Sequence record: OQ599310
Reading direction: 5' to 3' (one strand)
Length of the DNA: 64,000 nt
Source: Escherichia phage 55
Shown here: piece by piece, positions 1 to 64,000 of the stretch
How the letters are laid out: the number at the start of each line of letters is the position of its first letter
Numbering within the stretch: position 1 is the first letter of the stretch
Program-made: the position numbers and the translations under genes
Notes under the pieces: generated by a model
Told to the model about the DNA's origin: nothing
The model's input: only the letters and a program-made list of their open reading frames with translations
Databases searched by the model: none

Positions 1-402
1 AGTATGTACTTGAACACCGGGCATTATTCTCACGGTGATGCAGGATTCATTGCGCCTAATGATGTGTTGATTCATATTAGTCGTTCTGGTAAAACTGAAG
101 AAATGATAGGCGTGGCTAAGCATCTTAAAATGATTCGACCGAACGTCAAACAGATTCTGTTGCATTGTAACCCAGACATTCCACAAGAAAATGAAGCCCT
201 TTTTGATTACTCTTTCTGTACAGGCATCGCGGTAGAGGTTGATGAGAATTCTCTGGCTCCGACCATGTCCACTACATTGTTGTTAGCGCTTATCGATACG
301 TTTGCTATCAACCTTTCGTCTGAACGTGGATTTACCTCTAATGACTTCCTTAAGTTCCATCCAGGCGGTGCACTAGGTGCCATGTTACGAGGCGAGCAAT
401 GA
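1..402 (+). CDS. SIS-domain sugar-phosphate isomerase, KpsF/KdsD-like (arabinose-5-phosphate isomerase family); 5' end lies outside the window
   Basis: Translation aligns to the C-terminal half of the KdsD SIS domain (HGD.G, ISRSG, APT.STT, HPGGALG motifs); no CBS domains follow; the Met at 4 is internal to the alignment so the gene starts upstream. Confidence 0.7.
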   Translation, partial: SMYLNTGHYSHGDAGFIAPNDVLIHISRSGKTEEMIGVAKHLKMIRPNVKQILLHCNPDIPQENEALFDYSFCTGIAVEVDENSLAPTMSTTLLLALIDTFAINLSSERGFTSNDFLKFHPGGALGAMLRGEQ

Positions 403-542
403 AAGCAATAACAATAGGACTTTTACTATTGATGCTTGCCATGACTATCTACTGGAGCTTAACGGCTCCAGTAATGATTCCAACACTTGTAATTGGATGG
501 ATTATGATTGGTCTACAGGCAAAGTATGAATGCTTTAACTAG
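399..542 (+). CDS. small hydrophobic protein (47 aa, two predicted TM helices)
   Basis: ATG overlaps the stop of the upstream gene (ATGA); continuous ORF with strongly hydrophobic translation; below the ORF-track length cutoff. Confidence 0.3.
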   Translation: MKAITIGLLLLMLAMTIYWSLTAPVMIPTLVIGWIMIGLQAKYECFN

Positions 543-555
543 AATAGTGTACAAT
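531..555 (+). promoter_or_regulatory. candidate MotA-dependent middle promoter (MotA box TGCTTTA, then TACAAT -10 about 12 bp downstream)
   Basis: TGCTTTA at 531-537 and TACAAT at 550-555 upstream of the 584 ORF. Confidence 0.3.
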
Positions 556-583
556 ACACCTACTTACCAATGAGGACTTCAAC

Positions 584-2269
584 ATGAAAAAAGCTGTTAT
601 TCTTGGTGCTGGATTAGCAACTCGTTTATATCCAATTACTCACCATATTCCTAAGGTGCTTGTTAACTATAAACAAGACACTATTCTGAGCAATTTGTAT
701 ACAATTTATTCTGACCTTGGCGCAGATGAAATTATTGTAGTAGTTCATTCAAAATTTGCTGAAACTGTTCGAGCTTATTGTGAGCAAGAAGGGTTCAATG
801 TGACTATTCGTACAGTTGATGAAGCGTATGGATCTGCTTATGCTCTTGCTAAATTACACAAAGATTTAGACGGCCATAATGTAATTGTTAACTGGTGTGA
901 TATTATTCCTGATTTTGGTTCATGGTCTTGGAATGTCAACGCAATCTATGTTAAGGGTGATGAATGTCGATATAATTTCGACGGTGAAAATATCACTAAC
1001 GTAGGTTCAACAGGCGGTAATGTTGTAGGAATTTATCAGTTCAAAGACTGGGAATTCTATATGGGTTCTACCGATGAGGAAATTCATGAATACTGCAAAG
1101 GACGTGATTTCGTAGAATTCCTTTACAGCGGCGCATTCAATAAATCAGAGCTTATGAATATAATTGATTTAGGTGATATGCCTAAACTTGAAAAAGCTCA
1201 TGAAGTTCGTGAACTTAATCGTAGTTTTAATGCAGTTGAAATTGGTGAAGAAACTGTAACTAAATTCGCATTAACCGAACAGGGACGAGCTCTTCAGAAA
1301 GATGAGATTTCATGGTATTTGAAAGTGAAATCAGATTCAGTTCCTCAGTTAGTTTCTGTTAATGAAAACAATTTTGAAATGGAACGTATTAAAGGTAAGC
1401 CGGCATTTGAATATATTAAATCCAAATCAAGTCTTGCTCGTCCACAAATTGTTGATGCAATTTTAGATGCACTGAAATTCAGCACAGACACGTATTTTGT
1501 AAGTCCTGAAACTGTTCGTCGTGATTTCACTAAAGAATTCTATACGAAAGTTATTGATCGTTGTGAAAGCATTCAACCATTGATTGATTCATTTGGTAAA
1601 ATCACACATGTGAACTACACTAAGATTGGACGTCTGAAGCCAATGTTGAAACAAGCTTTAGAACATCTTATTCGTTATCATAACCGTTCTCAGGGACAGT
1701 ACTCTGTTATTCATGGTGACCCGAACTTCAGTAATACTATGATTACTGATAACGGCGAAGTCAAGTTTATCGACCCTCGTGGATATTTTGGCGAAACCAA
1801 GATTTACGGGCCAAAATTGTATGACGAAGCTAAAGTGCTTTATGCTGTTTCAGGTTATGATGAATTCAATGCTAATCCGACCTGGGGACAGTTTACTATT
1901 GATGAAACAACTTGTAATGTGACTATTAACATCAATCCATTAATTTACAAATATGGAAAGATGAGTTCGTTTAACGAGTATCATCATTTGGCGGTGGCAA
2001 TTATCTGGATTGCATTAGGTGGTTATTTCAAGAATAATCCACTTAAAGCGGTAGCCGCATATTATAAAGGTATGGAACTTCTGACTAAGCAATTACGTAA
2101 CATGGGCCGTGTACTTCAAGACGGCTCTATTAGTTATGACGTAGCAGAACCTGTAACGGCTACTCTGATTACAAAAAATCCTGGTAAATGGGTACTAACT
2201 GATAAAGAAACTGGTGTTTCCTATCGTCCAATCGGTGGCGATATCACTCACCAATGGGAACGAATCTAA
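584..2269 (+). CDS. bifunctional sugar-1-phosphate nucleotidyltransferase (N-terminal, RmlA/GalU-like) fused to APH/NahK-like anomeric sugar kinase (C-terminal)
   Basis: N-terminus ILGAGLATRLYPIT..PKVLV matches the G-x-G-T-R-L-Y-P-I-T nucleotidyltransferase signature; C-terminal region has HGDPNFSN catalytic loop and FIDPRG typical of aminoglycoside-phosphotransferase-fold kinases; GAGGA RBS upstream. Confidence 0.65.
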   Translation: MKKAVILGAGLATRLYPITHHIPKVLVNYKQDTILSNLYTIYSDLGADEIIVVVHSKFAETVRAYCEQEGFNVTIRTVDEAYGSAYALAKLHKDLDGHNVIVNWCDIIPDFGSWSWNVNAIYVKGDECRYNFDGENITNVGSTGGNVVGIYQFKDWEFYMGSTDEEIHEYCKGRDFVEFLYSGAFNKSELMNIIDLGDMPKLEKAHEVRELNRSFNAVEIGEETVTKFALTEQGRALQKDEISWYLKVKSDSVPQLVSVNENNFEMERIKGKPAFEYIKSKSSLARPQIVDAILDALKFSTDTYFVSPETVRRDFTKEFYTKVIDRCESIQPLIDSFGKITHVNYTKIGRLKPMLKQALEHLIRYHNRSQGQYSVIHGDPNFSNTMITDNGEVKFIDPRGYFGETKIYGPKLYDEAKVLYAVSGYDEFNANPTWGQFTIDETTCNVTININPLIYKYGKMSSFNEYHHLAVAIIWIALGGYFKNNPLKAVAAYYKGMELLTKQLRNMGRVLQDGSISYDVAEPVTATLITKNPGKWVLTDKETGVSYRPIGGDITHQWERI

Positions 2270-2655
2270 TGCACCGTGTAGAAAACATGCTTAATCTTTG
2301 TTTTGATGTCGATGATTGTATAACAGAGTGGAATAACAATCGTGATTACGTGAACTTCAAACCAGACGTCGAAATGGTGTCTGCCATTAATGCCTTGTAT
2401 GATGCAGGGCATACCATAACGCTTTACACTGCTCGCGGTATGAAGTCAGTAGGTCCCGGTCGTATAGCAATTGACATTCTCCCGAGTCTGATTCAGAACT
2501 TGGAAAACATTGGCTTGAAGTACCATAATTTGCTAACACATAAACCAGTATATGATTGGATTATCGACGACAAAGCTATGCGTCCTGACGAATTCAAAGC
2601 TCTTATGAATAAAGGCGAATTCGAAACATTTAAATCATATAAACCGAATCTATAA
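2254..2655 (+). CDS. HAD-superfamily phosphatase (small, resembling the phosphatase domain of polynucleotide kinase)
   Basis: Motifs CFDVDDCIT (motif I), AGHTITLYTARG, YDWIIDDKA parallel the pseT phosphatase-domain motifs [21 protein letters not shown] in the same window; alternative start at 2269 (TAATG overlap). Confidence 0.55.
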   Translation: MGTNLMHRVENMLNLCFDVDDCITEWNNNRDYVNFKPDVEMVSAINALYDAGHTITLYTARGMKSVGPGRIAIDILPSLIQNLENIGLKYHNLLTHKPVYDWIIDDKAMRPDEFKALMNKGEFETFKSYKPNL

Positions 2656-2709
2656 TAATTTAAGTAAGACCTGCAAAAACCATCGCATCAATTAACGCGA
2701 GATGCAAAA

Positions 2710-3870
2710 ATGAACACTTTTAAAATCGGAACGAATTTTGATTTAGCTCTTCTTGATAAAATCGTAGAGCTCAATAAAACCTATCCTAATAGCTTGATAA
2801 ACGAAGTATATGGCTCTACAAGAGAAATGGCTTTTGTAGCAGCCAGACCTGATTTTAGGCTTCCTGACGTTGACAAAAAGATGTTAGAAGACTACGTTAA
2901 ACGTTGTAACGAATTAGGTATTTGCTTTAACTATACACTCAACACGATAAATCCTGGTTCAAAAAGAGAACTAGTTGAGTGGAAGAAGAAAGCTATTCAG
3001 GATTATGTTCAGTATCTTTGGTCAATAGGCGTATGGCGTATTACTATCGCTAACCCTGTTGTTATGGAAATTGTTCGTGAAGTCAATAAAGATATTGAGA
3101 TTGAAGTTTCAACAATTCTACATGTCGATGCTGTAACTCAAATCAAATACTTGCACGACCAATATAACATCAAAAAAGTCTGTTGCGGAATTCATAAGAA
3201 CCGTTCAGTTTCTTTCCTGAAGCGTGCAGCAGAGTTTTGCAATAAGAACAATATAATATTTGAAGTTCTTGTAAATGAGTTCTGTTCTAATGCTGGTAAA
3301 GGGTATACAACACATTGTAGTTATCGTGACTCTTGCTATATTTTCCATAGTACTGATGTTACCGCTGATGATGCTAAATCCTTAAATGGATATCCAATGC
3401 AGCACTGTATTAAAGCTCGTGATACAGATCCATTTAACTGGTTGAGAACTCGTTTTGTTCGTCCTCAAGATTTGAAACTTTATAATGATATTGGTATCAC
3501 TCAATTCAAAGTTTCAGGACGTACAGGTAGCACAGACTACATTTTGAAAGTTCTTGAAGCATACGCTTCTGAAAAGTTTGAAGGTAATTTGTTAGAACTG
3601 TGGAAGCCTTTAGAGACTATTTTCACTCTTGAAAACGAAACTGAGTTTTCACATACAGTAAATATTGAAACCTCTTTGTTAGATGGCTTTTTAGAAAAAA
3701 GGTGGTTCAGACATCCAGATTTTGATTGTGCTAATGAAATCTGTGGGTCAACGTGTACATATTGTGAAAGGTATTATAAACGTCAATTATCTAAAAACGG
3801 GTTAGCAGAAAACTCCATATCTATTATTGATATAACTAGCTCTGATGACGCTTTGAGATACCCGGAATGA
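2710..3870 (+). CDS. Cys-rich protein with divergent peptidase-U32-like motifs (family that includes Fe-S dependent hydroxylases RlhA/TrhP/UbiU-V); function unknown
   Basis: Segments FNYTLNTI, EVLVNEFCSNAGKGYTTHCSYRDSC and FKVSGRTGSTDY resemble the U32 core and GR motifs; assignment is from memory of the family signature and is tentative. Confidence 0.4.
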   Translation: MNTFKIGTNFDLALLDKIVELNKTYPNSLINEVYGSTREMAFVAARPDFRLPDVDKKMLEDYVKRCNELGICFNYTLNTINPGSKRELVEWKKKAIQDYVQYLWSIGVWRITIANPVVMEIVREVNKDIEIEVSTILHVDAVTQIKYLHDQYNIKKVCCGIHKNRSVSFLKRAAEFCNKNNIIFEVLVNEFCSNAGKGYTTHCSYRDSCYIFHSTDVTADDAKSLNGYPMQHCIKARDTDPFNWLRTRFVRPQDLKLYNDIGITQFKVSGRTGSTDYILKVLEAYASEKFEGNLLELWKPLETIFTLENETEFSHTVNIETSLLDGFLEKRWFRHPDFDCANEICGSTCTYCERYYKRQLSKNGLAENSISIIDITSSDDALRYPE

Positions 3871-4106
3871 TTTCTAGAAAAAGTTTTAATTATAAACTTA
3901 ACGAAGAGATTTTGACTATGAAACTGAACACTAACGAACAAATTCTTAAAAAGGCCCTTATGGGCCTGTTTGAAACCAAAGCGGCTAAAGTGATTAAAGA
4001 ACCTGTTCAATTGGAATACTACACTGATGCATTCCTTCATAGTGTTCTTGGAAGTATAGATTCTGAAGCTTTACGTTATATCAACATTGCCAAGAAATTC
4101 AAATAA
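3867..4106 (+). CDS. hypothetical protein (79 aa)
   Basis: ORF with ATGA start overlap to upstream gene. Confidence 0.4.
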   Translation: MISRKSFNYKLNEEILTMKLNTNEQILKKALMGLFETKAAKVIKEPVQLEYYTDAFLHSVLGSIDSEALRYINIAKKFK

Positions 4107-4148
4107 GCTTTATGAATTGAGTATATAATAAATTGTATTGAGGTAAAC

Positions 4149-4865
4149 ATGGGAAAACATAACACAATGAAATATATCAAAGCCGCAGATTTTCAAACCG
4201 CATTTAAAGCAGTCAATCGTGAAATTTTAGAAAACCCGGAATTCGTAACCGATTCTCGTATTGGACGTTGTAATGAAATTGGGTCTATGACAGTAGTTGT
4301 TGACAATCCATCATCATTCAAAATGACCGACCCACGTATTAACCGCATCTCTTATGAATATGCCGAAGACTTCTGGAAGTTTATGATTTCTGGTGGTACT
4401 GATGCAGAAGAAGCGTTTAAGGCATATCCTAATGTCGCTAAATTTATTTCTAAACCTAAATCAGACGCTTTGCCTGCAAACTTCAACACTTTCTACGGTC
4501 CTCGCATTGCGGCCCAATTACCAGCTCTTCTAAAAGAACTTAAAGAGAAACCTAACTCTCGAAGAGTTGTGTTCCAAATTCTAGAAAGTTCTGATCAGGC
4601 TTTGCTTGATTCGGACGAAACACTTGAATATCCATGTACTGACTCAGTAACTTATTATATTCGTGATGGTAAGCTTTATACCCACTGCCATATGCGTTCT
4701 CAGAACTGTGCTGTTGTTATGCAGTTGGATTTTTATCTCCAAGGAAAATTACTTCATTATATCGCTAACGAATGCGGTGTAGAAGTTGGTGATTATACTC
4801 ATACCATGGTAAGTGCCCATGTGTTTGAACGTGATTTTGATTATGTTAAAGGATTCCTTGACTAA
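4149..4865 (+). CDS. 42: dCMP hydroxymethylase (thymidylate-synthase-fold), gene 42
   Basis: TS-family core YPCTD...GKLYTHCHMRSQN with Cys nucleophile; size 238 aa; sits upstream of uvsX as gene 42 does in T4. Confidence 0.7.
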   Translation: MGKHNTMKYIKAADFQTAFKAVNREILENPEFVTDSRIGRCNEIGSMTVVVDNPSSFKMTDPRINRISYEYAEDFWKFMISGGTDAEEAFKAYPNVAKFISKPKSDALPANFNTFYGPRIAAQLPALLKELKEKPNSRRVVFQILESSDQALLDSDETLEYPCTDSVTYYIRDGKLYTHCHMRSQNCAVVMQLDFYLQGKLLHYIANECGVEVGDYTHTMVSAHVFERDFDYVKGFLD

Positions 4866-5764
4866 TGGCTATTTTCCGCGTACCAATCTTGAGTATGCGG
4901 TCTTATGAAACTGGACAGTATGCTATCCTTAAGGATGGCAACTTCCAACTTCATTTGCACCGTGCTAATCCAGGTGATGTGATTACATATCCACGTAATG
5001 CATCTGATATTAAAGAATGCGAACGTCTTTTCCCAGAATTTAAGTTTGTTCCATTATGGTATAAAGATAACGCGTATAACACTCGTAAATATTTCTGGTC
5101 TGAAAATGAATTTGTGGTTGATTCATTAATTGCTTATTATGATTGTGATTTTCTAATCACAGATATCACCGGATATGACGGCGCTTTTGATGTTGAATTC
5201 AATTTCAATATCACTGCAGACCCTAATAAACCACGTTTTTATATTGACGAATTCTTAAAAACCGATATGTTGTCGGTTAATCGTTCACTTCAAACTACTG
5301 TGTTGAATGAACGTCAAAAAGAAGTGCTGGTTAACGCAGGTGCAGATGGTAATAAGATTATCGTAACGCAGAAAGTTATACGTCCTTCCATCATGCAGCG
5401 TCTTGTAGGTGATTTGGCCCCTATTCATCTAGATGGTATTTTTCATCCATTTCGAATTAGTGACCCATGCTATCGTTTTGAACAAGTGGTTGAATGTGCA
5501 ATTCAATTAGGTCAACCGCTTTATATAACCGATCCAAATAATAGTTTCGACAGAAATAAGTATCCTGAAGAAGCGCTGATTCGAATTTTTAAACCAACTA
5601 AAACTGAGTACTATCAAATTCTTAAAGGACGACCGAAGATTCAATATTTCGAAAATCCTGAAGAAGTATTCCATCCAGGTCTTGGCGAGTTCATCTACTT
5701 TAATGCTTTAATTTCTTCGCCGTATAATATACCTAAATACGAAGATGTCGTAATCGAGGAATAA
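4865..5764 (+). CDS. hypothetical protein occupying the locus of T4 beta-glucosyltransferase; candidate DNA-modifying transferase
   Basis: 299-aa ORF, TAATG overlap with gene 42; no similarity I can recognise to T4 beta-gt. Confidence 0.45.
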   Translation: MAIFRVPILSMRSYETGQYAILKDGNFQLHLHRANPGDVITYPRNASDIKECERLFPEFKFVPLWYKDNAYNTRKYFWSENEFVVDSLIAYYDCDFLITDITGYDGAFDVEFNFNITADPNKPRFYIDEFLKTDMLSVNRSLQTTVLNERQKEVLVNAGADGNKIIVTQKVIRPSIMQRLVGDLAPIHLDGIFHPFRISDPCYRFEQVVECAIQLGQPLYITDPNNSFDRNKYPEEALIRIFKPTKTEYYQILKGRPKIQYFENPEEVFHPGLGEFIYFNALISSPYNIPKYEDVVIEE

Positions 5765-5765
5765 A

Positions 5766-6314
5766 ATGGCTAAAATTATTTTAGTAGATGGCCCAGATAA
5801 TGCCGGTAAAACAACTTTCATTAATGACATAATGGAAATTAGTGAAAGATACGTAAAGATTGATTTCCCTAAACGAACAGTTGATGGACGTTTCGATGTT
5901 AAGTCTCGAAATGAAGTTGGTTGTTTCGAAACGATGTTGAATTATTTAGACCCTACTAAGATTTATCTGTTAGACCGTGGATATATTAGTAACTGGGTTT
6001 ATGGACGTATTCGACAAGATGCGGACTCTGTTCTTGATGTTTATGAGCAGGATTATGTTCGTCTTTGCCAAAACCATGATGTGTTCACAATTATTTTAAC
6101 ACGTAACGAAATGACTGAAAGTTTTGAAGACGACCTTATTACTTTGTCTTCATTCGGTTTTAATACAGTCATTTCACATTTTGAAGAGTTTGCAATTCAT
6201 AACAAAATCCAAACGTATCAATTACTTAATCATGATGGTGCTAACAAAGTTATAGGATTTAATGCAAGCGAACGTAATGGTTTGATTATAGAAATCATCA
6301 AATGGGCTCGTTAA
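5766..6314 (+). CDS. thymidylate-kinase-like P-loop nucleotide kinase
   Basis: P-loop VDGPDNAGKTT and LDRGYISNWVYG resembling the TMK DR(Y/H)..S..AYQ motif. Confidence 0.5.
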   Translation: MAKIILVDGPDNAGKTTFINDIMEISERYVKIDFPKRTVDGRFDVKSRNEVGCFETMLNYLDPTKIYLLDRGYISNWVYGRIRQDADSVLDVYEQDYVRLCQNHDVFTIILTRNEMTESFEDDLITLSSFGFNTVISHFEEFAIHNKIQTYQLLNHDGANKVIGFNASERNGLIIEIIKWAR

Positions 6315-6332
6315 GAGCCATTTAAAGTTTTA

Positions 6333-6359
6333 AATGCTGTATAACCCTTAGTATATAAT
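6333..6359 (+). promoter_or_regulatory. candidate middle (MotA-type) promoter upstream of uvsX
   Basis: TGCTGTA (near MotA box) followed about 12 bp later by TATATAAT. Confidence 0.3.
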
Positions 6360-6412
6360 CATCTTATCTTTTAAACATGAGTAAAATATAATGACGCCTA
6401 TGGAAAAATACA

Positions 6413-7585
6413 ATGTCTGATTTAAAATCTCGTCTGATTAAAGCTTCTACTTCTAAAATGACTGCAGACTTGACTAAGTCTAAGCTGTTTAATAATCGTG
6501 ATGAAGTCCCTACTCGTATTCCGATGTTGAATATCGCACTAGGTGGTGCTCTGAATGCAGGATTGCAATCAGGCTTGACTATTTTTGCTGCACCTTCTAA
6601 ACATTTTAAAACATTGTTTGGACTAACTATGGTTGCAGCGTATATGAAGAAATATAAAGATGCAATCTGTTTGTTCTATGACTCAGAATTTGGTGCTTCA
6701 GAATCTTATTTTCGTTCAATGGGTGTTGATTTAGACCGTGTAGTTCATACACCAATTCAGTCCGTCGAACAACTTAAAGTTGATATGACTAATCAGCTTG
6801 ACGCGATTGAACGCGGTGATAAAGTTATTATCTTTATCGATTCAATCGGTAATACTGCATCTAAGAAAGAAACCGAAGATGCATTGAACGAGAAAGTCGT
6901 AGGTGATATGTCTCGTGCTAAGGCACTTAAATCTCTGTTCCGTATTGTGACCCCGTATCTGACTATTAAAGATATTCCATGTGTTGCAATTAACCATACA
7001 GCAATGGAAATCGGCGGACTATATCCTAAAGAGATTATGGGTGGTGGTACAGGTATTCTTTACTCTGCTAACACTGTATTCTTTATCTCTAAACGTCAGG
7101 TTAAAGAAGGTACAGAATTGACCGGTTATGACTTCACGTTGAAAGCAGAAAAATCTCGTACAGTTAAAGAAAAATCTACTTTCCCAATCACAGTTAATTT
7201 TGATGGTGGTATCGACCCATTCAGTGGCTTGTTAGAAATGGCAACTGAAATTGGATTTGTTGTTAAGCCTAAAGCCGGGTGGTACGCTCGCGAATTCCTT
7301 GACGAAGAAACAGGCGAAATGATTCGTGAAGAGAAATCGTGGCGTGCTAAAGCTACTGATTGTGTAGAATTCTGGGGACCTTTGTTTAAACACAAACCTT
7401 TCAGAGATGCAATTGAAACTAAATATAAACTAGGTGCTATCTCTTCTATTAAAGAAGTTGATGACGCTGTTAACGACCTTATTAATTGCAAAGCAACAAC
7501 TAAAGTTCCTGTTAAAGCTTCTGATGCTCCGTCTGCAGCAGATATTGAAAACGACCTTGACGAAATGGAAGATTTCGATGAATAA
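6413..7585 (+). CDS. uvsX: UvsX RecA-like recombinase
   Basis: 390 aa; near-identity over long stretches with T4 UvsX (MSDLKSRLIKASTSK..., FVVKPK.GWYAREFLDEETGEMIREEKSWRAK). Confidence 0.95.
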   Translation: MSDLKSRLIKASTSKMTADLTKSKLFNNRDEVPTRIPMLNIALGGALNAGLQSGLTIFAAPSKHFKTLFGLTMVAAYMKKYKDAICLFYDSEFGASESYFRSMGVDLDRVVHTPIQSVEQLKVDMTNQLDAIERGDKVIIFIDSIGNTASKKETEDALNEKVVGDMSRAKALKSLFRIVTPYLTIKDIPCVAINHTAMEIGGLYPKEIMGGGTGILYSANTVFFISKRQVKEGTELTGYDFTLKAEKSRTVKEKSTFPITVNFDGGIDPFSGLLEMATEIGFVVKPKAGWYAREFLDEETGEMIREEKSWRAKATDCVEFWGPLFKHKPFRDAIETKYKLGAISSIKEVDDAVNDLINCKATTKVPVKASDAPSAADIENDLDEMEDFDE

Positions 7586-7919
7586 TCTCGATGATTTAAA
7601 TCTAGAAATCGTTGATGAATCCCCTTCTTCGGAAGGGGAAGACATTCGCAAAGAACGAGTGTTTAATGAATCTCTTAAAATTATCCGTTCAGCAATGGAA
7701 AATGTCATTCAAGAGATTCTGATTACACTTGAAGATGGTTCTCATCATATAGTCTATATTACAAAACTAGACTGGGTTGATGGTAAAATCGTAATGGACT
7801 TTGCAGTTCTTGACCAGGACAGAAAAGCAGAACTTGCACCGCATGTTGAAAAATGTGTTACAATGCAAGTACAACAAGCTTTTAATGAACGGGCCAAGAA
7901 AAAATTTAAATTCTTTTAA
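7578..7919 (+). CDS. 40: gp40 head vertex assembly chaperone
   Basis: 114-aa ORF starting at ATG overlapping uvsX stop (ATGAATAA); position between uvsX and 41 as in T4. Confidence 0.55.
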   Translation: MNNLDDLNLEIVDESPSSEGEDIRKERVFNESLKIIRSAMENVIQEILITLEDGSHHIVYITKLDWVDGKIVMDFAVLDQDRKAELAPHVEKCVTMQVQQAFNERAKKKFKFF

Positions 7920-7928
7920 GGAGTTATC

Positions 7929-9371
7929 GTGGTAGAAATTATTTTGTCTCATCTAGTATATGACCAGGCTTATTTTTCTAAGGTCTGGCCTTATATGGAT
8001 TCTGATTACTTTGAGCGTGGACCGGCAAAAAACGTCTTTAAAATTATAAAGAGCCACGTTAACGAATATAATGCAATGCCATCTATCAATGCATTAAAGG
8101 TGGCTTTAGATAACAGTTCTTTAACTGAAGCTGAATATAAAGGAACTTCAGACCTAATTGAAAAATTGGCTGATACTCCTGAAGACCATGAATGGCTGGT
8201 TAAAGAAACTGAGAAATATGTCCAGCAAAAAGCGATGTATAATGCTACATCCAAAATCATTGAGATTCAGTCTAATGCTGAACTACCTCCAGAACAACGT
8301 AACAAGAAAATGCCTGACGTAGGAGCTATTCCTGATATTATGCGTCAAGCACTTTCAATTTCGTTCGATAGTTATGTTGGACATGACTGGATGGAAGACT
8401 ACGAAGCACGCTGGCTTTCTTATCTAAATAAAGCACGTAAGGTCCCGTTCAAATTAAACATTTTGAATAAAATCACCAAAGGCGGTGCAGAAACAGGTAC
8501 ACTAAACGTTTTAATGGCTGGTGTTAACGTTGGTAAATCTTTAGGCCTTTGTTCACTTGCTGCAGATTATCTTCAAACAGGACATAATGTTCTTTATATT
8601 TCCATGGAAATGGCTGAAGAAGTTTGTGCTAAGCGTATAGATGCAAATATGCTTGACGTATCGCTCGATGATATCGATGATGGTAACGTATCTTATGCTG
8701 AATATAAAGCCAAGATGGAAAAATGGCGTTCAAAATCCACATTAGGACGTTTAGTAGTTAAACAGTATCCTACCGGCGGAGCTAATGCTAATACATTCCG
8801 TGCATTGCTTAATGAATTGAAACTCAAGAAGAACTTTGTGCCATCTGTAATCATGGTTGATTACTTAGGTATTTGTGGGTCTTGTCGTATCAGAGTTTAC
8901 ACTGAAAATAGCTACACATTAGTTAAAGCTATCGCAGAAGAACTTCGTGCATTAGCAGTAGAATCTGAAACAGTTCTATGGACTGCAGCTCAAGTAGGAC
9001 GTGCAGCATGGGATGCTTCGGACATGAACATGAGTGATATCGCAGAATCAGCAGGTTTACCAGCAACGGCAGATTTCATGTTGGCCGTAATTGAAACCGA
9101 AGAACTTGCACAAGCTGAACAACAACTTATCAAACAAATCAAATCACGATATGGCGATAAGAATAAGTGGAACAAGTTCTTGATGGGTGTACGTAAAGGC
9201 AACCAGAAATGGATTGAGATTGAGCAAGAAGGCGTGAACACCCCTAACACCGTAAATGAAAACGCAGGTGCTCAGATGCGTCAGGCAGAGGTGAATCGTA
9301 CGGAACGCGTAGGTAAAGCCAAAGCAACACGTGCTGACCTAGATAGCTTAGCCAATGAGTTAAAATTTTAA
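7929..9371 (+). CDS. 41: gp41 replicative DnaB-like helicase
   Basis: N-terminus MVEIILSHL..DQAYFSKVWPYMDS matches T4 gp41; Walker A GVNVGKS. Confidence 0.95.
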   Translation: MVEIILSHLVYDQAYFSKVWPYMDSDYFERGPAKNVFKIIKSHVNEYNAMPSINALKVALDNSSLTEAEYKGTSDLIEKLADTPEDHEWLVKETEKYVQQKAMYNATSKIIEIQSNAELPPEQRNKKMPDVGAIPDIMRQALSISFDSYVGHDWMEDYEARWLSYLNKARKVPFKLNILNKITKGGAETGTLNVLMAGVNVGKSLGLCSLAADYLQTGHNVLYISMEMAEEVCAKRIDANMLDVSLDDIDDGNVSYAEYKAKMEKWRSKSTLGRLVVKQYPTGGANANTFRALLNELKLKKNFVPSVIMVDYLGICGSCRIRVYTENSYTLVKAIAEELRALAVESETVLWTAAQVGRAAWDASDMNMSDIAESAGLPATADFMLAVIETEELAQAEQQLIKQIKSRYGDKNKWNKFLMGVRKGNQKWIEIEQEGVNTPNTVNENAGAQMRQAEVNRTERVGKAKATRADLDSLANELKF

Positions 9372-9376
9372 TAAAA

Positions 9377-9396
9377 AGGAGACTTCGGTCTCCTTT
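9377..9396 (+). terminator. stem-loop GGAGACTTCGGTCTCC after gene 41 (weak U-run)
   Basis: perfect hairpin with UUCG loop. Confidence 0.4.
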
Positions 9397-9400
9397 CGGG

Positions 9401-9430
9401 GTTTACATCTTCCTCTAGGCATGATATGAT
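9401..9430 (+). promoter_or_regulatory. T4-type early promoter
   Basis: GTTTAC then TATGAT with about 18 bp spacer. Confidence 0.45.
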
Positions 9431-9458
9431 GAACTTACACAAACCAAGAGGAAACATT

Positions 9459-9833
9459 ATGAATATGTCTCAAGCAATTTTTACTGCAATCACCGAAAAC
9501 ACAACTGTTGAAGTAGTTTCTCCGCTGGCAACCTACGTTATTCTTGCTCCTAAAACTATTGTATCTCGTATGGAAAACATGGGCAAACGTATCGTACAAA
9601 TCGTTGGAGCCGGAAATCAAAAACTTGATTATCTGCGAACCATCAAAGCTTATGAACATTTCCAACTCGAAAAAGGTTCTCCTATCCAGGTAGAACTCGT
9701 AAATGGTGATATCGTTCGAGCAATGTTCCATCATTTCTATGCATTGAATGACCCATCTAAAGCGGTTCGTTTAATTGCATACGACGCAAACCAAAACGAA
9801 ATCAATGCAGATATATCTAAATTACGTTTTTAA
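9459..9833 (+). CDS. hypothetical protein
   Basis: ORF with AGAGGAAA RBS. Confidence 0.5.
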   Translation: MNMSQAIFTAITENTTVEVVSPLATYVILAPKTIVSRMENMGKRIVQIVGAGNQKLDYLRTIKAYEHFQLEKGSPIQVELVNGDIVRAMFHHFYALNDPSKAVRLIAYDANQNEINADISKLRF

Positions 9834-9866
9834 GTTTACTTCTCCAGTAGTTGTGTTATTATAGAC
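9834..9866 (+). promoter_or_regulatory. T4-type early promoter with flanking 10-bp inverted repeat (CCAGTAGTTG / CAACTACTGG)
   Basis: GTTTAC at 9834-9839, TATTAT -10 at 17 bp; inverted repeat 9844-9853 and 9871-9880. Confidence 0.5.
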
Positions 9867-9888
9867 CTATCAACTACTGGAGAACAAA

Positions 9889-10206
9889 ATGAAAACCATC
9901 GATTGTAAAGCAGAATTTAAGATTTTTTATCACGGTTCAAGTAGTTCAGTTAACATCGAAAACATGCTTTGTCCTCCTGAAGAAACAGGAGTTCTGTCTG
10001 AAACTGGACGTAAGAAAAACTTGGATCGTGTATTCTTTACTGAAGATATCGGTTTAGCAAAGATTTATGCAGGACGAGCAGCACGCTCTTATGGAGGTGA
10101 ACCACGTCTCTATCGAGTAATTTCTCCGGTAGACGTAGTTCAAATGAATGATACTAAAGGTGCTACAGTTTATCACGCTGAATGGGCCTTCTGTGAGGAA
10201 ATCTAA
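9889..10206 (+). CDS. hypothetical protein
   Basis: ORF downstream of early promoter. Confidence 0.5.
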   Translation: MKTIDCKAEFKIFYHGSSSSVNIENMLCPPEETGVLSETGRKKNLDRVFFTEDIGLAKIYAGRAARSYGGEPRLYRVISPVDVVQMNDTKGATVYHAEWAFCEEI

Positions 10207-10207
10207 A

Positions 10208-10411
10208 ATGGAAAATATGGCTAAAGTGTTGTTTATTGGTTGGTTTGAAAATGGGAATATGTTTACCAAAGAAGTTACCATGGACGTGTCTGATAAAGAC
10301 CAAATCCTACGGGCCACTTCTCAATTTGCTGAAGTAAATAAAGCTTTAGTTGAAGCATTTGTTGATGATAAGAAAGTTTTTGAATCCGATTGGCGTAAAG
10401 AGGAAATCTAA
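10208..10411 (+). CDS. hypothetical protein
   Basis: ORF; start inside repeated junction GAGGAAATCTAAAATGGAA. Confidence 0.45.
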   Translation: MENMAKVLFIGWFENGNMFTKEVTMDVSDKDQILRATSQFAEVNKALVEAFVDDKKVFESDWRKEEI

Positions 10412-10412
10412 A

Positions 10413-10553
10413 ATGGAAGAAGTAGAATGTGTAGTGTGTGGTTGTAGCGTCTATGAAGACGAAGCTGTTTTCGATGCATATGATAATGCGACTTGTTTAG
10501 ACTGCGACCGTGAATCTGAAGAACATGCTTACGAGCATGAAGACGAGGAATAA
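10413..10553 (+). CDS. small acidic Cys-x-x-Cys protein (putative zinc ribbon)
   Basis: CVVCGC...CLDC motif pair; same repeated junction context as previous gene. Confidence 0.35.
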   Translation: MEEVECVVCGCSVYEDEAVFDAYDNATCLDCDRESEEHAYEHEDEE

Positions 10554-10565
10554 AATAAAATAATT

Positions 10566-10598
10566 GTTTACAGGGGTCTATGGTAGTGATACTATAGA
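10566..10598 (+). promoter_or_regulatory. T4-type early promoter (with GGTCTAT/ATAGACC inverted repeat)
   Basis: GTTTAC at 10566-10571, TACTATAG -10 region. Confidence 0.5.
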
Positions 10599-10623
10599 CC
10601 TATCAACTATAGAGGAAATTGAA

Positions 10624-10992
10624 ATGAAAAAATTAATCGCTTTAGCAATGGTATTTGGATTAACCGGATGTGGTGCTCATGGCTTTATCCCTAATAACGT
10701 TGGCCAATTGATTTATAACCCGAATGTTAAACAGTATAACCAACCTAAAGTTGAAGTGGAAGACCCGGTTACTGTAGGTAATCGAATGATTCAAGCTGAT
10801 GCTCATGCTCAACGTTATCGTGACTCTGATACTGTAGCTATGTCAAAAGAACAACGCGTTAAAGAACATTGTCTACAGGCTACTGAAATCGCATTTATTC
10901 GCTATGTTGAAACAACTGGTAAAGAGCCTACCCAGAAACAAATCGCGAATAACTACGTCCAGTGTATTGAACGTTTAAACAAATTTAATTAA
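10624..10992 (+). CDS. putative lipoprotein
   Basis: N-terminus MKKLIALAMVFGLTGC has signal peptide plus lipobox. Confidence 0.5.
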   Translation: MKKLIALAMVFGLTGCGAHGFIPNNVGQLIYNPNVKQYNQPKVEVEDPVTVGNRMIQADAHAQRYRDSDTVAMSKEQRVKEHCLQATEIAFIRYVETTGKEPTQKQIANNYVQCIERLNKFN

Positions 10993-10995
10993 TTG

Positions 10996-11028
10996 GTTTA
11001 CACCAAAGTTAAACCAAGATACTATAAA
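10996..11028 (+). promoter_or_regulatory. T4-type early promoter
   Basis: GTTTAC then GATACTATAAA. Confidence 0.45.
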
Positions 11029-11053
11029 CATAACAAATCAAGAGGAAATTAAC

Positions 11054-11302
11054 ATGGAATTATTCGTGGCTAGTTCAGTAGCAGTTTTAATCGCAGGTAT
11101 TGGTTCAATCATCATTTACATGTTGCCTTGGGTAATCGCACTTATTCGTGGCACAAAAAGCACAACAGCAATCTTCTTTGTATCTTTACTCTTTAACTGG
11201 ACGATGGTTGGTTGGATTGGAACTTTAATTTGGTCTATCGTTGCCGAAAAGAAATCGGCTCAGCAGCCTCAACAAGTAATTATTATTCGCGAAAAAGAAT
11301 AA
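11054..11302 (+). CDS. small integral membrane protein (two TM helices)
   Basis: strongly hydrophobic 82-aa translation. Confidence 0.5.
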   Translation: MELFVASSVAVLIAGIGSIIIYMLPWVIALIRGTKSTTAIFFVSLLFNWTMVGWIGTLIWSIVAEKKSAQQPQQVIIIREKE

Positions 11303-11306
11303 ACTT

Positions 11307-11340
11307 GTTTACATTATAGATGGACTATAGTATAGTAGTC
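11307..11340 (+). promoter_or_regulatory. T4-type early promoter
   Basis: GTTTAC then TATAGTATAGTAG. Confidence 0.45.
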
Positions 11341-11365
11341 CTATCAAATCAACTAAGGAGTTAAA

Positions 11366-11659
11366 ATGAAAAAGTTATCATTGGCAGCAATCCTACTTGC
11401 AGTATCATGTGCACCGGCTCCAGTTACGGCAGGTTATGATAAAGACCTCTGTGAGTGGTCAATGACTGCAAATCAAGAAGATGTTGAACAACAAATCTTC
11501 TCTGATATCATGAACATCACTAAACGAGACCGTCCTAATATGGTTAATAAAGTTGTTGAACAACTTAAGTCTGGCGGTATCATGCAGTACAACTATGTTT
11601 TGTATTGTGACCCTAATTTCGATAACAAAGATATCGTAACCGAAATCACAGGTGAATAA
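11366..11659 (+). CDS. secreted or lipoprotein-like small protein
   Basis: signal peptide MKKLSLAAILLAVSCAPAP. Confidence 0.5.
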   Translation: MKKLSLAAILLAVSCAPAPVTAGYDKDLCEWSMTANQEDVEQQIFSDIMNITKRDRPNMVNKVVEQLKSGGIMQYNYVLYCDPNFDNKDIVTEITGE

Positions 11660-11660
11660 T

Positions 11661-12311
11661 ATGATTTATTATATGCACAAAAACGCACCATTTAAATATG
11701 GTAAATTTCCTAATGCACAATGTTATAATATAACGCCGAATGAAAATAATAACGGATACCATATTGGTGTAATTTTTGTAATTGTTAAAGATAACGAAAT
11801 TGTTGCCTGGGCAGATTTTAAAGGTACAACATATGATGTTAATCCAGTGCCTTTCACATATTATAATTTAATGGATTTAGCATACGACTATAATTGGTTT
11901 ACTCATGATACTCTAGCACATGTTGAAGGCGTAGGATTTGACATCTCTTATTCTAGTTATTCATTATGTCCTATGAGCCGAGCTCACGGTAAAGATGTAT
12001 CATATCTTTCAATTCGGAAACGTGTAAACTTCAAACGTAGTACAGAGTATGTTGGTGGACTCTTTGTTAAAGATAATAAAATAACTCGTATTAGTTATCC
12101 TTTAAGTGTAGGTCAAAAAGATGTTGATGTTGATTTAGACTTAACTGAAAGTAACATTAATCGTATTGCTTCTGTATATTTTGATATCGATGAAAAAATT
12201 GTAGTGTGTGGATACGAATTACCACCTGAAGAAAAGGTTGAAGCAATTGAAGTCGAATTAGAAATTTCTGTTGATGACCAAATATTTAATGCATTTATGA
12301 ATCGAGGTTAA
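11661..12311 (+). CDS. hypothetical protein
   Basis: ORF; TAATATG junction with AGGTGA RBS. Confidence 0.45.
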   Translation: MIYYMHKNAPFKYGKFPNAQCYNITPNENNNGYHIGVIFVIVKDNEIVAWADFKGTTYDVNPVPFTYYNLMDLAYDYNWFTHDTLAHVEGVGFDISYSSYSLCPMSRAHGKDVSYLSIRKRVNFKRSTEYVGGLFVKDNKITRISYPLSVGQKDVDVDLDLTESNINRIASVYFDIDEKIVVCGYELPPEEKVEAIEVELEISVDDQIFNAFMNRG

Positions 12312-12312
12312 A

Positions 12313-12510
12313 ATGACTACTGCAATTTGCACTGGTTCTAAAATTAGTGTTTTTACAAGTTTTGAAGATTATGAAGTTGTTTCAAAACACCAATACAATA
12401 TTAGCGTAAAAGCTAATGATGGTGTAATTTGGAATATTCCACACTATGAAGACACTACATATGAAGTCACAGATGCGAACGGTGATAAAGCGATCTTTGT
12501 GATTGATTAA
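12313..12510 (+). CDS. hypothetical protein
   Basis: ORF tightly packed after previous gene. Confidence 0.4.
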   Translation: MTTAICTGSKISVFTSFEDYEVVSKHQYNISVKANDGVIWNIPHYEDTTYEVTDANGDKAIFVID

Positions 12511-12529
12511 ATATACTCAGGAGGTACCT

Positions 12530-12997
12530 ATGGGTATTATTAACACTGCAATAGATTCTGTTTACGCATATAAGTTTATTCGACTAATGCAAAAACCTTT
12601 TACCGAATGGAAAGCGTACGAAGCCAAAATAATCGACGAACGTGGAAGTGTTCTTAAACGTCCTTCTACTCCCGAAGAGAAAGCGGCTTATACACCTTTT
12701 CATGCTTCAGTTCGTTCAATGAAGCGAATGATGAGTACTGTTCCAGGTCTTAATGGAATGGCCTCAATGATGTCTGCCTGGAGTGCTGTAGCTTCACGCT
12801 ATAACATTACTGAAGAACAACAGAAAGAAATATTTAAAGAACTCCCTTTATTTGAGGATATGGTTGCTGGTGATTCAGGTGGCAGTCCTCAAGCTATTGC
12901 ATCAGGAACAACTACAGGTGCAGTCGTAAATAAAGGTCCAGAACAAATTCCTTCCAAGAAAAGAAAGCGAATTAAAGTAAATATTAATAAGTTGTGA
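12530..12997 (+). CDS. hypothetical protein
   Basis: ORF with AGGAGG RBS. Confidence 0.5.
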   Translation: MGIINTAIDSVYAYKFIRLMQKPFTEWKAYEAKIIDERGSVLKRPSTPEEKAAYTPFHASVRSMKRMMSTVPGLNGMASMMSAWSAVASRYNITEEQQKEIFKELPLFEDMVAGDSGGSPQAIASGTTTGAVVNKGPEQIPSKKRKRIKVNINKL

Positions 12998-13036
12998 TAA
13001 GATGGCCTTATTAATTTAAGGCCTCTGGAGAATACT

Positions 13037-14059
13037 ATGGCTGAATGGATAGATAATGAATTTGCTTATCGTGCGTTTTCTCACCTACCTCGTTTTAGAC
13101 AAATCAATAATTCAAGCACATTTAAATTAACATTTCGATGCCCAGTTTGTGGCGACTCTCAGACAGATGCAATGAAAGCCCGCGGATGGTATTATGGCGG
13201 TACTCCAGGTAATGTGCATTGCTATAACTGTCAATATCATAATACAATTTCTGGATACTTAAAAGAGTACGATGAAGAGCTTTATCGCGAGTATCTAATG
13301 GAAGTTCGTAAAGAAAAAGCTAGAATGGAACCAAAGATTGAAAAGGTTCCTGAAGCTAAGCCGGAGCCAGAGAAAAAGACTATAAATTCTTTGCCGTCTT
13401 GTTCTCGTCTGGACAAGCTGCCTGAAGAGCATCCTATTGTGAAATATGTTAAGTCTCGGTGTATTCCTAAAGAATCGTGGAACAGATTATGGTTCACATT
13501 AGAATGGCCCAAATTGGTCAACAAGATTCAACCTGGTACGTATAAGAAAGAGATTCCCGAACCACGTTTAGTGATTCCTATTTTTAATAAAGACGGGAAG
13601 GCCGAGTCATTCCAAGGACGTGCACTTCGTAAAGATGCTCCTCAGAAATATATCACTATTAAAGCGTTTGAGTCTGCAACAAAAATTTATGGTGTTGAAC
13701 GTGTTAAGGAAGGGGACGTCTGGGTAATGGAAGGCCCTATTGATAGTTTATTCATACCCAATGCAATCGCTATTACAGGCGGCTCAATAGATTTAGATGT
13801 GGTACCATTTAAAGAACGTCGGGTATGGGTAATGGATAATGAACCTAGGCATCCGGATACTATAGCTCGTATGAAGCGATTAGTTGATGCAGGCGAACGT
13901 GTCATGTTCTGGGACCGAGCTCCATGGAGATCAAAGGATGTGAATGATATGGTAATGAAAGAAAATGCAACACCACAAGAAATTTTAGAATATATGAAAC
14001 AGAATATTTCAAGTGGGTTGCATGCTAAAATGAGATTATCTCGTTATTCGAAGATTTAA
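13037..14059 (+). CDS. 61: gp61 DNA primase
   Basis: 340 aa; N-terminal zinc ribbon CPVCGDS...CYNCQ; TOPRIM-like EGPIDSL and DNEPRHPD motifs; position next to 41. Confidence 0.9.
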   Translation: MAEWIDNEFAYRAFSHLPRFRQINNSSTFKLTFRCPVCGDSQTDAMKARGWYYGGTPGNVHCYNCQYHNTISGYLKEYDEELYREYLMEVRKEKARMEPKIEKVPEAKPEPEKKTINSLPSCSRLDKLPEEHPIVKYVKSRCIPKESWNRLWFTLEWPKLVNKIQPGTYKKEIPEPRLVIPIFNKDGKAESFQGRALRKDAPQKYITIKAFESATKIYGVERVKEGDVWVMEGPIDSLFIPNAIAITGGSIDLDVVPFKERRVWVMDNEPRHPDTIARMKRLVDAGERVMFWDRAPWRSKDVNDMVMKENATPQEILEYMKQNISSGLHAKMRLSRYSKI

Positions 14060-14253
14060 ACAAGCCCTATAATAGCAAAGGCCAAATCAACTACAGTATC
14101 CAATGGAACAGAAGGAACCATAACACCATGGGCAACTAACAATGGTGCAATCCCGAAGTTCCATGAAATAATGCCACCTACAACTATTGCAGCGATAGCA
14201 GTTTTCTTTTTATTGCCTTTAATAGCGTTGATTAACGATGGAAGTTTAAACAT
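14056..14253 (-). CDS. small hydrophobic membrane protein on the opposite strand to the surrounding early genes
   Basis: 65-aa ORF, mostly hydrophobic (AIAAIVVGGIISWNFGIAPLLVAHGV); fills the gap between 61 and 56. Confidence 0.35.
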   Translation of the reverse strand: MFKLPSLINAIKGNKKKTAIAAIVVGGIISWNFGIAPLLVAHGVMVPSVPLDTVVDLAFAIIGLV

Positions 14254-14341
14254 AATATCTCCTTAGTTACCTATTATTTATTACGCTTTATAAAATTAAT
14301 GGTAGAATTAACTTTCTTATACTGAATTGAAAGGAAAAATA

Positions 14342-14863
14342 ATGGCACACTTTAACGAATGTTCACAACTTATTTCTGGTGTTGATAAAGCAGAAGAAGC
14401 TTATTTTAATGCTCTGATTCACGAAGATAAAGACCCACTGCAGGTAATGCTTGATATGCAGAAATCTTTACAGGTTCGTCTGGCAAATGACAAGCCTGAA
14501 CATAACAAACATCCTGATGAATTGGCTACTGCTGGTGATGTTGTTGATTGGCTGCGTAATCAGAAAGATTATATTGATGATGAATTCCGTGAACTGCTGA
14601 CTTCACTTGGTGGTATGAGCAATGGTGAAAAAGCCGCTAGCTCTGTATGGAAGCCATGGAAAGCACAACATGCTGAATATCGTAATCGTCGTATTGATGA
14701 ACTGTCTCCTGAAGACCAACTGGAAATTAAGTTTGAAATGATTGATATTCTCCATTTCGTTCTGAACATGTTCCAAGGTCTTGGTCTTACAGCAGAAGAA
14801 ATCTTTAAACTTTATTACCTGAAAAATGCTGAAAATTTCGCACGTCAAGACCGAGGTTATTAA
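14342..14863 (+). CDS. 56: dCTP pyrophosphatase (dCTPase-dUTPase), gene 56
   Basis: MAHFNEC...PLQVMLDMQ...ETAGDVVDW...EIFKLYYLKN..NFARQDRGY matches T4 gp56. Confidence 0.85.
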   Translation: MAHFNECSQLISGVDKAEEAYFNALIHEDKDPLQVMLDMQKSLQVRLANDKPEHNKHPDELATAGDVVDWLRNQKDYIDDEFRELLTSLGGMSNGEKAASSVWKPWKAQHAEYRNRRIDELSPEDQLEIKFEMIDILHFVLNMFQGLGLTAEEIFKLYYLKNAENFARQDRGY

Positions 14864-15030
14864 TGGCTCGTTTAAATAAACGCCAGCTCAAGAAAGCCCA
14901 TAAGAAACGTATTGACCAGCTATTTAAAGATTATAACAAAGAGCTCGTGTGTGAGCTCTTAACTAATCAACTTCGTATGGTTGAAGTTATAGAAGGTCCT
15001 GACGAAATTTTGTCAGTGAAGAAGCTTTAA
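14863..15030 (+). CDS. small basic hypothetical protein (55 aa)
   Basis: TAATG overlap with gene 56 stop; below ORF-track cutoff. Confidence 0.3.
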   Translation: MARLNKRQLKKAHKKRIDQLFKDYNKELVCELLTNQLRMVEVIEGPDEILSVKKL

Positions 15031-15052
15031 AATTAATTATAGAGCATTCAAA

Positions 15053-15277
15053 ATGAAATTTGATTTCTACGCATGGCAAAAAGCCGGGAGACCGGCTAAT
15101 AAAGCATTCGGCTCTGATGGATATAATACTAGACTCCACTGGAAATTTAATACTCCAGATGATTATTCTCCGGTAATAATTAACGGCGGTGTTGTTATAT
15201 TAGCTAAATTCGGATATTTTATTGTCCCGAAGAAATTCATTATAAATACACCTGTAATTAAACAACAAAGGAGTTAA
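15053..15277 (+). CDS. hypothetical protein
   Basis: ORF. Confidence 0.4.
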   Translation: MKFDFYAWQKAGRPANKAFGSDGYNTRLHWKFNTPDDYSPVIINGGVVILAKFGYFIVPKKFIINTPVIKQQRS

Positions 15278-15279
15278 TT

Positions 15280-15516
15280 ATGGGTGGTTATGTAAACATC
15301 AAAACCTTTACGCATCCTGCTGGTGAAGGTAAAGAAGTTAAAGGTATGGAAGTTTCTGTGCCGTTTGAGATTTATTCAAACGAACATCGGATCGCAGATT
15401 CTCATTACCAAATCTTTCCATCAGAAAAGGCAGCTTATTCTACTGTAGTTTCTGATGCAGCTGACTGGAAAACTAAGAACGCTGCAATGTTTACCCCTAC
15501 ACCAGTAAGTGGTTAA
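15280..15516 (+). CDS. soc: small outer capsid protein Soc
   Basis: GYVNIKTF...HYQ.FPSEKAAYSTV matches T4 Soc; 78 aa. Confidence 0.8.
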   Translation: MGGYVNIKTFTHPAGEGKEVKGMEVSVPFEIYSNEHRIADSHYQIFPSEKAAYSTVVSDAADWKTKNAAMFTPTPVSG

Positions 15517-15523
15517 ATAATTT

Positions 15524-15552
15524 AAGGAATCCTTCGGGATTCCTTTTTTTTG
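15524..15552 (+). terminator. rho-independent terminator after soc
   Basis: AAGGAATCCTTCGGGATTCCTT hairpin then 8 T. Confidence 0.7.
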
Positions 15553-15560
15553 TTTATACA

Positions 15561-15590
15561 GTTTACAACCACTAAAAACTGTGTTAAGAT
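15561..15590 (+). promoter_or_regulatory. T4-type early promoter
   Basis: GTTTAC then TAAGAT at 18 bp. Confidence 0.45.
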
Positions 15591-15618
15591 ATTCTTACTT
15601 ACTCAAGAGGAGAACAAT

Positions 15619-15846
15619 ATGTTAAATCGTTGGATTAAACCTAATAACACATTAGGTGCTTTGATTGCTCAAGAAGTTTCGTTGAAATACGGTCTTGGAT
15701 ATTACGATGATGTAGTCATACACTCATTCATGATGGATGGTGAAGACGTCAAATTTAATGCTGAAATCCGTTGGGATGATGGTGGTGTTCGTTTTGTTCG
15801 AGGAACAATTAATGCTTACGATACTGAAGAAGTTATTTGCTGTTAA
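15619..15846 (+). CDS. hypothetical protein
   Basis: ORF with AGAGGAG RBS. Confidence 0.45.
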   Translation: MLNRWIKPNNTLGALIAQEVSLKYGLGYYDDVVIHSFMMDGEDVKFNAEIRWDDGGVRFVRGTINAYDTEEVICC

Positions 15847-15859
15847 ACCAGGCGAAGGG

Positions 15860-16048
15860 ATGATGCCTATTCCTGATACACACGAAAAAAGTTGGGAATA
15901 CATTGGTGACGGCATGATGGAAGAAGTTATTCGTCCTAAGTCTGCTTCAAGCTCTTCAAGTTATAATCATTCATACGTATCGTCTTGGCCTGGTGATTCC
16001 GGGTCAAGTTATTCTGATTGTGGTTCAAGCTCAGGGAGCTGCGAATGA
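15860..16048 (+). CDS. hypothetical Ser-rich small protein
   Basis: ORF; start chosen at internal Met after GAAGGG. Confidence 0.3.
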   Translation: MMPIPDTHEKSWEYIGDGMMEEVIRPKSASSSSSYNHSYVSSWPGDSGSSYSDCGSSSGSCE

Positions 16049-16224
16049 ACAAGTTAGTTAAATGGTTTAAAAGCTGGGACGATGGTGTCGGTCCAGAAGA
16101 TTGGCTGGATGTTCTTGAAGAGAATATGGCTAAAGAATTCCAGAAACATGAAGAAAAGCTCGTCGAAGATGAAGGCGAACGTATTGTAAAACTTTATATG
16201 GGTGAACCATCGAGGAAATTATAA
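16045..16224 (+). CDS. hypothetical protein
   Basis: ATGA overlap start. Confidence 0.35.
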   Translation: MNKLVKWFKSWDDGVGPEDWLDVLEENMAKEFQKHEEKLVEDEGERIVKLYMGEPSRKL

Positions 16225-16688
16225 TGGATGCTATGCTATTTAAAATGTATTTGCTTGAAGCCAAGTCATTTAAACATATACCAGTAGAAGATAAGACTCC
16301 ACTAGAAATAGCTATTCTCATTAACAAAAGTCTAAATAATCCGCAATATATCGTAGAAGAATTCTGCAAATTGCAGATTCCTAAAGGTTACAAAATTCGT
16401 GTAGAGCGAGTTGGAGCTATTACTCGTTCTAAAAATTCTCCGTTTAGTCTTGAAGAAGGCATAAAGGACTTAGGTTATGAATCCACGGAAAATGCTGTTT
16501 ATGTGAATCCTGAAAAGCGTTTAGACCTGTTTGAAAAGCGGGACCATAAGTATTTTGCCAAAAAATACTTTATTACATCATTAGCAGATTTAGTCCATTT
16601 GCAACGAGCTATTTGGAAATTTTTTAAGACAAAAGGTGTAGCGCTAGAAACATTCTCCGAGCAGCCTAGTTTTTATTTAGGTGAATAA
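16224..16688 (+). CDS. hypothetical protein (in the position of T4 mrh)
   Basis: 154-aa ORF; assignment by position only. Confidence 0.4.
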   Translation: MDAMLFKMYLLEAKSFKHIPVEDKTPLEIAILINKSLNNPQYIVEEFCKLQIPKGYKIRVERVGAITRSKNSPFSLEEGIKDLGYESTENAVYVNPEKRLDLFEKRDHKYFAKKYFITSLADLVHLQRAIWKFFKTKGVALETFSEQPSFYLGE

Positions 16689-16689
16689 T

Positions 16690-16869
16690 ATGGACCTTAT
16701 GAGTATGTTTGACGAGCCTGAAGTTGAGGCTCCTAAAGTGCATCGTAGTGAACTTGTTGATGAACTAGATAGTATTATACAACGACACGGCTTTAGTTTA
16801 CCTGTTGAAGCCCTGAAAGACCTTGCCTCTTATTATGACGACCCTCCGCCATGGAGTCCTTGGAAATGA
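16690..16869 (+). CDS. hypothetical protein
   Basis: TAATATG junction. Confidence 0.4.
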   Translation: MDLMSMFDEPEVEAPKVHRSELVDELDSIIQRHGFSLPVEALKDLASYYDDPPPWSPWK

Positions 16870-17029
16870 AAGAGAAATTTAAAGAGAAATTCTTACTAGA
16901 AATCAAGGAAAAAGACTTTGAGACATGGTATCGAATGGTGAAAGGGTTGACATTGCTTTTTAAAGCATCTTTATTCATGTTAGAACAACCCGGTCCTGAT
17001 GGTCCTTTAGTAGGAAAGCTTAAAAAGTA

Positions 17030-17058
17030 GTTTACATTCCCTCCTCTCGTGTTATGAT
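17030..17058 (+). promoter_or_regulatory. T4-type early promoter
   Basis: GTTTAC then TATGAT at 17 bp. Confidence 0.5.
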
Positions 17059-17085
17059 AGGCTTATCTTTAAATGGAGGTCTATC

Positions 17086-17667
17086 ATGACATGTCAATCT
17101 GAACTTCAAGAACGCGAGTATCTCGCAGCACTAATTAACGATAAATTCACTAAACAAGAACAAAACATTCTCTGGGCTTGCACCGATTCTAAGGAAGACC
17201 CGGATTTCCACTATGAATTAGACCATCTTGTTCGTAAGCATATGACTTCTACAGTACCAGTAGAACTCTACCGTGGTGTAACTCCAGAAGAAGTAGAACA
17301 TCTTTCCCTTCTTTCTGTTGGATGCCATTGGTCTCCTGGACGAGTAACATCGTTCACAACTGATTTCAGTACGGCTCGTCAATTCTCTGGGAGATGGGAA
17401 TATCAGACGTACACTATTCTTAGTCTCAGGAATGCTCCATTCATTTTTGATTACTACCAAAACATGGTTAACATTGTACTCGCCGGAAAGAATCCTAAGC
17501 ATGTTATGGAAGAAACGCGCGTTGACGTCCTAGATATGATTGAATCTGAACAAGAGTACATGGTCTCAGGCATCTCTAGATTTGAGATTGTGGAAATTGA
17601 AGACTTAGAATATGACCCTTTATCTCGATTATACAAAATCATTCATTTGAAAATGTTGAATTTTTAG
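17086..17667 (+). CDS. modB: ADP-ribosyltransferase, ModA/ModB family (first of two paralogs)
   Basis: R-S-E type motifs (YRG, TTDFS, E-x-E); order relative to dda matches T4 modB. Confidence 0.55.
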   Translation: MTCQSELQEREYLAALINDKFTKQEQNILWACTDSKEDPDFHYELDHLVRKHMTSTVPVELYRGVTPEEVEHLSLLSVGCHWSPGRVTSFTTDFSTARQFSGRWEYQTYTILSLRNAPFIFDYYQNMVNIVLAGKNPKHVMEETRVDVLDMIESEQEYMVSGISRFEIVEIEDLEYDPLSRLYKIIHLKMLNF

Positions 17668-17698
17668 TGTACAAACTCTTCCTATGATGATACTATAC
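17667..17698 (+). promoter_or_regulatory. possible early promoter
   Basis: GTGTAC then TATGAT/TACTAT. Confidence 0.35.
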
Positions 17699-17724
17699 CT
17701 TTATCAACAACAGGAGAAACCAAA

Positions 17725-18333
17725 ATGTTTATGCCGTATAACGAGTGTGAAATTGAAGAAATGGTTCGTCGTGCTCAAAACCCCGAATATCAAGATGTAT
17801 TGCAGTACGAAATTGATAGTCAATTCAGCGACATTGAACAAAGTGTACTGTGGCAGTGTATGGAAAACAAGCCAGACTGTATTCAACAGGAGTTAAGTTC
17901 AATCGTTCGTAGAAATTGGACGTCTTCTGTTCCTGAGACAATGTATCGTGGAATCTCTAAGAAAACTATGGCCACACTTGATGATAAAGGCATCGGTAGT
18001 ATTATTAAATTTGACAGAGTAATGAGCTTCAGTCCAGTGTTCGGTGTAGCACGTAACTTTGCTTCGTATAATTTTTACGGAACATTTAATATGTTCTGCA
18101 TCAAAGATGCACCATTTGCTTTCAACTTCCGTGAACATATGCTTAACATGATTCTGGCTGCGCCATCTTGTGAGTTCAATGGAGCTTTCCCTGAAGCGAC
18201 AAGACGGTCTAATGCTAGACTTATATCTGACGAATGTGAATTTATGCTCCCTATAGGGACTACACTGCGTGTAGATTCTATTATTCAAGATGGACGTTAT
18301 ACAATCTGGAATCTGTCTATTGTCGGTTACTGA
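17725..18333 (+). CDS. modA: ADP-ribosyltransferase, ModA/ModB family (second paralog)
   Basis: YRG, S-x-S (MSFSPV), ECEF motifs; paralogous to previous gene. Confidence 0.55.
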   Translation: MFMPYNECEIEEMVRRAQNPEYQDVLQYEIDSQFSDIEQSVLWQCMENKPDCIQQELSSIVRRNWTSSVPETMYRGISKKTMATLDDKGIGSIIKFDRVMSFSPVFGVARNFASYNFYGTFNMFCIKDAPFAFNFREHMLNMILAAPSCEFNGAFPEATRRSNARLISDECEFMLPIGTTLRVDSIIQDGRYTIWNLSIVGY

Positions 18334-18407
18334 CTGGATTGGAATAACCGGATGGAACTCAGAACCATTATAACACATAAAAAATTAAAGCATTTTATGA
18401 AAAAAGA

Positions 18408-18438
18408 GTGTACACTACCTGAGGGCATGATATTATAA
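18408..18438 (+). promoter_or_regulatory. T4-type early promoter
   Basis: GTGTAC then TATTATAA at 17 bp. Confidence 0.45.
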
Positions 18439-18486
18439 GCTTATCAGCTAAATGACCTTAACGTCCGTAAGACAGAGGAAAATATT

Positions 18487-19233
18487 ATGTTATCAAATAA
18501 TAAAATTAACAAAATCAATCGTCGTCTTGACCACACCAGAGCTTCTGCGAAGAGACGCTCTAAGGATTTTAACTTAGACTTTAATTACCTTAAAAACATT
18601 CTTGATCAAAAGGTCTGCGCTTACTCAGGTGAATCTTTTAATAACTCTGTTGAAGGTGAGAAATTATCCTTAGAACGTTTTAATAATGATATAGGCTACA
18701 TTAAAGGTAATGTTATCCCAGTTAAGAAAAAATATAACACGGCTCGTTCTGATTTAACACTAGAAGAACTTATTGAGAAACGTGACGCTGTTGCAAGACG
18801 TATTGCTAATCCTTCTGCCCGTAAAGTAGAGAAACTTAATCTCGACGAGAAGAAATGGGCCCAAATTAAAAAGGTTTATGATACTATTTTAAAAATCCGA
18901 GCAAAACGTGAAAATCGTGTTAAGCATATGGCGAACATGATGAAAAATCAACCTTTATCTAACGAATCTAAACTTAGAATTGTTGCTTTGAAAGCACGCA
19001 TTAATGGCTCACATCAAGCAGAAGGCCATGAACTTACTAAACTCAACGTTCTTCTTAAAGGCTCTGACTGGAAAACTAAAACTAAATTAACTGACGCTGA
19101 ATCGCTTTTCGATACATATGATAAAGTTATCCAAGGTCTGCGACGTTTTGAAAAGATTGGTTTCATTGGTAAATTAAAATTGAAACGTGGCTTACCACTT
19201 AGCGCATCATTATTCCAACTGATTAAAGGTTAA
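18487..19233 (+). CDS. hypothetical basic protein in the position of T4 srd
   Basis: 248-aa ORF between modA and dda; assignment by position only. Confidence 0.4.
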   Translation: MLSNNKINKINRRLDHTRASAKRRSKDFNLDFNYLKNILDQKVCAYSGESFNNSVEGEKLSLERFNNDIGYIKGNVIPVKKKYNTARSDLTLEELIEKRDAVARRIANPSARKVEKLNLDEKKWAQIKKVYDTILKIRAKRENRVKHMANMMKNQPLSNESKLRIVALKARINGSHQAEGHELTKLNVLLKGSDWKTKTKLTDAESLFDTYDKVIQGLRRFEKIGFIGKLKLKRGLPLSASLFQLIKG

Positions 19234-19235
19234 TT

Positions 19236-19547
19236 ATGGTTTATGTATATGCAATAGTTTATCGAGATATGGAAGGATTTACTGTCCCGGTTCCACTTGA
19301 TGAGCATCGTCCTGCAGTATTTTTTAGAAAGGATATTGCAGATAAAGTTTTCGATACTTTGAAAACACAGTATAAAACAGATTTAAAAATGGGAGTTCTA
19401 AGAATGGTCGAAACTCCGCGTAAGTTCTGGTTTAATAAGCTTGAAATGAAACACGTTAAACTAGATGCGGAGACGCAAAGATTGTATCAACGAATTCTGG
19501 ACACAGGCCGTATTGTTAGTATTCCAATTGCAGGGACTTTACGATGA
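19236..19547 (+). CDS. hypothetical protein (dda.1 position)
   Basis: ORF overlapping dda start. Confidence 0.4.
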   Translation: MVYVYAIVYRDMEGFTVPVPLDEHRPAVFFRKDIADKVFDTLKTQYKTDLKMGVLRMVETPRKFWFNKLEMKHVKLDAETQRLYQRILDTGRIVSIPIAGTLR

Positions 19548-20857
19548 CATTTGATGATTTGACTGAAGGCCAGAAAAACGCCTTCAACGTTGTTATGAAC
19601 GCTATTAAAGAAAAGAAACATCACGTAACTATTAATGGGCCTGCTGGTACAGGTAAAACAACCCTTACTAGATTCATCGTTGAAGCTCTTATTTCTGCCG
19701 GAGAATCAGGTATTATTTTAGCAGCCCCTACACATGCTGCTAAAAAGGTTCTAAGCAAACTTGCGGGTCAAGAAGCATCGACTATTCATAGCATTCTTAA
19801 AATCAACCCAACTACATACGAAGAAAACGTATTGTTTGAACAGAAAAAGGTTCCCGACTTAGCCTTGTGTCGTGTACTGTTATTTGATGAAGCGTCAATG
19901 TGTGACCGTTCTCTGTTTAAAATAATGTTAGCTAGTATCCCTAAATGGTGCACAGTAATTGGAATTGGTGACCGATGTCAGATTCGACCGGTAGACCCAG
20001 GCGAATCAACTGCGTATCTAAGTCCTTTCTTCACTCACAAAGACTTTGTGCAATGCGACCTTACAGAAGTTAAACGTAGCAATGCACCAATTATTGATGT
20101 TGCGACTGATATTCGTAATGGCAAATGGATTTATGATAAAGTAGTTGATGGGCATGGTGTTCATGGATATACAGACCTTAAATCGTATATGATGAATTAT
20201 TTTAATGTCGTTAAAACTCCTGAAGACCTTTTCGAAAATCGAATGATGGCATTCACAAATAAGTCAGTAGATAAGTTGAATTCAATTATTCGCCGAAAAC
20301 TTCTTGAAACAGAAAAACCATTTATTAAAGACGAAGTCATTGTTCTACAAGAGCCGTTTACCAAGACATATAAGCTAGATGGCAAAAATATGACCGAAAT
20401 GCTTTTCAATAACGGGCAGTTCGTTCGTATTCGAGACGCTGTAGAAACGTCTACATTCGTTAAAGCACGTGGTGTTTCAGGCGAATATATGATACGATAC
20501 TGGAATCTTACAGTAGAAACATATGGCGATGATGAAGAATACGTCCGCGAGGATATAAAGGTTATTTCTTCTGAAGAAGAGCTTTATAAATTCAATTTGT
20601 TTTTGGCTAAGACCGCAGAAACATATAAATTCTGGAATAAAGGCGGTAAAGCTCCATGGAGCGAATTCTGGGATGCTAAACGTATGTTCACTAAGGTGAA
20701 GGCATTACCAGTATCAACCTTCCATAAGGCCCAGGGTATGTCTGTTGACACGGCCTTTGTTTATACACCGTGTATCCATTATGCCGATTCAGAATTAGCC
20801 AAACAATTACTATATGTCGGCACAACTCGTGGTCGTTTTGACGTCCATTTTATTTGA
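19544..20857 (+). CDS. dda: Dda SF1 DNA helicase
   Basis: 437 aa; Walker A GPAGTGKTT; SF1 motifs; T4 Dda-like length. Confidence 0.9.
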   Translation: MTFDDLTEGQKNAFNVVMNAIKEKKHHVTINGPAGTGKTTLTRFIVEALISAGESGIILAAPTHAAKKVLSKLAGQEASTIHSILKINPTTYEENVLFEQKKVPDLALCRVLLFDEASMCDRSLFKIMLASIPKWCTVIGIGDRCQIRPVDPGESTAYLSPFFTHKDFVQCDLTEVKRSNAPIIDVATDIRNGKWIYDKVVDGHGVHGYTDLKSYMMNYFNVVKTPEDLFENRMMAFTNKSVDKLNSIIRRKLLETEKPFIKDEVIVLQEPFTKTYKLDGKNMTEMLFNNGQFVRIRDAVETSTFVKARGVSGEYMIRYWNLTVETYGDDEEYVREDIKVISSEEELYKFNLFLAKTAETYKFWNKGGKAPWSEFWDAKRMFTKVKALPVSTFHKAQGMSVDTAFVYTPCIHYADSELAKQLLYVGTTRGRFDVHFI

Positions 20858-20866
20858 GAGAAAATT

Positions 20867-21544
20867 ATGAGCACTGATGTTATTATAGATTTTGAAACAT
20901 TCGGCAATACATCAAAAGCGGCTGTTATTGACCTTGCGGTTATTGCATATAATTCGGACCCTGAAGTTGTTGAAACATTTGAAGAACTTGTTCAACGAGG
21001 TAAGCGAATTAAATTTAATTTAGCTTCTCAAAAAGGGAAGCGAGTTTTCGCTAAATCCACTATGAAATGGTGGAAAGAACAATCAGCAGAAGCACGTAAA
21101 AACCTGGCTCCGTCTGAAGACGATGTCACTACGCTTGAAGGCATTAAAATCTTTTTAGACTATTGCCGAGCTAATAAAGTTGACCAATGGAAATCACAGA
21201 TGTGGTGCCGTGGTATGAGCTTTGACTTCCCGATCTTGGTCGATTTGATTCGTGACCTCTATCGTGATGAAGGTGTTCTTGAACCAGATATTGATACTGA
21301 TAAATTAGAACCTGTTAAATTCTGGGCTCAACGTGATATTCGTACGGCAATCGAAGCTTACTCGTTGACACGAGGATTAAGTATGTGTCCATTACCGATG
21401 GGTACGCTAAAAGGATTCGTTGCCCATGATAGTATTCATGATTGTGCTAAAGATATTTTGATGTTAAAATATGCTCAGCGTTATGCGCTTGGCCTTGAAG
21501 ATGTCCCTGAGAATCCTGACCCGTTAAGTGTAAAACAGCGATAA
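20867..21544 (+). CDS. dexA: exonuclease A (DnaQ-like 3'-5' exonuclease)
   Basis: N-terminal IIDFETFG, WCRGMSFDFPILVDLIRD resemble T4 DexA; 225 aa. Confidence 0.75.
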   Translation: MSTDVIIDFETFGNTSKAAVIDLAVIAYNSDPEVVETFEELVQRGKRIKFNLASQKGKRVFAKSTMKWWKEQSAEARKNLAPSEDDVTTLEGIKIFLDYCRANKVDQWKSQMWCRGMSFDFPILVDLIRDLYRDEGVLEPDIDTDKLEPVKFWAQRDIRTAIEAYSLTRGLSMCPLPMGTLKGFVAHDSIHDCAKDILMLKYAQRYALGLEDVPENPDPLSVKQR

Positions 21545-21549
21545 AACCA

Positions 21550-21579
21550 GTTTACAACCAAGGATGGTTGGAGTATAAT
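21550..21579 (+). promoter_or_regulatory. T4-type early promoter with inverted repeat (ACAACCA/TGGTTGG)
   Basis: GTTTAC then TATAAT at 18 bp. Confidence 0.55.
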
Positions 21580-21609
21580 CTTTCTATCTTAACCAAACAG
21601 GAAAACATT

Positions 21610-22104
21610 ATGAATATCAATACTACGGCTACTTACATCCTGAAAGATGAAAAACAAATCAACTGGTATGGTGCTTCAGTGCGAGCTTATGAAAAGTTTT
21701 GTGAAATTTTAGGTGCCACTCAAGGTAATAGTTTCACTATTGTTAACTTCATCAAACAAGTTGAAGGCCCTTGGTTATTCTTAGAAATTAAAAATTCATA
21801 TGGTACAATTTCTACTACCGCCCTTCCAAGCACCGACTTTGAACTGCTGATTGAAGAAGTAGAACCCGTTAAAGATATCTGTATTGATATGGATATCGCT
21901 TGTATGTACGGTACTCTTATTAAGCCTATTGAGCCTACTGATTTGCTGTGTAAATATGTTTCAATTCGACGCCCATTCGCTGGTCCAGTAAATGGATGGG
22001 TAACTGATCAGTGGATTGAAGACGGTGTTGAACTTCTGAACGTTGTTCATGCCGGTGATTTTAGTGTGGTTCCACGTAGTGCAGTAGTTAATATTCTAAA
22101 TTAA
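21610..22104 (+). CDS. hypothetical protein, member of a three-gene tandem paralog family
   Basis: C-terminus TDQWIEDGVELLNVVHAGDFSVV shared with the next two ORFs. Confidence 0.45.
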   Translation: MNINTTATYILKDEKQINWYGASVRAYEKFCEILGATQGNSFTIVNFIKQVEGPWLFLEIKNSYGTISTTALPSTDFELLIEEVEPVKDICIDMDIACMYGTLIKPIEPTDLLCKYVSIRRPFAGPVNGWVTDQWIEDGVELLNVVHAGDFSVVPRSAVVNILN

Positions 22105-22105
22105 T

Positions 22106-22136
22106 GTTGTACATCCAAGGATGGATGGAGTATAGT
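22106..22136 (+). promoter_or_regulatory. early promoter with inverted repeat (CATCCA/TGGATG)
   Basis: TTGTAC then TATAGT. Confidence 0.45.
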
Positions 22137-22168
22137 GAATTCAATTTAAACAAAGAGAGAGAGAAATT

Positions 22169-22624
22169 ATGATTACTATTGGTGAAATTAAGCGTGTATC
22201 GTCTGCATCTCGTTCTAAAGCTGCAGGTCGTCTAGTTGAAGTGGTAGGACTTCGTACTAATGGTACTGGACGTGTTAAAGAAGTTAAAGTTCGAATCATT
22301 CCTAGTTCTGGAAAAACTGAAACTCAGTACGCTTACGTAAGTCCTAAATTCTTGGAAACTCATGTGAGCGCTCATTTTGCTTCTACTGAACCTAATGTAC
22401 AGTTCAAATGGGCCCTTTGCAAAGGCGTTGAATTCCGGACTGATAAAGAATTTGATTTCATCGACGAATATGGTTATCCAAACAAAACTGATATTATGTG
22501 CGGCTTCATCACTGACCAATGGGTTGAAGATGGTGAAAAGTTATACAATATCGTATTCTTAGGTGACTTCCGAGTTGTTAAAGAATCTGAAATCACTCGC
22601 TATGTGTCTCCTCGTAAAGCTTAA
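22169..22624 (+). CDS. hypothetical protein, tandem paralog
   Basis: SASRSKAAGRLVEV... and DQWVEDGEKLYNIVFLGDFRVV shared with neighbours. Confidence 0.5.
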   Translation: MITIGEIKRVSSASRSKAAGRLVEVVGLRTNGTGRVKEVKVRIIPSSGKTETQYAYVSPKFLETHVSAHFASTEPNVQFKWALCKGVEFRTDKEFDFIDEYGYPNKTDIMCGFITDQWVEDGEKLYNIVFLGDFRVVKESEITRYVSPRKA

Positions 22625-22633
22625 GGAATTATT

Positions 22634-23053
22634 ATGAATATTGTAAATCTCTCTACAGGTGATTACGTATATGTATCTGTTGCTTCTCGCTCTAAAGTTG
22701 CCGGGAAGTTGGTTGAAGTTCTTTCTGTGAGTGATCCGGTTTTTGGTCGTAACCAAGTTAAAGTTCGTGATGCTAATGGTAATATTGGCTACGTCTCAAG
22801 CCAGTTCATTGAGCCAGAAGAAAAAGCGTTCAAATGGGGACTATGCAGATCAGTTTCTGTTGAAAAAGACCATGAATTCACTATTGCCGCGGCAACTGAT
22901 GGAACGCCATGGAAAACTAAGCAAATCGCCGGATTTATTAGCGACCGTTGGGTAGAAGATGGTGTTAAGCTTTATAACATCGTTTTCGCTGGTCAGTTCA
23001 TGGTAGTTCCTGAATTCCAAATTAAAAAATATAGCCCAGCTGCTTTCGCATAA
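22634..23053 (+). CDS. hypothetical protein, tandem paralog
   Basis: VASRSKVAGKLVEV... and DRWVEDGVKLYNIVFAGQFMVV. Confidence 0.5.
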   Translation: MNIVNLSTGDYVYVSVASRSKVAGKLVEVLSVSDPVFGRNQVKVRDANGNIGYVSSQFIEPEEKAFKWGLCRSVSVEKDHEFTIAAATDGTPWKTKQIAGFISDRWVEDGVKLYNIVFAGQFMVVPEFQIKKYSPAAFA

Positions 23054-23057
23054 AGTT

Positions 23058-23089
23058 GTTTACTTCTCCTCTGGTTTTGATATTATAAC
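23058..23089 (+). promoter_or_regulatory. T4-type early promoter with 11-bp inverted repeat (CTCCTCTGGTT / AACCAGAGGAG)
   Basis: GTTTAC, TATTAT at 17 bp; repeat arms 23066-23076 and 23096-23106. Confidence 0.5.
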
Positions 23090-23112
23090 CATATCAACCA
23101 GAGGAGAATAAT

Positions 23113-23637
23113 ATGTTAGTTTACCGCGTAGAACGTAGTTTTTGTACTCAACGTGAATCATTACCAGGAATTGTTATCGAAGACGGTAAAGCCGTCAGAA
23201 TTTGGGAAACCTCTTGGAATAAAGAACCTCGCTCACCTTACGGTTGGTCTGGCACTGACAACTCTGAAGAAACATGGGAGTTCCTTGATAAGCATGGAAT
23301 ACTCTCAGGTAACTTCTACCATCACGGCGACAACTATAATGTCCCTAATCGTCCTACTGTAAATGAGGACAAACTTCTTGAACAAAATATCTTAAGATAC
23401 TACAGAATTGAGCACACATTTGAATTGAACGAAGATTGGGCTCAAGGGTTCTATTTTGGATTTGAAAGTGTTGACGCGGTTTATGCATGGTTTGATGACC
23501 AGGTGGATGTTGAACTCTTGAAAGCTAAAGGATACTACATCGCGGTCTATGAAGCACCTGATTTCATCCTCGGAAGTTGTCAATTAATGTTTAGACGTTC
23601 ATTGGCAGAACAAGTTGATTTTATTTTGCTAAAATGA
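23113..23637 (+). CDS. hypothetical protein
   Basis: 174-aa ORF. Confidence 0.5.
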   Translation: MLVYRVERSFCTQRESLPGIVIEDGKAVRIWETSWNKEPRSPYGWSGTDNSEETWEFLDKHGILSGNFYHHGDNYNVPNRPTVNEDKLLEQNILRYYRIEHTFELNEDWAQGFYFGFESVDAVYAWFDDQVDVELLKAKGYYIAVYEAPDFILGSCQLMFRRSLAEQVDFILLK

Positions 23638-23668
23638 TGTACAACAACTATGGTCTATGATACTATAG
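23636..23668 (+). promoter_or_regulatory. possible early promoter with GGTCTAT/ATAGACC inverted repeat
   Basis: ATGTAC then TACTATAG. Confidence 0.4.
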
Positions 23669-23694
23669 ACCTATCAAAACAAGAGGAGAATATT

Positions 23695-23922
23695 ATGAAA
23701 CGTCAAATCATTAAAAACGTAACTACTGATTCAAACATCGATGAGTTTGAAGATGTTCTGTTTAATCCTGATTTAGTTGTTGTACAGAAAAACTGGACCG
23801 AATTTTTATGCTACACTGAAGTGGTTTACGTTTACGAAAAACTCGGCGATGAAATGCCTATCTACGGTATCTTCCGTGAAATCACTGAAAACGGTACAAC
23901 TTATTGGAAGGAAACTTACTAA
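23695..23922 (+). CDS. hypothetical protein
   Basis: ORF with AAGAGGAG RBS. Confidence 0.45.
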
Positions 23923-24332
23923 TGGCTAATAAATTCCGCATTAACTCATGGTACCAATTTAAAGATAAACGTGCCCAAGAAGAGTTTATTAAAGACCATA
24001 CTGATAATGGGATTTATGCACGACGTCTTGGCCTGGAACCATTTAAAGTATTAGATGTTGACCATCTTGGTCGTCCTACTAAAATTGTGACATCTACTGG
24101 CATGGTTGGATACGCAACAGGCGGTGATATCCTTGATGAAAACTTTATCTGGCTCTCCACGAATGAAGCAGAGTTCTTTGACGAAGTTGGAAATCCATAT
24201 CAAGAGTCTGAAGAGCAAGATTCTAGTGAACTTGGTGAATTGTCTGAATTTCCGGTGATGTCGATTACTATCGAAAATAACGACCAGGCATGGTCTTTGT
24301 ATCAAATGTTGAAAGCACATTTTAAGGAATAA
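23922..24332 (+). CDS. hypothetical acidic protein
   Basis: TAATG overlap. Confidence 0.45.
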
Positions 24333-24337
24333 TAATA

Positions 24338-24517
24338 ATGCCGTTATACGACTATAAATGTCAATCTGAAGATTGTGGTCATGAATATGAAAAAATTAAA
24401 AGAATTTCTGAACGAGAAAACGATGTTTGCCCTGAATGTCATCGTCTGTCTACTCGTCGGGTTTCTGCTCCTAAACATGTGAACGGTGGTTTTTACGACT
24501 TACTTAAGAAGGGATAA
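24338..24517 (+). CDS. FmdB-like zinc-ribbon protein (59 aa)
   Basis: MPLYDYKC..CGH...CPEC pattern; below ORF-track cutoff. Confidence 0.45.
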   Translation: MPLYDYKCQSEDCGHEYEKIKRISERENDVCPECHRLSTRRVSAPKHVNGGFYDLLKKG

Positions 24518-24519
24518 TT

Positions 24520-24942
24520 ATGGCTTTTAAAGGTTTTGAAGTTGGTAAGAAATATCGTATTATCAAAGGTCAAGAAGATAATTTCTTGAGAATTCTTAAT
24601 ACAACTGGTAAACGTCTTAACACTACTCTGCATACAGTTTTATTATCAAGAGATTTTATTGTAGAAGAGATGATTGGTTACGGTGTTTCAATGATTGCCG
24701 CTGAAACCGATGGACCTGGACGTACAATCATTAGTATGCAAGGTGATATTCTGCTTTATGGTGCAGAATTTAAATTCTTTGAAGAAGTTAAGGAACCAGA
24801 TACAGCTGTCGATTTCAAAAAAGGCTCTATAGAATTTGTTGATGGTTCGGTTATCGTATCAGGCGATGTGGTCATTACAGTTAAAAGTGAACAAGGGCGT
24901 TTGGCTGCAATTGATGCACTTCAGAAAATTAAATTTAAATAA
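24520..24942 (+). CDS. hypothetical protein
   Basis: 140-aa ORF followed by terminator. Confidence 0.5.
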   Translation: MAFKGFEVGKKYRIIKGQEDNFLRILNTTGKRLNTTLHTVLLSRDFIVEEMIGYGVSMIAAETDGPGRTIISMQGDILLYGAEFKFFEEVKEPDTAVDFKKGSIEFVDGSVIVSGDVVITVKSEQGRLAAIDALQKIKFK

Positions 24943-24960
24943 GGGCTTCGGCCCTTTTTG
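24941..24960 (+). terminator. rho-independent terminator
   Basis: GGGCTTCGGCCC then TTTTT. Confidence 0.7.
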
Positions 24961-25005
24961 CTTTAGATTTCGGATGATAGAATACCTTCATAACGAGGAG
25001 ACAAC

Positions 25006-26823
25006 ATGATTAAAAATGAAATTAAGGTATTGTCAGATGTAGAACATATTAAGAAACGTAGTGGTATGTATATTGGTTCTTCTGCTAAAGAAGCCCACGA
25101 GCGTTTTTTGTTTGGTAAATATCAACAAGTTGAATATGTTCCTGGCCTGGTTAAATTAATCGATGAGATTATTGACAACTCGGTTGATGAAGCTATTCGT
25201 ACATCATTTAAGTTTGCAAATAAAATTGATGTGCAAATTAAAAATAATCAAGTTTCGGTGGAAGATAACGGACGTGGTATTCCTCAAGGTTTAGTTACCG
25301 ACCAAACAGGTGAACAAATTCCTGGGCCTGTAGCAGCCTGGACTATTCCAAAGGCCGGTGGTAACTTTGGTGATGATTCTGAACGCAAGACTGGTGGTAT
25401 GAACGGCGTCGGGAGTAGTTTAACTAATATCTTCTCTACGTTGTTTACAGGCATCACGTCAGATGGCGAAAATGAAATCACTGTTAACTGTTCAAACGGA
25501 ATGGAAAACAAATCATGGTCTTCTAAGAAATCTAAAGGTAAAGGCACTAAAGTAATCTTCACTCCTGATTTCACTTCATTTGAAGAGCATAATTTATCTC
25601 AAATTTATTTAGATATTACTTTAGACCGACTTCAAACATTGGCAGTCGTTTATCCTGATATCAAGTTCACATTTAATGGTAAAAAGGTTGATGGTAATTT
25701 TAAACGATTTGCTAAACAATTTGGTGAAGATAACATCATTCAAGAAAATGATAAAGTCTCTATAGCATTCACAACATCACCAGATGGCTTCCGTCATTTA
25801 ACTTATGTGAATAACATCCATACTAAAAATGGTGGTCATCATGTTGAATGTGTAATGGATGATATCTGCGAACATCTTTTGCCGGGTATTAAAAAGAAAT
25901 ATAAGGGTATTGAAGTCACTAAAGCTCGTGTTAAAGAATGTCTCACAATGTTGATGTTTATTAGAGACATGAGCAACATGCGTTTTGATTCTCAGACTAA
26001 AGAACGTTTAACGTCAACGTATGGTGATATTCGTAATCATATCCAATTAGATACTAAGAAAATTGCTCAGGCACTTCTTAAAAACGAAGCCTTGATTATG
26101 CCTATTGTTGAAGCAGCATTAGCTCGTAAATTGGCGGCAGAAAAGGCTGCAGAAACTAAAGCAGCTAAAAAGGCAACTAAAGCTAAGGTTCATAAGCATA
26201 TTAAAGCTAACCAATGTGGTAAAGATGCAGATACGACATTGTTTTTAACAGAAGGTGATTCGGCAATTGGTTATCTCATTGATGTTCGTGACCGTGAACT
26301 ACACGGTGGATTCCCATTACGTGGTAAGGTGATGAATAGCTGGGGTATGTCATATGCTGATATGATGAAGAACAAAGAGCTCTTTGATATCTGTGCTATC
26401 ACGGGTCTTATTCTTGGTGAAAAGGCAGAGAATACGAACTATCGTAATATTGCAATTATGACTGATGCCGATCATGACGGTCTTGGAAGCATTTATCCGG
26501 CTTTGCTTGCTTTCTTTAGTAATTGGCCTGAATTGTTTGAACAAGGACGTATTCGCTTTGTTAAAACACCTGTAATTATTGCACAAATTGGCAAAACTCA
26601 AAAATGGTTTTATACTGTAGCTGAGTATGAAGAAGTTAAAGATACACTGCCTAAGCATAGTATTCGATACATCAAGGGATTAGGCTCACTTGAAAAGTCA
26701 GAATATCGTGAAATGATTCAGAACCCTGTGTACGACGTAGTTAAACTTCCTGAAAATTGGAAAGAACTCTTTGAAATGTTGATGGGTGATGATTCAGAAC
26801 TTCGTAAAGAATGGATGTCCTAA
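25006..26823 (+). CDS. 39: topoisomerase II large (ATPase, GyrB-like) subunit, uninterrupted gene 39 (covers T4 39+60)
   Basis: 605 aa; GHKL ATPase motifs IDNSVDEA, GRGIP; TOPRIM region; single continuous ORF. Confidence 0.9.
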   Translation: MIKNEIKVLSDVEHIKKRSGMYIGSSAKEAHERFLFGKYQQVEYVPGLVKLIDEIIDNSVDEAIRTSFKFANKIDVQIKNNQVSVEDNGRGIPQGLVTDQTGEQIPGPVAAWTIPKAGGNFGDDSERKTGGMNGVGSSLTNIFSTLFTGITSDGENEITVNCSNGMENKSWSSKKSKGKGTKVIFTPDFTSFEEHNLSQIYLDITLDRLQTLAVVYPDIKFTFNGKKVDGNFKRFAKQFGEDNIIQENDKVSIAFTTSPDGFRHLTYVNNIHTKNGGHHVECVMDDICEHLLPGIKKKYKGIEVTKARVKECLTMLMFIRDMSNMRFDSQTKERLTSTYGDIRNHIQLDTKKIAQALLKNEALIMPIVEAALARKLAAEKAAETKAAKKATKAKVHKHIKANQCGKDADTTLFLTEGDSAIGYLIDVRDRELHGGFPLRGKVMNSWGMSYADMMKNKELFDICAITGLILGEKAENTNYRNIAIMTDADHDGLGSIYPALLAFFSNWPELFEQGRIRFVKTPVIIAQIGKTQKWFYTVAEYEEVKDTLPKHSIRYIKGLGSLEKSEYREMIQNPVYDVVKLPENWKELFEMLMGDDSELRKEWMS

Positions 26824-26846
26824 GCTCCTTCGGGAGCTTCATTTTA
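26823..26846 (+). terminator. stem-loop AGCTCCTTCGGGAGCT after gene 39
   Basis: hairpin with UUCG loop, T-rich tail. Confidence 0.5.
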
Positions 26847-26865
26847 ATTTTAATAAGGCTTAATT

Positions 26866-27966
26866 ATGAAAGTTATGTTTATCCCATCTCGTGCAGTCCC
26901 ATTTAATCCTGACCGTGTACAAGGTGGTCTTGAAGCAGTACATTTAAATGTGTTGAAATATTTAGTTTCTATCGGTGCCGATATTGATTATATTGGTTTT
27001 GATAATGACACATTTGGTGATTGGAAGGTTAATCATCATCCTGTTGGTCATCTGACTAAATTCAGTCTAGGTATGAGTTATACTATGGCTCGTAAGATTG
27101 TTGAACTAGCCGGCATCCATGAATACGATTTTGTTGTTACTATGGAACCGACTAAACTAACCGTTCAGGCAATTAAAGACGCAGGTCTCTCTAAAGTTCA
27201 TAAGAATTTTATGGCAACACCATTTGAACCGGTATCTCGTGGCATTGTTCAAATTTGGGACCAGACTATTCAAATTCATAAGAACGGTGGTAAGAGTTAT
27301 GCTCCTACTAAAGCCTTCCGTGAATTTGAACGTAAATATTGTTATATGACTTCAGGTCTGACTGACAAAATTGATTATGATTATTGGCGAGCAAATCCGT
27401 TGTTTGAAGCCGAAGATTATCCGGTTATTTGTTTGAATGAGAAACCTGAAGTTCTTCCGGCGACTGATCTGATTATTAGTGCACAACGTTATGACACTAA
27501 AATGCGTCGTACTGATGTTGCTCTTGAAGCGATTAAAGCACTAGGCGAAAATGGTGCAGGATACTGTCCTAGTAAATGGGCACCACCAGCTAAATATCCT
27601 GTTATTATTGATGCTCCACACAGTGAAATTATGGAACGTCTTAAAACAGCTAAAGCACTTATTAATACGTGTCCTGACACAGGTACGGTAGAGAATAGTT
27701 CTATTGAAGCCATCTCTAAAGGTGTCCCTGTAATCCAGCTAGTTTTTAAGGATTATCCTCATGCGACATTTGAATACGACCCAGATACTGTGCGTGTAGA
27801 AATTGATTCCTCTACTCCTAAGAAAGAAGTAGTTGCGCTTTACACAAAAGCTGTATTAGAATTCACTGACACATACGAAGCTCGAGTTAAACGTGCTGAA
27901 GCAGTATGGAAGAAGTATAACCGAGATGCGGTTGTTGCGATGTGGGATAAAATCTTCACAGCGTAA
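26866..27966 (+). CDS. candidate GT-B fold glycosyltransferase (possible DNA hmC glycosyltransferase)
   Basis: N-terminus MKVMFIPSRA...GG and C-terminal GTVENSSIEAISKGVPVIQ resemble GT4-type motifs; lies between gene 39 and rIIA. Confidence 0.5.
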   Translation: MKVMFIPSRAVPFNPDRVQGGLEAVHLNVLKYLVSIGADIDYIGFDNDTFGDWKVNHHPVGHLTKFSLGMSYTMARKIVELAGIHEYDFVVTMEPTKLTVQAIKDAGLSKVHKNFMATPFEPVSRGIVQIWDQTIQIHKNGGKSYAPTKAFREFERKYCYMTSGLTDKIDYDYWRANPLFEAEDYPVICLNEKPEVLPATDLIISAQRYDTKMRRTDVALEAIKALGENGAGYCPSKWAPPAKYPVIIDAPHSEIMERLKTAKALINTCPDTGTVENSSIEAISKGVPVIQLVFKDYPHATFEYDPDTVRVEIDSSTPKKEVVALYTKAVLEFTDTYEARVKRAEAVWKKYNRDAVVAMWDKIFTA

Positions 27967-28058
27967 ATCCTGAATCGCCTGAGGCACTATTACACATAAG
28001 ATGATAGATTATATGGTCTTTAGTAATAGTGCCCTAGGAATCTACTGAAGAGAATATT

Positions 28059-28259
28059 ATGAGAACATATAACGTGGACTTGGAACTTTTTGATAAAGCA
28101 GTGCTCCGGGAATTCCGGCTTATCCAAAGATTTTTTGATATCGAGTCAGCAGAGTCCTTTAAAGAACGCTTTAAAGAAATTCGATATAAAATACAAACCG
28201 ATACAGCTACTAAAGAAGAACTTCTTGAAGTAGCAGAAATTTTTAAACGTAACTTGTGA
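28059..28259 (+). CDS. hypothetical small protein
   Basis: 66-aa ORF. Confidence 0.35.
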   Translation: MRTYNVDLELFDKAVLREFRLIQRFFDIESAESFKERFKEIRYKIQTDTATKEELLEVAEIFKRNL

Positions 28260-28271
28260 TGAGAGAAAAAT

Positions 28272-30485
28272 ATGATTATTGAAACGGCTAAAGAAACGAT
28301 TATTGGTTCAGGCGGTAAGAGCACAGCATTCACTATTCAAGGCAATAGCAAAGTTTATAAGATTTTGTCTAATGACCTTTATACAAACAAAGAATTGGCT
28401 TGTGTACGTGAATTAATTACAAACTGTATCGATGGACAAATTCTTAACGGTTGCACTGATAAGTTTATTGTTCAGGCTCCAGGTCGTTTAGACCCACGTT
28501 TTGTAGTTCGTGATTTTGGACCTGGTATGAGCGATTTCACCATTCGAGGTAATGACGAAGAGCCAGGAATTTATAACTCATATTTTGCTTCAACTAAAAC
28601 ATCGAGTAACGATTTCATTGGTGGATTCGGACTCGGCTCTAAAGCTCCATTAGCATATACCGATACGTTTAACCTTACGTCTTATCACAACGGTGAAGTT
28701 CGTGGTTACGTAATCTACCAAGATGACACAGGTCCACAAATTAAGCCGACCTTTGTAGATAAGATGGGTCCTGATGACCGTACGGGTGTAGAAGTAGTTG
28801 TACCGGTTAACCCGGAAGATTTTGAAAAGTTTGCATCCGAAATTGCATATGTTATGCGTCCTCTAGGTGATATTGCAGAAGTTCGTGGTGTTAAAGATAT
28901 TAAATACTTCCCAGAATTTGATGATGTATATTTGGCCAAGGAAGCTCCATGGGGTGAACGTGGTAATATCATGGCTGTTTATGGTGGTATTGTATATCCA
29001 ATCGGAAGTGTTATTAAAGAACAAACATGGATGATGACGCGATGCACTACAGCTTATATTAAATTCCCTATGGGTGAACTAGACGTAGCTCCGTCTCGTG
29101 AAGCATTGTCATTTGATAAACGTACAGTAGCAAATATCCATAAACGCGTTGCAGAAATCGATGCTAAATTGTTCGCTGAAGATTCTAAGAAATGGATTGA
29201 TTGTAAATACCCACGTCATGTGTTCCGTGAAATTGATTCTCTTGGCTATACCGCTCGTAAATACATGGAAAAGGCCGGGTCTAATATTGAATCACTGAAA
29301 TACTCTAAAGAACAACTAACTTATTCTGAGTTGTACAAACGTTTTAAAATGGGGCCTGAGTGGTGTAATCTTGGCGTCGTATATGATATCGTTGAATCCC
29401 CTCGTCTTCGTCGTATTCGTGAAAGTGGTAGCTCAACGGCAACCATTTCAATTAACAGTCTGATTGGCATTAACATTAAAAATGTTGAAATTGTTATTGA
29501 CGACGTTAAGGGACGCGTTCCATTAATGCGAGCTCTTAATTCAATTGAAATGTCTAAAGACGAGGTTAAATTAACTGGTAAAGTTCCACGCGGTTTTGGT
29601 AAAAGTGTACTATTCGTTGACCCTACAGACGAAGATGCAATGAAACTTCTGGAACGCCTTAAAGTTATCTTTGATGGCGACAACATTAACATGTACAAGA
29701 CTTCAGAGCTTTTACAAATCGTTAAGCCATGGATTGAAGTCAGGAAACGAACTAATGAGCCTCGTCCTAAATCCCCAAGTGCTCATCGGTTCTTTAAGAA
29801 TGAAAACGATGTTTGGGTATCAGAAGATCTCTTTATTCCAGCGAGTGAAGCAGATGAAATCCAAGGTTATGCTGTAATTCGTAATCGTTCTAATGCTGAA
29901 TGTCTTGACGCAGATAAAGGTTGGTTGAACTATGACTCCAATTTCTTGACCCGTATTGCTGATTTGTCAGGTATTAAAGAGTTCACTGTAGTTCGTCCAC
30001 AGATTGCTAAGAAAGTTCGTAAACTTGGTGAAGTAGAATGCTTGTTCGAAAAATCAATTAATGACTATATTACGCTAATCGATAAAGTGGATTATGATGA
30101 GTATGTATCACCAAGTCGTAGAGCACAGCCTTATTTGAATCATATTACTCGTAACGAAGAGCTTAACTTCCTTAGTAAGTATTTTAGCTCTAAGAACAAA
30201 GAAATCAGTAAAGACTTTGCAAAACTCTCAACAGTAAATAATCGTTGGGGATGGAATCGATTCGCAGGTGCTACTAATACAGACCTGAATAAGAAGTTAG
30301 AATTGTGTGCTAAAATTTTCGATAAGCTTAAAGATAATGCTTACGATAATGATGATAAAATGGTTATTGAATTCGAAACCAATTATCATATTGTGTCAGA
30401 CTACATGGGACGACGTGGTACTCTTTCTAAAGAACAAGTCGCTCAAATCGTTAAATTCATGAAGGCCGTGGAAGCGGCCAAATAA
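28272..30485 (+). CDS. rIIA: rIIA protein
   Basis: 737 aa; N-terminal GHKL-like ATPase motifs (ELITNCIDG, DFGPGMS, GGFGLGSK); followed by rIIB. Confidence 0.85.
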   Translation: MIIETAKETIIGSGGKSTAFTIQGNSKVYKILSNDLYTNKELACVRELITNCIDGQILNGCTDKFIVQAPGRLDPRFVVRDFGPGMSDFTIRGNDEEPGIYNSYFASTKTSSNDFIGGFGLGSKAPLAYTDTFNLTSYHNGEVRGYVIYQDDTGPQIKPTFVDKMGPDDRTGVEVVVPVNPEDFEKFASEIAYVMRPLGDIAEVRGVKDIKYFPEFDDVYLAKEAPWGERGNIMAVYGGIVYPIGSVIKEQTWMMTRCTTAYIKFPMGELDVAPSREALSFDKRTVANIHKRVAEIDAKLFAEDSKKWIDCKYPRHVFREIDSLGYTARKYMEKAGSNIESLKYSKEQLTYSELYKRFKMGPEWCNLGVVYDIVESPRLRRIRESGSSTATISINSLIGINIKNVEIVIDDVKGRVPLMRALNSIEMSKDEVKLTGKVPRGFGKSVLFVDPTDEDAMKLLERLKVIFDGDNINMYKTSELLQIVKPWIEVRKRTNEPRPKSPSAHRFFKNENDVWVSEDLFIPASEADEIQGYAVIRNRSNAECLDADKGWLNYDSNFLTRIADLSGIKEFTVVRPQIAKKVRKLGEVECLFEKSINDYITLIDKVDYDEYVSPSRRAQPYLNHITRNEELNFLSKYFSSKNKEISKDFAKLSTVNNRWGWNRFAGATNTDLNKKLELCAKIFDKLKDNAYDNDDKMVIEFETNYHIVSDYMGRRGTLSKEQVAQIVKFMKAVEAAK

Positions 30486-30494
30486 GGAAACATT

Positions 30495-31430
30495 ATGTAC
30501 AATATCAAATGCTTGTCCCAAGAAGAACAGTTAGAAGCTTACGGCCTGGTTGAATCAGGCAAATGGACTCGTAAAGAAATTGCCGATTACTTCAATATTT
30601 CTACTGACACTCTTCGTAAGATTGTTAAGAACTTTAAAGCTGAAGAGAAAGCAGCTGAATTTGAAGACGAAGAACAGGTCCAAGAAAATGATGAACCTAT
30701 TATCGGCGGACATCGTCCTGAAATCGTATGGAACGCGTCATCTAAATTTATTTCAATCATTGAAGGACGCGTAGCATACAATGCGACCCCATCAAGTCAT
30801 GCAAATTTTGAAGAAATTAAAGCTAATCTGGTCGCAGGAAACCTTAGTAAAGCTGTCGAACTTATTAACATCAAGAAAGCTATTACTAAGTTTGTTGATG
30901 GTAATGTTACTATTGAAGGTGGTAGTTTATTTTATCAAGGTATAGAGATTCGTTCAGGGCTGGTTAACCGTATTATTGATTCCATGGAAAAAGGCGAAGA
31001 CTTTAAATTCTATCTGCCATTCCTTGAAAACTTGTTAGAAAACCCAAGCGAAAAAGCTGTACAACGTTTATTCGACTTCTTGGTTGCAAACGATATTGAA
31101 ATCACTGAAGATGGGTATTTCTATGCGTGGAAAGTAGTTCGTAAGGACTATTTAGACTGCTATAGTGGTACATTTGATAACTCCCCAGGTAAAGTTGTTT
31201 CAATGCCTCGTACTCGAGTTAACGACGATGATACTCAAACCTGTTCTCGCGGTCTCCACGTTTGTGCTAAATCTTATATTCGCCACTTTGGTTCAAGCTC
31301 AGATAAAGTTGTTAAGGTTAAAGTTCATCCACGTGATGTTGTATCCATCCCGGTTGACTATGGTGATGCTAAGATGCGTACTTGTCGTTATGAAGTAATT
31401 TCAGACGTTACTGAATTATTTGCAGAATAA
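30495..31430 (+). CDS. rIIB: rIIB protein
   Basis: 311 aa, adjacent to rIIA. Confidence 0.8.
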   Translation: MYNIKCLSQEEQLEAYGLVESGKWTRKEIADYFNISTDTLRKIVKNFKAEEKAAEFEDEEQVQENDEPIIGGHRPEIVWNASSKFISIIEGRVAYNATPSSHANFEEIKANLVAGNLSKAVELINIKKAITKFVDGNVTIEGGSLFYQGIEIRSGLVNRIIDSMEKGEDFKFYLPFLENLLENPSEKAVQRLFDFLVANDIEITEDGYFYAWKVVRKDYLDCYSGTFDNSPGKVVSMPRTRVNDDDTQTCSRGLHVCAKSYIRHFGSSSDKVVKVKVHPRDVVSIPVDYGDAKMRTCRYEVISDVTELFAE

Positions 31431-31434
31431 TAAT

Positions 31435-31460
31435 TGGGGACTTCGGTCCCCTTTTTTTCT
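31435..31460 (+). terminator. rho-independent terminator after rIIB
   Basis: GGGGACTTCGGTCCCC then TTTTTTT. Confidence 0.75.
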
Positions 31461-31472
31461 TTAGGGGTAATT

Positions 31473-31760
31473 ATGATTCATCCATTTGACGTATCAGAAT
31501 CCAAAATTGCTAATCTTCGTGGTCATCATAAGTGTAAATCAGTTTATTGTGCTAAATTGGTAAAACATCCTGGTGATGCACACTATGGCTGGTTAGAATG
31601 CGACGAAGTTGTTAATGAAATTCCACCGGTAGATGCTAACTATCTTGAAGAAGGAGACCGCATTTATTTTGGCGAACTACACATCAGAGGTATCTATGGT
31701 AAAGACGAACTTGGGACTGTTGAGACTGAAGAATCTTCCGACATTTATCCTGTCGAATGA
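31473..31760 (+). CDS. hypothetical protein
   Basis: ORF. Confidence 0.4.
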   Translation: MIHPFDVSESKIANLRGHHKCKSVYCAKLVKHPGDAHYGWLECDEVVNEIPPVDANYLEEGDRIYFGELHIRGIYGKDELGTVETEESSDIYPVE

Positions 31761-31776
31761 GTTTTTGACTAGTGAA

Positions 31777-32253
31777 ATGAAAGTGAAGATTGCTAACACC
31801 GCTCGGTATTCCCTGAGCCAAAATCCAGACCAAAACAAAGAAGATGTAGTTCGACGTTGTAAGGTTGCAGTCTTTGCAGAGTATGTAGTAGCAAATTGGC
31901 TAGACGGATATGTTAATAAAGGTATTGAAGATGTAGAAGACCCGTATACGTATGCATGGGACGTGTTAGCTCATCCTAAGTACTGTGGTCTACGCGTAGA
32001 AGTAAAGACCCATCAGATGGGTTCTAAATGGATTTCTGTTACCACAGGATACAGTGGTGATTATCCAGGCGGCAACGGAATCAACATAGGGCCCTTCTTG
32101 AACCATCGAGTCGCAGATTGCATTATTATATTAGATGTCAAAGAAACCTCACCTGACGTCTTCTCTTATTCTATAAAGTTCGTGGGAGACCATGAAGACC
32201 TAAAGAAAATCGTCCGCAAGAGCAACTACAACGGGTGGTATCTTCATCTTTAA
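31777..32253 (+). CDS. hypothetical protein (position of T4 denB; not verifiable from sequence)
   Basis: ORF; start uncertain (in-frame ORF opens at 31633). Confidence 0.35.
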   Translation: MKVKIANTARYSLSQNPDQNKEDVVRRCKVAVFAEYVVANWLDGYVNKGIEDVEDPYTYAWDVLAHPKYCGLRVEVKTHQMGSKWISVTTGYSGDYPGGNGINIGPFLNHRVADCIIILDVKETSPDVFSYSIKFVGDHEDLKKIVRKSNYNGWYLHL

Positions 32254-32265
32254 TTTCACAAAAGT

Positions 32266-32296
32266 GTTTACAACTAAGTAGGACTATGATATAGTA
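32266..32296 (+). promoter_or_regulatory. T4-type early promoter with TAGGACTAT/ATAGTAGTCCTA inverted repeat
   Basis: GTTTAC then TATGATATAGT. Confidence 0.45.
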
Positions 32297-32321
32297 GTCC
32301 TATCTAAAAGAGGATAACATC

Positions 32322-32585
32322 ATGAAATTTAAATTTTTCTACGCAAAACATAAAGTAACAGGCGAATTTGTTTCAATGTACAACACTGCAGATGACGAAG
32401 GGATGATTTATACCCATTTGGGTCTATCTCATTGGGACTCAGACGTGCCTTATATGTCATCTGAAGCCGAAATAACTCGTTTAGTTAATGGACATATGAA
32501 TGACCATTTTGGTGTTATTCTTTCTAAAGACCTTAAAGAGGTTATCAACAAAGGATATATGGAACTCGCGGAAGTTGAGATATGA
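32322..32585 (+). CDS. hypothetical protein
   Basis: 87-aa ORF. Confidence 0.45.
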   Translation: MKFKFFYAKHKVTGEFVSMYNTADDEGMIYTHLGLSHWDSDVPYMSSEAEITRLVNGHMNDHFGVILSKDLKEVINKGYMELAEVEI

Positions 32586-32777
32586 GCTCTAAAATGTGGA
32601 TAGGAATATGGTTGCTTAGTATCCCAATGATTTGTATAATATTTTCAATTGTGTTGAGGTACTTATGAAAAATGCACTTCTTATTGTACTAAGAACAATT
32701 TGTGATACGGGTTTTTACATTGCATGTTCGTTCACTGGAACATGGTTGGCTTTAACATATTTTAATGTAATTTAATT

Positions 32778-32808
32778 GTTTACAACAAGGTAGGATTATG
32801 GTATAGTA
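32778..32808 (+). promoter_or_regulatory. T4-type early promoter with GTAGGA/TCCTAC inverted repeat
   Basis: GTTTAC then TATAGT. Confidence 0.45.
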
Positions 32809-32835
32809 GTCCTACTGAAACATGAGGAACACAAA

Positions 32836-33036
32836 ATGGCTAAGCTTTTTAAAGATGTTGAAATTGGTGAAAAATTTGTTCTGAATAATGGTCAGCAGCT
32901 TATTCGTGTAGCTTCTATCACCGGACAAACTCATAACTGTATCGCCCCAACGTGTTGGACTCGATTCTTTATTGAGGATGACACTGAATGTTTAACTGTT
33001 GAAGAGCTTTTTGAACGTTCTGATATAACCGAATAA
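32836..33036 (+). CDS. hypothetical protein
   Basis: 66-aa ORF. Confidence 0.4.
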   Translation: MAKLFKDVEIGEKFVLNNGQQLIRVASITGQTHNCIAPTCWTRFFIEDDTECLTVEELFERSDITE

Positions 33037-33038
33037 AA

Positions 33039-33068
33039 TTGTACAAACTCTTGAGAGCAGAGTATAAT
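33039..33068 (+). promoter_or_regulatory. early promoter; -10 TATAAT inside GAGAGCA/TGCTCTC inverted repeat
   Basis: TTGTAC at 33039-33044, TATAAT at 33063-33068. Confidence 0.55.
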
Positions 33069-33112
33069 GCTCTCATGGATTACAAAAACATTAATCAATT
33101 GAGGAAATTAGC

Positions 33113-33559
33113 ATGTCCAAATATTTAACTCGTAAAGACCTTCTAGCAGTTGGCGGTGAAGTTGTTGCAGTAGTTCGTAATGGTGAATACGGTTCTGAAG
33201 TTTCTAAAGAGTTTCGTTCTCGTGAAGGTTTTTACTTCTTTGTTAAAGGTTCATCTGATTGGCGACAAGTAGCAGCACGATTCTTTGTAGGACGTCAACG
33301 TTCTAAACAAGGGTTGGATGCAATTCTTTCTCACATTCGTCAAGGCCGTTCGCAACTAGCCCGTACCATGGGCACTAACAATATTGAATATGATGTAATC
33401 TTTGTTGCAGCTAAGAACATGAAACCACTGACTACTGGTTATGGTAAAGGACAATTGGCTCTGGCATTCACTCGCAACCATACATCAGAATATCAAACAC
33501 TCACTGAAATGAACCGTCTTCTGGCTGATAATTTCAAATTCATTCTGCAGAGTTACTAA
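33113..33559 (+). CDS. ndd: nucleoid disruption protein Ndd-like
   Basis: 148 aa; position between rIIB and 52; recalled similarity to T4 Ndd ([37 protein letters not shown]). Confidence 0.5.
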
Positions 33560-33611
33560 TTTATACGGGCCTATTAAGTTGGGCCTTTAATTTATTTTTG
33601 AGGTAATTAAA

Positions 33612-33758
33612 ATGATAGCATGGATTATTGCATTGCTGTGTTGGTCGTTTTTATTCGTTAACACTTTAGTTACAGGCGAAACAACAGTATTTCAACAGGC
33701 TGTATCACAAGGCACCTTAGCGGTCTTAGCTCTTCTTAACGTGTTAAAAGGCGAGTAA
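33612..33758 (+). CDS. small membrane peptide (48 aa)
   Basis: GAGGT RBS; hydrophobic translation. Confidence 0.35.
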   Translation: MIAWIIALLCWSFLFVNTLVTGETTVFQQAVSQGTLAVLALLNVLKGE

Positions 33759-33898
33759 TGATTAAGAAAATCTTAGCAGGAGCCTTAGGGCTCTTGTTGT
33801 TGCTTACGGTTCTGTACTATGGTGTGATGTTTGGACTAATCCAAGTAGTGCTTTTCATTTCAGATGTTATAATGGTTATTCGTTCATTAATATGGTGA
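33758..33898 (+). CDS. small membrane peptide (46 aa)
   Basis: TAATG overlap; hydrophobic translation. Confidence 0.35.
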   Translation: MIKKILAGALGLLLLLTVLYYGVMFGLIQVVLFISDVIMVIRSLIW

Positions 33899-33902
33899 AA
33901 AT

Positions 33903-35228
33903 ATGCAATTGAATTCTCGTAATCTAAAAAGTATTATTGATAACGAAGCCTTAGCATATGCGATGTACACCGTTGAAAACCGTGCAATCCCAAACATGAT
34001 TGATGGATTTAAGCCGGTTCAACGTTTTGTGGTTCATCGTGCGTTAGATTTGGCTCGTGGTAATAAAGAAAAATTTCATAAACTTGCGTCAATTGCAGGC
34101 GGTGTTGCAGATTTAGGTTATCATCATGGCGAATCTTCTGCACAAGATGCAGGTGCATTGATGGCTAATACGTGGAACAACAACTATCCACTGTTAGACG
34201 GCCAAGGTAACTTTGGTTCTCGAACAGTCCAAAAAGCTGCAGCATCTCGTTATATTTTTGCTCGTGTAAGTAAAAATTTCTATAATGTCTATAAAGATAC
34301 TGAATATGCTCCAGTACATGAAGATAAAGAACACGTTCCACCAAAATTCTATCTTCCTATTATTCCGACAGTTCTTTTGAATGGCGTCTCTGGTATTGCA
34401 ACCGGTTACGCAACAAATATTCTGCCTCATAGTTTCAAATCAGTCAAAAAGGCTGTGTTACAAGCTCTTCAAGGTAAAAATGTCACTAAGCCAAAAGTTG
34501 AATTCCCGGAATTCCGCGGTGAAGTGCATGAAGTTGATGGGCGTTATGAGATTCACGGAACATATAAGTTCACATCTCGCACTCAAATGCAGATAACTGA
34601 AATCCCGTATAAATTCGACCGTGAAACATATGTGAGTAAGGTTCTTGACCCGTTGGAAGACAAAGGTCTAATCTCGTGGGAAGATGATTGCGGTGAACAC
34701 GGCTTTGGGTTTAAGGTGAAGTTCCGTAAAGAGTACTCGCTTCCTGATGATGAAGAGCTACGTCATGAAAAAATCATGAAAGATTTTAGTCTCATCGAAC
34801 GTCGTTCACAAAACATCACAGTGATTAATGAAAAGGGTAAATTAGCTGTCTACGATAACGTAGTGGACTTAATCAAAGATTTTGTTGAAGTCCGTAAGAC
34901 TTACGTTCAGAAACGTATTGACAACAAAATCCTTGAATCTGAAAAAGCATTTAAACTTGCTTTTGCTAAGGCACACTTCATCAAAAAAGTTATCAGTGGC
35001 GAAATTGTGATTCAAGGCAAGACTCGTAAAGCTTTGACCGAAGAGCTAGCACAAATCGAAATGTATAAAGAACATGTCGATAAACTGGTAGGTCTTAACA
35101 TCTTCCATATCACTTCCGATGAAGCACGTAAACTAGCAGAAGAAGCTAAAGCTAAGAAAGAAGAAAATGAGTATTGGAAGTCTACTGATGTTGTGACAGA
35201 GTACACTAAAGACTTGGAGGCACTTTGA
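33903..35228 (+). CDS. 52: topoisomerase II medium subunit (GyrA-like cleavage domain), gene 52
   Basis: 441 aa; GFKPVQRFVVH and GyrA-like core. Confidence 0.9.
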   Translation: MQLNSRNLKSIIDNEALAYAMYTVENRAIPNMIDGFKPVQRFVVHRALDLARGNKEKFHKLASIAGGVADLGYHHGESSAQDAGALMANTWNNNYPLLDGQGNFGSRTVQKAAASRYIFARVSKNFYNVYKDTEYAPVHEDKEHVPPKFYLPIIPTVLLNGVSGIATGYATNILPHSFKSVKKAVLQALQGKNVTKPKVEFPEFRGEVHEVDGRYEIHGTYKFTSRTQMQITEIPYKFDRETYVSKVLDPLEDKGLISWEDDCGEHGFGFKVKFRKEYSLPDDEELRHEKIMKDFSLIERRSQNITVINEKGKLAVYDNVVDLIKDFVEVRKTYVQKRIDNKILESEKAFKLAFAKAHFIKKVISGEIVIQGKTRKALTEELAQIEMYKEHVDKLVGLNIFHITSDEARKLAEEAKAKKEENEYWKSTDVVTEYTKDLEAL

Positions 35229-35304
35229 GTGCCCTAGCCTTAGGATTTCTCAGTGCAATAGCTGCACTAGTGATTTGGCTGTATTGGTTGGACAAACATG
35301 ATTA

Positions 35305-35330
35305 GGGAGCCGAAGCTCCCTTTTGTGCAT
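35305..35330 (+). terminator. stem-loop GGGAGCCGAAGCTCCC followed by T-run
   Basis: hairpin then TTTTGTGCATTTTT. Confidence 0.55.
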
Positions 35331-35339
35331 TTTTCCTCA

Positions 35340-35414
35340 CAAAACAGTTTACATGTGCTTCAAACATGATATTATAGACCTATCAAAACAAAACAACCAA
35401 ATTGGAGAAATAAA
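35340..35414 (+). repeat. promoter/5'UTR cassette, copy 1 (GTTTAC..GCTTCAAACATGATATTATAGACCTATCAAAA..TTGGAGAAATAAAATG)
   Basis: near-identical to 35660-35733. Confidence 0.6.
35347..35376 (+). promoter_or_regulatory. T4-type early promoter
   Basis: GTTTAC, TATTAT at 17 bp. Confidence 0.5.
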
Positions 35415-35630
35415 ATGTCTAAAATGAAATTAACCCAAAACACAACTACTCGTTTCGGTAAAGTTAAACCTGGTATGAATGCTCCCCGTAAAGCACTTGT
35501 TGAAGAATTAAATTTCTTAGAAGTTGAAATCAATTCTTTAGTTGTTCGCGGTTCAAACGGGTATCATTTAGAAAAGCTTCGTTCTAAAAAGGCAAAACTT
35601 ATTAGCCTTATTAAAGAAATGAGTTTGTAA
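35415..35630 (+). CDS. hypothetical basic protein
   Basis: 71-aa ORF behind duplicated promoter cassette. Confidence 0.45.
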   Translation: MSKMKLTQNTTTRFGKVKPGMNAPRKALVEELNFLEVEINSLVVRGSNGYHLEKLRSKKAKLISLIKEMSL

Positions 35631-35659
35631 ATTTTACCAGGGCTTTTGAAAAAGAGCCC

Positions 35660-35733
35660 AAAATAAAGTTTACTTTTGCTTCAAACATGATATTATAGAC
35701 CTATCAAAAAAAATACTAATTTGGAGAAATAAA
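35660..35733 (+). repeat. promoter/5'UTR cassette, copy 2
   Basis: near-identical to 35340-35414. Confidence 0.6.
35668..35697 (+). promoter_or_regulatory. T4-type early promoter (motA)
   Basis: GTTTAC, TATTAT at 17 bp. Confidence 0.5.
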
Positions 35734-36366
35734 ATGTCTAAAGTTACTTACATCATCAAAGCTTCTGAAAACACTCTGAATGAAAAAACTGCTGCAATAA
35801 TGGTTTATATCATTAAGAACAACTTCACCACTGCTGCCAATGTCCGTGAAGCTCTGGAAGCAGAATACAGCGCATCAGTTGTTAACTCTAACATTGGTGT
35901 ATTGATTAAGAAAGGTTTAGTCGAAAAATCCGGTGATGGACTTATAGCAACAGGCGAAGCAATGGATATTATCCAAAAAGCTGCAGACCTCTTTGCCCAA
36001 GAAAATGCTCCAGAACTTCTTCAGAAACGTAACACCAGAAAAGCACGTGGAGTTACTCCTGAAATGCATGAATTAGCAAACTTTGTTTTTGAAAATATTA
36101 AAGATAAAGTTGAAGTTAAAGAAATTGGTGAAAACCGTAGTAACTTAGAAGTTCGATTCGCTAAACGAGTTCTAGGCATTCGCCAAATTGAAATTCGACG
36201 AAATGGCGCTCTTAGAATCTTTGCATACAACATGTCAGAAACTGAATCAAAGCTGTTTACTTCTCTTGAAAATGATGTTAAGATTAAGATCGGTGGTAAA
36301 TATACTTACATTGACTTCCCTAATGTGTCCAAAGAAATCATTACCCTTGTAACTAACGTACTGTGA
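35734..36366 (+). CDS. motA: MotA middle-transcription activator
   Basis: MSKVTYIIKAS...LNEKTA, NSNIGVLIKKGLVEKSGDGLI match T4 MotA; 210 aa. Confidence 0.9.
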   Translation: MSKVTYIIKASENTLNEKTAAIMVYIIKNNFTTAANVREALEAEYSASVVNSNIGVLIKKGLVEKSGDGLIATGEAMDIIQKAADLFAQENAPELLQKRNTRKARGVTPEMHELANFVFENIKDKVEVKEIGENRSNLEVRFAKRVLGIRQIEIRRNGALRIFAYNMSETESKLFTSLENDVKIKIGGKYTYIDFPNVSKEIITLVTNVL

Positions 36367-36376
36367 GGAATACATA

Positions 36377-36706
36377 ATGAATAAGCTGAATATTATTAAC
36401 GAACTTCGTAAATGTGCAGAACCTACTCAGGAAGGATGGGATATTTGGTACCACGGGGCTTATTTAGGGACAATTGTAAAGATTAAAGCAGGCCAATATA
36501 TGGTTATTCGTGAAAATAATGACGCGCCATTTGGCCTTCGTAAAAACTACATGGCAGCGATCAGTTCATTTGTTGATGCAGCTTACGAAATCTATAAAGA
36601 AGATTATAAAGAATATCAGCAGTCACAACCGGTTATTCGTTCGATTGGTGTAAATAAACAAGCACAAAAATCTATTTGGCAACGTATTAAGGAATGGTTT
36701 AAATGA
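36377..36706 (+). CDS. hypothetical protein
   Basis: ORF. Confidence 0.45.
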
Positions 36707-37164
36707 AATCATTTAAAGAACGTTTAGAGCTATTAGATTTGGCCTTGTCTCGTGAGACTCCTGAAAGTTTAGCAGAAAAATTCCAGTCCTACGGTTATAA
36801 TTATTCTGCTGATGATATAATGAATGAAGTTCCTGAAATCTGTTGGCAAACGTGCTATTGGAATAATGACCAAAAAGTTCAACGTGTTATAGTATGTGCA
36901 GCTAATAGGTTTAAATTGAAGAGCGGTGGAACTCTGGTTATTCCTGGAGTTCGTCATTACTCTAAAGATATGGCTGAAGTACTTGATATAGTTGGTCCTC
37001 AATTAGTCTCGCAACAAGTTTGTGGCGATGACCAAGGCTTTATCGACCAATACTCTAATTACTGGACTCGTGAAGAAGCAATGATTATTGCAACATATGC
37101 TGGACAGGTACGTATTGAACGTGGCGGAAGTGAGAAAGAACTTTATTCAGAGGACCTTTATTAA
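36703..37164 (+). CDS. hypothetical protein
   Basis: ORF with ATGA overlap. Confidence 0.45.
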
Positions 37165-37445
37165 TGAATATTAAACAACTCCAGAAAGATGCTATTGAAT
37201 CACGTATCCAAGATATCAAACGTCTTAATCATATGATGGAAGAAAACTATGGTATGTATGCTAATCAGCCTGGTTGGGATGCTTTAGACCATCCTTATTT
37301 GGTTAATTTATGTAAAGGTGATACGTTAGCAATTATTCGTGACGGGTTAAAACCTTTCTTGCGCGACATGTATATTAAAATGAACGAAGAAATTATTAGC
37401 TCGTTGCAGTATCAATTAAGGAAATTAGATGATGAGAATAATTGA
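37164..37445 (+). CDS. hypothetical protein
   Basis: ORF. Confidence 0.4.
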   Translation: MNIKQLQKDAIESRIQDIKRLNHMMEENYGMYANQPGWDALDHPYLVNLCKGDTLAIIRDGLKPFLRDMYIKMNEEIISSLQYQLRKLDDENN

Positions 37446-37656
37446 TTCTAAAGCAGATTATTTTAATTCTGTTAATGATAAGAATAAAGCTTTAATTCGT
37501 CACTTTATTACTGAGATGGGTTATACCGACCCTAAAGATTTGAAAGAACACATTATCGAATGTTCTGTGGCTAAAAAGTTTTCTTTCACAGACAAATGTT
37601 TAAACGAGGTTATAAATCATTATGAACAATCTTGTAGCAAAACACGATTTCAATAA
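37429..37656 (+). CDS. hypothetical protein
   Basis: ORF. Confidence 0.35.
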   Translation: MMRIIDSKADYFNSVNDKNKALIRHFITEMGYTDPKDLKEHIIECSVAKKFSFTDKCLNEVINHYEQSCSKTRFQ

Positions 37657-37730
37657 GGCTTCTGTCCATAAGGACAAGAAGAAATCAGAACTTCAATCTA
37701 AACGCAAACAAAAACATAAGGGTAAAGACT

Positions 37731-38030
37731 ATGTTTACTAAAATCAAAGAAAATCCTGCCACTGAACTTGTTATTCGTTGTGAAGAACTTGCAGAGCTTT
37801 ATCAGGTTAACCGAGAAGTGTGTCGTAGTGTTATCGTAGATATGGCAGACGAAGTATGTTCTCGTATTCCTTTTAGTGTCGATTTCAATCATATGAAGCC
37901 CGGTGAAATCACTATCGTCTTTGGTTCTGACTATACTGAAGAACGGGCTCTTAATGTCCTAGAATATGAAATGTCATTCTTCGACATACAGGACTACATT
38001 GATAGTTATAAGGAACAATATGAGTCATAA
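37731..38030 (+). CDS. hypothetical protein
   Basis: ORF. Confidence 0.4.
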   Translation: MFTKIKENPATELVIRCEELAELYQVNREVCRSVIVDMADEVCSRIPFSVDFNHMKPGEITIVFGSDYTEERALNVLEYEMSFFDIQDYIDSYKEQYES

Positions 38031-38181
38031 TCTTCAGAACGTAGTAGAGGCCGAACGTGAGCGTGAGGCTTTAGTCTATAATGAACTATTAGCTCCGTTC
38101 TTAGCCTTACACTCGTACGAACAGGAAGACTACATTGATTATGTTAAAAGCGTAGAAAAAGCCGTTTACAATCAACACTGA
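38020..38181 (+). CDS. hypothetical small protein
   Basis: AAGGA RBS; overlaps previous ORF end. Confidence 0.3.
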   Translation: MSHNLQNVVEAEREREALVYNELLAPFLALHSYEQEDYIDYVKSVEKAVYNQH

Positions 38182-38227
38182 TAATGGTACTATATCCATA
38201 TCAACTAAGTGGAATGAATAAAACGTT

Positions 38228-38500
38228 ATGAATAAAGACATTGAAATCGTACGCGAAATTATTACTATTGCTTCTATTTTGATTAAATTCTCTAGGGAAG
38301 ATATTGTTGAAGACCGAGCAAGTTTTATCGGTTTCTTGAATGAGATTGGAATTAAAAAAGATGGTCGGCAGCTAAATCAGAATTCTTTTAGAAAACTAAT
38401 TACAAATTTAACTGCCGAAGAAAAGAAAACACTGATTAGTGAATTCAATGAAGGTTTTGAAAATATTTATCGTCATTTAGCGATGTATTCTAACAACTAA
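38228..38500 (+). CDS. asiA: AsiA anti-sigma-70 factor
   Basis: 90 aa; VREIIT.ASILIKFSREDIVE..A.FI.FLNEIG...NQNSFRK match T4 AsiA. Confidence 0.9.
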   Translation: MNKDIEIVREIITIASILIKFSREDIVEDRASFIGFLNEIGIKKDGRQLNQNSFRKLITNLTAEEKKTLISEFNEGFENIYRHLAMYSNN

Positions 38501-39160
38501 TTATTTAGCCCTTCCTAGTATTCGGACCGCTTGGTTGCATATAGCTGCTAAGCGATCTTCCTCAAGTATATTACTCCCCTTATACCAATACATCGTCACA
38601 GTTCCAGCGTAGATGTTATCCAAATTAAAGTATGGACAACTATACATATAAGAAAGTTCGGCAGTCTTAGATTTTGTAGGCAAAAATGCAAATTCTGATT
38701 TAGATGAGAAATGACGGCCACTTAAATGAATTATATATTCATTGGCCGTTTTATCCACTGGGAATCCGCCAAGGGACTTTTCAGAAATTGTGCTAGGTAG
38801 TTTGCCTTCATAAGCTATAAGGTCGACAAAATAATTTAAGTTTTTAGGTCTGAAAGAATACACAGCACTAAAATCTGCACCAGATGAGATATGAACTATT
38901 TGCAGTTGTTCTAGAGCCGCAGATTCAAAACGTAAAGCTCGTTCTTTTTGGATTATTTCAGTATAAGTATCATACTTAGCTCTTACATAATAATCCAGCA
39001 AAATACTTCCTTTGTACCATATTAGTGCCATTAGGAACAAAAGAATAATTACCGCTACTCGGGACATTAAAACCTTTCCAGTAGCGTTATCTTTGAAAAT
39101 ACGATCTAGCAACCCAAATAGAATATCACTAAGCGAAAATGATACTTTTGGTGTTGCCAT
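38501..39160 (-). CDS. t: holin T
   Basis: 219 aa; SDILFG.LDR.FKDNATGKVL.SRVAV, YMYSCPYFNLDNIYAGT.TMYWY match T4 holin. Confidence 0.9.
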   Translation of the reverse strand: MATPKVSFSLSDILFGLLDRIFKDNATGKVLMSRVAVIILLFLMALIWYKGSILLDYYVRAKYDTYTEIIQKERALRFESAALEQLQIVHISSGADFSAVYSFRPKNLNYFVDLIAYEGKLPSTISEKSLGGFPVDKTANEYIIHLSGRHFSSKSEFAFLPTKSKTAELSYMYSCPYFNLDNIYAGTVTMYWYKGSNILEEDRLAAICNQAVRILGRAK

Positions 39161-39169
39161 AATACCTCC

Positions 39170-39721
39170 TTACTTAAAGATATTTATAATCGCTTTGATA
39201 ATAGATTTGTTTTCAAGGTCAGGGAATTTAGGGAATTCGCCGCCAAGATGTTCATGTTTTTCTAAAAGGGCAAAGAATTTTTTGAGCTCTTTAAATTTTC
39301 GTTTTTCTTCTCTATTAGCAACCTCTGCGTCAATAAGAGAACTTAAAACACTGAATAATTTATAGAGTTCATGAATTTTCTTATCACGTTGAACTACGCG
39401 TTTATATGCTTCATCTTCCTTCCACCCGTCGTCGGTCCAAAGGTCAAATTCACCAGGTTCTTCTGTAGTAACATTTTGAAGAGCACCTGGAGTGTCAATA
39501 ACAATTTTTTGCTTATCATATGTCCATACTGTTTTTCCTCGATGGTCTTCAACATATACCCATTCTTGCTCGCGTTCGTCAAATATAACAGCATAGCCTT
39601 CTTTAGGGTCTAAAGGTTTTTTTGGTGTCGAATGAGCCGGAAATCCTACGCCTTTTAATGGTTTATAATTTTCTTCTTTGTAAAATTCTTTAGTGTCAAA
39701 ATAATAGTGATAGAGTTTCAT
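39170..39721 (-). CDS. 38: gp38 tail-fibre assembly chaperone / adhesin
   Basis: 183 aa; M..YHYYFDTKEFYKEENYKP...FFALLEKHEHLGGEFP match T4 gp38. Confidence 0.85.
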   Translation of the reverse strand: MKLYHYYFDTKEFYKEENYKPLKGVGFPAHSTPKKPLDPKEGYAVIFDEREQEWVYVEDHRGKTVWTYDKQKIVIDTPGALQNVTTEEPGEFDLWTDDGWKEDEAYKRVVQRDKKIHELYKLFSVLSSLIDAEVANREEKRKFKELKKFFALLEKHEHLGGEFPKFPDLENKSIIKAIINIFK

Positions 39722-39751
39722 ATTATAAAAAGGGACCGAAGCCCCTTCTCC
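39722..39751 (-). promoter_or_regulatory. hairpin between Shine-Dalgarno and start codon of gene 38 (split ribosome-binding site); may also terminate gene 37 transcripts
   Basis: minus strand reads GGAG-AA-GGGGCUUCGGUCCC-UUUUUAUAAU-AUG. Confidence 0.5.
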
Positions 39752-42700
39752 TTATGCTAAACGAACGATATAGTTAAAAGCAACGTTTTTAACTGTGTTT
39801 TCTGTATTTCCTGTGGCATTTACAGTTATTGTATGTCCATGGGAACCAATTGCAACAGTATGAGAATGAGCACCAATACCTACCGAATGGGTATGAGCAC
39901 CAATACCTACCGTATGAGCATGGTTACCCGTAGAGCTAGTAGTTCCTGACCAACTATGGGTGTGGGCACCGTCATTTGATGTTTTACCGACCTTAGTTGC
40001 TAAAGTCGAACCAGTGATACCTGAGTTAATTTTAGCATATGAGTTTGCACCTATCGTAGTAACCCCGTCTCTAAACAAACCGTCTGCCCATGCAGCAATG
40101 ACCTGTGGACCTGAACGCGCGTGTTGGTGAGCTCCTGCGGAACTAGTATTACCACTCACTGTATGGGTATGGTTACCAGTGGTATTACTGGTCTTAGTAC
40201 CATAATCAAATCTTGAAGTCGTTTTGCTACCGTAATCAAAACTAGAAGTGGTCTTAGTACCCAAATCTGTGCTTGATGCACTTGCACTATGGCTATGTGA
40301 CTTAACACCGTCTGCTTCTGTACTTAATACAGCGCGCCCAGATGGTTTACCCTTGATAGTTTGACCACGCATATCAGGCAGAGCGCCAGAAGGATACACC
40401 GCAGCTAACTTAGGATACAAGCCAGTATCAAATGTTTGGCCTTCCATTATGGCATAACCTTCAGGAGGTGTATCAGTAGGCCAAGGAATCGGAGCACCAA
40501 TTGGATAACTTGAGACAATATCAGTTTTAAGTGATTCAATTGTACTATTTAAGTTGGCAAAATTACCAGAACCACCAGTAATGTTACCGTCTGTACCTAA
40601 ATAAACTGAACCCCCAGCAGAAATGCGCTTAGGAGATATAAAATCACCAGAACGTGTAAATTCCCAGCCTAAATCTTTTATAGTTGCGCCTGTTGAACTT
40701 CCGTCTCCACCTTCATGATAATGAACTCTGAAGTTACCGCCATTTATTAAAGTACCTAAAGAATAACAGCTATTTCCTTGAACATAACGTTGTTTTAAAA
40801 TAGGAACGTAAGTACTTGTATCTGTGCGATTAATATTCATATAGAACGGAGCACGAACGTTTTCATTATTTTGTGAAGCAAAAGACCCTGCACCAGCCGG
40901 GCGAACGGTGTCAGTACATTCAGCATCAATATAAGCTGCTTGTCCTACCTGCATACGGTAATTAGGAGAAATACGACTATGACTAGTAACAACAACAAGT
41001 TTGTTATCATTGTCCACAGTAATCATATTACCGCCAGCGCCATCATCGCCTAACGTGACAGAATGGCGCATTTGTACCATACCATTATTAAGACTAATAC
41101 TTAATGGACGGAGATTGCTTATTCCACCTGATTCTCCAGCATCTTTAGGAGTCGGGATAATATGCAATGCCGCCTCTGAACGACGGAAAATAGCACCATA
41201 TTCAGCATTCCAAATTCTTAACGCATCTGCAGTTCCGCCAAACTTAGCCTGGCCATTTACTGTCATGCCATTATTAACACTCAAAGAAGATTCAGTTGTA
41301 ATAGAACCAGAAGCAACAATACTACCTGAAGTTAATAAACCGCCATTAACTCGGAATTGAATAGGTCCGACAGTAGAACCTACACCAGGAGCAACTCGTT
41401 GAGAATAAAAATGGTAACCTTGTCCATCTGATACTTCAAAAACTGTTTCACGGGAATGATCGCCAGATGCGTTAAAGGCATTACCCCATGCTTTAACAGT
41501 TACATAACTCTTATTCTGGCCTGCTCGAGTGCCGCCTTCCCAAAGGATTTGTTTGGTGCCATCAATCGTGGTAGTTGCTGAAAAAGTCAAACCTGCTGTT
41601 GAGTTATTAGCTGCTAAATATACGCCGTTATATATTGAAAGCTGCTTAACAGATGTAATACCGCCATCAGCATAAAACCTTACATTATTAGCGCCTGTTA
41701 CTAGTTTAAGAACACCGGGGTTAATTTCCATACCTTCTTGGGTATTAATATTCATTTGGCCTTTACCGCGGAAATAGTGCGACATTTTTCCACCAGAGTT
41801 ATAGCCAATATGCGTCCGACCGTCCCCTGCGTTATTCACATCCGCTTGAGTTTGGACTGATAAAAATGCAGCATTAGTACCAGGCATAATCCATGTAGTG
41901 CCTTGGTCTTCTGAACGTCCAAATAACGCTTTACGAGTACTACGGAAACTGTCAGGAGTAATAGAAGCAACAGAATAACCACCGCCAACTAAATCATAAA
42001 CTCCTTGTTTAATATATTTCAGACCTGTTACAGTGTCACCGAGAACAAGATACTTATCGCCCATTACACCGACGTTACCATAATCGCTAGACGGGAAATC
42101 TGTAGTGAATGTACCTAATGCAAGGCTATTACGGCCAGCCATTCGACCATCATTACGAATACCATACTGTTTTGACTGTGGAGTATTACCTGTCCACCAA
42201 GACATTTCATCAGCTTGGCCTAATTGAGCAGTACAAAGCTCATGCCACATAGTGCCACCGGATTTGGCACGAACTCTACGAAGATAGTTTACACCATTCG
42301 TTTCACCGGTGCCTGGGTATACATAGTTAACTAATGAATCCGTATCATATACACCAAAGGCTTTTCCACCGTGAATAACTGTATCAACTGCAATGCGTTT
42401 AGTTACTAACGAATCTGATGCTAAAATACGGTTAGCCTGAAATTCGCCTCCATTTATAGAACGGAAATAGAATTCACTATTAGTAGTGCTTCCTGTTCCT
42501 TGTCTAACCCTAAGGCGTATTTCACCATCAGTTGTAGTTTGAGGACGAGCATATATAACGCCTCGTTCAGTGCCATCGGCATTTTCAAACCATAAATGGG
42601 CATTTGCAGTATCGTTTGTTGCTCTTGTATAAAATGAACCCTGTGTAGATCTGAAAACTTTTGCAGTTACGCCATCAGTAGAACCAATTGGTCCGTTTAC

Positions 42701-42943
42701 AGTCATTCCACCTGTTTGTACATAATCGCCATTTAATCTCAAAAGTCCGTTAATAGTAACGTTGCCGTCAACTTGCCCGCCCTTAGCAAAGCCTAGGCTA
42801 ATAATATTACCGAGGTCATCTTTAGTAAAAAGAGTTCGATCCTTTAAGTTTATCGCTAATTCGCCTTCGGCTAATTGTGCTGCAGTAGGATTAACTCCTG
42901 CCACTTTGCTTCTTTTAAATTGTATCTGTTTTAATGTAGCCAT
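39752..42943 (-). CDS. 37: gp37 long tail fibre distal subunit
   Basis: 1063 aa; C-terminal His-x-His repeat region ([24 protein letters not shown]) typical of the gp37 tip. Confidence 0.9.
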
Positions 42944-42951
42944 AAGTCCTC

Positions 42952-43617
42952 TTAATAATAGCCGAAATCTTGAACAGAATCTTTAATTACAATCTGGTCG
43001 AAACGAGGAACATGATTAGCCTCAGACGCCGGATTCTGTGAGAAAAAGTTTGGTGCTGTTAAAGTACCAGTCATGGTATCGCCTTTACGCAATACACGGG
43101 AATTTGCGTTATCCGTAACAATATTTATTCGTCCATCAACATAGTCCTTTCTAGTAAGGTCATTCGCTGCTATAGGAGCAGCTGCATCACTTCTTACTTG
43201 ACCTGCCGCAGACACAACACCTTTTGTATTAATATCACCATTACGTGCATTAATTACAACAGTTCGGGCTGCTGAACCTTGCGATGATTTAAAACCAATA
43301 CCATTCCATGAAACAATATCGATATTTGCTACAGCAAAAGTAGCATTATCACCGTTACCTGGATAAATACCGCACGGGTTTGTGTTGTTTACAGCATACG
43401 GGACTTGAACGCCGCCGTTAAATGTTACCTTTGATGCATACGTACCACCATTAGCTTTAGAAACGAAATCGTTATCAGCCGCTTGTGGTTTATTATATTC
43501 TGAATAGAGTTTAAACGTTTTATACAGGACGTCATCACCTGCTGGCATTAAAGGGAAATTACCTTGATGCCATATAACAGCACCGCCAGTTGTACTACCA
43601 GCTTTTAAATCGGCCAT
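42952..43617 (-). CDS. 36: gp36 long tail fibre hinge connector
   Basis: 221 aa, between 35 and 37. Confidence 0.8.
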
Positions 43618-43641
43618 AGTTGTCTCCTTATATGTATACCA

Positions 43642-43649
43642 TATTTATA
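43642..43649 (-). promoter_or_regulatory. late promoter TATAAATA upstream of gene 36
   Basis: plus strand TATTTATA equals TATAAATA on minus. Confidence 0.5.
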
Positions 43650-43674
43650 CAAAAATGGGAGACCGAAGTCTCCC
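43650..43674 (-). terminator. terminator hairpin after gene 35
   Basis: GGGAGACTTCGGTCTCCC on minus strand followed by T-run. Confidence 0.55.
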
Positions 43675-43679
43675 TAAAT

Positions 43680-44807
43680 TTATTCTGATGCTTCTTTAAA
43701 TTCTTGTCCAAATACCTTACCAGTATTAGTTGAAGATTGAGTAGGTAATGTCATTATGTCTGGAGCACTTAAAGATTCTGAAACATAATTTACACGAATA
43801 CCATTTATACCAAACTCAGCAGGTTTTGAAACGCTTCCATTGCATGATACTTCAGTGAATATAACGTTTCTTAATCCACCTTGCCCGACTGGAGCTGTAC
43901 GATAACAATAAATCGTGAACCCGTCAGCACCAGCAGGAATTTCTATGTAGTCTTCATATATCTTCCATTCACCTGCAGCCCCATCAAAGTTTGTATCCTT
44001 AAATGAAATAGGTGAAGTAGAAGGAGATTTAAAGAAACGAATAGAAAGTCGTGTCGTCCCTTGTGCTAACAAATCGGCATCAGCCATTAGTTGGAATTTC
44101 ATATAAAGGAAATCTCCAGGCTTCAATTTATACCCAGCGAGAGGTGTAATAACGGACGTTGTAGGCATCCTTTTAATTTCGTTATTAGTACCTCCAATGG
44201 CAGATAAAAATGTGTCTGACGATTCATATGTACGTCTAGGGAAGCCGGTCGCACCAATATCATCGATCGTGTCGTACACAACATCAAGTGGTGTACTATA
44301 GTCGGTTGAAGTTTTCTTATTACTATACTTAATATGTTCTAGCGCTATAGCATTCTTACCAGAAATATAAAATGCAGAATAAGAAATGTCCACTATATTT
44401 AAAACTTGTTGAGCTAATGGAATAGCAGAACTCCCAGCTTTAGTAAACCATGCAAGAACTTCTGGTGGAAAGTTTGTTTTAGCGTTAGTAACAAGAGCAA
44501 ATATAAAATTTGAAGCATATGTGTCCATGAAAGTAACAAATGCACTTGACGTGGCGTCGTTTTCAGTAGAGAAATTATATGACTTAGATTCAACTACTGC
44601 ACCTGTTGTAGGATTTATTACACGAACGTTTAATCCAACGGAAAAAACCTGGGACCCAAGTGGATTATCTTGGAACTTAATATAAGTAGGAGATGTTGAT
44701 AGCGGACAAGAGCCCGCTATGCTTAATTTAAATCGTACTGAATTGCTTTCCGATAAAAATGGCGTTTGGACGTATCCTTGTCCAAACTTAGCCATAAATT
44801 TTTCCAT
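43680..44807 (-). CDS. 35: gp35 long tail fibre hinge
   Basis: 375 aa, between 34 and 36. Confidence 0.8.
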   Translation of the reverse strand: MEKFMAKFGQGYVQTPFLSESNSVRFKLSIAGSCPLSTSPTYIKFQDNPLGSQVFSVGLNVRVINPTTGAVVESKSYNFSTENDATSSAFVTFMDTYASNFIFALVTNAKTNFPPEVLAWFTKAGSSAIPLAQQVLNIVDISYSAFYISGKNAIALEHIKYSNKKTSTDYSTPLDVVYDTIDDIGATGFPRRTYESSDTFLSAIGGTNNEIKRMPTTSVITPLAGYKLKPGDFLYMKFQLMADADLLAQGTTRLSIRFFKSPSTSPISFKDTNFDGAAGEWKIYEDYIEIPAGADGFTIYCYRTAPVGQGGLRNVIFTEVSCNGSVSKPAEFGINGIRVNYVSESLSAPDIMTLPTQSSTNTGKVFGQEFKEASE

Positions 44808-44815
44808 AATACCTC

Positions 44816-47800
44816 TTATTCAATCCACTCAAATTTAACAGATTTATTCACAGGGTCTGGAATAATGCGGACATTACCAATCCTTAAGAAATCCCTTATT
44901 GTCAAGTTTCCGATTGTTGCATTATCAGAAGGTAAAGCACCAATATCAGAAGGTTGAGGAGGGTTTCCACCATCAAATACCTGAACAAAACTTGACCAAG
45001 AATTTTTAGTTTTCTGCCATGTACGAGTCCAACGGGTTGTACGTGCTTCCGGTGTCGTTGGATAAGTAATCCAATCTTGGTAAAGAGAATCAAGCGTATT
45101 ACCAAATTGAGTCAAAGTACCAGGAGATTTAACTTCTTCACCACGTTCTAAATATGGAAGCCCAGTCACTTCATTAGTTTTTTCAACCATTTTAAAATAA
45201 CCCGGGAACTGGTTATAAGTGGCTGAATCGTTAATATCGATTGACCAGAATCCTACATTATCAGATGTTGGCGCACGGGTATATAAATCGGATGTTTTAG
45301 TACCCTGAGAACGAATTCTCGAGTTAACAGTCAAACCGCCAGAATTTATAGTAGCACCATTGGCAATGATTAAGCCTTCACCAATTGTAATCTGACCGGA
45401 TTTGTTATTAATTGATAATGGACGTAATCCATTAAATCCACCAGTCTGATCACCAGATGCAGTAAGCATAAAATATGTGCTGCCGCCATCATTGCGAATA
45501 AAGAATCCGTAATCACCACTAATTACTCTGAAAGCATTTGCAGACTTGCTAATGAATTCACCATTGGCTGTAACTGAACGACCAAATGTTGCAACGCCAT
45601 TCGCATTTAACGTGCCTGAAGCGTTAACATTTATTGGCATCACAGTACCATTGATACTAAACGTTATATTCCCAGCTTTATTACGTTGAGAATAAAAGTG
45701 ATTAGATGTTTCATCGCCGACTTCAAATACAGTAGAACGCGTTGTATCTGAACCACCACCAAATTCATTTCCCCAAACTCTGATAGTCATCGTTTGAGCA
45801 GGATTTGTTCCAGTTTGAGGTCCTTTCTCAAAAATCAGACGAGTTGCCGTTCCAGTATTAGAAATAGTTAATGTACTATTTGCCGAAACTGAACCACCAA
45901 ACGTAGCAGTACTAGATGATACAAGAGGGGCACTCAGATTCGTTTGTTGGGTTAAGGTTAGTGAACCATTAACCGTCTGTGCAATGTCCCTACGAATGAA
46001 CTGAGATGAATCTAGACCATCTAATAAATTACTATCTACGGCTTTAGCTTTCAATGGCAAATAGTTAGCAAGTACACGGTTTAATTCATATGGAGATATA
46101 GCATAGCTATTTTTTTCATATGATTCTAAAGGTTGTGTTGAACCAACTGTATCATTACCAACGAATGTAATAGAACCAGATGAAGTTTTAACGAATCCAC
46201 GAATCGCCGTAGTAGCAGCCCATGTTGGTTCAGACTGGACAATCCATTTTAAATTCTTAGGAGATACAGCAGTATTAGCAGAAGTTCCTGTTACAGTTTC
46301 AGCCCGAGTAGCAACCTTAATTACGCCTTCAGACGTTTCAGTGGACTTAGTCCCTAAAAGCTTTTTAGGAGTAATAAGAACATCATCTAAAGTTCCTGCA
46401 TTAGATTCTGCCTGGGTCGCTACGCGAAGCGTACCACGTTGTGTTTCATTTGCTTTAGAAATATCAAGAGTATAATGGTTCCACAAGGTTCCTTCTTCAA
46501 TAAGTCCGGAATCAGAATTAACACTGGTACGGTCAGAAGAATCAAAATGAGTTTTAATTTTCAGTGGAGTTGAGATACGAGTATCGTCAGTTCCAGTATC
46601 AAATTCAACTTGCGTAGCAAGTTCGGCTATGCCGGATAATCCTTCCGTAGCTTTCCTATCATTTAATGTCTTAGGCGTTACTGCACGTGTATAATCAGTC
46701 CCAGCATTAGTTTCTGCTTGCGTAGCAATTTCAATTAAACCAATACGTCCATCAGTAGAAGTTTTCTTATGTAGTGTTTCAGGAGTTACTACAGCGTGAG
46801 AATAACCTGCTTGTGATTGACCAGCAATTACTTCACTATCAACAGCTAAAATTACTGCACCTTGTTGAGCATAAGTTGCTTTATATTGGTCAAGGGCTTT
46901 AGGAGAAATAGTTAACGTGGTTGTGTCTTTATTATAAACATTAGTGCCTGCAGCTCCACGAGTCGCGGCAGGTGTAGCAGAAGTAGTTGATACATATTTA
47001 ACTATACCAGATAGTGTTTCAGAACCCTGACGTGCCTGTAATTTCTTAGGTGTAATAATCGTTGTGTCATCAAGACCAGCATCTGTTTCAACCTGAGTAG
47101 CAATTTCAGCAAGACCGCGACGAGTTTCAGTTGCTGTACGCTCATTTAGTTTTTTAGGCGTAACAATAGTATCATCTACAAATGTTGCTGTGGAATTCTG
47201 GTTAACTTGTGCTGTTGTAGCAATTTTAGCGATACCACGTCGAGCTTCAGTTGCTGTACGATTTGCCAATGTTTCAGGAGTAATAGCCACTTCTTTAGCT
47301 GGAGTATTCTCTAAATCAACATTTGCTTGCGCTTGAGTAGCAAGAGCAATAACACCTAAACGAGCTCGTGTAGCATCAGTTCCAGCATCAACACGTTCTA
47401 CCGTAGGGACATTCTGTTGCACAACCCAATAACGTGTACCAGCAACGGTGTCTTCGATATACGCTAATTCTAATACAGGAACATATGAAGTAGTGCCATT
47501 GAATTCTAGTTCAGTAACAGAGACCCATTGAGCATCAGGTGGATATTCAGAACGTTTAGGGAACTGAAGCAATGCAACAGTGGAAGCAATTGTATCACCT
47601 TCGGCAGCTTTAATTTTTACTGTTTGGCCTTTACGCATGTAGTTCATTGAAATTTTAACAGTGTCACCACTCAAAATTCCGGTAGGCAGCGTAAGATTAA
47701 TAGTTCCGGTTGTAGCGTTATTTGTGCCAAAGATAAGAACTTCTTCATTTGGACGAATATTTGAATCCGCACGGATAATACGAAGACGCGATTTCTGGTC

Positions 47801-48691
47801 GCCTTCCCATATACGCCATAAACTATTTGCAGCATCAAAAACAAAAAACGCGTCAGAGTCATTTCTGCCTTCGGCAATATGAGTCCCGACTTCACCAATA
47901 GACGTTGTATCATCAAATGTTTTAACAATTGTATGATACAGTGGGTTTAATCTATCTAAATCGACTAGGCTGATTATATCACCATTGTTAGCATTACGTG
48001 GAAGTGTAATGTTGATTGGTGCTGCACTAGTAAAACGACGAACGATAAAATCATTTGCTTGTGCTTGATATGGTGTCGCAGGTGTAACAGTGATTGATTC
48101 TTTACCATAATCGGTAATATACATCTGCCACAAACGATTACTAAACACAAACAATAGTTGTGAACGTGGGCGCGTCATTAAAACCGTACGAACTTGTTCA
48201 CCTCTAAAGTTTAAAATACTCTGTACAGACGCGTTAATCTGTACTTTAACTGTCCCGGTTCGTCCACCAATATCAGCCAAAACAACAGTATCACCATCAA
48301 CTGGAGTATTTGGCAATGTAAAAACCATATCATTGCCGGCACCAGTGTTAACCGAAATCGATTCACCTGAAGAAAGTTGACAAGTCCCAGAAGCGACAGT
48401 TATCCATTGTGCATCAGTACGAACTGCACGCCATTGTAAAAGGTTAAATGCCCCGGAAGGAGACACGATATCATTTATTGCTTGATATAAACGGTTGTCA
48501 TAAAGAACAACAAATCCTTTGTTATATCCACGCGTAGAATCATATACTTGAACGGTGTTTTCTTGTACCAGGAAGTCAACGTTTACGCCATCAGTACCTA
48601 CTGTACGGTCGGCTAATGCTACGTTAACAATCTTGTCGCCACCGGCGTCCAGACCGTCTTCGGCTCTGAACTTACGTTTGATGTCGGCCAT
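44816..48691 (-). CDS. 34: gp34 long tail fibre proximal subunit
   Basis: 1291 aa, first gene of the tail fibre block. Confidence 0.9.
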   Translation of the reverse strand: MADIKRKFRAEDGLDAGGDKIVNVALADRTVGTDGVNVDFLVQENTVQVYDSTRGYNKGFVVLYDNRLYQAINDIVSPSGAFNLLQWRAVRTDAQWITVASGTCQLSSGESISVNTGAGNDMVFTLPNTPVDGDTVVLADIGGRTGTVKVQINASVQSILNFRGEQVRTVLMTRPRSQLLFVFSNRLWQMYITDYGKESITVTPATPYQAQANDFIVRRFTSAAPINITLPRNANNGDIISLVDLDRLNPLYHTIVKTFDDTTSIGEVGTHIAEGRNDSDAFFVFDAANSLWRIWEGDQKSRLRIIRADSNIRPNEEVLIFGTNNATTGTINLTLPTGILSGDTVKISMNYMRKGQTVKIKAAEGDTIASTVALLQFPKRSEYPPDAQWVSVTELEFNGTTSYVPVLELAYIEDTVAGTRYWVVQQNVPTVERVDAGTDATRARLGVIALATQAQANVDLENTPAKEVAITPETLANRTATEARRGIAKIATTAQVNQNSTATFVDDTIVTPKKLNERTATETRRGLAEIATQVETDAGLDDTTIITPKKLQARQGSETLSGIVKYVSTTSATPAATRGAAGTNVYNKDTTTLTISPKALDQYKATYAQQGAVILAVDSEVIAGQSQAGYSHAVVTPETLHKKTSTDGRIGLIEIATQAETNAGTDYTRAVTPKTLNDRKATEGLSGIAELATQVEFDTGTDDTRISTPLKIKTHFDSSDRTSVNSDSGLIEEGTLWNHYTLDISKANETQRGTLRVATQAESNAGTLDDVLITPKKLLGTKSTETSEGVIKVATRAETVTGTSANTAVSPKNLKWIVQSEPTWAATTAIRGFVKTSSGSITFVGNDTVGSTQPLESYEKNSYAISPYELNRVLANYLPLKAKAVDSNLLDGLDSSQFIRRDIAQTVNGSLTLTQQTNLSAPLVSSSTATFGGSVSANSTLTISNTGTATRLIFEKGPQTGTNPAQTMTIRVWGNEFGGGSDTTRSTVFEVGDETSNHFYSQRNKAGNITFSINGTVMPINVNASGTLNANGVATFGRSVTANGEFISKSANAFRVISGDYGFFIRNDGGSTYFMLTASGDQTGGFNGLRPLSINNKSGQITIGEGLIIANGATINSGGLTVNSRIRSQGTKTSDLYTRAPTSDNVGFWSIDINDSATYNQFPGYFKMVEKTNEVTGLPYLERGEEVKSPGTLTQFGNTLDSLYQDWITYPTTPEARTTRWTRTWQKTKNSWSSFVQVFDGGNPPQPSDIGALPSDNATIGNLTIRDFLRIGNVRIIPDPVNKSVKFEWIE

Positions 48692-48721
48692 TCGTTTTTC
48701 CTTTATTGTTTCAATAATACT

Positions 48722-48729
48722 TATTTATA
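48722..48729 (-). promoter_or_regulatory. late promoter TATAAATA for gene 34
   Basis: plus strand TATTTATA at 48722-48729. Confidence 0.5.
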
Positions 48730-48733
48730 CCAG

Positions 48734-48762
48734 TTTACGCTTTCAAATGAGTGTGTTACTAT
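48734..48762 (+). promoter_or_regulatory. T4-type early promoter for rnh (divergent from the gene 34 late promoter)
   Basis: GTTTAC then TACTAT at 17 bp. Confidence 0.45.
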
Positions 48763-48794
48763 AGTCAAGTTGACTAACTGAACAAGAGGTTCAT

Positions 48795-49712
48795 ATGGAT
48801 TTAGAAATGATGTTGGATGAAGATTACAAAGAAGGTATTGCACTTGCTGACTTTAGTAACATTGCATTGGCAGCCGCATTAAACAACTTTGAAGACGGCG
48901 ATAAAATTACTGTTCCAATGGTTCGACATGTAATCTTGAACTCAATTCGTAAAAACGTAGTGATGTTCCGTAAGCAAGGCTACACAAAATTTGTATTGTG
49001 TATGGATAATGCTACTTCAGGTTATTGGCGTCGTGACTTTGCTTACTATTACAAGAAAAATCGTAAAACCGATCGTGAAGCTTCAAAGTGGGATTGGGAA
49101 GGATATTTTACTGCACTCCATCAAGTTGTTGATGAGATTAAGAAATACATGCCATACGTTGTAATGGATATTGACAAGTATGAAGCGGATGACCATATTG
49201 GTGTATTAACTAAATATTTGTCATTAGCTGGTCATAAGGTATGTATTGTTGCATCAGATGGTGACTTTACACAATTACACAAATATCCTAACGTTAAACA
49301 GTGGTCGCCACCACAGAAAAAATGGGTTAAAATTAAGAACGGTTCTGCTGAAATTGATTGCATGACTAAAATTCTTAAAGGTGACCGTAAGGATGGTGTT
49401 GCATCTGTTCGAGTTCGTGGCGACTTCCGGTTTACCAGAGTTGATGGTGAACGAACTCCAAGCATGAAAACATCAATTATTGAAGCAATTGCTAATGACC
49501 GTTCTCAAGCTGAAGTATTATTAAGTGCAGAAGAATATAAACGGTATCAAGAAAATTTGGTTCTCATTGATTTTGATTATATCCCTGATAATATTGCTTC
49601 AACCATTATAGAGTATTATAACTCATATAAACAACAACCTAAAGGCAAGATTTATTCATACTTTGTAAAATCTGGTCTTTCTAAATTAACAAGTGTAATT
49701 AATGAATTCTGA
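48795..49712 (+). CDS. rnh: RNase H (FEN-like 5'-3' exonuclease)
   Basis: 305 aa; MDLEMMLDEDYKEGI, SDGDFTQLHKYPNVKQWSP match T4 RNase H. Confidence 0.9.
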   Translation: MDLEMMLDEDYKEGIALADFSNIALAAALNNFEDGDKITVPMVRHVILNSIRKNVVMFRKQGYTKFVLCMDNATSGYWRRDFAYYYKKNRKTDREASKWDWEGYFTALHQVVDEIKKYMPYVVMDIDKYEADDHIGVLTKYLSLAGHKVCIVASDGDFTQLHKYPNVKQWSPPQKKWVKIKNGSAEIDCMTKILKGDRKDGVASVRVRGDFRFTRVDGERTPSMKTSIIEAIANDRSQAEVLLSAEEYKRYQENLVLIDFDYIPDNIASTIIEYYNSYKQQPKGKIYSYFVKSGLSKLTSVINEF

Positions 49713-49719
49713 GGTAAAC

Positions 49720-49989
49720 ATGGCTAAGAAAGAAGCAGTTGAATTTAATCAAGATGTGCATGGTGAAGAACTGGCTAAACTAGTCAAGGAAGCTTCCGAT
49801 AACAAACTTAAAATTTCTGGTTATAATGAACTGATTAAAGACATTCGTACTCGTGCTAAAGAAGAGCTTGGCGTCGATGGAAAAATGTTTAATCGTTTGT
49901 TAGCTCTTTATCATAAAGACGCTCGTGACCAATTTGAAGCTGAAAACGAAGAGGTAGTCGAGCTTTATGACACAGTTTTCACTAAGTGA
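49720..49989 (+). CDS. dsbA: DsbA dsDNA-binding late transcription protein
   Basis: 89 aa from internal ATG with GAGGT RBS; position after rnh. Confidence 0.65.
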   Translation: MAKKEAVEFNQDVHGEELAKLVKEASDNKLKISGYNELIKDIRTRAKEELGVDGKMFNRLLALYHKDARDQFEAENEEVVELYDTVFTK

Positions 49990-50305
49990 TATTAAACCGG
50001 TTGATGAGGCCGGTTTATCTGAACAAGAATTAGCAGTAAAACACGATAAAGATGATATCGCTAAATTGCTTGACCGACAAGAAAACGGATTCATTATCGA
50101 ATCCATGGTTGAACAATTTGGTATGTCTTATTTAGAAGCAACAACTGCTTTCTTGGAAGAAAATTCTATTCCAGAAACACAATTTGCTAAATTTATTCCT
50201 ACAGGAATTGTTGAAAAAATTACAAGCGAAGCAATTGACGAAAACATGCTTCGCCCATCAGTTGCTCGTGGTGAAAAAACTAATACGTTAGATTTCTTAT
50301 TATGA
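49967..50305 (+). CDS. 33: gp33 late-transcription co-activator
   Basis: 112 aa; position between dsbA and 59. Confidence 0.6.
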   Translation: MTQFSLSDIKPVDEAGLSEQELAVKHDKDDIAKLLDRQENGFIIESMVEQFGMSYLEATTAFLEENSIPETQFAKFIPTGIVEKITSEAIDENMLRPSVARGEKTNTLDFLL

Positions 50306-50985
50306 AATACGTTGTGTATAAAACTACCAATAAAATAAATGGTAAAATTTATATAGGCGTACACAAAAAACATAAAGAGAAAGATTGGTATATTGGATCA
50401 GGCCGCGCTATATTAGCGGCCAAAGCTAAATATGGACTAAAAAATTTTTATACCGAAATTCTTTATGAATATGATAATGACAAGGACGCCTATAAAAAAG
50501 AAGCAGAATTGGTTAACGAAGATTTTGTTTTGCGAGATGATACTTATAACTTAGTTCCCGGTGGTAAAGGTGGTCCTGGTAAAAAACAAAGTGATGAAGC
50601 TAAAAGGTCTATTTCACTTTCTAAATTAGGTAAACCTAGATCTGAAGAGACTAAGGCTAAAGTATCTAAAACAAGACTAGAAAGAAAAATACCGTCACCT
50701 AATAAGGGTAAGAAACTATCTGAAGCTCACAAATTGGCCTTGAGTAAAGTCCGAAAAGGGCGAAAAACGAATAAGCCGATGCCTGATTCAACCAAAGAAG
50801 CTCTTAGAATAGCAAATTCAAAGCCGCATTCTAAAGAAAGAACTATTAAAAAACAAAAACCTATAATTATTGATGGTATAAAATACGCCTCGTGTAAAGA
50901 AGTTTCAAATGTTTTTAATATTTCTGCGTCTTTAGTTACATATAGACTTAAATCTTCAAAATGGTCCGGATGGAAATATGATTAA
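50302..50985 (+). CDS. free-standing GIY-YIG homing endonuclease (Seg-like)
   Basis: N-terminal VVYKTTNKINGKIYIGV GIY-YIG motif; basic C-terminal half with NUMOD-like repeats; overlaps both neighbours. Confidence 0.7.
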   Translation: MKYVVYKTTNKINGKIYIGVHKKHKEKDWYIGSGRAILAAKAKYGLKNFYTEILYEYDNDKDAYKKEAELVNEDFVLRDDTYNLVPGGKGGPGKKQSDEAKRSISLSKLGKPRSEETKAKVSKTRLERKIPSPNKGKKLSEAHKLALSKVRKGRKTNKPMPDSTKEALRIANSKPHSKERTIKKQKPIIIDGIKYASCKEVSNVFNISASLVTYRLKSSKWSGWKYD

Positions 50986-51631
50986 AATACGCATGCCTCC
51001 TGATGGAGAACGTTATATTAATGGAAAATCGGTATATAAACTATACTTGATGTGCAAAAACCATTTTGGTGGTCGGTATGACGTAATCAAATATAACTGG
51101 TGCATGCGTGTTTCGGATAATGCGTATCAAAAACGCCGAGATAAATATTTCTTTGAGAAACTAGCAGAGAAATATAAGTTAAAGGAACTCACCTTGATAT
51201 TCATCAGTAACTTAGTTGCTAACCAAGATGCATGGATTGGTGAGATATCAGACGCTGATGCATTAGTTTTCTATAGGGAATATATTGGACGTCTCAAACA
51301 AGCCAAGGAGACGTTTGCCGAAGACATACGTAACATCTACTATTTCAGTAAGAAAGTGGAAGTTAGTGCGCTTCAAGAGATATTTGATTATAATAATAAA
51401 GTTCAGTCGAGCTACATATTTAAATTGCTACAAAGCAATATAATTTCATTTGAAACCTTCTTGTTGTTGGATTCATTCTTGAATATTATAGATAAGCATG
51501 ACGAACTTACTGACAATTTAGTCTGGCAAAATTATTCTACCAAATTAAAGGCATATCGAAAAATACTTCAAATCGATGGAAATGCTGCTAAGAAATTGTT
51601 CATAGAAACAATCAAATCATGTAAGTATTAA
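50978..51631 (+). CDS. 59: gp59 helicase loader
   Basis: 217 aa; strong match to T4 gp59 (YKLYLM.K, DVIKYNWCMRVSD, SYIFKLLQSNIISFETF). Confidence 0.85.
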   Translation: MIKIRMPPDGERYINGKSVYKLYLMCKNHFGGRYDVIKYNWCMRVSDNAYQKRRDKYFFEKLAEKYKLKELTLIFISNLVANQDAWIGEISDADALVFYREYIGRLKQAKETFAEDIRNIYYFSKKVEVSALQEIFDYNNKVQSSYIFKLLQSNIISFETFLLLDSFLNIIDKHDELTDNLVWQNYSTKLKAYRKILQIDGNAAKKLFIETIKSCKY

Positions 51632-51660
51632 GCTTTATTTCTTGTGTGTTAAAATTACTT

Positions 51661-51668
51661 TATAAATA
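51661..51668 (+). promoter_or_regulatory. possible late promoter TATAAATA upstream of gene 32
   Basis: exact TATAAATA about 80 bp upstream of gene 32 start. Confidence 0.35.
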
Positions 51669-51747
51669 AATCATACCAGCTACGAGGTATAAGTGTCGTA
51701 GCAACCAACTGTAAATAAATTAAATAATCTAAATAAAGGTAAATATA

Positions 51748-52695
51748 ATGTTTAAACGTAAATCTACTGCTGACCTCGCTGCTCAAATGGCTAAACTGAA
51801 CGGTAACAAAGGTTTCTCTTCAGAAGATAAAGGCGAATGGAAGCTGAAGCTAGATGCATCCGGTAATGGTCAAGCGGTAATTCGTTTCTTGCCAGCAAAA
51901 ACTGATGATGCACTACCATTTGCAATTCTTGTTAACCATGGTTTCAAGAAAAATGGTAAATGGTATATTGAAAATTGCTCTTCTACACATGGTGATTATG
52001 ACTCTTGTCCTGTATGTCAGTACATTATTAAAAATGACCTGTACAATACCAACAAAACTGAATATTCTCAACTGAAACGTAAAACTTCTTATTGGGCTAA
52101 TATTCTGGTTGTTAAAGACCCTCAAGCTCCAGATAATGAAGGTAAAGTATTTAAATATCGTTTCGGTAAAAAGATTTGGGACAAAATCAATGCAATGATT
52201 GCAGTTGATACCGAAATGGGTGAAACTCCAGTTGATGTTACTTGTCCGTTTGAAGGTGCTAACTTCGTTCTGAAAGCTAAGCAGGTTTCTGGTTTTAGCA
52301 ACTATGACGAATCTAAATTCTTGGGTCAATCTGAAATTCCTCGTATTAATGACGAAGCATTCCAGAAAGAACTATATGACCAGATGGTAGACCTTACTAC
52401 TTTGACGGCTAAAGACCAGTTCAAATCCTTTGAAAAATTAAATGAATCTTTCGCTAAGGTTCTTGGTACTGCCGCTCTTGGTGGTGCAGCAGCTGCAGCA
52501 GCTTCTGTTGCAGCAGCTGCAGCAGCTTCTGTTGCAGCTGCTGCAGCTTCTGTTGCAGATAAAGTTGCTTCTGACCTTGACGATTTTGATAAAGACATGG
52601 AAGCCTTTAGTTCTGCAAAAACTGAAGACGACTTCATGAGCTCTACCTCATCTTCTGATGACGGCGACCTCGATGACCTGTTAGCTGGTCTATAA
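51748..52695 (+). CDS. 32: gp32 single-stranded DNA-binding protein
   Basis: 315 aa; N-terminal [23 protein letters not shown]; zinc site [15 protein letters not shown]. Confidence 0.9.
52486..52560 (+). repeat. in-frame tandem repeat (about 27 bp, roughly three copies) encoding [23 protein letters not shown] inside gene 32
   Basis: GCAGCAGCTGCAGCAGCTTCTGTTGCA repeated. Confidence 0.7.
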
Positions 52696-52701
52696 TAAAT
52701 T

Positions 52702-52724
52702 GGGAGACTTCGGTCTCCCTTTTG
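52702..52724 (+). terminator. rho-independent terminator after gene 32
   Basis: GGGAGACTTCGGTCTCCC then TTTT. Confidence 0.7.
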
Positions 52725-52751
52725 AGTATCTGTAAATTGCCGAAAAAAGTT

Positions 52752-52781
52752 GTTTACTTCTTTCCTAGATGTGTTACTATA
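52752..52781 (+). promoter_or_regulatory. T4-type early promoter
   Basis: GTTTAC then TACTAT at 17 bp. Confidence 0.5.
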
Positions 52782-52810
52782 GACCTATCAAAACAAATGA
52801 GGAAATCATA

Positions 52811-53173
52811 ATGGAAACCGGAAAAACGTACATCATCAACCCTGCATTTAAAGCTACCTTCGCTAACGAATGCCCACAAAATGCTGAAATGCTGTCTTTG
52901 ATTGAGCTTCATGGCCCTAGTTTTGTTGTAAAAGACATGAACACAGAGTACGACGATGATAAATGTGTAACACGTGTAACTATGCGAGACGGCACTGAAT
53001 TGGGTTTTGACGGTAAGCCGGGTTCATATTTTGAGCTTTATGACGATGAGTTCAAATACTTCATCGAGGTATCCCCAGAGTCTATTTCTAAACAGTCACT
53101 CATCTTTGAAGTTACTGAAGATAACGCCCGTGATGTGATTGCAGAAATTAAAGAAATTTTTGGAATAAAATAA
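52811..53173 (+). CDS. hypothetical protein, tandem paralog A
   Basis: METGKTYIINPAFK...LIELHGPSFVV...EFKYFIE shared with next ORF; identical RBS context. Confidence 0.5.
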   Translation: METGKTYIINPAFKATFANECPQNAEMLSLIELHGPSFVVKDMNTEYDDDKCVTRVTMRDGTELGFDGKPGSYFELYDDEFKYFIEVSPESISKQSLIFEVTEDNARDVIAEIKEIFGIK

Positions 53174-53198
53174 GTACAGCACAAATGAGGAAATCAAA

Positions 53199-53603
53199 AT
53201 GGAAATCGGAAAATCTTATATCATTAGCCCTTTATTTAAAGACGACTTTGTTCAAGAAGCACCACATAATAACGCTAAGATGTTAAAACTGATTGAACTC
53301 CATGGGCCTAGTTTTGTTGTAAACGGAATGGAACCTGATTATGATAGCGATACGTCAAACGTAGTAAGTGTAACTATGGAAGATGGTACTGTATGTTCTG
53401 CCGGTGGTGGAATTGAAACTTATTTTGAGATTTATCCTGACGAGTTTAAATACTTTATTGAGTACTTTACTGAGGTAGATTTAGTAAAGCCTCAACCTAC
53501 TAACGAAGGTATAACTTTAGGTGTAACAAAAATCCATTGTATCGTAGATGAAACCAACGTCGACGAAATCATCAAACTTTTGCAAAAAACTTTTAAAAAG
53601 TAG
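53199..53603 (+). CDS. hypothetical protein, tandem paralog B
   Basis: MEIGKSYIISPLFK...LIELHGPSFVV...EFKYFIE. Confidence 0.5.
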   Translation: MEIGKSYIISPLFKDDFVQEAPHNNAKMLKLIELHGPSFVVNGMEPDYDSDTSNVVSVTMEDGTVCSAGGGIETYFEIYPDEFKYFIEYFTEVDLVKPQPTNEGITLGVTKIHCIVDETNVDEIIKLLQKTFKK

Positions 53604-53632
53604 TGTACAATCAGATAGGGCTATGTTATAGT
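53604..53632 (+). promoter_or_regulatory. early promoter with TAGGGCTA/TAGCCCTA inverted repeat
   Basis: GTGTAC then TATAGT at 17 bp. Confidence 0.45.
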
Positions 53633-53665
53633 AGCCCTATCAAATCAAAAGTGAAGGAGAATAAA

Positions 53666-53914
53666 ATGAGATTGCAACGACAGAGCATCAAAGATTCTGA
53701 AGTTAGAGGTAAATGGTACTTCAACGTCATTGGTAAAGATGCTGAACTCCTTGAACAAGCTGAAGAAGCTTTACGTGAAATGGGATGGAATGAAGAATGT
53801 GATGGATGTCCGCTCTACGAAGATGGTGAAAGCGCAGGATTCTGGATTCACCATTCTGATGTTGAATCGTTTAAAGCCGATTGGAAAGTTGTTAAGAAAA
53901 ATCTGAGGAAATAA
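53666..53914 (+). CDS. hypothetical protein
   Basis: AAGGAG RBS. Confidence 0.4.
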   Translation: MRLQRQSIKDSEVRGKWYFNVIGKDAELLEQAEEALREMGWNEECDGCPLYEDGESAGFWIHHSDVESFKADWKVVKKNLRK

Positions 53915-53916
53915 TT

Positions 53917-54109
53917 ATGATTAACTGTCTATTTTTCCGTTATCTTAGAACTTTGCTTTCAGAAATAGAAAAGAAACAATATCATGAACTTGCGTTTGGA
54001 TGTTCAGCTGTACGATTAAATGAATGCCCAAGAAAACAAATTTTTGTTATTGATTCAAGAATGTTTGAATTCCAATACTATATGATCAAAAAATATCTGA
54101 GGAAACAAT

Positions 54110-54126
<17 letters not shown>
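53917..54126 (+). CDS. hypothetical protein (questionable)
   Basis: ORF between two copies of a repeated junction sequence. Confidence 0.25.
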
Positions 54127-55792
<1,666 letters not shown>

Positions 55793-55794
55793 AA

Positions 55795-56048
55795 TGATTT
55801 TACGTTTTATTAATTCATATGGCACCACAATTTTTGAAATGAAAAATCCAAGTGAACTGGATATCCCTTCACCGAATAGTGAAATCACAGTTAAAGGTGA
55901 ACGATTCATTTGCCATTCACATGAACGAATTTATGAATATCGTGAATTCTGTGGTGGATTCGGTATGGAAAAAGAGCCTCTGGTTTATTTCGATATTACA
56001 GTCTTGACTCCTAAAGAATATGAAGAAATTATTGCTGAGGATAATTAA
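55795..56048 (+). CDS. hypothetical protein
   Basis: ORF starting just after td stop. Confidence 0.4.
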
Positions 56049-56135
56049 CGCTTCAGTTTAAAAGTGTATAATAAATTAACGGGATAAATACTATCCCGTT
56101 TGGAGTAATGTCTATCAACCTATACTGAGGAATAT

Positions 56136-58391
56136 ATGCAAGTAACTAAGAGCAGTGGTGTATCCCAAAATTTTGATGCACAGAAAATTATTCAAGTCTT
56201 AACTTGGCAATGTGAAGGAACACAAATTGACCCATATGAATTGTACGAAGAAATTAAGACCCATCTTGTCGACGGGATGAGCACCAAAGATATCCAGAAG
56301 ATTTGTATTAAAGTTGCAGCTAACTTGATTTCTGTCGAAGAACCTGACTATCAATATGTTGCCGCTAAAGGATTAATGTTTGCACTTCGTAAAGATGTGT
56401 ATGGGCAGTTTGAACCGCCTGCTTTTATCGACCATATTTCTTATTGTGTTAATGAAGGCAAATACGACCCTGAGCTGTTGTCTCAATATTCAGCAGAAGA
56501 AATCATTTATCTCGATTCACAGATTAAACATGAACGAGACTTTGACCTGACTTATGCTGGTGCTATGCAGCTTAAAGAAAAATATCTAGTTAAAGATAAA
56601 ACAACTGGGAAGATTTATGAAACTCCACAGTTTGCTATCATGGCTATTGGCATGGCCTTACATCAAGACGAAACTCATGACCGTTTGAAACATATTATTC
56701 GTTTTTATGATGCCGTTTCTACTCATCAAGTTTCATTGCCAACCCCAATTATGGCAGGTGCTCGTACTCCAACTCGCCAGTTCTCTAGTTGTGTAGTTAT
56801 TGAAGCCGGTGATTCGTTAAAATCTATTAACAAAACTTCAGCATCAATTATTGAATATATTTCTAAACGAGCTGGTATTGGTATCAACGTTGGTATGCTT
56901 CGTGCAGAAGGTTCTAAGATTGGTATGGGTGAAGTTCGACATACAGGTGTTATTCCATTCTGGAAACATTTCCAAACTGCAGTAAAATCTTGTTCTCAAG
57001 GTGGTATTCGTGGTGGTGCTGCTACAGCATATTATCCGATGTGGCACTTAGAAGTAGAGAACCTATTAGTTCTGAAAAATAACAAAGGTGTGGATGAAAA
57101 CCGTATTCGACATATGGACTACGGAATTCAGATTAATGACCTTATGATGGAACGCCTTGGTAAAAATGATTATATTACTTTATTTAGCCCTCACGAAATG
57201 TCAGGCGAACTATACTACTCGTTCTTTGAAGATCAAGATAAATTCCGTGAGCTTTATGAGAAAGCTGAAAAAGACCCAACAATCAGAAAGAAAAGAATCA
57301 AAGCACTAGAACTCTTTGAATTGTTCATGACTGAACGCTCTGGTACTGCTCGAATTTATCCACAATTCGTTGATAACACGAACAACTACACTCCATTTAT
57401 TCGTGAAAAAGCTCCAATTCGACAGAGTAACTTATGTTGTGAAATCGCTATTCCAACTAATGATGTGAATGGTCCTGATGCTGAAATTGGTTTATGCACA
57501 TTATCTGCATTCGTGTTAGATAAATTTGATTGGCAAGACCAAGATAAAATTAATGAACTTGCTGAAGTACAAGTACGTGCACTTGATAACCTGTTAGACT
57601 ATCAAGACTATCCGGTTCCAGAAGCTTTAAAAGCTAAAAAGCGTCGTAATCTTGGTATTGGTGTTACGAACTATGCTGCATGGTTAGCTTCTAACTTTGC
57701 TTCATATGAAGACGCTAACGATTTGACTCATGAATTGTTTGAGAGATTGCAATATGGCCTTATCAAAGCATCAATCAAACTCGCCAAAGAAAAAGGACGT
57801 TGCGAGTATTATTCAGACACTAAATGGTCTAGAGGCGAATTACCTATCGACTGGTACAATAAAAAGATTGACCAAATCGCAGCCCCAAACTATGTCTGTG
57901 ACTGGGAAGAACTTCGAGCTGAACTCAAAGAACATGGAATTCGTAACTCAACGTTATCTGCACTCATGCCTTGTGAGTCAAGCAGTCAAGTATCAAACTC
58001 TACAAACGGGATTGAACCGCCGCGTGGTCCAGTAAGTATTAAAGAATCTAAAGAAGGCAACTTCCGACAAGTAGTTCCTAATATTGAACACAACATGGGT
58101 CTTTATGACTATGCGTGGAAACTCGCTAAGAAAGGTAATAAGCCTTATCTGACACAAGTTGTTATCATGTTAAAATGGGTGTGCCAATCTGCTTCTGCTA
58201 ATACATACTACGACCCTTCAGTCTTTGAGAAAGGCAAAGTGCCAATGTCTGTAATGCTTGATGACTTGCTTTACTTCTGGTACTTTGGTGGTAAGAACCT
58301 TTACTATCATAACACTCGAGATGGTTCTGGTACAGATGACTATGAGTTAGAAACGCCTAAAGCTGAAGATTGCTCCGCTTGTAAGCTTTAA
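56136..58391 (+). CDS. nrdA: ribonucleotide reductase class Ia alpha subunit
   Basis: 751 aa; NLCCEIAIP active-site motif; C-terminal CSAC-like tail. Confidence 0.95.
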   Translation: MQVTKSSGVSQNFDAQKIIQVLTWQCEGTQIDPYELYEEIKTHLVDGMSTKDIQKICIKVAANLISVEEPDYQYVAAKGLMFALRKDVYGQFEPPAFIDHISYCVNEGKYDPELLSQYSAEEIIYLDSQIKHERDFDLTYAGAMQLKEKYLVKDKTTGKIYETPQFAIMAIGMALHQDETHDRLKHIIRFYDAVSTHQVSLPTPIMAGARTPTRQFSSCVVIEAGDSLKSINKTSASIIEYISKRAGIGINVGMLRAEGSKIGMGEVRHTGVIPFWKHFQTAVKSCSQGGIRGGAATAYYPMWHLEVENLLVLKNNKGVDENRIRHMDYGIQINDLMMERLGKNDYITLFSPHEMSGELYYSFFEDQDKFRELYEKAEKDPTIRKKRIKALELFELFMTERSGTARIYPQFVDNTNNYTPFIREKAPIRQSNLCCEIAIPTNDVNGPDAEIGLCTLSAFVLDKFDWQDQDKINELAEVQVRALDNLLDYQDYPVPEALKAKKRRNLGIGVTNYAAWLASNFASYEDANDLTHELFERLQYGLIKASIKLAKEKGRCEYYSDTKWSRGELPIDWYNKKIDQIAAPNYVCDWEELRAELKEHGIRNSTLSALMPCESSSQVSNSTNGIEPPRGPVSIKESKEGNFRQVVPNIEHNMGLYDYAWKLAKKGNKPYLTQVVIMLKWVCQSASANTYYDPSVFEKGKVPMSVMLDDLLYFWYFGGKNLYYHNTRDGSGTDDYELETPKAEDCSACKL

Positions 58392-58441
58392 GAATTTTGT
58401 TTATAATTGACTCATGGATGAGTCACTATTGAGAGAATATA

Positions 58442-59620
58442 ATGAGTACAGTTTTTAATACCCAAAAAGTTGATGTTTTGAATGAACCAATGTTCTTTGG
58501 TTCCGGTCTTGGCCTTGCGCGTTACGATATTCAACGCCATAAAGTTTTTGAAGAGCTTATTGAAAAGCAATTGTCGTTTTTTTGGCGCCCTGAAGAGGTA
58601 AACTTGATGTTGGACTCTGCGCAGTTCAATAAGCTTCCACAGTTCCAACAGAACATCTTTACGAACAACCTTAAGTATCAATCATTATTGGATTCTATCC
58701 AAGGCAGGGCACCATCTGCGGTACTTATGGCATTGCTTTCCGACCCTTCATTAGATACATGGGTTGCTACATGGACATTCAGTGAAACCATTCACTCTCG
58801 TTCATATACTCATATCATGCGAAATCTTTATACTGATCCATCGAAGGTATTTGATGAGATTGTATTAGATGAAGCAATTATGAAACGTGCGGAATCAATC
58901 GGCAAATATTATGATGATGTTCTAGTTAAAACACGTGAATGGGAAAATGCTAAAGAAATTTTTAAATGTTTTTCCGAAAATGAATATGATTTGGATGCAT
59001 ATTCAAATAGTCTTATGCATGTGGAAGAATGTAAACGTGCATTAATGAAGTCTCTTTATCTCTGCTTACACGTTATTAACGCCTTAGAAGCTATTCGTTT
59101 TTACGTATCATTTGCATGTACTTTCAACTTCCATAAGAACATGGAAATCATGGAAGGTAATGCAAAGATTATGAAGTTTATCGCTCGTGACGAACAACTC
59201 CACCTTAAAGGCACTCAGTACATTATTCGACAGCTCCAACTTGGTGTTGATGGGGATGAATGGGTTCAAATTGCTAAAGAGTGTGAGCAAGAAGCAGTAG
59301 ATATCTTTATGGAAGTAAATAGTCAAGAGAAGGAATGGGCTGCACACCTCTTTAAAGACGGTACATGTCCAGGTATCAATACGCAGAGTATGTGTGCTTT
59401 TGTTGATTACTTGACTGTGTCTCGTATGAAACAGTGCGGTTTGCCATGCCCAATCACTGATGCTCCGACCAAGCATCCGTATCCTTGGATTCGTGAATAT
59501 CTGAACTCTGATTTAGTTCAAGCAGCTCCTCAGGAAGTTGAAATCAGTTCTTATCTTGTCGCACAAATTGATAATGATGTAGACCAAAATGTAATCAATT
59601 CATACAAAAAATATTTCTAA
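58442..59620 (+). CDS. nrdB: ribonucleotide reductase class Ia beta subunit, uninterrupted
   Basis: 392 aa ferritin-like diiron protein (SETIHSRSYTHI); continuous ORF. Confidence 0.95.
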   Translation: MSTVFNTQKVDVLNEPMFFGSGLGLARYDIQRHKVFEELIEKQLSFFWRPEEVNLMLDSAQFNKLPQFQQNIFTNNLKYQSLLDSIQGRAPSAVLMALLSDPSLDTWVATWTFSETIHSRSYTHIMRNLYTDPSKVFDEIVLDEAIMKRAESIGKYYDDVLVKTREWENAKEIFKCFSENEYDLDAYSNSLMHVEECKRALMKSLYLCLHVINALEAIRFYVSFACTFNFHKNMEIMEGNAKIMKFIARDEQLHLKGTQYIIRQLQLGVDGDEWVQIAKECEQEAVDIFMEVNSQEKEWAAHLFKDGTCPGINTQSMCAFVDYLTVSRMKQCGLPCPITDAPTKHPYPWIREYLNSDLVQAAPQEVEISSYLVAQIDNDVDQNVINSYKKYF

Positions 59621-59624
59621 GGAC

Positions 59625-59646
59625 GGGACTTCGGTCCCACTTTATT
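59625..59646 (+). terminator. stem-loop GGGACTTCGGTCCC after nrdB
   Basis: hairpin with UUCG loop, weak T tail. Confidence 0.45.
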
Positions 59647-60057
59647 ATGAAAGATATTGCCGCCGAATATTCCTTTATTAAATATACAGAATTGGAGCTA
59701 TTAGAAGATGCAACAATTAAAACAGTTGATGTCCCTAATAAGAAAAATGTCATATATGCTATTGCTATAGACGATGAACTTGTGTATATTGGTAAAACCA
59801 AGAATTTAAAGAAACGCATTAACTATTATCGAACAGCCATAAATCGAAAAGACCAGACTTCAGATTCAAGAAAATCACTTATGATTTTGGATGCCTTAAT
59901 GCAAGGCAAAAAGGTTGAATTCTGGGCCCGCCAATGTTTTGACCTTTCAGTCACCAACGAACTTGGTTCAATGACCATCGCAACAATGGACCTTGAAGAA
60001 CCGCTTTTTATCAAAAAGTTCAACCCGCCTTGGAATATCCAACATAAGAAAAAGTAG
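59647..60057 (+). CDS. denA: endonuclease II (GIY-YIG family)
   Basis: 136 aa; position after nrdB; VIYAIAIDDELVYIGKT GIY-YIG-like. Confidence 0.75.
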   Translation: MKDIAAEYSFIKYTELELLEDATIKTVDVPNKKNVIYAIAIDDELVYIGKTKNLKKRINYYRTAINRKDQTSDSRKSLMILDALMQGKKVEFWARQCFDLSVTNELGSMTIATMDLEEPLFIKKFNPPWNIQHKKK

Positions 60058-60086
60058 TTTACACACCACAAGGATTGTGGTACAAT
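60057..60086 (+). promoter_or_regulatory. T4-type early promoter with CCACAA/TTGTGG inverted repeat
   Basis: GTTTAC then TACAAT at 18 bp. Confidence 0.5.
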
Positions 60087-60102
60087 TTAAAAAACTAACT
60101 GA

Positions 60103-61236
<1,134 letters not shown>

Positions 61237-61238
61237 TG

Positions 61239-61268
61239 GTTTACAAACACCAAGGAAGGTGTTACTAT
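61239..61268 (+). promoter_or_regulatory. T4-type early promoter with ACACC/GGTGT inverted repeat
   Basis: GTTTAC then TACTAT at 18 bp. Confidence 0.5.
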
Positions 61269-61298
61269 GGCTTTTATCAATAACACGAGGAGAAAATT

Positions 61299-61799
61299 AT
61301 GAATATGCAATTGATTACTAACGATATGGTCGTAACCGCTTTTGGAGACACAACTGACGGAATCCGGGTCTTTAAGAAAGGACGTCCAGTTGGTTATCTT
61401 ACTGACCTACGTGTTACACTGGCCAAAAATCTTAAAAAGAAAGTAAAACAAAAAGAGTATTCCACCCGATACGTTGAAGAGAAACGTGAAGCAATGCCGG
61501 AAGCAGTTAATGCTATGGTAGAATTTCTTCAAAACAATTTGACTAAATATGACGCTAATGTGTTCATTAATATTAGTCAACCAAACGTACATATCGCAGG
61601 TATAAAATTCTACATTATTTGCGACCCTCTTACTGACAAATTTAATCGTCTTGGAATCTCAAGTCCATATCATACAGCAGAAGAGTTGTGTGTATTGTTT
61701 GAATCATACAAAATCCAGTGTGATGGGCCTAAAACGGTTCTTATCAATGGATTATCCCGAGACGAAATCATTGAGATTATTCAAACATGCTTAAAGTAA
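61299..61799 (+). CDS. alc: Alc-like protein (assignment by position)
   Basis: 166 aa directly after gene 63 as alc is in T4; no motif-level confirmation. Confidence 0.45.
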   Translation: MNMQLITNDMVVTAFGDTTDGIRVFKKGRPVGYLTDLRVTLAKNLKKKVKQKEYSTRYVEEKREAMPEAVNAMVEFLQNNLTKYDANVFINISQPNVHIAGIKFYIICDPLTDKFNRLGISSPYHTAEELCVLFESYKIQCDGPKTVLINGLSRDEIIEIIQTCLK

Positions 61800-62143
61800 A
61801 TGCATCATATATTGTAGTGGCAGCTTTTGCGGTTGTTGCTACTGTAACAATAGCATTTCTGAACCATAAAGTCGATTCGCTGAATACCGAATTGGCTACA
61901 GTAAAAGAGACTGCTAATAACAACGCTAAAGCGTTAGATGACTTCAAAGCTCAATATCAGTCAATCGAAGAAATGACTTATAAGAATCGTGTTTTAGTTG
62001 ACCAACTTAAGGCTGAAAATGAAAAGCTCCGTAAGGATTCGAAGAAGAAGAACGTGGTGGCAAGTAAACCAGGATTGGTCGAAAAACAAATCAACAAGTC
62101 CTTCGATTCCTTTGCAGAAGACCTCAGGAAGCTCTCAGAATGA
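61787..62143 (+). CDS. membrane-anchored coiled-coil protein
   Basis: N-terminal hydrophobic helix then charged helical region. Confidence 0.4.
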   Translation: MLKVNASYIVVAAFAVVATVTIAFLNHKVDSLNTELATVKETANNNAKALDDFKAQYQSIEEMTYKNRVLVDQLKAENEKLRKDSKKKNVVASKPGLVEKQINKSFDSFAEDLRKLSE

Positions 62144-62430
62144 TTAAATTAACCGCAGTTGTATTATCTATTGGTATTTTGGCTGGATGTGCCCAGGCTG
62201 TGCCCTTAAGCCCTAAAGAAACTTTACATCCGCCATGGCCTGAATCTATTGTTGAATATAACCAGAAATGGCAAGTAAAGGTTATTGATGGTAATCCATG
62301 GGTTGGAATGCCATTTGAAGACTCTCAAGAATTTCGTATCTGGTTAAACGACGTAAAAAGATATGTACATGACCAGAAGACTATGTTATGTTATTATCGT
62401 AGTGGTTTAAAAGAGGAAAAATGCCAATGA
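62140..62430 (+). CDS. putative lipoprotein
   Basis: MIKLTAVVLSIGILAGC signal peptide plus lipobox. Confidence 0.5.
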   Translation: MIKLTAVVLSIGILAGCAQAVPLSPKETLHPPWPESIVEYNQKWQVKVIDGNPWVGMPFEDSQEFRIWLNDVKRYVHDQKTMLCYYRSGLKEEKCQ

Positions 62431-62645
62431 CTAAAGAACAGCATGAATACATTAAAGGGCTTATCTATGAATCTGAAATGGCGGCTATGATTTATGGGCG
62501 CCAGATTCAACGATTAGAATCTTTGCCTCCGACTAATGACCGATTGTTAGTTCAGTCTCGTGCTAATCTGAAAAATGAATATCAGAATAAGTGGGCAGTA
62601 GCGACTAAAGCTCTTCACGAGTATATTGAATCTTTAGTAAAATAG
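62421..62645 (+). CDS. hypothetical protein
   Basis: ORF. Confidence 0.4.
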   Translation: MPMTKEQHEYIKGLIYESEMAAMIYGRQIQRLESLPPTNDRLLVQSRANLKNEYQNKWAVATKALHEYIESLVK

Positions 62646-62674
62646 TTTACAAACTCTCAGGAGCAGAGTATAAT
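62645..62674 (+). promoter_or_regulatory. early promoter; -10 TATAAT inside AGGAGCA/TGCTCCT inverted repeat (paralog of the 33039 promoter)
   Basis: GTTTAC at 62645-62650, TATAAT at 62669-62674. Confidence 0.55.
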
Positions 62675-62702
62675 GCTCCTATGGATAATTGAGGAAATCT
62701 AA

Positions 62703-63001
62703 ATGAAAACATTACTAGAGAATTACATCAAACGGTCTGATGAGTATATTGTTATCTGTCGTGGAATGTCACTTGGCAATTATGACAAAGATGCAGCAAA
62801 GGCACTAGATGAAGCAGGTAAAGCTCTTCGTAAAGCTGCTAAAGAAAAAGGGTTGGATTTGCAACAACTCAAAAGTCATATGATTAAATTTATTTCTTCA
62901 AACGTTAGAAGTACGTCAATTAATAAAAACGTTGCTGAAATTAATAAAGACCGGCGCGAGCATAACATTCGTATTCTTGAAATTTTCTTAGGAATAAAAT
63001 A

Positions 63002-63002
<1 letters not shown>
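62703..63002 (+). CDS. hypothetical protein
   Basis: ORF. Confidence 0.4.

Positions 63003-64000
<998 letters not shown>

Follow-up and report, generated by a model that had tools for sequence, protein, structure and literature searches.

In phage T4, the beta-glucosyltransferase gene (b-gt) is found in the order 42 / b-gt / segA / uvsX / 40 / 41 (NC_000866). In Mosigvirus and many other T4-like phages, therapeutic candidates included, the DNA carries arabinosyl-5-hydroxycytosine, which shields it from type II restriction, the Brig1 glycosylase and some CRISPR-Cas systems (PMC13216743, PMC13326640). In phages HY126 and RB69, the donor, UDP-arabinofuranose (UDP-Araf), is reported to be made by an isomerase, an NTP-transferase/kinase and a HAD phosphatase, and HY126 AfhE is the reported UDP-arabinose maker (PMC13326640). 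The 5-hydroxy-dCMP synthases of such phages have a published diagnostic, an asparagine at the position of D169 in ThyA; when expressed alone, the synthase puts 5-hydroxycytosine (5hoC) into E. coli plasmid DNA (PMC13326640).

The arabinosylation pathway hinges on the attachment of its first sugar. Lee et al. (bioRxiv 2025; NAR 2026; PMC13326640) proposed RB69 gp46:47 and DLP3 gp79 as the initial enzyme, "arabinosyltransferase 1", and the Durham Collection paper repeats this role as a hypothesis (PMC13390438). For later arabinoses, transfer from UDP-Araf takes place on DNA; DLP3 gp79 alone did not arabinosylate 5hoC-DNA with either UDP-Araf or UDP-Arap (PMC13326640). The DLP3 glycosyltransferases were inactive on 5hoC-DNA one by one, and a third arabinose was added to RB69 DNA only by gp76 and gp77 together; whether the acceptor of the first sugar is a mononucleotide or DNA is a point on which Lee et al. 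cannot decide (PMC13326640). The Thanatos protein TH1_063 has been reported to make UDP-xylose from UTP and Xyl-1-P, as detected by LC-MS/MS, while TH1_060 made none; TH1_063 did not glycosylate DNA, dCMP or dCTP, all of them acceptors devoid of a 5-OH group (PMC12838424). The accessible literature contains no report of direct activity for this family.

The stretch analyzed here, hereafter the window, comprises 64,000 nucleotides of Escherichia phage 55 (OQ599310), a Mosigvirus (RB69-like) sequence. One of its genes encodes a 299-aa protein that is known as the counterpart of the T4 DNA glucosyltransferase, already named in the 2025-2026 papers and putative in activity. Its identity as a glycosyltransferase (GT) is a rediscovery of that published proposal and is not new; the residual interest lies in the choice between DNA and nucleotide as acceptor, and in the coupling of the GT with a kinase that is documented below.

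The 299-aa gene and the arabinosylation module

The features discussed in the text are listed in Table 1. A sequence-only reading of the window had placed a 299-aa ORF immediately after a gene to which it is coupled by TAATG, and both the ORF and the coupling are exactly as it claimed: in the junction (gacTAATGgct), the TAA of the 238-aa ORF and the ATG of the 299-aa ORF share one base at 4865. At the other end, the stop codon of the 299-aa ORF and the start codon of the 182-aa ORF (gaggaaTAAaATG) are spaced by 1 nt, and the GAGGA Shine-Dalgarno of the 182-aa ORF sits within the 3' end of the 299-aa ORF. The overlap on one side and the 1-nt gap on the other thus make a set of three tightly packed genes, beyond which uvsX and gene 41 are found. 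A scan of positions 1..8000 for promoters and terminators yielded counts equal to the shuffled expectation and was therefore uninformative.

Table 1. Coordinates of the features discussed in the text (positions in the window)
Feature	Coordinates	Strand	Basis and remarks
SIS-domain arabinose-5-phosphate isomerase gene, 3' part (RB69 gp55 type)	4..402	+	Pfam SIS; phrog_5670 positions 79-210 of 210; RB69 annotation; cut by window start
Bifunctional NTP-transferase + kinase, 561 aa (RB69 ORF53_52c / HY126 AfhE type)	584..2269	+	N-terminal Pfam NTP_transferase, C-terminal APH-like kinase matches; phrog_4098
HAD-type sugar-phosphate phosphatase, 133 aa (RB69 gp51 / AfhF type)	2254..2655	+	phrog_1238; assignment from PMC13326640
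Peptidase_U32-family protein, 386 aa (RB69 gp50)	2710..3870	+	Pfam PF01136 E 7e-11; phrog_5757; weak UbiU match
Conserved 79-aa ORF, function unknown (RB69ORF049c)	3867..4106	+	phrog_8601 E 2e-50; RB69 annotation; between U32 gene and synthase
5-hydroxy-dCMP synthase, 238 aa (RB69 gp48 type)	4149..4865	+	Pfam Thymidylat_synt; HY126 9iqc/9ir2; N169
299-aa ORF, putative first (base-proximal) arabinosyltransferase on 5-hydroxycytosine	4865..5764	+	ATG start, 299 codons; sequence-orphan protein; predicted compact GT-B fold
P-loop thymidylate-kinase-like nucleotide kinase, 182 aa (RB69 gp45 type)	5766..6314	+	phrog_761 E 8e-45; 1 nt after GT stop
uvsX	6413..7585		
Gene 41	7929..9371		
GT4-like glycosyltransferase, 366 aa (RB69 ORF003c type), proposed second arabinosyltransferase	26866..27966	+	HY126 9iqz/9ir0 E 7.8e-250; 99.7% identical to RB69ORF003c
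737-aa ORF	28272..30485		rIIA by position (PMC13390438)

Judging by sequence comparison, the gene for the 299-aa protein is real, constrained and restricted to phages. Its 900 bp are 98-99% identical to those of 153 Mosigvirus records (RB69 and relatives), the ORF is uninterrupted in about 150 near-identical phages, and the protein shows 100% identity to its counterpart in E. coli O157 typing phage 3. Homology is full-length with RB69 gp46:47 (99.3% identity), Thanatos TH1_063 (47.5%) and DLP3 gp79 (45.9%). The family, present in 348 phage records, extends over phages of Escherichia, Shigella, Klebsiella, Serratia, Enterobacter, Proteus, Yersinia, Acinetobacter and Shewanella, and 32 columns are invariant in an alignment of 44 homologs with 36-75% identity. 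Among 5.8 billion proteins, 138 relatives were found, none of them named for a function or containing a Pfam domain, and only 229 clusters were retrieved when 1.84 billion cluster representatives were searched with a profile. The phage records listed label the protein "hypothetical protein"; a few (e.g., IME341 and LC53) carry the unrelated label "RNA polymerase binding protein".

In the RB69 reference, two short ORFs (047c and 046c) are found in place of the 299-aa ORF. Pairwise alignment showed that gp46:47 is split by a single additional T of RB69, located near window position 5408; the split is a sequencing error according to Lee et al. (PMC13326640).

The upstream gene had been taken for gene 42. 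That assignment holds at the level of the family only: the 238-aa protein is near-identical to the HY126 crystal structures 9iqc/9ir2 (E 2.4e-161) and carries asparagine (in MRSQN) at the position of E. coli ThyA D169, which is aspartate in T4 gp42 as well as in the E. coli enzyme. Hence, the gene encodes a 5-hydroxy-dCMP synthase and not a dCMP hydroxymethylase, and the expected acceptor and sugar are 5-hydroxycytosine and arabinose instead of hydroxymethylcytosine and glucose (PMC13326640). Further upstream, the 561-aa ORF contains the canonical NTP_transferase motif LGAGLATRL.

The association of the 299-aa gene with its neighbors is conserved. A triad formed by an N169-type synthase, the GT and a phrog_761 kinase is found in RB69, in Thanatos (TH1_062/063/064), in DLP3 (gp80/79/78) and, with GTs only 36-38% identical to the 299-aa protein, in L005 and L006, two unrelated contigs of metagenomic origin (122 and 356 kb). 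The GT lies at most one gene downstream of the N169-type ThyA homolog, and immediately downstream in all loci examined but L005; the phrog_761 kinase adjoins the GT in Thanatos, DLP3, L005, L006 and L009. In two independent clusters (P0235 and P0256) GT and kinase are fused, as each matches both phrog_3891, the family of the 299-aa protein, and phrog_761. The contigs searched for neighbors of these fusions were only 1.8-3.6 kb long, so that little neighborhood was recovered; phrog_5757, the U32 family, also adjoins a metagenomic GT-kinase fusion. Two other clusters (P0140 and P0151) have a HAD-like N-terminal extension that gives a weak Pfam match (E 0.004) and is not similar to the HAD gene of the window.

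Predicted fold and conserved motifs

The sequence-only reading had suggested a remote-homology search and a structure prediction. The former identified the family, phrog_3891, of unknown function (E 3e-156, residues 1-298), but gave no profile match to any GT family. Specifically, the 299-aa protein had no Pfam match at E<=0.1, Glycos_transf_1 and Glyco_trans_4 included, no NCBIfam match, and nothing in the PDB either by phmmer or by family profile; hhalign of the family against the 366-aa GT of the window, DLP3 gp76, DLP3 gp77 and T4 a-gt returned a probability of 0.1%. Because such sequence or profile links are lacking, the GT assignment rests on the predicted structure.

Structure prediction was more informative. 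The AlphaFold2 model, for which the 44-sequence alignment was the input, is confident (mean pLDDT 94.8, pTM 0.89, no residues below 70) and has a GT-B fold, with two Rossmann-like beta/alpha/beta domains (residues 1-181 and 192-295) that face a central cleft. In a structure comparison, the model scored 17.7 with sucrose-phosphate synthase 6kih, 16.8 with BshA, 16.3 with HepE, 15.7 with PimA, 14.6 with the HY126 phage glycosyltransferase 9iqz and 13.2 with T4 alpha-glucosyltransferase 1y6f; the first UDP-GlcNAc 2-epimerase appeared at rank 31 (13.1). When Foldseek matches were sorted by E-value, non-hydrolysing UDP-GlcNAc 2-epimerases, which also have a GT-B fold, came out on top. We thus consider the 299-aa protein a predicted glycosyltransferase with a minimal GT-B fold.

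GT-B enzymes bind the NDP-sugar via a basic residue after strand 1 of the C-terminal domain and a His/Glu-Gly motif after strand 4. In the predicted 299-aa structure, the invariant FPFR197ISD follows strand 1 of the C-terminal domain, and the invariant H270-P271-G272, together with an acidic residue at 275, is found at the N-terminus of the helix after strand 4; K246 is also invariant in the 44-homolog alignment. In the model, FPFR197ISD, K246 and H270-P-G..E275 appear to be placed where GT-B enzymes bind the diphosphate and the ribose of the NDP-sugar. The canonical E-x7-E is absent, as the residue located eight positions before E275 is not conserved.

Net charge was also considered as an indicator of DNA binding (pI 5.1 for the 299-aa protein, family median 5.1, 9.05 for T4 beta-GT), and was rejected as uninformative because T4 alpha-GT (6.1) and DLP3 gp77 (5.7), which act on DNA, are acidic too.

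Sugar number, acceptor and order of action

The window contains another candidate for arabinose transfer, the 366-aa GT4-like protein. Its gene lies ~21 kb from the 299-aa gene and is flanked by the topoisomerase gene and the 737-aa ORF. The protein belongs to a different family from that of the 299-aa GT (BLASTP E 2.9) and its host range is narrower (211 versus 348 phage records). One copy is present in Escherichia/Shigella Mosigvirus and two in Acinetobacter phages, with one Tegunavirus record in addition; the gene is accessory and confined to phages whose bases bear two or three arabinoses. Thanatos yielded no GT4-like homolog in the same phage-record search. According to published data, the base bears one pentose in Thanatos (PMC13326640), two arabinoses in RB69 and Bas46/47 (PMC13326640, PMC12923530) and three in DLP3 (PMC13326640). 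Hence, the reported number of sugars exceeds the number of GT4-like genes by one (di-arabinosyl in Mosigvirus, tri-arabinosyl in the Acinetobacter phages), a pattern to be expected were the 299-aa protein to add the first one.

On balance, we favor the view that the 299-aa GT carries out UDP-Araf-dependent O-glycosylation of 5hoC in replicated DNA, adding the first arabinose. From fold, gene context and sugar number we infer which donor and acceptor it uses, where it acts in the sequence of steps and at what stage the acceptor is modified. The pathway might run as follows. The ThyA-like 238-aa enzyme would produce 5-hydroxy-dCMP, which the 182-aa kinase and host enzymes would convert into 5-hydroxy-dCTP for incorporation by the polymerase. 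The products of the isomerase, kinase/pyrophosphorylase and phosphatase genes located upstream would supply UDP-Araf. The 299-aa GT would then attach arabinose 1, a D-arabinofuranose, to the 5-hydroxyl group of 5-hydroxycytosine, most probably once the latter is part of phage DNA, and the GT4-like enzyme would add arabinose 2.

An alternative is that an enzyme of the same class acts on a free nucleotide. Before replication, the GT would arabinosylate 5-hydroxy-dCMP (or the corresponding di- or triphosphate); the adjacent or fused kinase would process the glycosylated nucleotide, and arabinosyl-dCTP would be used by the polymerase. We find this unlikely, even if the gene order lends itself to it: the GT gene is packed between the gene of a synthase that works on a mononucleotide and that of a nucleotide kinase, and the order is kept down to 36% identity. 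The natural GT-kinase fusions P0235 and P0256 can be read in the same sense, but fusion of abutting genes takes no more than the loss of one stop codon and need not imply channelling. To our knowledge, all characterized phage DNA glycosylations are post-replicative, those by T4 alpha- and beta-GT among them. The kinase of the triad is additional to a dNMP kinase of the T4 gene-1 type that is encoded elsewhere in RB69 (RB69p159; PMC13326640 Table 1), which suggests an unusual substrate; on the other hand, polymerases are impeded by bulky C5-sugar nucleotides (bioRxiv 10.64898/2026.07.20.739590). The nucleotide option is left open by Lee et al., and the inactivity of DLP3 gp79 on 5hoC-DNA must likewise be set against the addition of later arabinoses on DNA and against the 5hoC plasmid DNA obtained with the synthase alone, since the latter indicates that a route to a DNA-level acceptor exists (PMC13326640). 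A more elaborate proposal, rather unlikely in our view, is a synthase-GT-kinase metabolon, in which the first arabinose would be attached to 5-hydroxy-dCMP before replication by a GT coupled, and in some phages fused, to a dedicated kinase, with incorporation of the glycosylated dCTP by the polymerase. Arabinosylation at the nucleotide level, if true, would account for the lack of activity of the isolated GT on 5hoC-DNA, and the metabolon would represent the first case of a DNA base precursor that is glycosylated before replication.

Two other explanations assign the 299-aa protein a function other than transfer to a base. One, which we hold to be improbable, is that it makes a sugar nucleotide as a UDP-pentose pyrophosphorylase, the activity reported for TH1_063. 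Detection of UDP-xylose with this purified protein, a syntenic homolog at 47.5% identity, would support it; the assay, however, used xylose instead of arabinofuranose and included only a no-enzyme control (PMC12838424). Furthermore, the predicted fold is GT-B, without a nucleotidyltransferase fold or the N-terminal G-x-G-x-x-T-R motif, and a canonical NTP_transferase domain is already available in the module, in the 561-aa ORF (HY126 AfhE, PMC13326640). If the family were engaged in donor synthesis only, the single sugar of Thanatos would be left without a transferase. The other explanation, which strikes us as very improbable, is that the protein is a different GT-B-fold enzyme, similar to NDP-sugar 2-epimerases, or a non-catalytic activating partner. 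The Foldseek ranking by E-value agrees with this explanation, as does persistence in Serratia phage PS2 of a degenerate homolog without the conserved motifs; partner dependence does exist in the system, as DLP3 gp76 and gp77 are active only jointly (PMC13326640).

Should the activity and the acceptor of the 299-aa GT be confirmed, the pathway would be complete, unmodified and mono-modified phages could be engineered, and database annotations could be corrected.

Comparison with known glycosyltransferases

T4 beta-GT has a GT-B fold. Its gene, b-gt (CAZy GT63), and the 299-aa gene occupy the same slot, directly downstream of a ThyA-family gene and upstream of uvsX, and their products share the fold class, by prediction in the case of the 299-aa protein; both are presumed to decorate the C5 substituent of cytosine. 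Sequence similarity is absent (BLASTP best E 3.7), in agreement with the sequence-only reading. The acceptors would differ: hydroxymethylcytosine, produced via a gp42-type hydroxymethylase (D), is the acceptor of the T4 enzyme, whereas the 299-aa gene is found in the context of an N169-type 5-hydroxylase. The view that the gene precisely replaces b-gt stands as far as the slot between the ThyA-family gene and uvsX is concerned, but the slot is filled by the GT together with the kinase, as part of an arabinosylation module of ~6 kb.

Further enzymes for comparison are T4 alpha-GT (1y6f) and the GT4-type retaining transferases SPS 6kih, BshA 6n1x, MshA 3c4q and PimA 2gej. Unlike them, the 299-aa protein has no Glycos_transf_1 or Glyco_trans_4 match, and its C-terminal domain, of ~110 residues, is much shorter than in T4 alpha-GT and GT4-type retaining transferases.

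The suggestion of an alternative DNA-modifying transferase agrees with the predicted GT-B fold, with the gene context and with the proposals published for RB69 gp46:47 (PMC13326640), although the acceptor and the sugar would differ from those of T4, and homologs were inactive on the DNA acceptors tested. In essence, that suggestion was right but already in print: from RB69 gp46:47, DLP3 gp79 and Thanatos TH1_063 the window protein shows essentially no difference, except that the window carries it as one intact ORF while the RB69 reference is split.

Fusions and reading frame of the putative transferase gene

Members of the family of the 299-aa putative arabinosyltransferase (GT; phrog_3891) that exceed the usual length include natural fusions. 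P0235 (551 aa) and P0256 (599 aa), with the loci L007 and L008, join a phrog_3891 GT to a phrog_761 thymidylate-kinase-like domain and so parallel the neighbouring GT and kinase genes in the window. Three further long members (P0222, P0237 and P0260) may be similar GT-kinase fusions. A different architecture is found in P0140 (536 aa) and P0151 (553 aa), with the locus L009; both proteins carry an N-terminal extension of about 185 residues. Because this extension begins with a DxDG motif (FDFDGIF) and gives a weak Pfam match to HAD hydrolases, its sequence suggests a fusion between a sugar-phosphate phosphatase and a GT. The fusion gene of L009 and a phrog_761 kinase gene overlap, at the start of the former.

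The GT ORF is intact in the window and in approximately 150 relatives. When the RB69 reference (NC_004928, L001:7544) was compared with the window at ~5408, one T more was found in RB69 (GTAGTGTGATT versus GTAGGTGATT), and the extra T splits the GT gene into ORF047c and ORF046c.

Database labels are behind the literature for the GT, the 5-hydroxy-dCMP synthase and the 366-aa GT4-like transferase. Among the phage records listed, the 299-aa GT appears as 'hypothetical protein' or, in two of them (IME341 and LC53), as 'RNA polymerase binding protein'. Names for the synthase vary between 'thymidylate synthase' and 'dCMP hydroxymethylase'. For the 366-aa GT, most of these records give 'hypothetical' and one gives 'putative hmC-arabinosyltransferase'.

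Serratia phage relatives and small ORFs

The distant GT homolog of Serratia phage PS2 has lost nearly all the invariant motifs of the family (MRS, KDGN, FPFRISD, TDPN and HPG) and therefore looks like a relic, either decayed or repurposed, in an hmC-glucosylating phage. A relative from Serratia phage Muldoon is also present in BFVD (TM 0.75, 18% identity).

Two small ORFs accompany the arabinosylation module. The counterpart of the 47-aa ORF, a possible small membrane protein, is RB69ORF054c, annotated as 'similar to T4 42-imm intercistronic region'. The 79-aa ORF lies between the U32 gene, whose stop codon it overlaps, and the synthase gene; the RB69 module includes this ORF as ORF049c.

Features in and around the module and its relatives
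Feature	Locus	Coordinates	Strand	Remarks
47-aa ORF	window	399..542	+	strongly hydrophobic, MKAITIGLLLLMLAMTIYW...; between isomerase and 561-aa genes
Peptidase_U32-family ORF, 386 aa	window	2710..3870	+	Pfam E 7e-11; weak UbiU match; inside module
79-aa conserved ORF	window	3867..4106	+	phrog_8601, E 2e-50
Flavodoxin_2 gene (NAD(P)H:flavin oxidoreductase-type)	L005	1-523		few genes from N169-type ThyA homolog; distant relative
Flavodoxin_2 gene (NAD(P)H:flavin oxidoreductase-type)	L006	6739-7293		just upstream of N169-type ThyA homolog; distant relative
Gene of same PHROG as window U32 ORF	L008	2605-3552		adjoins metagenomic GT-kinase fusion
Distant GT homolog, 308 aa	L012 (Serratia phage PS2, NC_024121)	5001-5927		between D169-type gp42 and beta-alpha-gt + beta-gt genes

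Genes with a possible link to hydroxylation

The 5-hydroxy-dCMP synthase is flavin-dependent according to a published report, and the Flavodoxin_2 genes near N169-type ThyA homologs in two metagenomic contigs fit this dependence; no gene of this type was seen within the module of the window. For RB69 gp50, the counterpart of the 386-aa U32 ORF, published work offers only the label 'sugar or heterocycle reductase'.

The U32 family to which the 386-aa ORF belongs includes O2-independent hydroxylases: RlhA (ho5C in rRNA), TrhP (ho5U in tRNA) and UbiU/V. By analogy with these enzymes, the 386-aa protein could provide an anaerobic path to 5-hydroxycytosine, as a backup for the O2- and flavin-dependent synthase.

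Follow-up and report, generated by a model that had tools for sequence, protein, structure and literature searches.

The nearest described relatives of the kinase analysed here are RB69 ORF045c/gp45 (NP_861735.1) and its DLP3 counterpart, gp78, neither of which differs substantively from it. Both published entries consist of a predicted label without an assay. The label of putative nucleotide kinase is already known from papers of 2021 and 2026, with RB69p045 listed as a "Nucleotide kinase" (PMC13326640, Table 1) and described as having "homologs among thymidylate kinases" (PMC8056088). An experimental substrate test or knockout of the kinase was not found in the literature searched, which did not extend to He et al. 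2026.

More distant systems offer points of comparison. Thymidylate kinases (TMKs; EC 2.7.4.9, PF02223), such as those of yeast (1tmk), vaccinia virus (2v54), human (1e2d), and E. coli (Tmk), have in common with the kinase their fold, size class, acidity, a GxDxxGK(T/S)T P-loop, an FPxR(S)T segment, and a DRxxxSxxxY motif. The window kinase would catalyse the same kind of reaction as T4 gp1 (PF21448), including RB69 gp159, with substrates that probably overlap, since gp159 acts on 5-hydroxy-dCMP (PMC13326640). The 5-HMUDK enzymes and the family studied here are both phage P-loop kinases of about 185 amino acids, both are gene-linked to a ThyA-family enzyme that modifies C5 of pyrimidines, and some members of each are fused to a domain of the HhH glycosylase fold (PMC5889632). 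They differ in that 5-HMUDK belongs to PHROG 800, is basic, acts on DNA, and lacks the DR motif, whereas the present family belongs to PHROG 761 and is acidic. For YorR of the B. subtilis SPbeta prophage (2axp/3kb2), no link to a modified-base cluster was found in this analysis or in the literature searched.

The kinase gene and its modification cluster

The window, a stretch of 64,000 nucleotides from Escherichia phage 55 (OQ599310), belongs to a Mosigvirus, an RB69-like T-even phage. The kinase gene occupies positions 5766–6314 of the plus strand as an ATG-to-TAA frame of 182 amino acids, orthologous to RB69 ORF045c/gp45, and it contains both of the motifs that a sequence-only reading had reported there. 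It is a real conserved gene and not a chance reading frame, given tblastn homologs in 343 phage records (identity 35–99%) and a set of conserved columns. Alignment A1, with 19 family members whose identity to the window protein is as low as 43%, has 41 invariant columns, which include G9, D11, G14, K15, T16, D70, R71, S75, Y79, R113, D122, and D123. The protein matches PHROG 761 ("thymidylate kinase") over its full length (residues 1–179, E = 7.9e-45).

A Shine–Dalgarno sequence, GAGGA, is located at 5757–5761, and the ATG sits one base past the stop codon of the upstream glycosyltransferase gene, with which the kinase gene is apparently translationally coupled. Reading of the sequence predicts a T4-type MotA-dependent middle promoter at 5702–5728 of the plus strand, in the 3′-terminal part of the glycosyltransferase gene and about 40 nucleotides upstream of the kinase gene. 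It is composed of the MotA-type element aaTGCTTtA (5702–5710), a spacer of 14 nucleotides, and TATAAT (5723–5728). Phage SA79RD carries an annotated middle promoter that is the same site. With such a promoter, the kinase gene would belong to the genes of T4-type middle transcription. A consensus scan did not recover the terminator that is annotated 3′ of the kinase gene in SA79RD.

The gene lies in a DNA-modification cluster, as had been proposed, of the RB69/DLP3/HY126 type that yields DNA with arabinosylated 5-hydroxycytosine, but the neighbor taken for a dCMP hydroxymethylase is a different enzyme. The thymidylate-synthase homolog at 4149–4865 (plus strand; Thymidylat_synt Pfam, E = 2.4e-15) is a 5-hydroxy-dCMP synthase, the ortholog of RB69 gp48, and bears the MRSQN (D169N) and N177D signatures. 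The corresponding residues, N186 and D194, are invariant in the ThyA-homolog alignment, A2. 5-Hydroxy-dCMP synthase activity has been shown for RB69 gp48 (PMC13326640), and the enzyme is flavin-dependent with a D169N signature (Lee et al. 2026). This makes 5-hydroxy-dCMP (5hodCMP), and not hmdCMP, the candidate modified nucleotide. Between the synthase and the kinase, at 4865–5764 (plus strand; PHROG 3891, E = 3e-156), is the first DNA glycosyltransferase, an ortholog of RB69 gp46:47, a type proposed to be arabinosyltransferase 1 (PMC13326640).

The remaining modification genes are likewise on the plus strand. The window opens with the C-terminal part of an arabinose-5-phosphate isomerase (4–402; SIS domain, KpsF/KdsD models, PHROG 5670), an ortholog of RB69 gp55 whose gene is cut by the window start. 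It is followed by an ortholog of RB69 gp52:53 at 584–2269, an AfhE-like protein with a sugar-1-phosphate nucleotidyltransferase (NTP_transferase Pfam, PHROG 4098) and an APH-type kinase, the latter with weak Pfam matches, and by a HAD-type phosphatase at 2254–2655 (TIGR01689, E = 1.9e-13; PHROG 1238), which is RB69 gp51/AfhF-like; the roles of both are taken from PMC13326640. Farther away, a dCTPase (gp56-like NTP pyrophosphohydrolase) at 14327–14863 (PHROG 173, E = 1.3e-45) supplies dCMP and excludes dCTP. A protein of 366 amino acids encoded at 26866–27966, between topoisomerase II and rIIA (PHROG 8302), is likely the second arabinosyltransferase by the position and size of RB69 ORF003c, and its location fits the description in PMC13390438 and PMC6024577. 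For the neighboring U32 protein, a PDB sequence search gave no match.

Membership in the thymidylate-kinase lineage

The kinase belongs to the thymidylate-kinase lineage, in which it is small, acidic, and divergent. Its homology to TMKs is significant only with the expanded family profile of 59 sequences, which matches yeast TMK (1tmk; E = 2.6e-10), Aquifex TMK (2.9e-10), YorR (6.7e-10), Candida TMK (5uiv; 7.7e-9), vaccinia TMK (5e-7), and human TMK (2.6e-6), the matches spanning the P-loop, FPxR, and DRxxxSxxxY motifs. The single sequence has no PF02223 match at E up to 1, yields only sub-threshold AAA matches in Pfam, and scores 15.9 bits, over the P-loop only, against the TIGR00041 curated cutoff of 83.25 in NCBIfam. 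With that sequence, phmmer against the PDB returned RecA and thioredoxin noise, and a query stripped of the P-loop returned no matches. Likewise, hhalign of the 19-sequence profile with a single E. coli Tmk sequence aligned the P-loop only. The structural model has the TMK fold, a five-stranded parallel sheet with NMP-binding and LID regions, and its Foldseek matches are mostly TMKs (E about 1e-6).

The motifs agree with this placement. In TMKs, the acidic residue of the P-loop contacts the 3′-OH of the dNMP, while the DR motif provides an Asp for Mg/water and an Arg for the acceptor phosphate. The Walker A motif of the kinase, GPDNAGKTT (residues 9–17; 5790–5816), fits the TMK pattern GxxxxGK[ST] with an acidic third position (G9-P-D11-N-A-G14-K15-T16-T17) and aligns with GLDRTGKTT of yeast TMK in the profile alignment; N12 replaces the P-loop Arg of class I TMKs. 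Among the 59 family members of alignment A3, which reach down to 18% identity, G9, G14, and K15 never vary, and D11 is conserved at 90% or more. By analogy with TMK structures, D11 would contact the 3′-OH. The second motif, DRGYISNWVYG (residues 70–80; 5973–6005), stands at the end of strand 3 and follows the TMK pattern DR[YHF]xxSxxAY, except that its third position is Gly and not aromatic. It aligns without gaps to DRYVYSGVAY of yeast and DRFVLSTIAY of Aquifex, and the same 59 sequences all have D70 and R71, with Y79 conserved at 90% or more.

Between these motifs, the window kinase has about 20–28 fewer residues than TMKs, leaving one helix where TMKs have two. The presumed acceptor (NMP)-binding segment (residues 34–58; 5865–5939) consists of FPKRT, a flexible loop, and the helix SRNEVGCFETML, and aligns with the FPERS motif and FSANRWE helix of TMKs. 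Its residues F34, P35, K36, G41, R42, R48, N49, E50, V51, F54, E55, T56, M57, and L58 are invariant in A1; model confidence is low here (pLDDT below 50 at residues 37–42 and below 62 across residues 31–50). The position of the TMK Arg that binds thymine O4 falls on E50 by the yeast alignment or N49 by the Aquifex alignment, with a register uncertain by 1–2 residues. The stacking Phe of TMKs falls on K46 or V45, near the invariant R48 and F43, also in the low-confidence region. From the alignments, the thymine-binding Arg appears to be lost, and N49/E50 would be compatible with a cytosine-type base. The presumed LID region (residues 112–128, TRNEMTESFEDDLITLS; 6099–6149), assigned from TMK topology in the model, includes R113, F120, D122, D123, L124, and I125, all invariant in A1, with D122 at least 90% conserved in A3. 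In the model, this region with its F-x-D-D-L-I segment separates strand 4 from helix 5 (pLDDT about 61).

The proposed TMK kinship thus survives, the closest homologs not being generic AAA or adenylate kinases devoid of TMK motifs. Membership in the deoxynucleoside kinases (PF01712), which the sequence-only reading had also named, is not supported: there is no E-R-S motif after strand 3, and the closest structure is not a dCK, dGK, or dNK. Distinctness from the T4 gene 1 dNMP kinases is borne out, homology being undetectable beyond the P-loop (hhalign of A1 against T4 gp1, probability 1.8%) and the DNMK Pfam match (PF21448) being absent. Membership in the 5-HMUDK family was rejected: M6 gp54 belongs to PHROG 800 and matches PHROG 761 over 24 P-loop residues only, and the hhalign alignment of the two families does not contain the DR motif. 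In a tblastn search with P0059, a relative of the kinase fused to a glycosylase domain, no Pseudomonas, Salmonella, or Bacillus phage occurred in the ten commonest host genera or 40 sampled rows. Since the synthase is flavin-dependent, a role as riboflavin/FMN kinase was considered as well; it was set aside on account of the different fold of known riboflavin kinases. The motifs of the window kinase are of TMK type.

Proposed substrate of the kinase

Distribution ties the kinase to its two neighbors. The kinase, the D169N-type ThyA homolog (identity at least 60%), and the first glycosyltransferase are found in 343, 342, and 348 phage records, a ratio of about 1:1:1 across about 340 genomes, with nearly identical genus breakdowns. 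Every ThyA neighbor of the kinase that was examined carries MRSxN and D194. The kinase stays in the cluster despite a changed gene order in JS10, Lazarus, Thanatos-2, and a metagenomic contig, and is co-inherited with the synthase and first glycosyltransferase. T4 gp1 homologs occur in 1550 phage records, and the TMK-like gene is thus confined to the 5-hydroxycytosine (5hoC) subset; the gp1 matches include at least three carriers of the TMK-like gene, namely QL01, fHe-Yen9-01, and MD-2021a. A phyletic pattern bound to 5hodCMP synthase sets the kinase apart from TMKs. The trio of ThyA homolog, PHROG 3891 glycosyltransferase, and TMK-like kinase recurs in Pootjesviridae, where the kinase is a distant homolog with AR aligned in place of DR. 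Pootjesviridae DNA carries galactose and glucose, not arabinose (PMC13326640). The linkage therefore tracks the nucleotide rather than the sugar.

The best explanation, with a probability of roughly 0.5, is that the enzyme is a dNMP kinase dedicated to the 5-hydroxycytosine DNA-modification module, predicted to convert 5hodCMP to 5hodCDP. It would be an ATP-dependent deoxynucleoside-monophosphate kinase that phosphorylates the product of the adjacent synthase. After conversion to the triphosphate by host Ndk and incorporation by the phage polymerase, 5hoC in DNA would be arabinosylated by the adjacent glycosyltransferase. K15 and T16 would bind ATP-Mg, D11 the deoxyribose 3′-OH, and R71 the acceptor phosphate, while R113 in the LID may support catalysis. 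The step is one that RB69 gp159 performs in vitro, and when gp159 is co-expressed with the synthase, the 5hodC of plasmid DNA in E. coli rises to form a UV-visible peak (PMC13326640). With gp159 already acting there, the pathway has no obvious gap between 5hodCMP and 5hodCDP, and the TMK-like kinase would in part duplicate the gp1-like kinase.

A less specific function is unlikely, namely that of a generic dTMP or broad dNMP kinase that boosts dTTP for an AT-rich genome and has no specific tie to 5-hydroxycytosine. Many records are annotated "thymidylate kinase" via PHROG 761, and each of the nearest solved structures is a dTMP kinase. A general need for dTMP, however, would not explain the near 1:1 association with the D169N synthase in 343 records against 1550 for gp1, and gp1-like kinases together with host Tmk already phosphorylate dTMP (T4 annotation). 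The score of the kinase also lies below the curated TMK cutoffs, and the Arg that binds thymine O4 in TMKs is not conserved in an alignment whose register is uncertain by 1–2 residues.

Action at the level of DNA is doubtful. The kinase would here phosphorylate, or act in another way on, 5-hydroxycytosine or the sugar attached to it in newly replicated DNA together with the adjacent glycosyltransferase. Such a role could be hinted at by relatives in other viruses that are fused to a base-flipping DNA-glycosylase domain, namely HhH-GPD in P0059 and P0060, with MBD4-like matches at E of about 3e-3, and a UDG-superfamily domain (E = 7e-11) in P0127, whose 1.4-kb sequence context is too short to be informative. 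Two glycosylase-fused relatives (L006 and L014) directly adjoin D169N-type ThyA homologs. The arrangement mirrors SP10 gp186, a 5-HMUDK fused to the HhH-fold aGPT-PPlase, and 5-HMUDK is likewise associated with a ThyA-family enzyme (PMC5889632); the published pathway, moreover, has no unfilled nucleotide-level step (PMC13326640). Yet the fusions are equally explicable as co-packaging with repair of deaminated 5hoC, and the kinase family shares no homology with 5-HMUDK outside the P-loop. The stand-alone kinases are uniformly acidic (pI 4.65–5.83 in all 19 members, compared with 5.33 for E. coli Tmk and 5.06 for T4 gp1) and have no DNA-binding domain, whereas 5-HMUDK of phage M6 is basic (pI 8.66). 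The conserved D11, DR, and Y79 correspond to nucleotide-binding residues of TMKs, and on chemical reasoning a phenol-type OH requires no activation for glycosyl transfer. The final base, Araf-Araf-O-5-dC, carries no phosphate (PMC13326640). In a related and similarly doubtful proposal, the kinase is no redundant dNMP kinase but the stand-alone form of a hitherto unrecognised class of base-modification kinases that acts on 5hoC in DNA or on a 5hoC-derived intermediate. If this were true, relatives would have gained DNA targeting by fusion to an MBD4-like HhH-GPD or a UDG domain, and the kinase would constitute an independent, TMK-derived analogue of the pairing of 5-hmdU DNA kinase with aGPT-PPlase.

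Nor is support of the sugar donor probable, whether by a UMP/UDP kinase activity that recycles the UDP left by the glycosyltransferases or by phosphorylation of a sugar phosphate. Its appeal lies in the apparent translational coupling to the adjoining glycosyltransferase gene, in the prediction that the glycosyltransferases use UDP-sugars (PMC13326640), and in Candida TMK, a profile match that is a bifunctional thymidylate/uridylate kinase. Against it, UDP-Araf synthesis is reported to have been reconstituted with only AfhE and AfhF (described in PMC13326640), and the cluster already encodes an APH-type sugar kinase. For UDP and UMP, host Ndk and PyrH would suffice. A related TMK-like gene occurs in the same arrangement in the galactose/glucose phages. 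The suggestion that the kinase phosphorylates a sugar intermediate is accordingly unlikely, with the C-terminal kinase of the AfhE-like protein present in the arabinose pathway and the Pootjesviridae trio maintained without arabinose.

Very improbable is a subunit that binds nucleotides but is non-catalytic or regulatory, such as a scaffold channelling 5hodCMP in a dNTP-synthesising complex or a modulator of the glycosyltransferase. In its favor, the gp1-like kinase already performs the presumed step (PMC13326640) and the distant Pootjesviridae homolog has AR instead of DR, but G9, G14, K15, D70, and R71 are invariant and D11 and D122 nearly so over wide divergence, and this conservation of the expected catalytic residues is typical of active enzymes.

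Meaning for the arabinosyl-5-hydroxycytosine pathway

The arabinosyl-5-hydroxycytosine pathway was worked out only in 2025–2026, and through it T4-like phages, which are widespread and include therapy candidates, escape restriction and CRISPR. This analysis adds the tight linkage of the triad, the relatives fused to HhH-GPD or UDG domains, and, as suggested by the alignments, loss of the thymine-binding Arg. The kinase is the one conserved cluster gene to which the published scheme assigns no step. A different enzyme, the gp1-like kinase, has been shown to carry out the reaction that would suit it best, and still the kinase gene accompanies the genes of the hydroxylase and first glycosyltransferase at about 1:1. 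Knowing the true substrate of the kinase would correct the "thymidylate kinase" label propagated through phage annotations, and would either complete the pathway, with benefit to the enzymatic production of glycosylated DNA and 5hodCTP, or bring an unexpected step to light.

A divergent relative of thymidylate kinases

The kinase gene, an ortholog of RB69 ORF045c, occupies 5766–6314 on the plus strand and encodes 182 amino acids from an ATG start to a TAA stop. One base separates its ATG, preceded by a GAGGA ribosome-binding site, from the upstream gene's stop codon. About 40 nt upstream, at 5702–5728, is a T4-type MotA middle promoter (aaTGCTTtA, a 14-nt spacer, and TATAAT), and SA79RD, a near-identical phage, has the same element annotated. 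A consensus scan did not reproduce the terminator annotated after the kinase gene in SA79RD.

Both motifs named in the sequence-only reading are present, GPDNAGKTT at residues 9–17 and DRGYISNWVYG at residues 70–80. Single-sequence searches give no significant match in Pfam, only noise in the PDB, and 15.9 bits against TIGR00041, below the cutoff of 83.25. PHROG 761 (“thymidylate kinase”) matches over the full length (E 7.9e-45), and a profile of 59 family sequences, with identity down to 18%, matches the thymidylate kinases (TMKs) of yeast (2.6e-10), Aquifex (2.9e-10), S. aureus (4e-8), vaccinia (5e-7), and human (2.6e-6), as well as YorR (6.7e-10). The TMK matches span the P-loop, an FP(E/K)R segment, and DRxxxSxxxY, with the motifs free of gaps. 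Residues G9, G14, K15, D70, and R71 are invariant in the 59 sequences, and conservation reaches at least 90% at D11, Y79, D122, and N133. An AlphaFold2 model built from 19 homologs (pLDDT 86.5; confidence is low in the loop at residues 37–42) agrees in Foldseek comparisons, at TM 0.5–0.63. K15 and D70 are 55 residues apart, compared with 83 in E. coli Tmk. The kinase is therefore a divergent branch of the TMK lineage, outside the TMK family by curated thresholds. Of the resemblance to thymidylate and deoxynucleoside kinases initially proposed, the TMK part holds by family profile and motifs, at a distance below the curated cutoff. Proof of TMK ancestry at the level of sequence is a contribution of the present analysis.

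The family is small: a large protein database contains 27 clusters at 46–98% identity, all from T4-like phages, and an exhaustive profile search with an E cutoff of 1e-3 yields no more than 309 representative clusters. Kinship with the T4 gp1 dNMP kinase was rejected at an hhalign probability of 1.8%, which bears out the distinctness from gp1 originally claimed. Specific kinship with the 5-hydroxymethyl-dU DNA kinase (5-HMUDK) of Pseudomonas phage M6 was also rejected, as this enzyme belongs to PHROG 800 and is similar at the P-loop only. PHROG 800, the family of this experimentally defined kinase, is labelled “terminase small subunit”, and M6 gp54 (13686–14249 of the M6 locus) bears the same label in RefSeq; the label looks erroneous and is set to spread to further annotations.

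The 5-hydroxycytosine gene cluster

Mosigvirus genomes, among them PhAPEC2, the LF82 phages, and SA79RD, share 98% identity with the kinase region. Downstream are uvsX and genes 40, 41, and 61. Upstream is a block without T4 counterpart, containing an arabinose-5-phosphate isomerase (4–402, truncated at the start of the window), a bifunctional nucleotidyltransferase and APH-type kinase (584–2269), a HAD phosphatase (2254–2655), a U32-family protein orthologous to RB69 gp50 (2710–3870, plus strand), a small ORF (3867–4106), a thymidylate synthase (ThyA) homolog (4149–4865, plus strand), and a 299-residue glycosyltransferase (GT) of PHROG 3891 (4865–5764).

Lee et al. 2026 showed arabinosylated 5-hydroxycytosine (5hoC) in the DNA of RB69 and Acinetobacter phage DLP3 (PMC13326640), superseding an earlier proposal of arabinosyl-hmC for RB69-type DNA (PMC6024577). 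In RB69, the ThyA homolog gp48 is the flavin-dependent 5-hydroxy-dCMP (5hodCMP) synthase, with a diagnostic D169N substitution (E. coli ThyA numbering), gp159, a T4 gp1-like dNMP kinase, catalyzes 5hodCMP to 5hodCDP, and gp46:47 is the proposed first arabinosyltransferase (PMC13326640). As Lee et al. relate from He et al., AfhE/AfhF of phage HY126, homologs of gp52:53/gp51, convert arabinose 5-phosphate to UDP-arabinofuranose (PMC13326640). RB69p045, the kinase ortholog, appears in their Table 1 only as “Nucleotide kinase”, a prediction with TMK structural matches (PMC13326640).

The ThyA homolog of the window reads MRSQN; N186 occupies the D169 position and D194 the N177 position. As it carries this D169N/N177D signature, published as the mark of 5-hydroxy-dCMP synthases and not of dCMP hydroxymethylases, it is a hydroxylase, and the neighboring “hydroxymethylase locus” of the sequence-only reading is renamed accordingly. 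Many GenBank records label such homologs dCMP hydroxymethylase or thymidylate synthase.

The U32 “peptidase”-family gene lies within the 5hoC cluster in Mosigvirus and in Thanatos-2 (8151–9287 of that locus), and is not found in the JS10 or Lazarus clusters. O2-independent hydroxylases are found among U32 proteins, as with UbiU/UbiV, TrhP (ho5U in tRNA), and RlhA (ho5C in rRNA). By this analogy, the cluster protein could provide an anaerobic route to 5-hydroxy-C, as a backup for the O2- and flavin-dependent synthase. Its published label is only “sugar or heterocycle reductase”.

Elsewhere in the window, a 366-residue PHROG 8302 gene (26866–27966, plus strand) is flanked by rIIA and the gene for the topoisomerase II large subunit. 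In location and length it fits RB69 ORF003c, a gene remote from the main cluster that is proposed to encode the second arabinosyltransferase. Adjacent paralogous ORFs at 17086–17667 and 17725–18333 (plus strand) both match the ADP-ribosyltransferase PHROG 832 (Alt/ModA/ModB-like).

Linkage of synthase, glycosyltransferase, and kinase

By tblastn, the kinase is found in 343 phage records, the ThyA homolog at 60% identity or above in 342, and the GT in 348. Genus breakdowns are almost identical (kinase/ThyA/GT: Escherichia 176/176/176, Acinetobacter 57/57/57, Klebsiella 25/26/26, Shigella 15/15/15). A T4 gp1 homolog is present in 1550 records, and QL01, fHe-Yen9-01, and MD-2021a are on both the gp1 and the TMK-like match lists. 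The kinase gene shifts place but always stays inside the cluster in the cases examined, the order being HAD-kinase-ThyA-GT in JS10, ThyA-GT-kinase-GT-GT in Lazarus, and ThyA-GT-kinase-U32 in Thanatos-2 (kinase 44% identical) and in a metagenomic T4-like contig. This roughly 1:1:1 linkage is quantified here.

The trio is repeated in a second phage family, a further contribution of the present analysis. Rhizobium phage RHph_N34 (Pootjesviridae; 3910–7433 of its locus) encodes, in this order, a dNMP kinase, a dCTPase, a D169N-type ThyA, a PHROG 3891 GT (E 1e-63), and a 212-residue TMK-like protein distantly related to the target family (hhalign probability 80%; PHROG 761, E 9e-5). The latter has a GKDT P-loop, as in T4 gp1, and aligns AR at the invariant DR position of the Straboviridae family.

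Candidate roles of the kinase

The kinase is predicted, with a probability of about one half, to be a nucleotide-level enzyme dedicated to the 5-hydroxy-dC branch, where it would convert 5hodCMP to 5hodCDP. The weak point is redundancy with the gp1-like kinase shown to perform that step. The finding is real but not new, as earlier papers describe the gene, its likeness to TMKs, and the part it presumably plays in the modification (PMC8056088, PMC13326640).

A generic dTMP or dNMP kinase is unlikely, though family genes are widely annotated “thymidylate kinase”. The TMK helix FSANRWE, bearing the stacking Phe and the thymine-O4 Arg, aligns with KSRNEVG, placing invariant E50 (yeast register) or invariant N49 (Aquifex register) at the Arg; the register may be off by 1–2 residues, R48 lies next to this position, and model confidence is low in that stretch. 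Within that uncertainty of 1–2 residues, the thymine-reading Arg appears non-conserved, an observation contributed here, and its replacement by a hydrogen-bond acceptor would suit a cytosine-type base, which is suggestive only.

A DNA-level kinase analogous to 5-HMUDK is improbable; newly described fusions speak in its favor. Several family members, ~310–357 residues long, end in a DNA-glycosylase domain. P0059 and P0060 have an HhH-GPD domain; P0065 and P0067 are visibly similar there but have no HhH-GPD Pfam match; P0127 has a UDG-superfamily domain (E 7e-11); and the extensions of P0070, P0075, P0076, and P0125 have no domain assignment. The HhH-GPD-type region matches the MBD4 glycosylase domain in a profile search (E about 3e-3), and the domain may be active, since a conserved D-K-E-L follows the helix-hairpin-helix. 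Four fusion loci come from uncultured viruses (L006 8001–9074, L014 1446–2390, L008 127–1092, and L007 200–1129). In L006 and L014 the fusion is directly 3' of a D169N-type ThyA homolog, followed in L006 by FMN reductase, arabinose-5-P isomerase, and AfhE-like genes; in L008 it precedes a 349-residue protein whose N-terminal part weakly resembles the PHROG 3891 GT. The L006 ThyA homolog (6616–7800) has an extra ~140-residue N-terminal extension, and the NAD(P)H-dependent FMN reductase (9068–9613) fits the reduced-flavin need of hydroxylation.

These fusions beside ThyA parallel SP10 gp186, a 5-hmdU DNA kinase fused to an HhH-fold aGPT-PPlase beside a ThyA-family enzyme (PMC5889632). However, the kinase domains remain acidic in four of the five fusions checked, with all five C-terminal domains basic. 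All 19 family members are acidic (pI 4.65–5.83), as are E. coli Tmk (5.33) and T4 gp1 (5.06), whereas M6 5-HMUDK, which acts on DNA, has a pI of 8.66. Enzymes of the MBD4, Nth, and UDG types remove deaminated or oxidized pyrimidines such as 5-hydroxyuracil. A coupling of precursor supply to the repair of deaminated 5hoC could explain the fusions equally well.

A supporting role on the UDP-sugar side is as improbable as a DNA-level one. DNA sugars in related Pootjesviridae are galactose and glucose, not arabinose (PMC13326640), and the conserved partner of the kinase is therefore either the 5hoC nucleotide or the GT, rather than the sugar pathway. A non-catalytic partner is very improbable. In the literature covered, the kinase is the sole conserved member of the cluster without an assigned, tested step.

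Follow-up and report, generated by a model that had tools for sequence, protein, structure and literature searches.

Does the DNA between genes 41 and 61 of Escherichia phage 55 (sequence record OQ599310) represent an insertion of new envelope genes, or a regular constituent of T-even genomes? The first-pass annotation of the 64,000-nucleotide stretch analyzed here (the window) favored an insert. We found that the interval was real but ordinary, as it is an already known accessory block, annotated in RB69-type T-even phages with imm, spackle, and inhibitors of toxin systems.

Gene content and origin of the 41–61 interval

The phage was a Mosigvirus (RB69-like) T-even, with phage LH01 matching 100% of the region at 99.4% nucleotide identity. 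The interval consisted of ten ORFs on the same (+) strand, with Shine-Dalgarno sequences and gaps of 1–87 nt, in the order orfA, orfB, dmd, orfC, imm.1, imm, sp, adfA, orfD, and orfE. The earlier count of “nine or so” was therefore slightly low, while the coordinates that it gave were exact. The genes and their flanks are as follows:

7929..9371, + strand: gene 41, replicative helicase, left flank; DnaB-like helicase/gp41 annotated at the matching position in LH01, SHSML-52-1, and RB69
9459..9833, + strand: orfA, 124 aa, RB69ORF041c homologue (phrog_10668, 3e-86)
9889..10206, + strand: orfB, 105 aa, RB69ORF040c homologue with a minimal ADP-ribosyltransferase (ART) fold; first gene of the orfB-dmd-orfC unit
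10208..10411, + strand: dmd, 67 aa, Dhakavirus-like allele (Pfam Dmd, 6.4e-23)
10413..10553, + strand: orfC, 46 aa, acidic (pI 4.05), five cysteines (CxxCxC...CxxC; phrog_13952, 2.5e-29), occupying the slot of RB69 tifA
10624..10992, + strand: imm.1, 122-aa predicted lipoprotein, DUF5481 (by Pfam, T4 and RB69 identity, and lipobox)
11054..11302, + strand: imm, 82 aa, superinfection immunity membrane protein (Pfam Imm_superinfect, 1.8e-15; phrog_1039)
11366..11659, + strand: sp (spackle), 97-aa precursor, periplasmic gp5 lysozyme inhibitor by homology (Pfam T4_Spackle, 1.1e-42)
11661..12311, + strand: adfA (T4 61.2), 216 aa, anti-DarT factor A by homology (Pfam AdfA, 3.8e-118)
12313..12510, + strand: orfD, 65 aa, RB69ORF033c homologue (phrog_3249, 2.2e-33)
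12530..12997, + strand: orfE, 155 aa, 61.1-like (phrog_2086, 1e-73; phrog_1823 over residues 100-151)
13037..14059, + strand: gene 61, primase, right flank; DNA primase annotated in LH01, SHSML-52-1, and RB69

All ten ORFs matched a PHROG family (E 2.5e-29 to 5e-130), and 145 phage records covered at least 80% of the whole block, indicating that the genes are real and excluding chance ORFs. Pfam matches above curated cutoffs were obtained for Dmd, DUF5481, Imm_superinfect, T4_Spackle, and AdfA, and the same genes were annotated in the same order in LH01, SHSML-52-1, and RB69, including imm.1, imm, sp, and dmd. The orfA product was 100% identical to that of RB69, matched no family in Pfam or NCBIfam, and was essentially Mosigvirus-specific, with tblastn matches in 134 phage records (132 at 95% identity or more). 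Matches to orfD occurred in 265 phage records, among them JS98-type phages and the Salmonella phage STP4-a. The C-terminal third of orfE was homologous to T4 gp61.1 (75% identity over 40 aa).

The description of a 3.6-kb insert had relied on T4 having genes 41 and 61 essentially adjacent, and neither statement held. The T4 record shows five genes between them (dmd, 61.4/tifA, sp, 61.2/adfA, and 61.1; 1648 bp), four of which are homologous to genes of the phage 55 block; as five T4 genes occupy the same interval, the block is not a 3.6-kb insert relative to T4. A phage-specific horizontal insertion, bringing novel envelope genes absent from other T-evens, would fit an interval ca. 1.9 kb longer than that of T4, and neither the T4 interval nor our Tequatrovirus-level searches yielded orfA, orfB, orfC, or orfD. 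However, RB69 carries the same block, as do over 140 further Mosigvirus records, its GC content (0.30–0.42) lies within the range of the flanks, and envelope proteins account for just three of its ten products. An insertion of this kind is extremely improbable, refuted by the T4 interval genes, the RB69 block, and the 145 records. The 41–61 interval is a conserved variable region, of which the block is one version.

The closest known arrangement is that of RB69 (NC_004928), annotated in 2003, in which ORF041c, ORF040c, dmd, 61.4, imm.1, imm, sp, 61.2, ORF033c, ORF032c, and 61.1 lie between genes 41 and 61 in essentially the phage 55 order and orientation. Protein identity was 92–100% for orfA, orfB, Imm.1, Imm, Sp, AdfA, orfD, and orfE, the last being a single ORF in phage 55 and two (ORF032c and 61.1) in the RB69 record. 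The difference was a replaced segment of ca. 400 bp (about 10,190-10,595), in which a Dhakavirus-like dmd and orfC take the place of RB69 dmd-tifA (61.4). No tifA was found within the 64-kb window.

Predicted early promoters and transcription units

The lipoprotein, two-TM, and signal-peptide genes had each been placed behind an early promoter of their own, and a motif match in each upstream gap agreed with this prediction. The motif GTTTAC(A/T)-N16/17-TAYWRT was located in the gaps upstream of orfB, imm.1, imm, and sp, and one promoter motif occurred per intergenic gap of at least 55 nt in the region. By chance, 0.1 matches would be expected in the window; 15 were present, every one of them on the + strand. 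The promoters, which are sequence-motif matches, and the associated stem-loop are as follows:

9375..9396, + strand: stem-loop with GGAGAC-UUCG-GUCUCC core (RNAfold), between the end of gene 41 and the first early promoter, close to both
9401..9430, + strand: early-promoter-like site of orfA, TG-extended GTTTACA-N17-TATGAT variant
9834..9862, + strand: early-promoter motif of orfB, embedded in a 19-nt inverted repeat
10566..10595, + strand: early-promoter motif of imm.1, whose -10 box is overlapped by a stem-loop; also the right boundary of the cassette swap relative to RB69
10996..11025, + strand: early-promoter motif of imm
11307..11336, + strand: early-promoter motif of sp

The anatomy of the stem-loop at 9375..9396 fits a promoter-early stem-loop, or PeSL (PMC2839356), and RNAfold gave -22.9 kcal/mol for the whole gap after gene 41. 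In the inverted repeat at orfB (9835-9853 / 9871-9889, 19 nt), the -35 region base-pairs with the Shine-Dalgarno sequence of orfB, at -21.7 kcal/mol. About five early promoters would read the block, with predicted units of orfA, orfB-dmd-orfC, imm.1, imm, and sp-adfA-orfD-orfE.

Predicted envelope and counter-defense functions

The block is very probably a conserved, already annotated early accessory block of Mosigvirus T-evens with two halves, one acting in the envelope and one in counter-defense. The homology-based gene identities, the export signals, the promoter motifs, the synteny, and the segment exchanged relative to RB69 were read directly, whereas the biochemical activities of the proteins are inferred from T4 and RB69 work. 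The earlier reading overlooked that most of the block encodes cytoplasmic counter-defense (dmd, adfA, and the ART-fold protein) rather than envelope proteins; its suggestion of superinfection exclusion holds by homology for two of the three envelope proteins, Imm and Spackle.

Export signals were found in all three envelope ORFs (a lipobox, two hydrophobic segments, and an N-terminal signal), with signal-peptide, lipobox, and TM calls made by simple heuristics rather than by SignalP, LipoP, or TMHMM. Through envelope proteins made right after infection, the cell would become closed to T-even phages arriving later. Imm, with 64% identity to T4 Imm and hydrophobic segments at residues 3-21 and 40-58, would act as an inner-membrane protein, blocking DNA transfer across the envelope. 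Sp has 66% identity to T4 Sp, an N-terminal hydrophobic signal, and a match to PDB 6x6o/7cn6 at 1.4e-39, and both of its disulfide cysteines align with Cys29 and Cys81 of the solved T4 structure (PMC7677548). T4 Spackle is cleaved to a 75-aa periplasmic protein, and its complex with gp5 lysozyme is the basis of its mechanism (PMC7677548). Phage 55 Spackle would likewise be exported and, after cleavage and disulfide formation in the periplasm, would there bind and inhibit the lysozyme domain of the incoming gp5 tail spike.

Imm.1, a predicted lipoprotein encoded just upstream of imm, would also belong to the envelope half. It is a member of a tiny family, matching DUF5481 at 3.8e-9 (37.3 bits; cutoff, 27), with 99% identity to RB69 Imm.1 and 32% to T4 Imm.1 (E 1e-18). 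A lipobox (LTGC, residues 13-16) follows a K-rich N-terminus and hydrophobic core, with Gly at +2, and two cysteines (C83 and C114) are invariant. A literature search for Imm.1 found nothing.

It is conceivable, though rather unlikely, that Imm.1 is a third exclusion or envelope-protection factor forming a two-gene module with Imm; as an outer-membrane inner-leaflet lipoprotein it could, by analogy with T5 Llp, mask a receptor or block penetration by the tail tube. Its gene has its own early promoter motif and immediately precedes imm in two genomic settings unrelated to each other: the Mosigvirus interval from dmd/orfC to sp, and the interval from gene 43 to gene 42 of three Tequatrovirus phages. 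This adjacency is mere guilt by association, however, and Dhakavirus Imm homologues have no adjoining Imm.1. Imm.1 was found in 656 phage records and Imm, at 60% identity or more, in a nearly equal 655, same-genome co-occurrence being inferred from these counts; yet the Imm.1 search gave Mosigvirus- and Tequatrovirus-level matches only, whereas Imm occurred in ca. 385 further records (Klebsiella, Salmonella, and other phages). Cloned T4 imm alone reportedly gave immunity (Lu and Henning), which also counts against a module. Asp is absent from lipobox position +2 of the phage 55 protein and of three further homologues with a lipobox (T4 Imm.1, P0005, and P0007), which by the established +2 rule predicts outer-membrane sorting, and the two invariant cysteines suit a periplasmic disulfide, but a metagenomic homologue (P0002) lacks the lipobox cysteine, and the AF2 model was poor (pLDDT 62.5) with no fold match. 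Imm.1 also diverges far faster than its neighbors (32% identity to T4, against 62–67% for Imm, Sp, Dmd, and AdfA), a pattern expected of an arms-race interface but one that weak constraint could also produce.

The second half would consist of cytoplasmic counter-defense proteins, forming an “anti-TA island” with Dmd, AdfA, the ART-fold orfB product, and the small Cys-rich orfC product. T4 Dmd is an inhibitor of the RnlA and LsoA toxins, and phage 55 Dmd, with 62% identity to it and only 52% to RB69 Dmd (ca. 78% nucleotide identity to JS98), would inhibit toxins of the RnlA/LsoA type. AdfA (67% identity to T4) would be an anti-DarT protein. Alignment with RB69 and T4 placed Arg at RB69 position 164, where T4 has His; R164H decides DarT1 neutralization, and the Arg allele of RB69 did not neutralize E. 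coli DarT1 (PMC11257639). By this residue, phage 55 AdfA carries the allele reported not to neutralize E. coli DarT1.

A different reading of these genes is possible but doubtful, namely that orfB (ART toxin) and dmd (antitoxin) are a phage-borne TA-like pair instead of acting independently in counter-defense, with orfC a further host-toxin inhibitor. Such a pairing was predicted by Iyer et al. 2022 (PMC9503650), and the ART fold of orfB is confident, its H-Y-E residue set being invariant. The gene is translationally coupled to dmd (1-nt gap) and adjoins it in both Mosigvirus and Dhakavirus. However, the orfB product is 98% and Dmd 52% identical to the RB69 counterparts, with a recombination breakpoint at the orfB/dmd junction, which would be unexpected were Dmd the specifically co-adapted antitoxin of orfB. 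In T4, moreover, the interval lacks orfB and dmd directly follows gene 41, and the sampled orfB matches contained no T4-type phage. Many Klebsiella, Acinetobacter, and Aeromonas phages have orfB. As for orfC, it lies in the dmd unit of the anti-TA island, whose other genes were called “attractive anti-toxin candidates” by Srikant et al. (PMC9391042); against this, the argument is from position alone. The orfC product showed no similarity to RB69 or T4 TifA and a weak, sub-threshold match to the ECs_2282 CxxC zinc-binding family, and the gene is present between dmd and tifA in JS98-type phages, where it is sometimes unannotated.

Comparison with known systems

The preferred reading, an accessory block with envelope and counter-defense halves, resembles several described systems. 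The T4 anti-TA island, dmd-tifA-(sp)-adfA (Srikant et al. 2022, PMC9391042), occupies the same 41–61 position and shares dmd and adfA with phage 55, which differs in adding orfA, orfB (ART fold), orfC, and orfD, in having no tifA found, and in the Arg of AdfA where T4 has His at the DarT1-deciding position. The receptor-blocking Llp of T5 resembles Imm.1 as a small early phage lipoprotein encoded with exclusion functions, and Imm.1 too is predicted in the outer-membrane inner leaflet. This is an analogy only; searches of Imm.1 against Pfam, PDB sequences, and Foldseek gave nothing Llp-like.

The intergenic units of the block are similar to the PeSL cassettes of T4-type phages (Arbiol et al. 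2010; Comeau et al. 2014), with a stop codon in an AT-rich stretch, TTTACW-N17-TAYWAT, a stem-loop that overlaps the -10 box or lies next to it, a Shine-Dalgarno sequence, and ATG. The variable-region setting is also alike, and one unit bounds the cassette swap, although the left swap boundary in phage 55 is a coding-sequence junction rather than a PeSL. T4 imm and sp (spackle, 61.3) are homologous to those of phage 55, with the same lengths, topology signals, and Spackle disulfide cysteines, and are likewise early genes with early-promoter motifs. In T4, however, imm (with imm.1) is located in the 43–42 interval, ca. 6 kb from sp, whereas in phage 55 imm.1-imm is directly upstream of sp, so that both exclusion genes are clustered.

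Gene content of the 41-61 interval

The window came from an RB69-like T-even phage (genus Mosigvirus) in which the genes for the gene 41 helicase and the gene 61 primase were separated by ten small genes.

Genes from 41 to 61 in the window
7929-9371: gene 41, left flank
9459-9833, + strand: orfA
9889-10206, + strand: orfB, 105 aa
10208-10411, + strand: dmd, Pfam Dmd (PF17587), 6.4e-23
10413-10553, + strand: orfC, 46 aa, acidic and Cys-rich
10624-10992, + strand: imm.1, Pfam DUF5481 (PF17578), 3.8e-9
11054-11302, + strand: imm, Pfam Imm_superinfect (PF14373), 1.8e-15
11366-11659, + strand: sp, Pfam T4_Spackle (PF25676), 1.1e-42
11661-12311, + strand: adfA, Pfam AdfA (PF23813), 3.8e-118
12313-12510, + strand: orfD
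12530-12997, + strand: orfE, 155 aa
13037-14059: gene 61, right flank

A Shine-Dalgarno sequence was present upstream of all ten ORFs, intergenic gaps were 1-87 nt, and each of the ten proteins matched a PHROG family. The five Pfam matches (Dmd, DUF5481, Imm_superinfect, T4_Spackle and AdfA) each exceeded the curated cutoff; an NCBIfam search returned sub-threshold matches only, and Rfam gave no match at E <= 0.1 on either strand of 9000-14500. The stretch 9300-13100 matched Escherichia phage LH01 at 99.4% across its full length and was covered to at least 80% in 145 phage records. The same ORFs were called in the records of LH01, SHSML-52-1 and RB69, which carried the names “Dmd”, “immunity to superinfection” and “spackle periplasmic”, with “imm.1” added in RB69. 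Minus-strand ORFs within the block were rejected; they were short, overlapped conserved + strand genes and were unannotated in every related record. Beyond the block, a 65-aa hydrophobic ORF at 14056-14253 on the - strand, a homologue of RB69ORF029w, was convergent with gene 61 and overlapped its last 4 nt; its product is probably a small membrane protein.

The first-pass annotation had described the block as a 3.6-kb insert between genes that are essentially adjacent in T4, and had singled out three envelope ORFs, the coordinates of which were exactly as found here. The premise of adjacency was false, and checking corrected it: small genes do occur between T4 41 and 61, the T4 reference record having dmd, 61.4, sp, 61.2 and 61.1 over 1648 bp. 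The interval measured 2379 bp in the Dhakavirus JS98 and 3709 bp in RB69, and the block was a longer form of a region variable across the Tevenvirinae. A compositionally foreign insert was also rejected, the GC content not being distinct from that of the flanks.

Imm, Spackle and the predicted lipoprotein Imm.1

The three ORFs carried the export signals that had been ascribed to them, as judged by simple sequence heuristics: a lipobox, two hydrophobic segments and an N-terminal hydrophobic signal, respectively. The expectation of a function in superinfection exclusion proved right, by homology to T4, for two of them, as Pfam, identity to T4 and structure matches identified the two-span protein as Imm and the signal-peptide protein as Spackle. 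Imm matched Imm_superinfect at 56.9 bits (cutoff 27.9), was 64% identical to T4 Imm, and had hydrophobic segments at residues 3-21 and 40-58 that would form its two predicted membrane spans. Spackle matched positions 1-96 of the 96 in its Pfam profile at 145 bits (cutoff 27), was 66% identical to T4 Sp, and matched the solved structures 6x6o (1.4e-39) and 7cn6 in a PDB sequence search. The hydrophobic N-terminus of Sp (residues 4-22) was its predicted export signal, and its mature start, GYDKD, and both cysteines aligned with T4 Sp, whose crystal structure has a Cys29-Cys81 disulfide (PMC7677548). Every sequence-level comparison for membership thus pointed to homologues of the two proteins classically tied to superinfection exclusion in T4.

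The lipobox protein was assigned by homology to T4 Imm.1. It matched DUF5481, its sole Pfam family, at 37.3 bits (cutoff 27), and was 32% identical to T4 Imm.1 (BLASTP, E 1e-18). The same heuristics placed a lipobox, LTGC, at residues 13-16, making it a predicted lipoprotein; the lipobox Cys was also present in T4 Imm.1 and in two search matches, P0005 and P0007, and Asp was absent at +2 from all four of these proteins. Two cysteines were invariant across the alignment. In a metagenomic match 45% identical to Imm.1 (P0002), Phe replaced the lipobox Cys (LAGFSAHA), and therefore at least one member of the family is probably secreted in soluble form and no lipoprotein.

The family was tiny: a word-indexed search returned 3 proteins, and HMMER, run in full over 1.84 billion representative proteins, returned 8 matches, several of them fragments or artefacts (P0008, a spurious coiled-coil repeat; P0003, a chimeric contig product; and two truncated or frameshifted T4-type copies). 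Among cultured phages Imm.1 was found in 656 records, falling into a group at 95% identity or above (the window phage and RB69-type phages) and a group at about 32-34% (T4 and other Tequatrovirus phages). Nearly the same total, 655 records, carried Imm at 60% identity or above, and in the groups of about 385 records with a more distant Imm the Imm.1 search gave no match; in dhabil, the single Dhakavirus locus examined, imm stood alone after gene 43. The gene imm.1 lay directly upstream of imm between 43 and 42 in T4, Isf-Pm2 and fPS-90, directly upstream of imm between dmd/orfC and sp in the window, and also directly upstream of imm, in the dmd-sp interval, in RB69. Imm.1, a small predicted outer-membrane lipoprotein, may form a two-gene module with imm that moves between genomic sites. 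Because the two genes are linked, a joint role of Imm.1 with Imm is plausible, if on balance unlikely.

The literature and structure added little on Imm.1. Searching for “imm.1” yielded noise only and “DUF5481” zero papers. T4 Imm.1 (12637-13014 in the T4 stretch, NC_000866) and several homologues from other phages bear the RefSeq name “iduronate sulfatase”, which looks like a propagated mis-annotation, as the protein is a predicted lipoprotein of 125 aa and its homologue in the window matched only DUF5481 in Pfam. An AF2 model of Imm.1 from a 6-sequence alignment had a pLDDT of 62.5, with only a C-terminal helical hairpin confident; Foldseek of the model against the PDB gave no match at E < 3.6, and a PDB sequence search gave none, so structure permitted no functional inference. 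Nor did Imm.1, with DUF5481 as its only Pfam match and no sequence or fold match in the PDB, give a match resembling Llp, the receptor-blocking lipoprotein of T5.

The mechanism proposed for these genes follows work on T4 and RB69. Spackle would be exported and cleaved and would then inhibit the lysozyme domain of the superinfecting phage’s tail spike gp5, as the T4 protein does (PMC7677548). Imm, in the inner membrane, would block the transfer of DNA; for T4 Imm this action is given in the note of the T4 record and in older T4 literature as cited by another source. The steps might be split between an outer-membrane or receptor step for Imm.1, a peptidoglycan step for Spackle and an inner-membrane step for Imm. 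It is a doubtful pair of proposals, taken together, that Imm.1 is a third component of exclusion or envelope protection and that, separately, orfC, which stands in for tifA in the dmd operon, is a novel inhibitor acting on a toxin-antitoxin defence of the host.

Predicted early promoters and PeSL-like units

The motif GTTTAC(A/T)-N16/17-TAYWRT preceded imm.1, imm, sp and orfB, and a TATGAT variant preceded orfA. The suggestion that each of the three envelope genes has its own early promoter was well supported at the sequence level, as the motif had 15 matches in the 64-kb window, all on the + strand, where shuffled sequence would be expected to give 0.1. About five early promoters would thus drive orfA; orfB-dmd-orfC; imm.1; imm; and sp-adfA-orfD-orfE, and genes inside one predicted transcription unit were 1-19 nt apart. 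Eleven more exact GTTTACW-N16/17-TAYWRT matches on the + strand, at 21550, 23058, 32266, 32778, 35347, 35668, 38164, 52752, 60057, 61239 and 62645, may indicate early transcription units elsewhere in the window.

Promoter-early stem-loop (PeSL) cassettes have been defined in T4-type phages and proposed as mediators of modular shuffling (PMC2839356, PMC4122927). The block resembled them in sequence, with GTTTAC-N16/17-TAnnnT in five gaps that precede small genes and lie within a variable region. Predicted stems of -13 to -23 kcal/mol occurred in four of the five promoter gaps, that of the imm gap being weaker (-6.6). Scanning for a consensus terminator turned up just two weak sites, both within coding sequence and with no excess over shuffles. 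In a 19-nt inverted repeat (9835-9853 and 9871-9889), the -35 region of the orfB promoter paired with the orfB Shine-Dalgarno sequence at -21.7 kcal/mol. That Shine-Dalgarno sequence would be sequestered in transcripts reading through from upstream, and transcripts from the local promoter would be free of the 5' arm, an arrangement resembling a known T4 device for promoter-dependent translation.

The dmd-orfC segment and its neighbors

In T4, Dmd, which inhibits the RnlA toxin, and AdfA, which counteracts DarT, flank tifA in an “anti-TA island”, TifA being T4 61.4, an inhibitor of ToxN (Srikant et al., PMC9391042). By analogy, Dmd and AdfA would have these activities in the window phage. Dmd matched PF17587 at 81.3 bits (cutoff 27) and was 62% identical to T4 Dmd. 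AdfA matched PF23813 over its full length at 392.8 bits (cutoff 27) and was 67% identical to the T4 protein. Neutralising E. coli DarT1 is reported to require His at RB69 position 164 of AdfA, and the RB69 Arg allele does not suffice (PMC11257639). T4 has His there; the window protein, like RB69, had Arg (its own residue 168), so that another DarT variant is its probable target.

The block proteins were 92-100% identical to those of RB69, except Dmd, at 52%, and orfC, which had no RB69 counterpart and sat in the place of RB69 tifA. In a 40-column identity scan the swapped segment ran from about 10,170-10,207, where orfB ends, to about 10,595, at the -10 box of the imm.1 promoter, so that its right boundary was an intergenic promoter and stem-loop unit with PeSL anatomy. 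The incoming dmd-orfC was about 78% identical in DNA to that of JS98, in which the order is an orfB-like gene, dmd, orfC (unannotated), tifA and sp. About ten records, including LH01, LF82-4, LF82-9, LF82-41, Shf125875 and SHSML-52-1, carried the dmd-orfC version at 99% identity or above. Two candidates for a TifA homologue within the block were considered and rejected: orfC, as a divergent TifA, did not align to RB69 TifA, and orfB did not align to T4 TifA. With T4 and RB69 TifA as queries, tblastn gave nothing below E = 1.9 in the 64-kb window, so a TifA homologue adjoining dmd was lacking. By this comparison, a Dhakavirus-type dmd-orfC has taken the place of dmd-tifA in a minority of Mosigvirus phages, with loss of tifA from the locus.

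A perfect 19-nt direct repeat, GAGGAAATCTAAAATGGAA, was observed at 10195-10213 and 10400-10418, the orfB/dmd and dmd/orfC junctions, and dmd is therefore a 205-bp unit between identical stop, Shine-Dalgarno and start junctions. JS98 had the same arrangement around dmd, with a 15-nt repeat. Were the two copies to recombine, dmd would be deleted or amplified exactly.

The orfB product was a minimal ADP-ribosyltransferase (ART)-fold protein of 105 aa in the H-Y-E clade, with H15, Y60 and E103 invariant. Its conservation among Klebsiella, Acinetobacter and Aeromonas phages was unusually high (64-77% identity), and none of the sampled matches came from a T4-type phage. The C-terminal part of orfE was 75% identical to gp61.1 over 40 residues. 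In the RB69 record orfE (4318-4784 of the RB69 stretch) is split in two, ORF032c and 61.1; these lie in different frames with a 4-nt overlap, which suggests a frameshift in that record, whether genuine or an error of sequencing.

In its present form the result is of little importance. Its questions were narrowed to small, testable ones: the Imm-linked Imm.1, the minority dmd-orfC swap and the conserved mini-ART upstream of dmd. What Imm.1 does, why dmd-tifA was swapped and what the mini-ART targets are relevant to phage host range and to the design of phage cocktails, by way of cross-exclusion among T-even phages used in therapy and of their sensitivity to ToxIN or DarTG. By its genes and their order the block belongs to a known arrangement, annotated in RB69 in 2003; since then RB69-type phages have carried annotations of the genes, their order and the role of both key envelope proteins, and the T4 homologues have been characterised genetically and structurally.

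Follow-up and report, generated by a model that had tools for sequence, protein, structure and literature searches.

Early-Promoter Cassettes in the Window

The 64,000-nt window, i.e., the whole stretch of DNA analysed here, belongs to a T4-like Mosigvirus with ~97.5% identity to Shigella phage SHSML-52-1, and it contains approximately 19 early-promoter cassettes with the fixed format GTTTAC, N17, TAnnnT, and ATG, most of them with a stem-loop. Each module is composed of an A-rich upstream region, GTTTAC (-35), ~17 nt, TAnnnT (-10), ~7 nt to the predicted transcription start, and a ~20-nt leader that carries the Shine–Dalgarno (SD) sequence and ends at the ATG, 26–31 nt from the -10. A search for GTTTAC-N15–19-TANNNT gave 25 matches, 22 of them on the + strand, against 4.7 ± 2.0 expected, which bears out the promoter motif proposed in a first-pass annotation of this DNA. 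The same annotation likened the features to promoter stem-loops of T4-type phages, and they are indeed PeSL early-promoter cassettes, matching those published for T4-type phages (PMC2839356, PMC4122927). Transcription start sites are predicted from the spacing to the -10; a genome-wide 5'-end dataset for T4 was searched for and not found, and promoters are not annotated in the T4 RefSeq record.

Stem geometry is heterogeneous among the nine cassettes of the region from P9401 to P23058, all of them on the + strand like the other features described here. In four, the loop contains the predicted start and the 3' arm coincides with the SD or the start codon. P9834 (9834–9891) has its -35 GTTTAC at 9834–9839, adjoining the upstream stop TAA (9831–9833), its -10 TATTAT at 9857–9862, a predicted start at ~9869 and the ATG at 9889; its arms, TTCTCCAGTAGTTG (9840–9853) and CAACTACTGGAGAA (9871–9884, including the SD GGAG), form 14 perfect pairs around a 17 nt loop. 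P23058 (23058–23115), located 5' of a motB.2 homolog, has its -10 at 23081–23086, a predicted start at ~23093 and the ATG at 23113, and its arms TTCTCCTCTGGTT (23064–23076) and AACCAGAGGAGAA (23096–23108, including the SD) form 13 perfect pairs. Both repeats had been noted before with arms of 10 and 11 bp, respectively; they exist, but their lengths were understated. P17030 (17030–17091), located 5' of the first ADP-ribosyltransferase (mod) gene, has a -35 (17030–17035) that overlaps the upstream stop TAG (17028–17030). Its 5' arm (17050–17063) comprises the -10 TATGAT (17053–17058) and the discriminator, and its 3' arm (17078–17091), beyond a predicted start at ~17065, spans the end of the SD and the ATG (17086) in a helix of 14 pairs, three of them G.U. 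Here, the -10 itself serves as the 5' arm. P9401 (9401–9461; -35 9401–9406, -10 TATGAT 9425–9430, predicted start ~9437, ATG 9459) pairs its spacer, 9410–9419 (TTCCTCTAGG), with the SD, 9444–9453 (CCAAGAGGAA). Thus, the earlier statement that the SD is often part of the downstream arm holds for three or four of the nine region cassettes (P9401, P9834, and P23058, plus P17030) and fails for the rest.

Most of the remaining region cassettes have a self-contained hairpin located at or near the -10 or -35. In P10566 (10566–10626), 10574–10585 pairs with 10590–10601 (12 pairs, two G.U, 4 nt loop), with the -10 TACTAT inside the 3' arm and the RBS free (predicted accessibility 0.73 vs. 0.48 with foreign upstream halves). 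P10996 (10994–11016) has a hairpin of nine pairs covering the -35 (TGGTTTACAC/GTTAAACCA), and in P11307 (11307–11368), 5' of sp, a hairpin of ten pairs with one G.U (11319–11328 with 11335–11345) overlaps the -10 TATAGT. P15561 (15561–15621) has a small -35 hairpin (15559–15564 with 15576–15581), and its -10 pairs weakly with the ATG region. P21550 (21550–21612) contains only a spacer hairpin of 5–6 bp (CAACCA/TGGTTG, 21555–21560 with 21565–21570); this site, cited in the first-pass annotation as 21556–21572, is present, but by itself the hairpin is not significant and stands at chance level. Terminator-like structures occur directly 5' of two cassettes. A fold at 9375–9396 (AAAGGAGAC-TTCG-GTCTCCTTT) lies between the stop of gene 41 (9369–9371) and the -35 of P9401, and is the PeSL form with the stem-loop upstream of the promoter, whereas AAGGAATCC-TTCG-GGATTCCTT followed by a T run (15524–15545) is a canonical intrinsic terminator 5' of P15561.

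Beyond the range covered by the first-pass annotation, P32266 and P32778 (32266–32838) each carry one 11-pair hairpin around the -10 (32277–32287 with 32294–32305, and 32789–32799 with 32806–32816, the latter with three G.U). P35347 and P35668 (35347–35736) are near-identical tandem cassettes that flank a 71-aa ORF (35415–35630). Stems are short in the four cassettes within 52752–62705, namely P52752 (TTTCCT/AGGAAA, spacer paired with SD, 6 bp), P60057 (60065–60071 with 60075–60081), P61239 (61246–61251 with 61258–61263), and P62645 (62659–62665 with 62674–62680, with the -10 in the loop).

Stem Enrichment and Sense-Strand Asymmetry

Perfect stems of at least 6 bp are found in 15 of 18 window cassettes compared with 32% of random same-strand windows (binomial p = 1e-5), and those of at least 7 bp in 8 of 18 compared with 11% (p = 3e-4). 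Among 233 non-redundant cassettes pooled from T4-like sequence totalling 1.3 Mb, 26% contain a stem of 8 bp or more, as against 3.6% in random windows and 2.8% in shuffles, confirming the proposed enrichment of inverted repeats at promoters; a helix of 7 bp or longer straddling the -10 is seen in 29% of cassettes versus 6.5% of position-preserving chimeras. Overall, stems are 4–8 times commoner in cassettes than in random, shuffled or chimeric controls.

Pairs next to the stems are strongly asymmetric between strands, with 95 G.T against 29 A.C, compared with ratios of 552:486 for random windows and 432:429 for shuffles. The G.T share under a cluster bootstrap is 0.73 [0.60–0.85] against a null of ~0.52, and the position-preserving chimera control gives 71:29 versus 342:459 (Fisher p = 1e-7); hence, G.U is tolerated 2.5–3.3 times over A.C in the stems, with control ratios of 0.75–1.1:1. 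Moreover, folding of the sense strand is favoured over that of the antisense strand by 1.55 kcal/mol (p = 2e-5). Under the strictest clustering, the asymmetry is 14:7 and not significant, a procedure that is biased against wobbles because it always picks the member with the longest perfect stem, and the two longest stems, P9834 and P23058, provide no wobble information because they are perfect. A symmetric cruciform cannot account for this asymmetry, since it predicts equal G.T and A.C. In principle, the G.T excess could also stem from a non-template single-stranded DNA hairpin or from transcription-linked mutation bias, the latter roughly estimated from base composition to contribute at most ~1.3-fold.

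Read-Through Transcripts and Predicted Occlusion of the Ribosome Binding Site

Read-through transcription is the rule in T4 early regions, where extension of early transcripts is a main source of middle RNA (PMC2988021). At P9834, P17030, and P23058, a co-oriented ORF on the 5' side has its stop 0–4 nt from the -35 across a terminator-free gap and, therefore, RNA from upstream promoters spans both arms. The predicted folds of these RNAs differ sharply from those of RNAs started at the cassette's own promoter: read-through RNA at P9834 reaches -25.5 kcal/mol (z = -3.9) versus an unstructured own-promoter RNA (z = -0.5), and the corresponding z values are -4.4 and +1.1 at P23058, and -2.6 and +0.7 at P17030. 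Predicted RBS accessibility at P9834 is 0.16, compared with 0.50 ± 0.09 when foreign upstream halves are attached; further occluding cassettes give 0.24 and 0.19, and the range with foreign halves is 0.41–0.50. P9401, with predicted values of 0.63 in own-promoter RNA and 0.42 in read-through RNA, is predicted to be a moderate RBS occluder. RBS occlusion does not extend to the cassettes in general, as the mean accessibility over 231 of them is 0.469 with their own and 0.482 with foreign upstream halves (p = 0.31), and thus a translational gate accounts for a minority of stems only.

Conservation across Lineages

The mod helix (P17030) is kept with different arms in at least five lineages including T4 modB, with a length of 12.0 bp within lineages versus 7.3 bp when arms are combined across lineages, and RNAalifold on the mod cassette yields 13 pairs, three of them changed on both sides. 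Similarly, the motB.2 hairpin (P23058) is kept with differing arms in four genera, among them Dhakavirus, Tequatrovirus (T4, T6), and Kanagawavirus (RNAduplex -21.2 for own versus -13.3 kcal/mol for cross-lineage arms), and an A.C mismatch is found in this stem in one close relative. The sp cassettes orthologous to P11307 have a hairpin at the same position with other arms (duplex -13.2 own versus -6.9 kcal/mol cross-lineage). The long stem of P9834 is not conserved in JS98-like relatives, which retain 5–6 bp only. No hairpin is present at T4 sp and srd, nor at motB.2 of Serratia phage 92A1.

Proposed Function and Alternative Explanations

These stems have most likely been selected as sense RNA structures rather than as DNA cruciforms, and we regard as reasonably probable the fuller reading in which the structures belong to upstream read-through RNA and a subset of them hides the RBS. 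This gated subset would comprise P9834, P23058 (motB.2), P17030 (mod) and, more weakly, P9401, in which the SD and/or the start codon make up the 3' arm, and the 5' arm lies 5' of the cassette's own predicted start. Since the 5' arm precedes the start, own-promoter transcripts would have an open RBS and read-through transcripts a buried one, from which we infer, through predicted folding in vivo, an effect on translation: the gate would limit translation of these genes to immediate-early transcripts, and an untranslated cistron may add Rho polarity. As ModA synthesis is highly toxic (PMC2988021), such a gate on mod would have a biological rationale. The commoner self-contained hairpins at the -10 or -35, which would be present in read-through RNA only, are probably intercistronic RNA elements that act through attenuation, by stabilising the RNA, or by insulating the RBS that follows. 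Independently of the stems, the 40–80 bp that cassettes have in common provide homology for recombination, by which promoter-plus-ORF units are inserted, deleted, or swapped.

Terminators or attenuators of upstream transcripts, insulating each promoter-plus-ORF unit according to the functional reading of the PeSL authors, are a possible though rather unlikely explanation. One RB49 stem-loop placed before lacZ cut expression as much as rrnB T1 (PMC2839356), real-looking terminators do lie just 5' of P9401 and P15561, and an RBS-occluding hairpin could cause Rho polarity and, in this way, behave like an attenuator. Nevertheless, the lacZ assay cannot tell termination from translational or stability effects, the RB49 stems are of the G4...C4 type as opposed to the AT-rich stems found here, and the promoter-embedded or bracketing stems lack a U tract: of 102, only 5 are followed by four or more T within 8 nt of the 3' arm.

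Protection of the mRNA, either by guarding GGAG-containing SDs from RegB or by stabilisation against RNase E and exonucleases, is unlikely to be what the stems were selected for, although it is compatible with sense-RNA selection and could operate alongside it. RegB cleaves GGAG in early translation initiation regions, with GGAGRAYARAA as the consensus of strong sites, and secondary structure protects against it (PMC3014915). The SD of P9834 (9879–9889) matches this consensus exactly and those of P23058 and P15561 with one mismatch, and delayed-early RNA is reportedly nuclease-sensitive (PMC2988021). However, the window shows no excess of the RegB motif (10 vs. 10.3 expected) and the SD lies outside most stems.

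A very doubtful alternative is translational coupling, in which the SD of the downstream gene would stay masked by the hairpin in polycistronic RNA until a ribosome finishing the upstream ORF opened the 5' arm, so that expression of the downstream gene would be tied to that of the upstream gene. The distances from the upstream stop to the 5' arm (6 nt at P9834 and 10 nt at P23058) and the pairing of the SD with the outermost portion of this arm agree with it. However, given the ribosome footprint, the 19-nt gap at P17030 (mod), the best-conserved case, is out of reach of a terminating ribosome, which in any case would open at most a few of the 13–14 pairs, and P9401 comes after a terminator-like hairpin instead of an ORF end.

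Equally improbable is a role of the inverted repeat as a DNA element, i.e., a cruciform or single-stranded DNA fold acting as a recombination signal that mobilises cassettes, despite the association of the cassettes with rearrangements. In agreement with the mobility suggested by the first-pass annotation, cassettes coincide with gene-shuffling junctions in comparison with relatives: three rearrangements have ends within cassettes, which supports a role in shuffling, and 5 of 24 alignment breakpoints fall in cassettes, which occupy 3% of the sequence (p = 6e-4). An indel versus L057/L058 ends within P10566, at 10586–10600, and this cassette is also found 5' of sp in JS98-like phages, while relative L121 has one hybrid cassette in place of P35347 and P35668, without the 71-aa ORF. 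The PeSL authors speculated that the stem could be a target of a recombination protein (PMC2839356), and a single-stranded DNA hairpin specific to one strand, of the kind formed by integron attC sites, would tolerate G.T too. However, the L121 crossover, as placed by alignment, lies within the shared leader segment of SD, ATG, and first codons, outside the stem and between two weak-stemmed cassettes; exchanges here need only 40–80 bp of shared promoter and leader, not an inverted repeat. Arm sequences are not conserved between cassettes and, because they differ, there is no common protein site. Furthermore, the long stems have loops of 17–21 nt, which are unfavourable for cruciform extrusion, and a DNA-level role, besides its conflict with the G.T excess in the case of a symmetric cruciform, gives no reason for the coincidence of the 3' arm with the SD or ATG, nor for mod and motB.2 helices that track the start codon across genera. 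The earlier conclusion that the repeat must act at the DNA level is thus unsupported, since it ignored read-through transcription, whose RNA holds both arms.

Finally, coincidence, or complementarity arising incidentally from the promoter consensus (TATA-like palindromes and the conserved AGACCTATC 3' of the -10), is hardly credible and largely refuted: lone 5–6 bp stems such as 21555–21570 are at chance level and arms overlapping the -10 gain some complementarity for free, but stems are enriched against partner-swap and chimera controls that preserve the consensus, covariation is specific to lineages, and the strand asymmetry is not seen in controls.

Comparison with Known Systems

The cassettes share with published PeSLs (Arbiol et al. 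2010, PMC2839356; Comeau et al. 2014, PMC4122927) a strong early promoter with a stem-loop followed by an SD and start codon, an intergenic location 5' of small ORFs in plastic regions, stems placed in several ways with respect to the -35 and -10, G.T pairs in the stems, and an association with indels and swaps between close relatives. For the T4/PST pair, however, the published drawings place the stems immediately 5' of the promoter, whereas most stems here are inside or across it, with a subset extending to the SD/ATG. The published function is that of terminator and recombination linker, whereas the evidence here points to sense-RNA selection and shows no U tract, and the stem itself as a recombination signal receives no support here.

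Intrinsic terminators are likewise intergenic RNA stem-loops between co-oriented genes, and the two 5' of P9401 and P15561 look like real examples; promoter-embedded stems differ from them in the missing U tract, loops of up to 21–30 nt, and promoter overlap. Integron attC sites, a comparison drawn by the PeSL authors, also involve small gene cassettes, imperfect inverted repeats, and exchange among related genomes, and, acting as a strand-specific folded single strand, would likewise yield strand asymmetry. In contrast, no integrase is involved here, the junctions fit homologous recombination between 40–80 bp repeats, and the repeats carry a promoter and RBS with 3' arms that track translation signals.

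In T4 e, soc, 49, and I-TevI (PMC3014915), too, a helix sequesters the SD and/or AUG, with its 5' strand located before the promoter-proximal start and, for this reason, their long read-through transcripts are translationally silent and the short ones active. This anatomy is present in P9834, P23058, and P17030, as well as in T4 modB and motB.2. In those T4 genes, the internal promoter is late (gp55-dependent) and expression is delayed until late times, whereas the internal promoter of the cassettes is of the early sigma-70 type. Consequently, the predicted effect is the opposite, a mirror image in which translation would be confined to immediate-early transcripts.

Early-promoter cassettes and their genomic setting

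The phage of the window is a T4-like Mosigvirus, and segment 9000-24000 of the window is 97.5% identical over the full length to Shigella phage SHSML-52-1. According to the annotation of this relative, the early region concerned here contains, in order, genes 41, dmd, imm, sp, primase 61, dCTPase 56, mrh, two mod ADP-ribosyltransferase genes, srd, dda, dexA, motB, and cef, all of them encoded on the + strand of the window. The sole minus-strand gene of this early block is a 65-aa ORF (14056-14253) located between primase 61 and dCTPase 56, which is annotated as hypothetical in SHSML-52-1.

In the window, the promoter motif GTTTAC-N15-19-TANNNT has 25 matches where 4.7 +/- 2.0 would be expected, and 22 of them lie on the gene strand. 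These promoters agree with the published T4/PST consensus TTTACW-N17-TAYWAT and exhibit the traits of promoter-early stem-loop (PeSL) cassettes of T4-type phages, namely a strong sigma-70-like early promoter, a spacing of ~17 nt, and an A/T-rich upstream region. Approximately 19 of the 25 are followed by a Shine-Dalgarno (SD) sequence and a start codon opening an ORF, and most cassettes keep a -10-to-ATG distance of 26-31 nt, a near-constancy that identifies the cassette as a fixed-format module. The genes behind the cassettes belong mostly to PHROGs of unknown function, and a Pfam search of the proteins that they encode gave no matches. The cassettes, designated by P and the window position of the -35 element, cluster at 9.4-11.3, 15.5-23, 32-38, and 60-63 kb, with none in the late tail-fibre block. 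As in PeSLs, they are intergenic, adjoin an SD and ORF start, and occupy plastic regions. At P9834, the upstream stop codon (TAA 9831-9833) abuts the -35 (GTTTAC from 9834), and at P17030 the stop codon TAG (17028-17030) overlaps it (TAGTTTAC; 17028-17035), so that the intergenic spacer at these two sites is essentially the cassette alone. At P23058, the upstream stop lies 4 nt ahead of the -35.

Stems embedded in the promoters

Within the window, the longest helix joining the spacer to the sequence downstream of the -10 has a mean length of 5.9 bp in the cassettes themselves versus 4.4 bp when partners are swapped (permutation p < 5e-5). Moreover, 15 of 18 window cassettes contain, somewhere from the -35 to the ATG, a perfect stem of 6 bp or more, and 8 of 18 contain one of 7 bp or more, whereas random same-strand windows do so in 32% and 11% of cases (p = 1e-5 and 3e-4, respectively). 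A stem-loop next to or overlapping the promoter, a further trait of PeSLs, is thus present. In a pooled set of 233 non-redundant cassettes (273 before deduplication) from 1.3 Mb of T4-like early regions in IMG/VR, 26% of the cassettes have a stem of 8 bp or more, versus 3.6% for random windows and 2.8% for shuffles, and helices of at least 7 bp straddling the -10 occur in 29% versus 6.5% of chimeric cassettes with the position-specific composition kept. In an earlier 1.0 Mb subset, 200 cassettes lay on the gene strand and 20 on the opposite one.

The first-pass annotation, which placed the -10 elements at 9834-23106 inside inverted repeats and staked this reading on their enrichment at promoters, is borne out against random, shuffled, and chimeric controls, and its identification of the elements as T4-type PeSL cassettes agrees with the sequence-level definition. 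All the sites that it cited (9844-9880, 23066-23106, and 21556-21572) are present, and the repeats are real but longer than it had reported: 14 bp rather than 10 at P9834 (9840-9853 with 9871-9884, + strand) and 13 bp at P23058 (23064-23076 with 23096-23108, + strand). The hairpin at 21556-21572 exists too, although it comprises merely 5-6 bp and lies within the spacer. P9834 reads GTTTAC, TTCTCCAGTAGTTG, TGT, TATTAT, AGACCTAT, CAACTACTGGAGAA, CAAA, ATG.

The geometry of the cassette stems is heterogeneous. In an occluding class (P9834, P23058, P17030, and P9401), the 5' arm lies above the predicted transcription start and the 3' arm comprises the SD and/or the ATG of the ribosome binding site (RBS). 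At P17030, 14 pairs, three of them G.U, connect a 5' arm formed by the -10 TATGAT and the discriminator with a 3' arm, GGTCTATCATGACA, that includes the start codon; P9401 has a weaker helix of nine pairs (TTCCTCTAGG/CCAAGAGGAA). A second class consists of self-contained hairpins that lie on or close to the -10 or the -35 (P10566, P10996, P11307, P15561, P32266, P32778, P60057, P61239, and P62645), and a third of separate terminator-like stem-loops just 5' of the -35, at 9375-9396 and, with a T run, at 15524-15545. In the pooled set, 102 cassettes have a stem of 7 bp or more: an arm covers the -10 in 39, the stem encloses the -10 and places its 3' arm on the start site in 33, it encloses the -10 and extends to the SD in 14, and both arms fall in the leader in 16. 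Since at least four T within the 8 nt past the stem are found in just 5 of these 102, the promoter-embedded stems are not canonical intrinsic terminators; a G+C-rich hairpin with a direct U tract is provided solely by the stem-loop at 15524-15545. A search of the window against Rfam gave no matches, and no family there covers these structures.

Strand asymmetry of the stems

The position of one arm above the transcription start had been taken in the first-pass annotation to force an action at DNA level. This argument overlooked RNA that enters the cassettes from upstream promoters, and it also runs against the strand-asymmetric wobble pairing of the stems. At P9834, P17030, and P23058, the upstream ORF has the same orientation and its stop lies 0-4 nt from the -35 with no predicted terminator in the gap, so that both arms would be contained in read-through RNA. 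Upstream transcription therefore appears, from the layout of these sites, to read through the cassettes, as it generally does in the early regions of T4 (PMC2988021).

Comparing helix length under WC+GT and WC+AC rules was uninformative, and the juxtapositions flanking each stem were classified instead. G.U pairs stabilize the sense RNA alone, because their antisense counterpart is an A.C mismatch, while a cruciform requires the folding of both strands. At the edges of perfect cores of 6 bp or more, G.T and A.C juxtapositions occur in a ratio of 95:29, and of 43:7 where the next position pairs again, whereas the controls give 552:486 (random windows) and 432:429 (shuffles). The G.T fraction is 0.73 (95% interval 0.60-0.85; bootstrap over 96 sequence clusters) versus a null near 0.52, and the comparison with composition-preserving chimeric cassettes yields 71:29 in real cassettes versus 342:459 (Fisher p = 1e-7). 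Furthermore, the sense strand folds better than the antisense strand by a mean of 1.55 kcal/mol (p = 2e-5). Taking one representative per cluster gives a G.T:A.C ratio of 14:7, which is not significant, in a test that always picks the longest perfect stem and is thereby biased against wobbles; it was replaced by the cluster bootstrap for this reason.

This asymmetric pattern argues that the stems have been shaped by selection on RNA. A hairpin in the single-stranded non-template DNA may also generate an asymmetry of this kind, although the fact that the stems track translation signals favours RNA. A mutation bias derived from composition would, by our estimate, produce at most a ~1.3-fold excess of G.T. 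A symmetric cruciform is ruled out by the wobble asymmetry, and the stems have neither a strand-equal structure nor a short spacer, the loops of the long stems measuring 17-21 nt. Selection on RNA is the likelier reading, and the DNA-level mechanism is not supported.

Predicted occlusion of the ribosome binding site in a subset of cassettes

RBS occlusion was rejected as a general function of the stems, since partition-function accessibilities across 231 cassettes are 0.469 with the own upstream half and 0.482 with foreign halves in a swap control (p = 0.31). Only a subset of cassettes occludes the RBS. At P9834, P23058, and P17030, the read-through RNA folds better than shuffles (z = -3.9, -4.4, and -2.6, respectively), while RNA that begins at the proximal start, as predicted, lacks structure (z = -0.5, +1.1, and +0.7). 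The unpaired probability of positions -14 to +3 in these cassettes is 0.16, 0.24, and 0.19 with their own upstream halves versus 0.50, 0.48, and 0.41 with borrowed ones. In the predicted folds, the SD and/or start codon are paired in the long transcript in these three cassettes and more weakly in P9401, but not in most others. Assuming a start ~7 nt past the -10, transcription is predicted to begin at ~9869 (P9834), 17065 (P17030), and 23093 (P23058), while the 5' arms end at 9853, 17063, and 23076, which would put the start between the arms and leave the short transcript without the 5' arm; the T4 RefSeq record carries no promoter annotation, and a search for a genome-wide 5'-end dataset of T4 found none.

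The cassette P17030 precedes the first mod gene. Here, the -10/discriminator pairs with the SD/ATG in a helix that is kept with differing arms in eight sequences from at least five lineages, T4 modB included, for example TATGATAGCTTCTG/CGGAGGCTATCATG (T4), ATGATGACCT/AGGTCATCAT, ATGACCTCT/GGAGGTCAT, and TAATGGCCTTT/AGAGGCCATTA. The mean helix measures 12.0 bp within lineages versus 7.3 bp when arms are combined across lineages, and RNAalifold returns 13 pairs, three of them changed on both sides and many with U.G. These own-versus-cross-lineage matrices were used in place of column-wise pair counts on the MAFFT alignment, in which a one-base register shift of the window lineage is placed in a single arm. 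A search for related loci gave three each for the motB.2 homolog and for the ORF at 32322. The gene behind P23058 is this motB.2 homolog, as found by tblastn on the phage collection, and its cassette carries a hairpin that sequesters the SD in Mosigvirus, Dhakavirus, Tequatrovirus (T4 and T6), and Kanagawavirus, again with differing arms and with G.U pairs; the duplex energy is -21.2 kcal/mol within lineages versus -13.3 kcal/mol across them.

The motB.2 leader of Edwardsiella phage PEi26 (L125) is nearly the same as the first-mod-gene leader of the related phages L059-L064 (TAT[GA]ATGACCTC...GGAGGTCATATG). In both leaders, which precede different genes in distant genera, the translation initiation region is paired with the -10, and the likeness would be explained either by cassette transfer or by convergent evolution of a helix complementary to both the -10 and the ATG.

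In P9834, the SD region (9879-9889; GGAGAACAAAA) is an exact match to the published consensus of strong RegB/S1 cleavage sites, GGAGRAYARAA. Matches with one mismatch are located at P23058 (23103-23113) and P15561 (15609-15619), and another exact match at 53656-53666; across the window, sites with at most one mismatch are not enriched (10 versus 10.3 expected), and just the individual matches at the three SDs deserve notice. According to the predicted fold, the GGAG of P9834 would be paired inside the read-through hairpin, and pairing has been reported to protect against RegB cleavage (PMC3014915).

Among the self-contained hairpins, the alc cassette P61239 was considered as an occluder (accessibility 0.23 versus 0.57) and rejected, as its fold is no better than shuffles (z = -1.1). 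Several hairpins of this class give a more accessible RBS than foreign upstream halves, e.g., P10566 (0.73 versus 0.48), and yet they are maintained. The sp cassette keeps a -10 hairpin in four lineages with unrelated arms (own -13.2 versus cross -6.9 kcal/mol), and this hairpin is absent from the sp cassette of T4. In read-through RNA, we infer a role of the self-contained hairpins in attenuation, stability, or insulation.

Recombination at the cassettes

A comparison of cassette positions across related phages, as proposed at the outset, places rearrangement junctions at the cassettes. Relative to JS98-like phages, the window contains an extra unit formed by P9401 and an ORF, after which the homology begins again at the -35 of P9834. 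The single JS98-type promoter appears to be a chimera that combines a P9401-like spacer with a leader identical to the P9834 one, and its stem is reduced to 5-6 bp. Moreover, an indel relative to the closest relatives ends within P10566, and the JS98-like sp cassette is the one found in the window before another gene (P10566). In the related phage L121, one precise hybrid of P35347 and P35668 stands where the window has these two cassettes and a 71-aa ORF between them, with the crossover in the shared segment spanning the SD, the ATG, and the first codons. Overall, 5 of 24 alignment breakpoints fall in cassettes, which constitute 3% of the sequence (p = 6e-4); junctions of insertions, deletions, or replacements between close relatives, as characteristic of PeSLs, are thus located here. 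These alignments support the published role of PeSLs in gene shuffling. The exchanges would require the shared promoter and leader sequence alone, and nothing here implicates the stem itself.

P35347 and P35668 (35347-35736) share a near-identical promoter and leader of ~77 bp and flank the 71-aa ORF of unknown function (phrog_6200), which is missing from L121 (96% identical; corresponding interval 13003-13115). The tandem layout makes this unit the obvious, textbook candidate for excision or insertion by way of a PeSL mini-circle. In L058, a relative otherwise 96% identical, a diverged allele takes the place of the body of the first mod gene (17104-17543), and the homology of several GenBank phages breaks at 17104-17123, 18-40 nt into this gene and just past the cassette, which suggests an allele exchange anchored on the cassette.

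Other differences lie elsewhere. A segment of ~376 bp (14864-15240), which holds one small ORF and the greater part of another (14863-15030 and 15053-15277; virion/head proteins in the SHSML-52-1 annotation), is missing from L058 and JS98-like relatives, where its flanks are contiguous. Its junctions are away from early-promoter cassettes, which points to another mechanism. Compared with SHSML-52-1 (L003), 52513-56127 in the gene 32/frd region is a patch of 83-94% identity with small rearrangements, near a homing endonuclease annotated in that relative, and probably reflects mosaicism associated with a mobile endonuclease.

A possible immediate-early translational gate and its relation to known systems

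We tentatively propose, with somewhat less than even confidence, that the stems are RNA elements confined to read-through transcripts and that the mod/motB.2 subclass, which extends across Tevenvirinae including T4, places an early promoter inside an RBS-occluding hairpin and thereby forms an 'immediate-early-only' translational gate. PeSL stems would be present solely in read-through transcripts; a gene of the occluding subclass would be translated from its own short transcript, while the later read-through RNA would be silenced and possibly also shielded from RegB or subjected to Rho polarity. Because the internal promoter is early and not late, translation is predicted to be confined to immediate-early transcripts. 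ModA synthesis has been reported to be highly toxic (PMC2988021), which offers a rationale for such a restriction.

If the stems are under selection as RNA, PeSLs should be studied through RNA structure, translation, and decay, and not as DNA recombination signals. The two roles would then be separated, recombination being a matter of the shared promoter sequence and distinct from the role of the stem. Likewise, the early promoter in a hairpin at mod and motB.2, found in T4 too, would provide a simple mechanism by which ModA and other toxic immediate-early proteins are limited to the opening minutes of an infection. It is also relevant to a long-standing question, namely how the early genes are switched off although read-through transcription continues.

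Promoter/stem-loop cassettes per se are ordinary and have already been described in T4-type phages. The window cassettes, which agree with the sequence-level definition of PeSLs (PMC2839356, PMC4122927), are instances of them in a Mosigvirus. The T4 genes e, soc, 49, and I-TevI carry an internal promoter of late type within an RBS hairpin (PMC3014915), so that the RBS is buried in long transcripts and free in those from the hairpin-internal promoter, and the occluding subset has the same anatomy. However, the internal promoter of the e-type device is late (gp55; TATAAATA), whereas that of the cassettes is early and sigma-70-type (GTTTAC ... TAnnnT), and the occluding subset is therefore a variant of this device and not a member. 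A search of the open-access literature found no description of an early-promoter version. If the proposal is correct, this gate would mirror in time what the classic hairpin of the T4 lysozyme gene e does.
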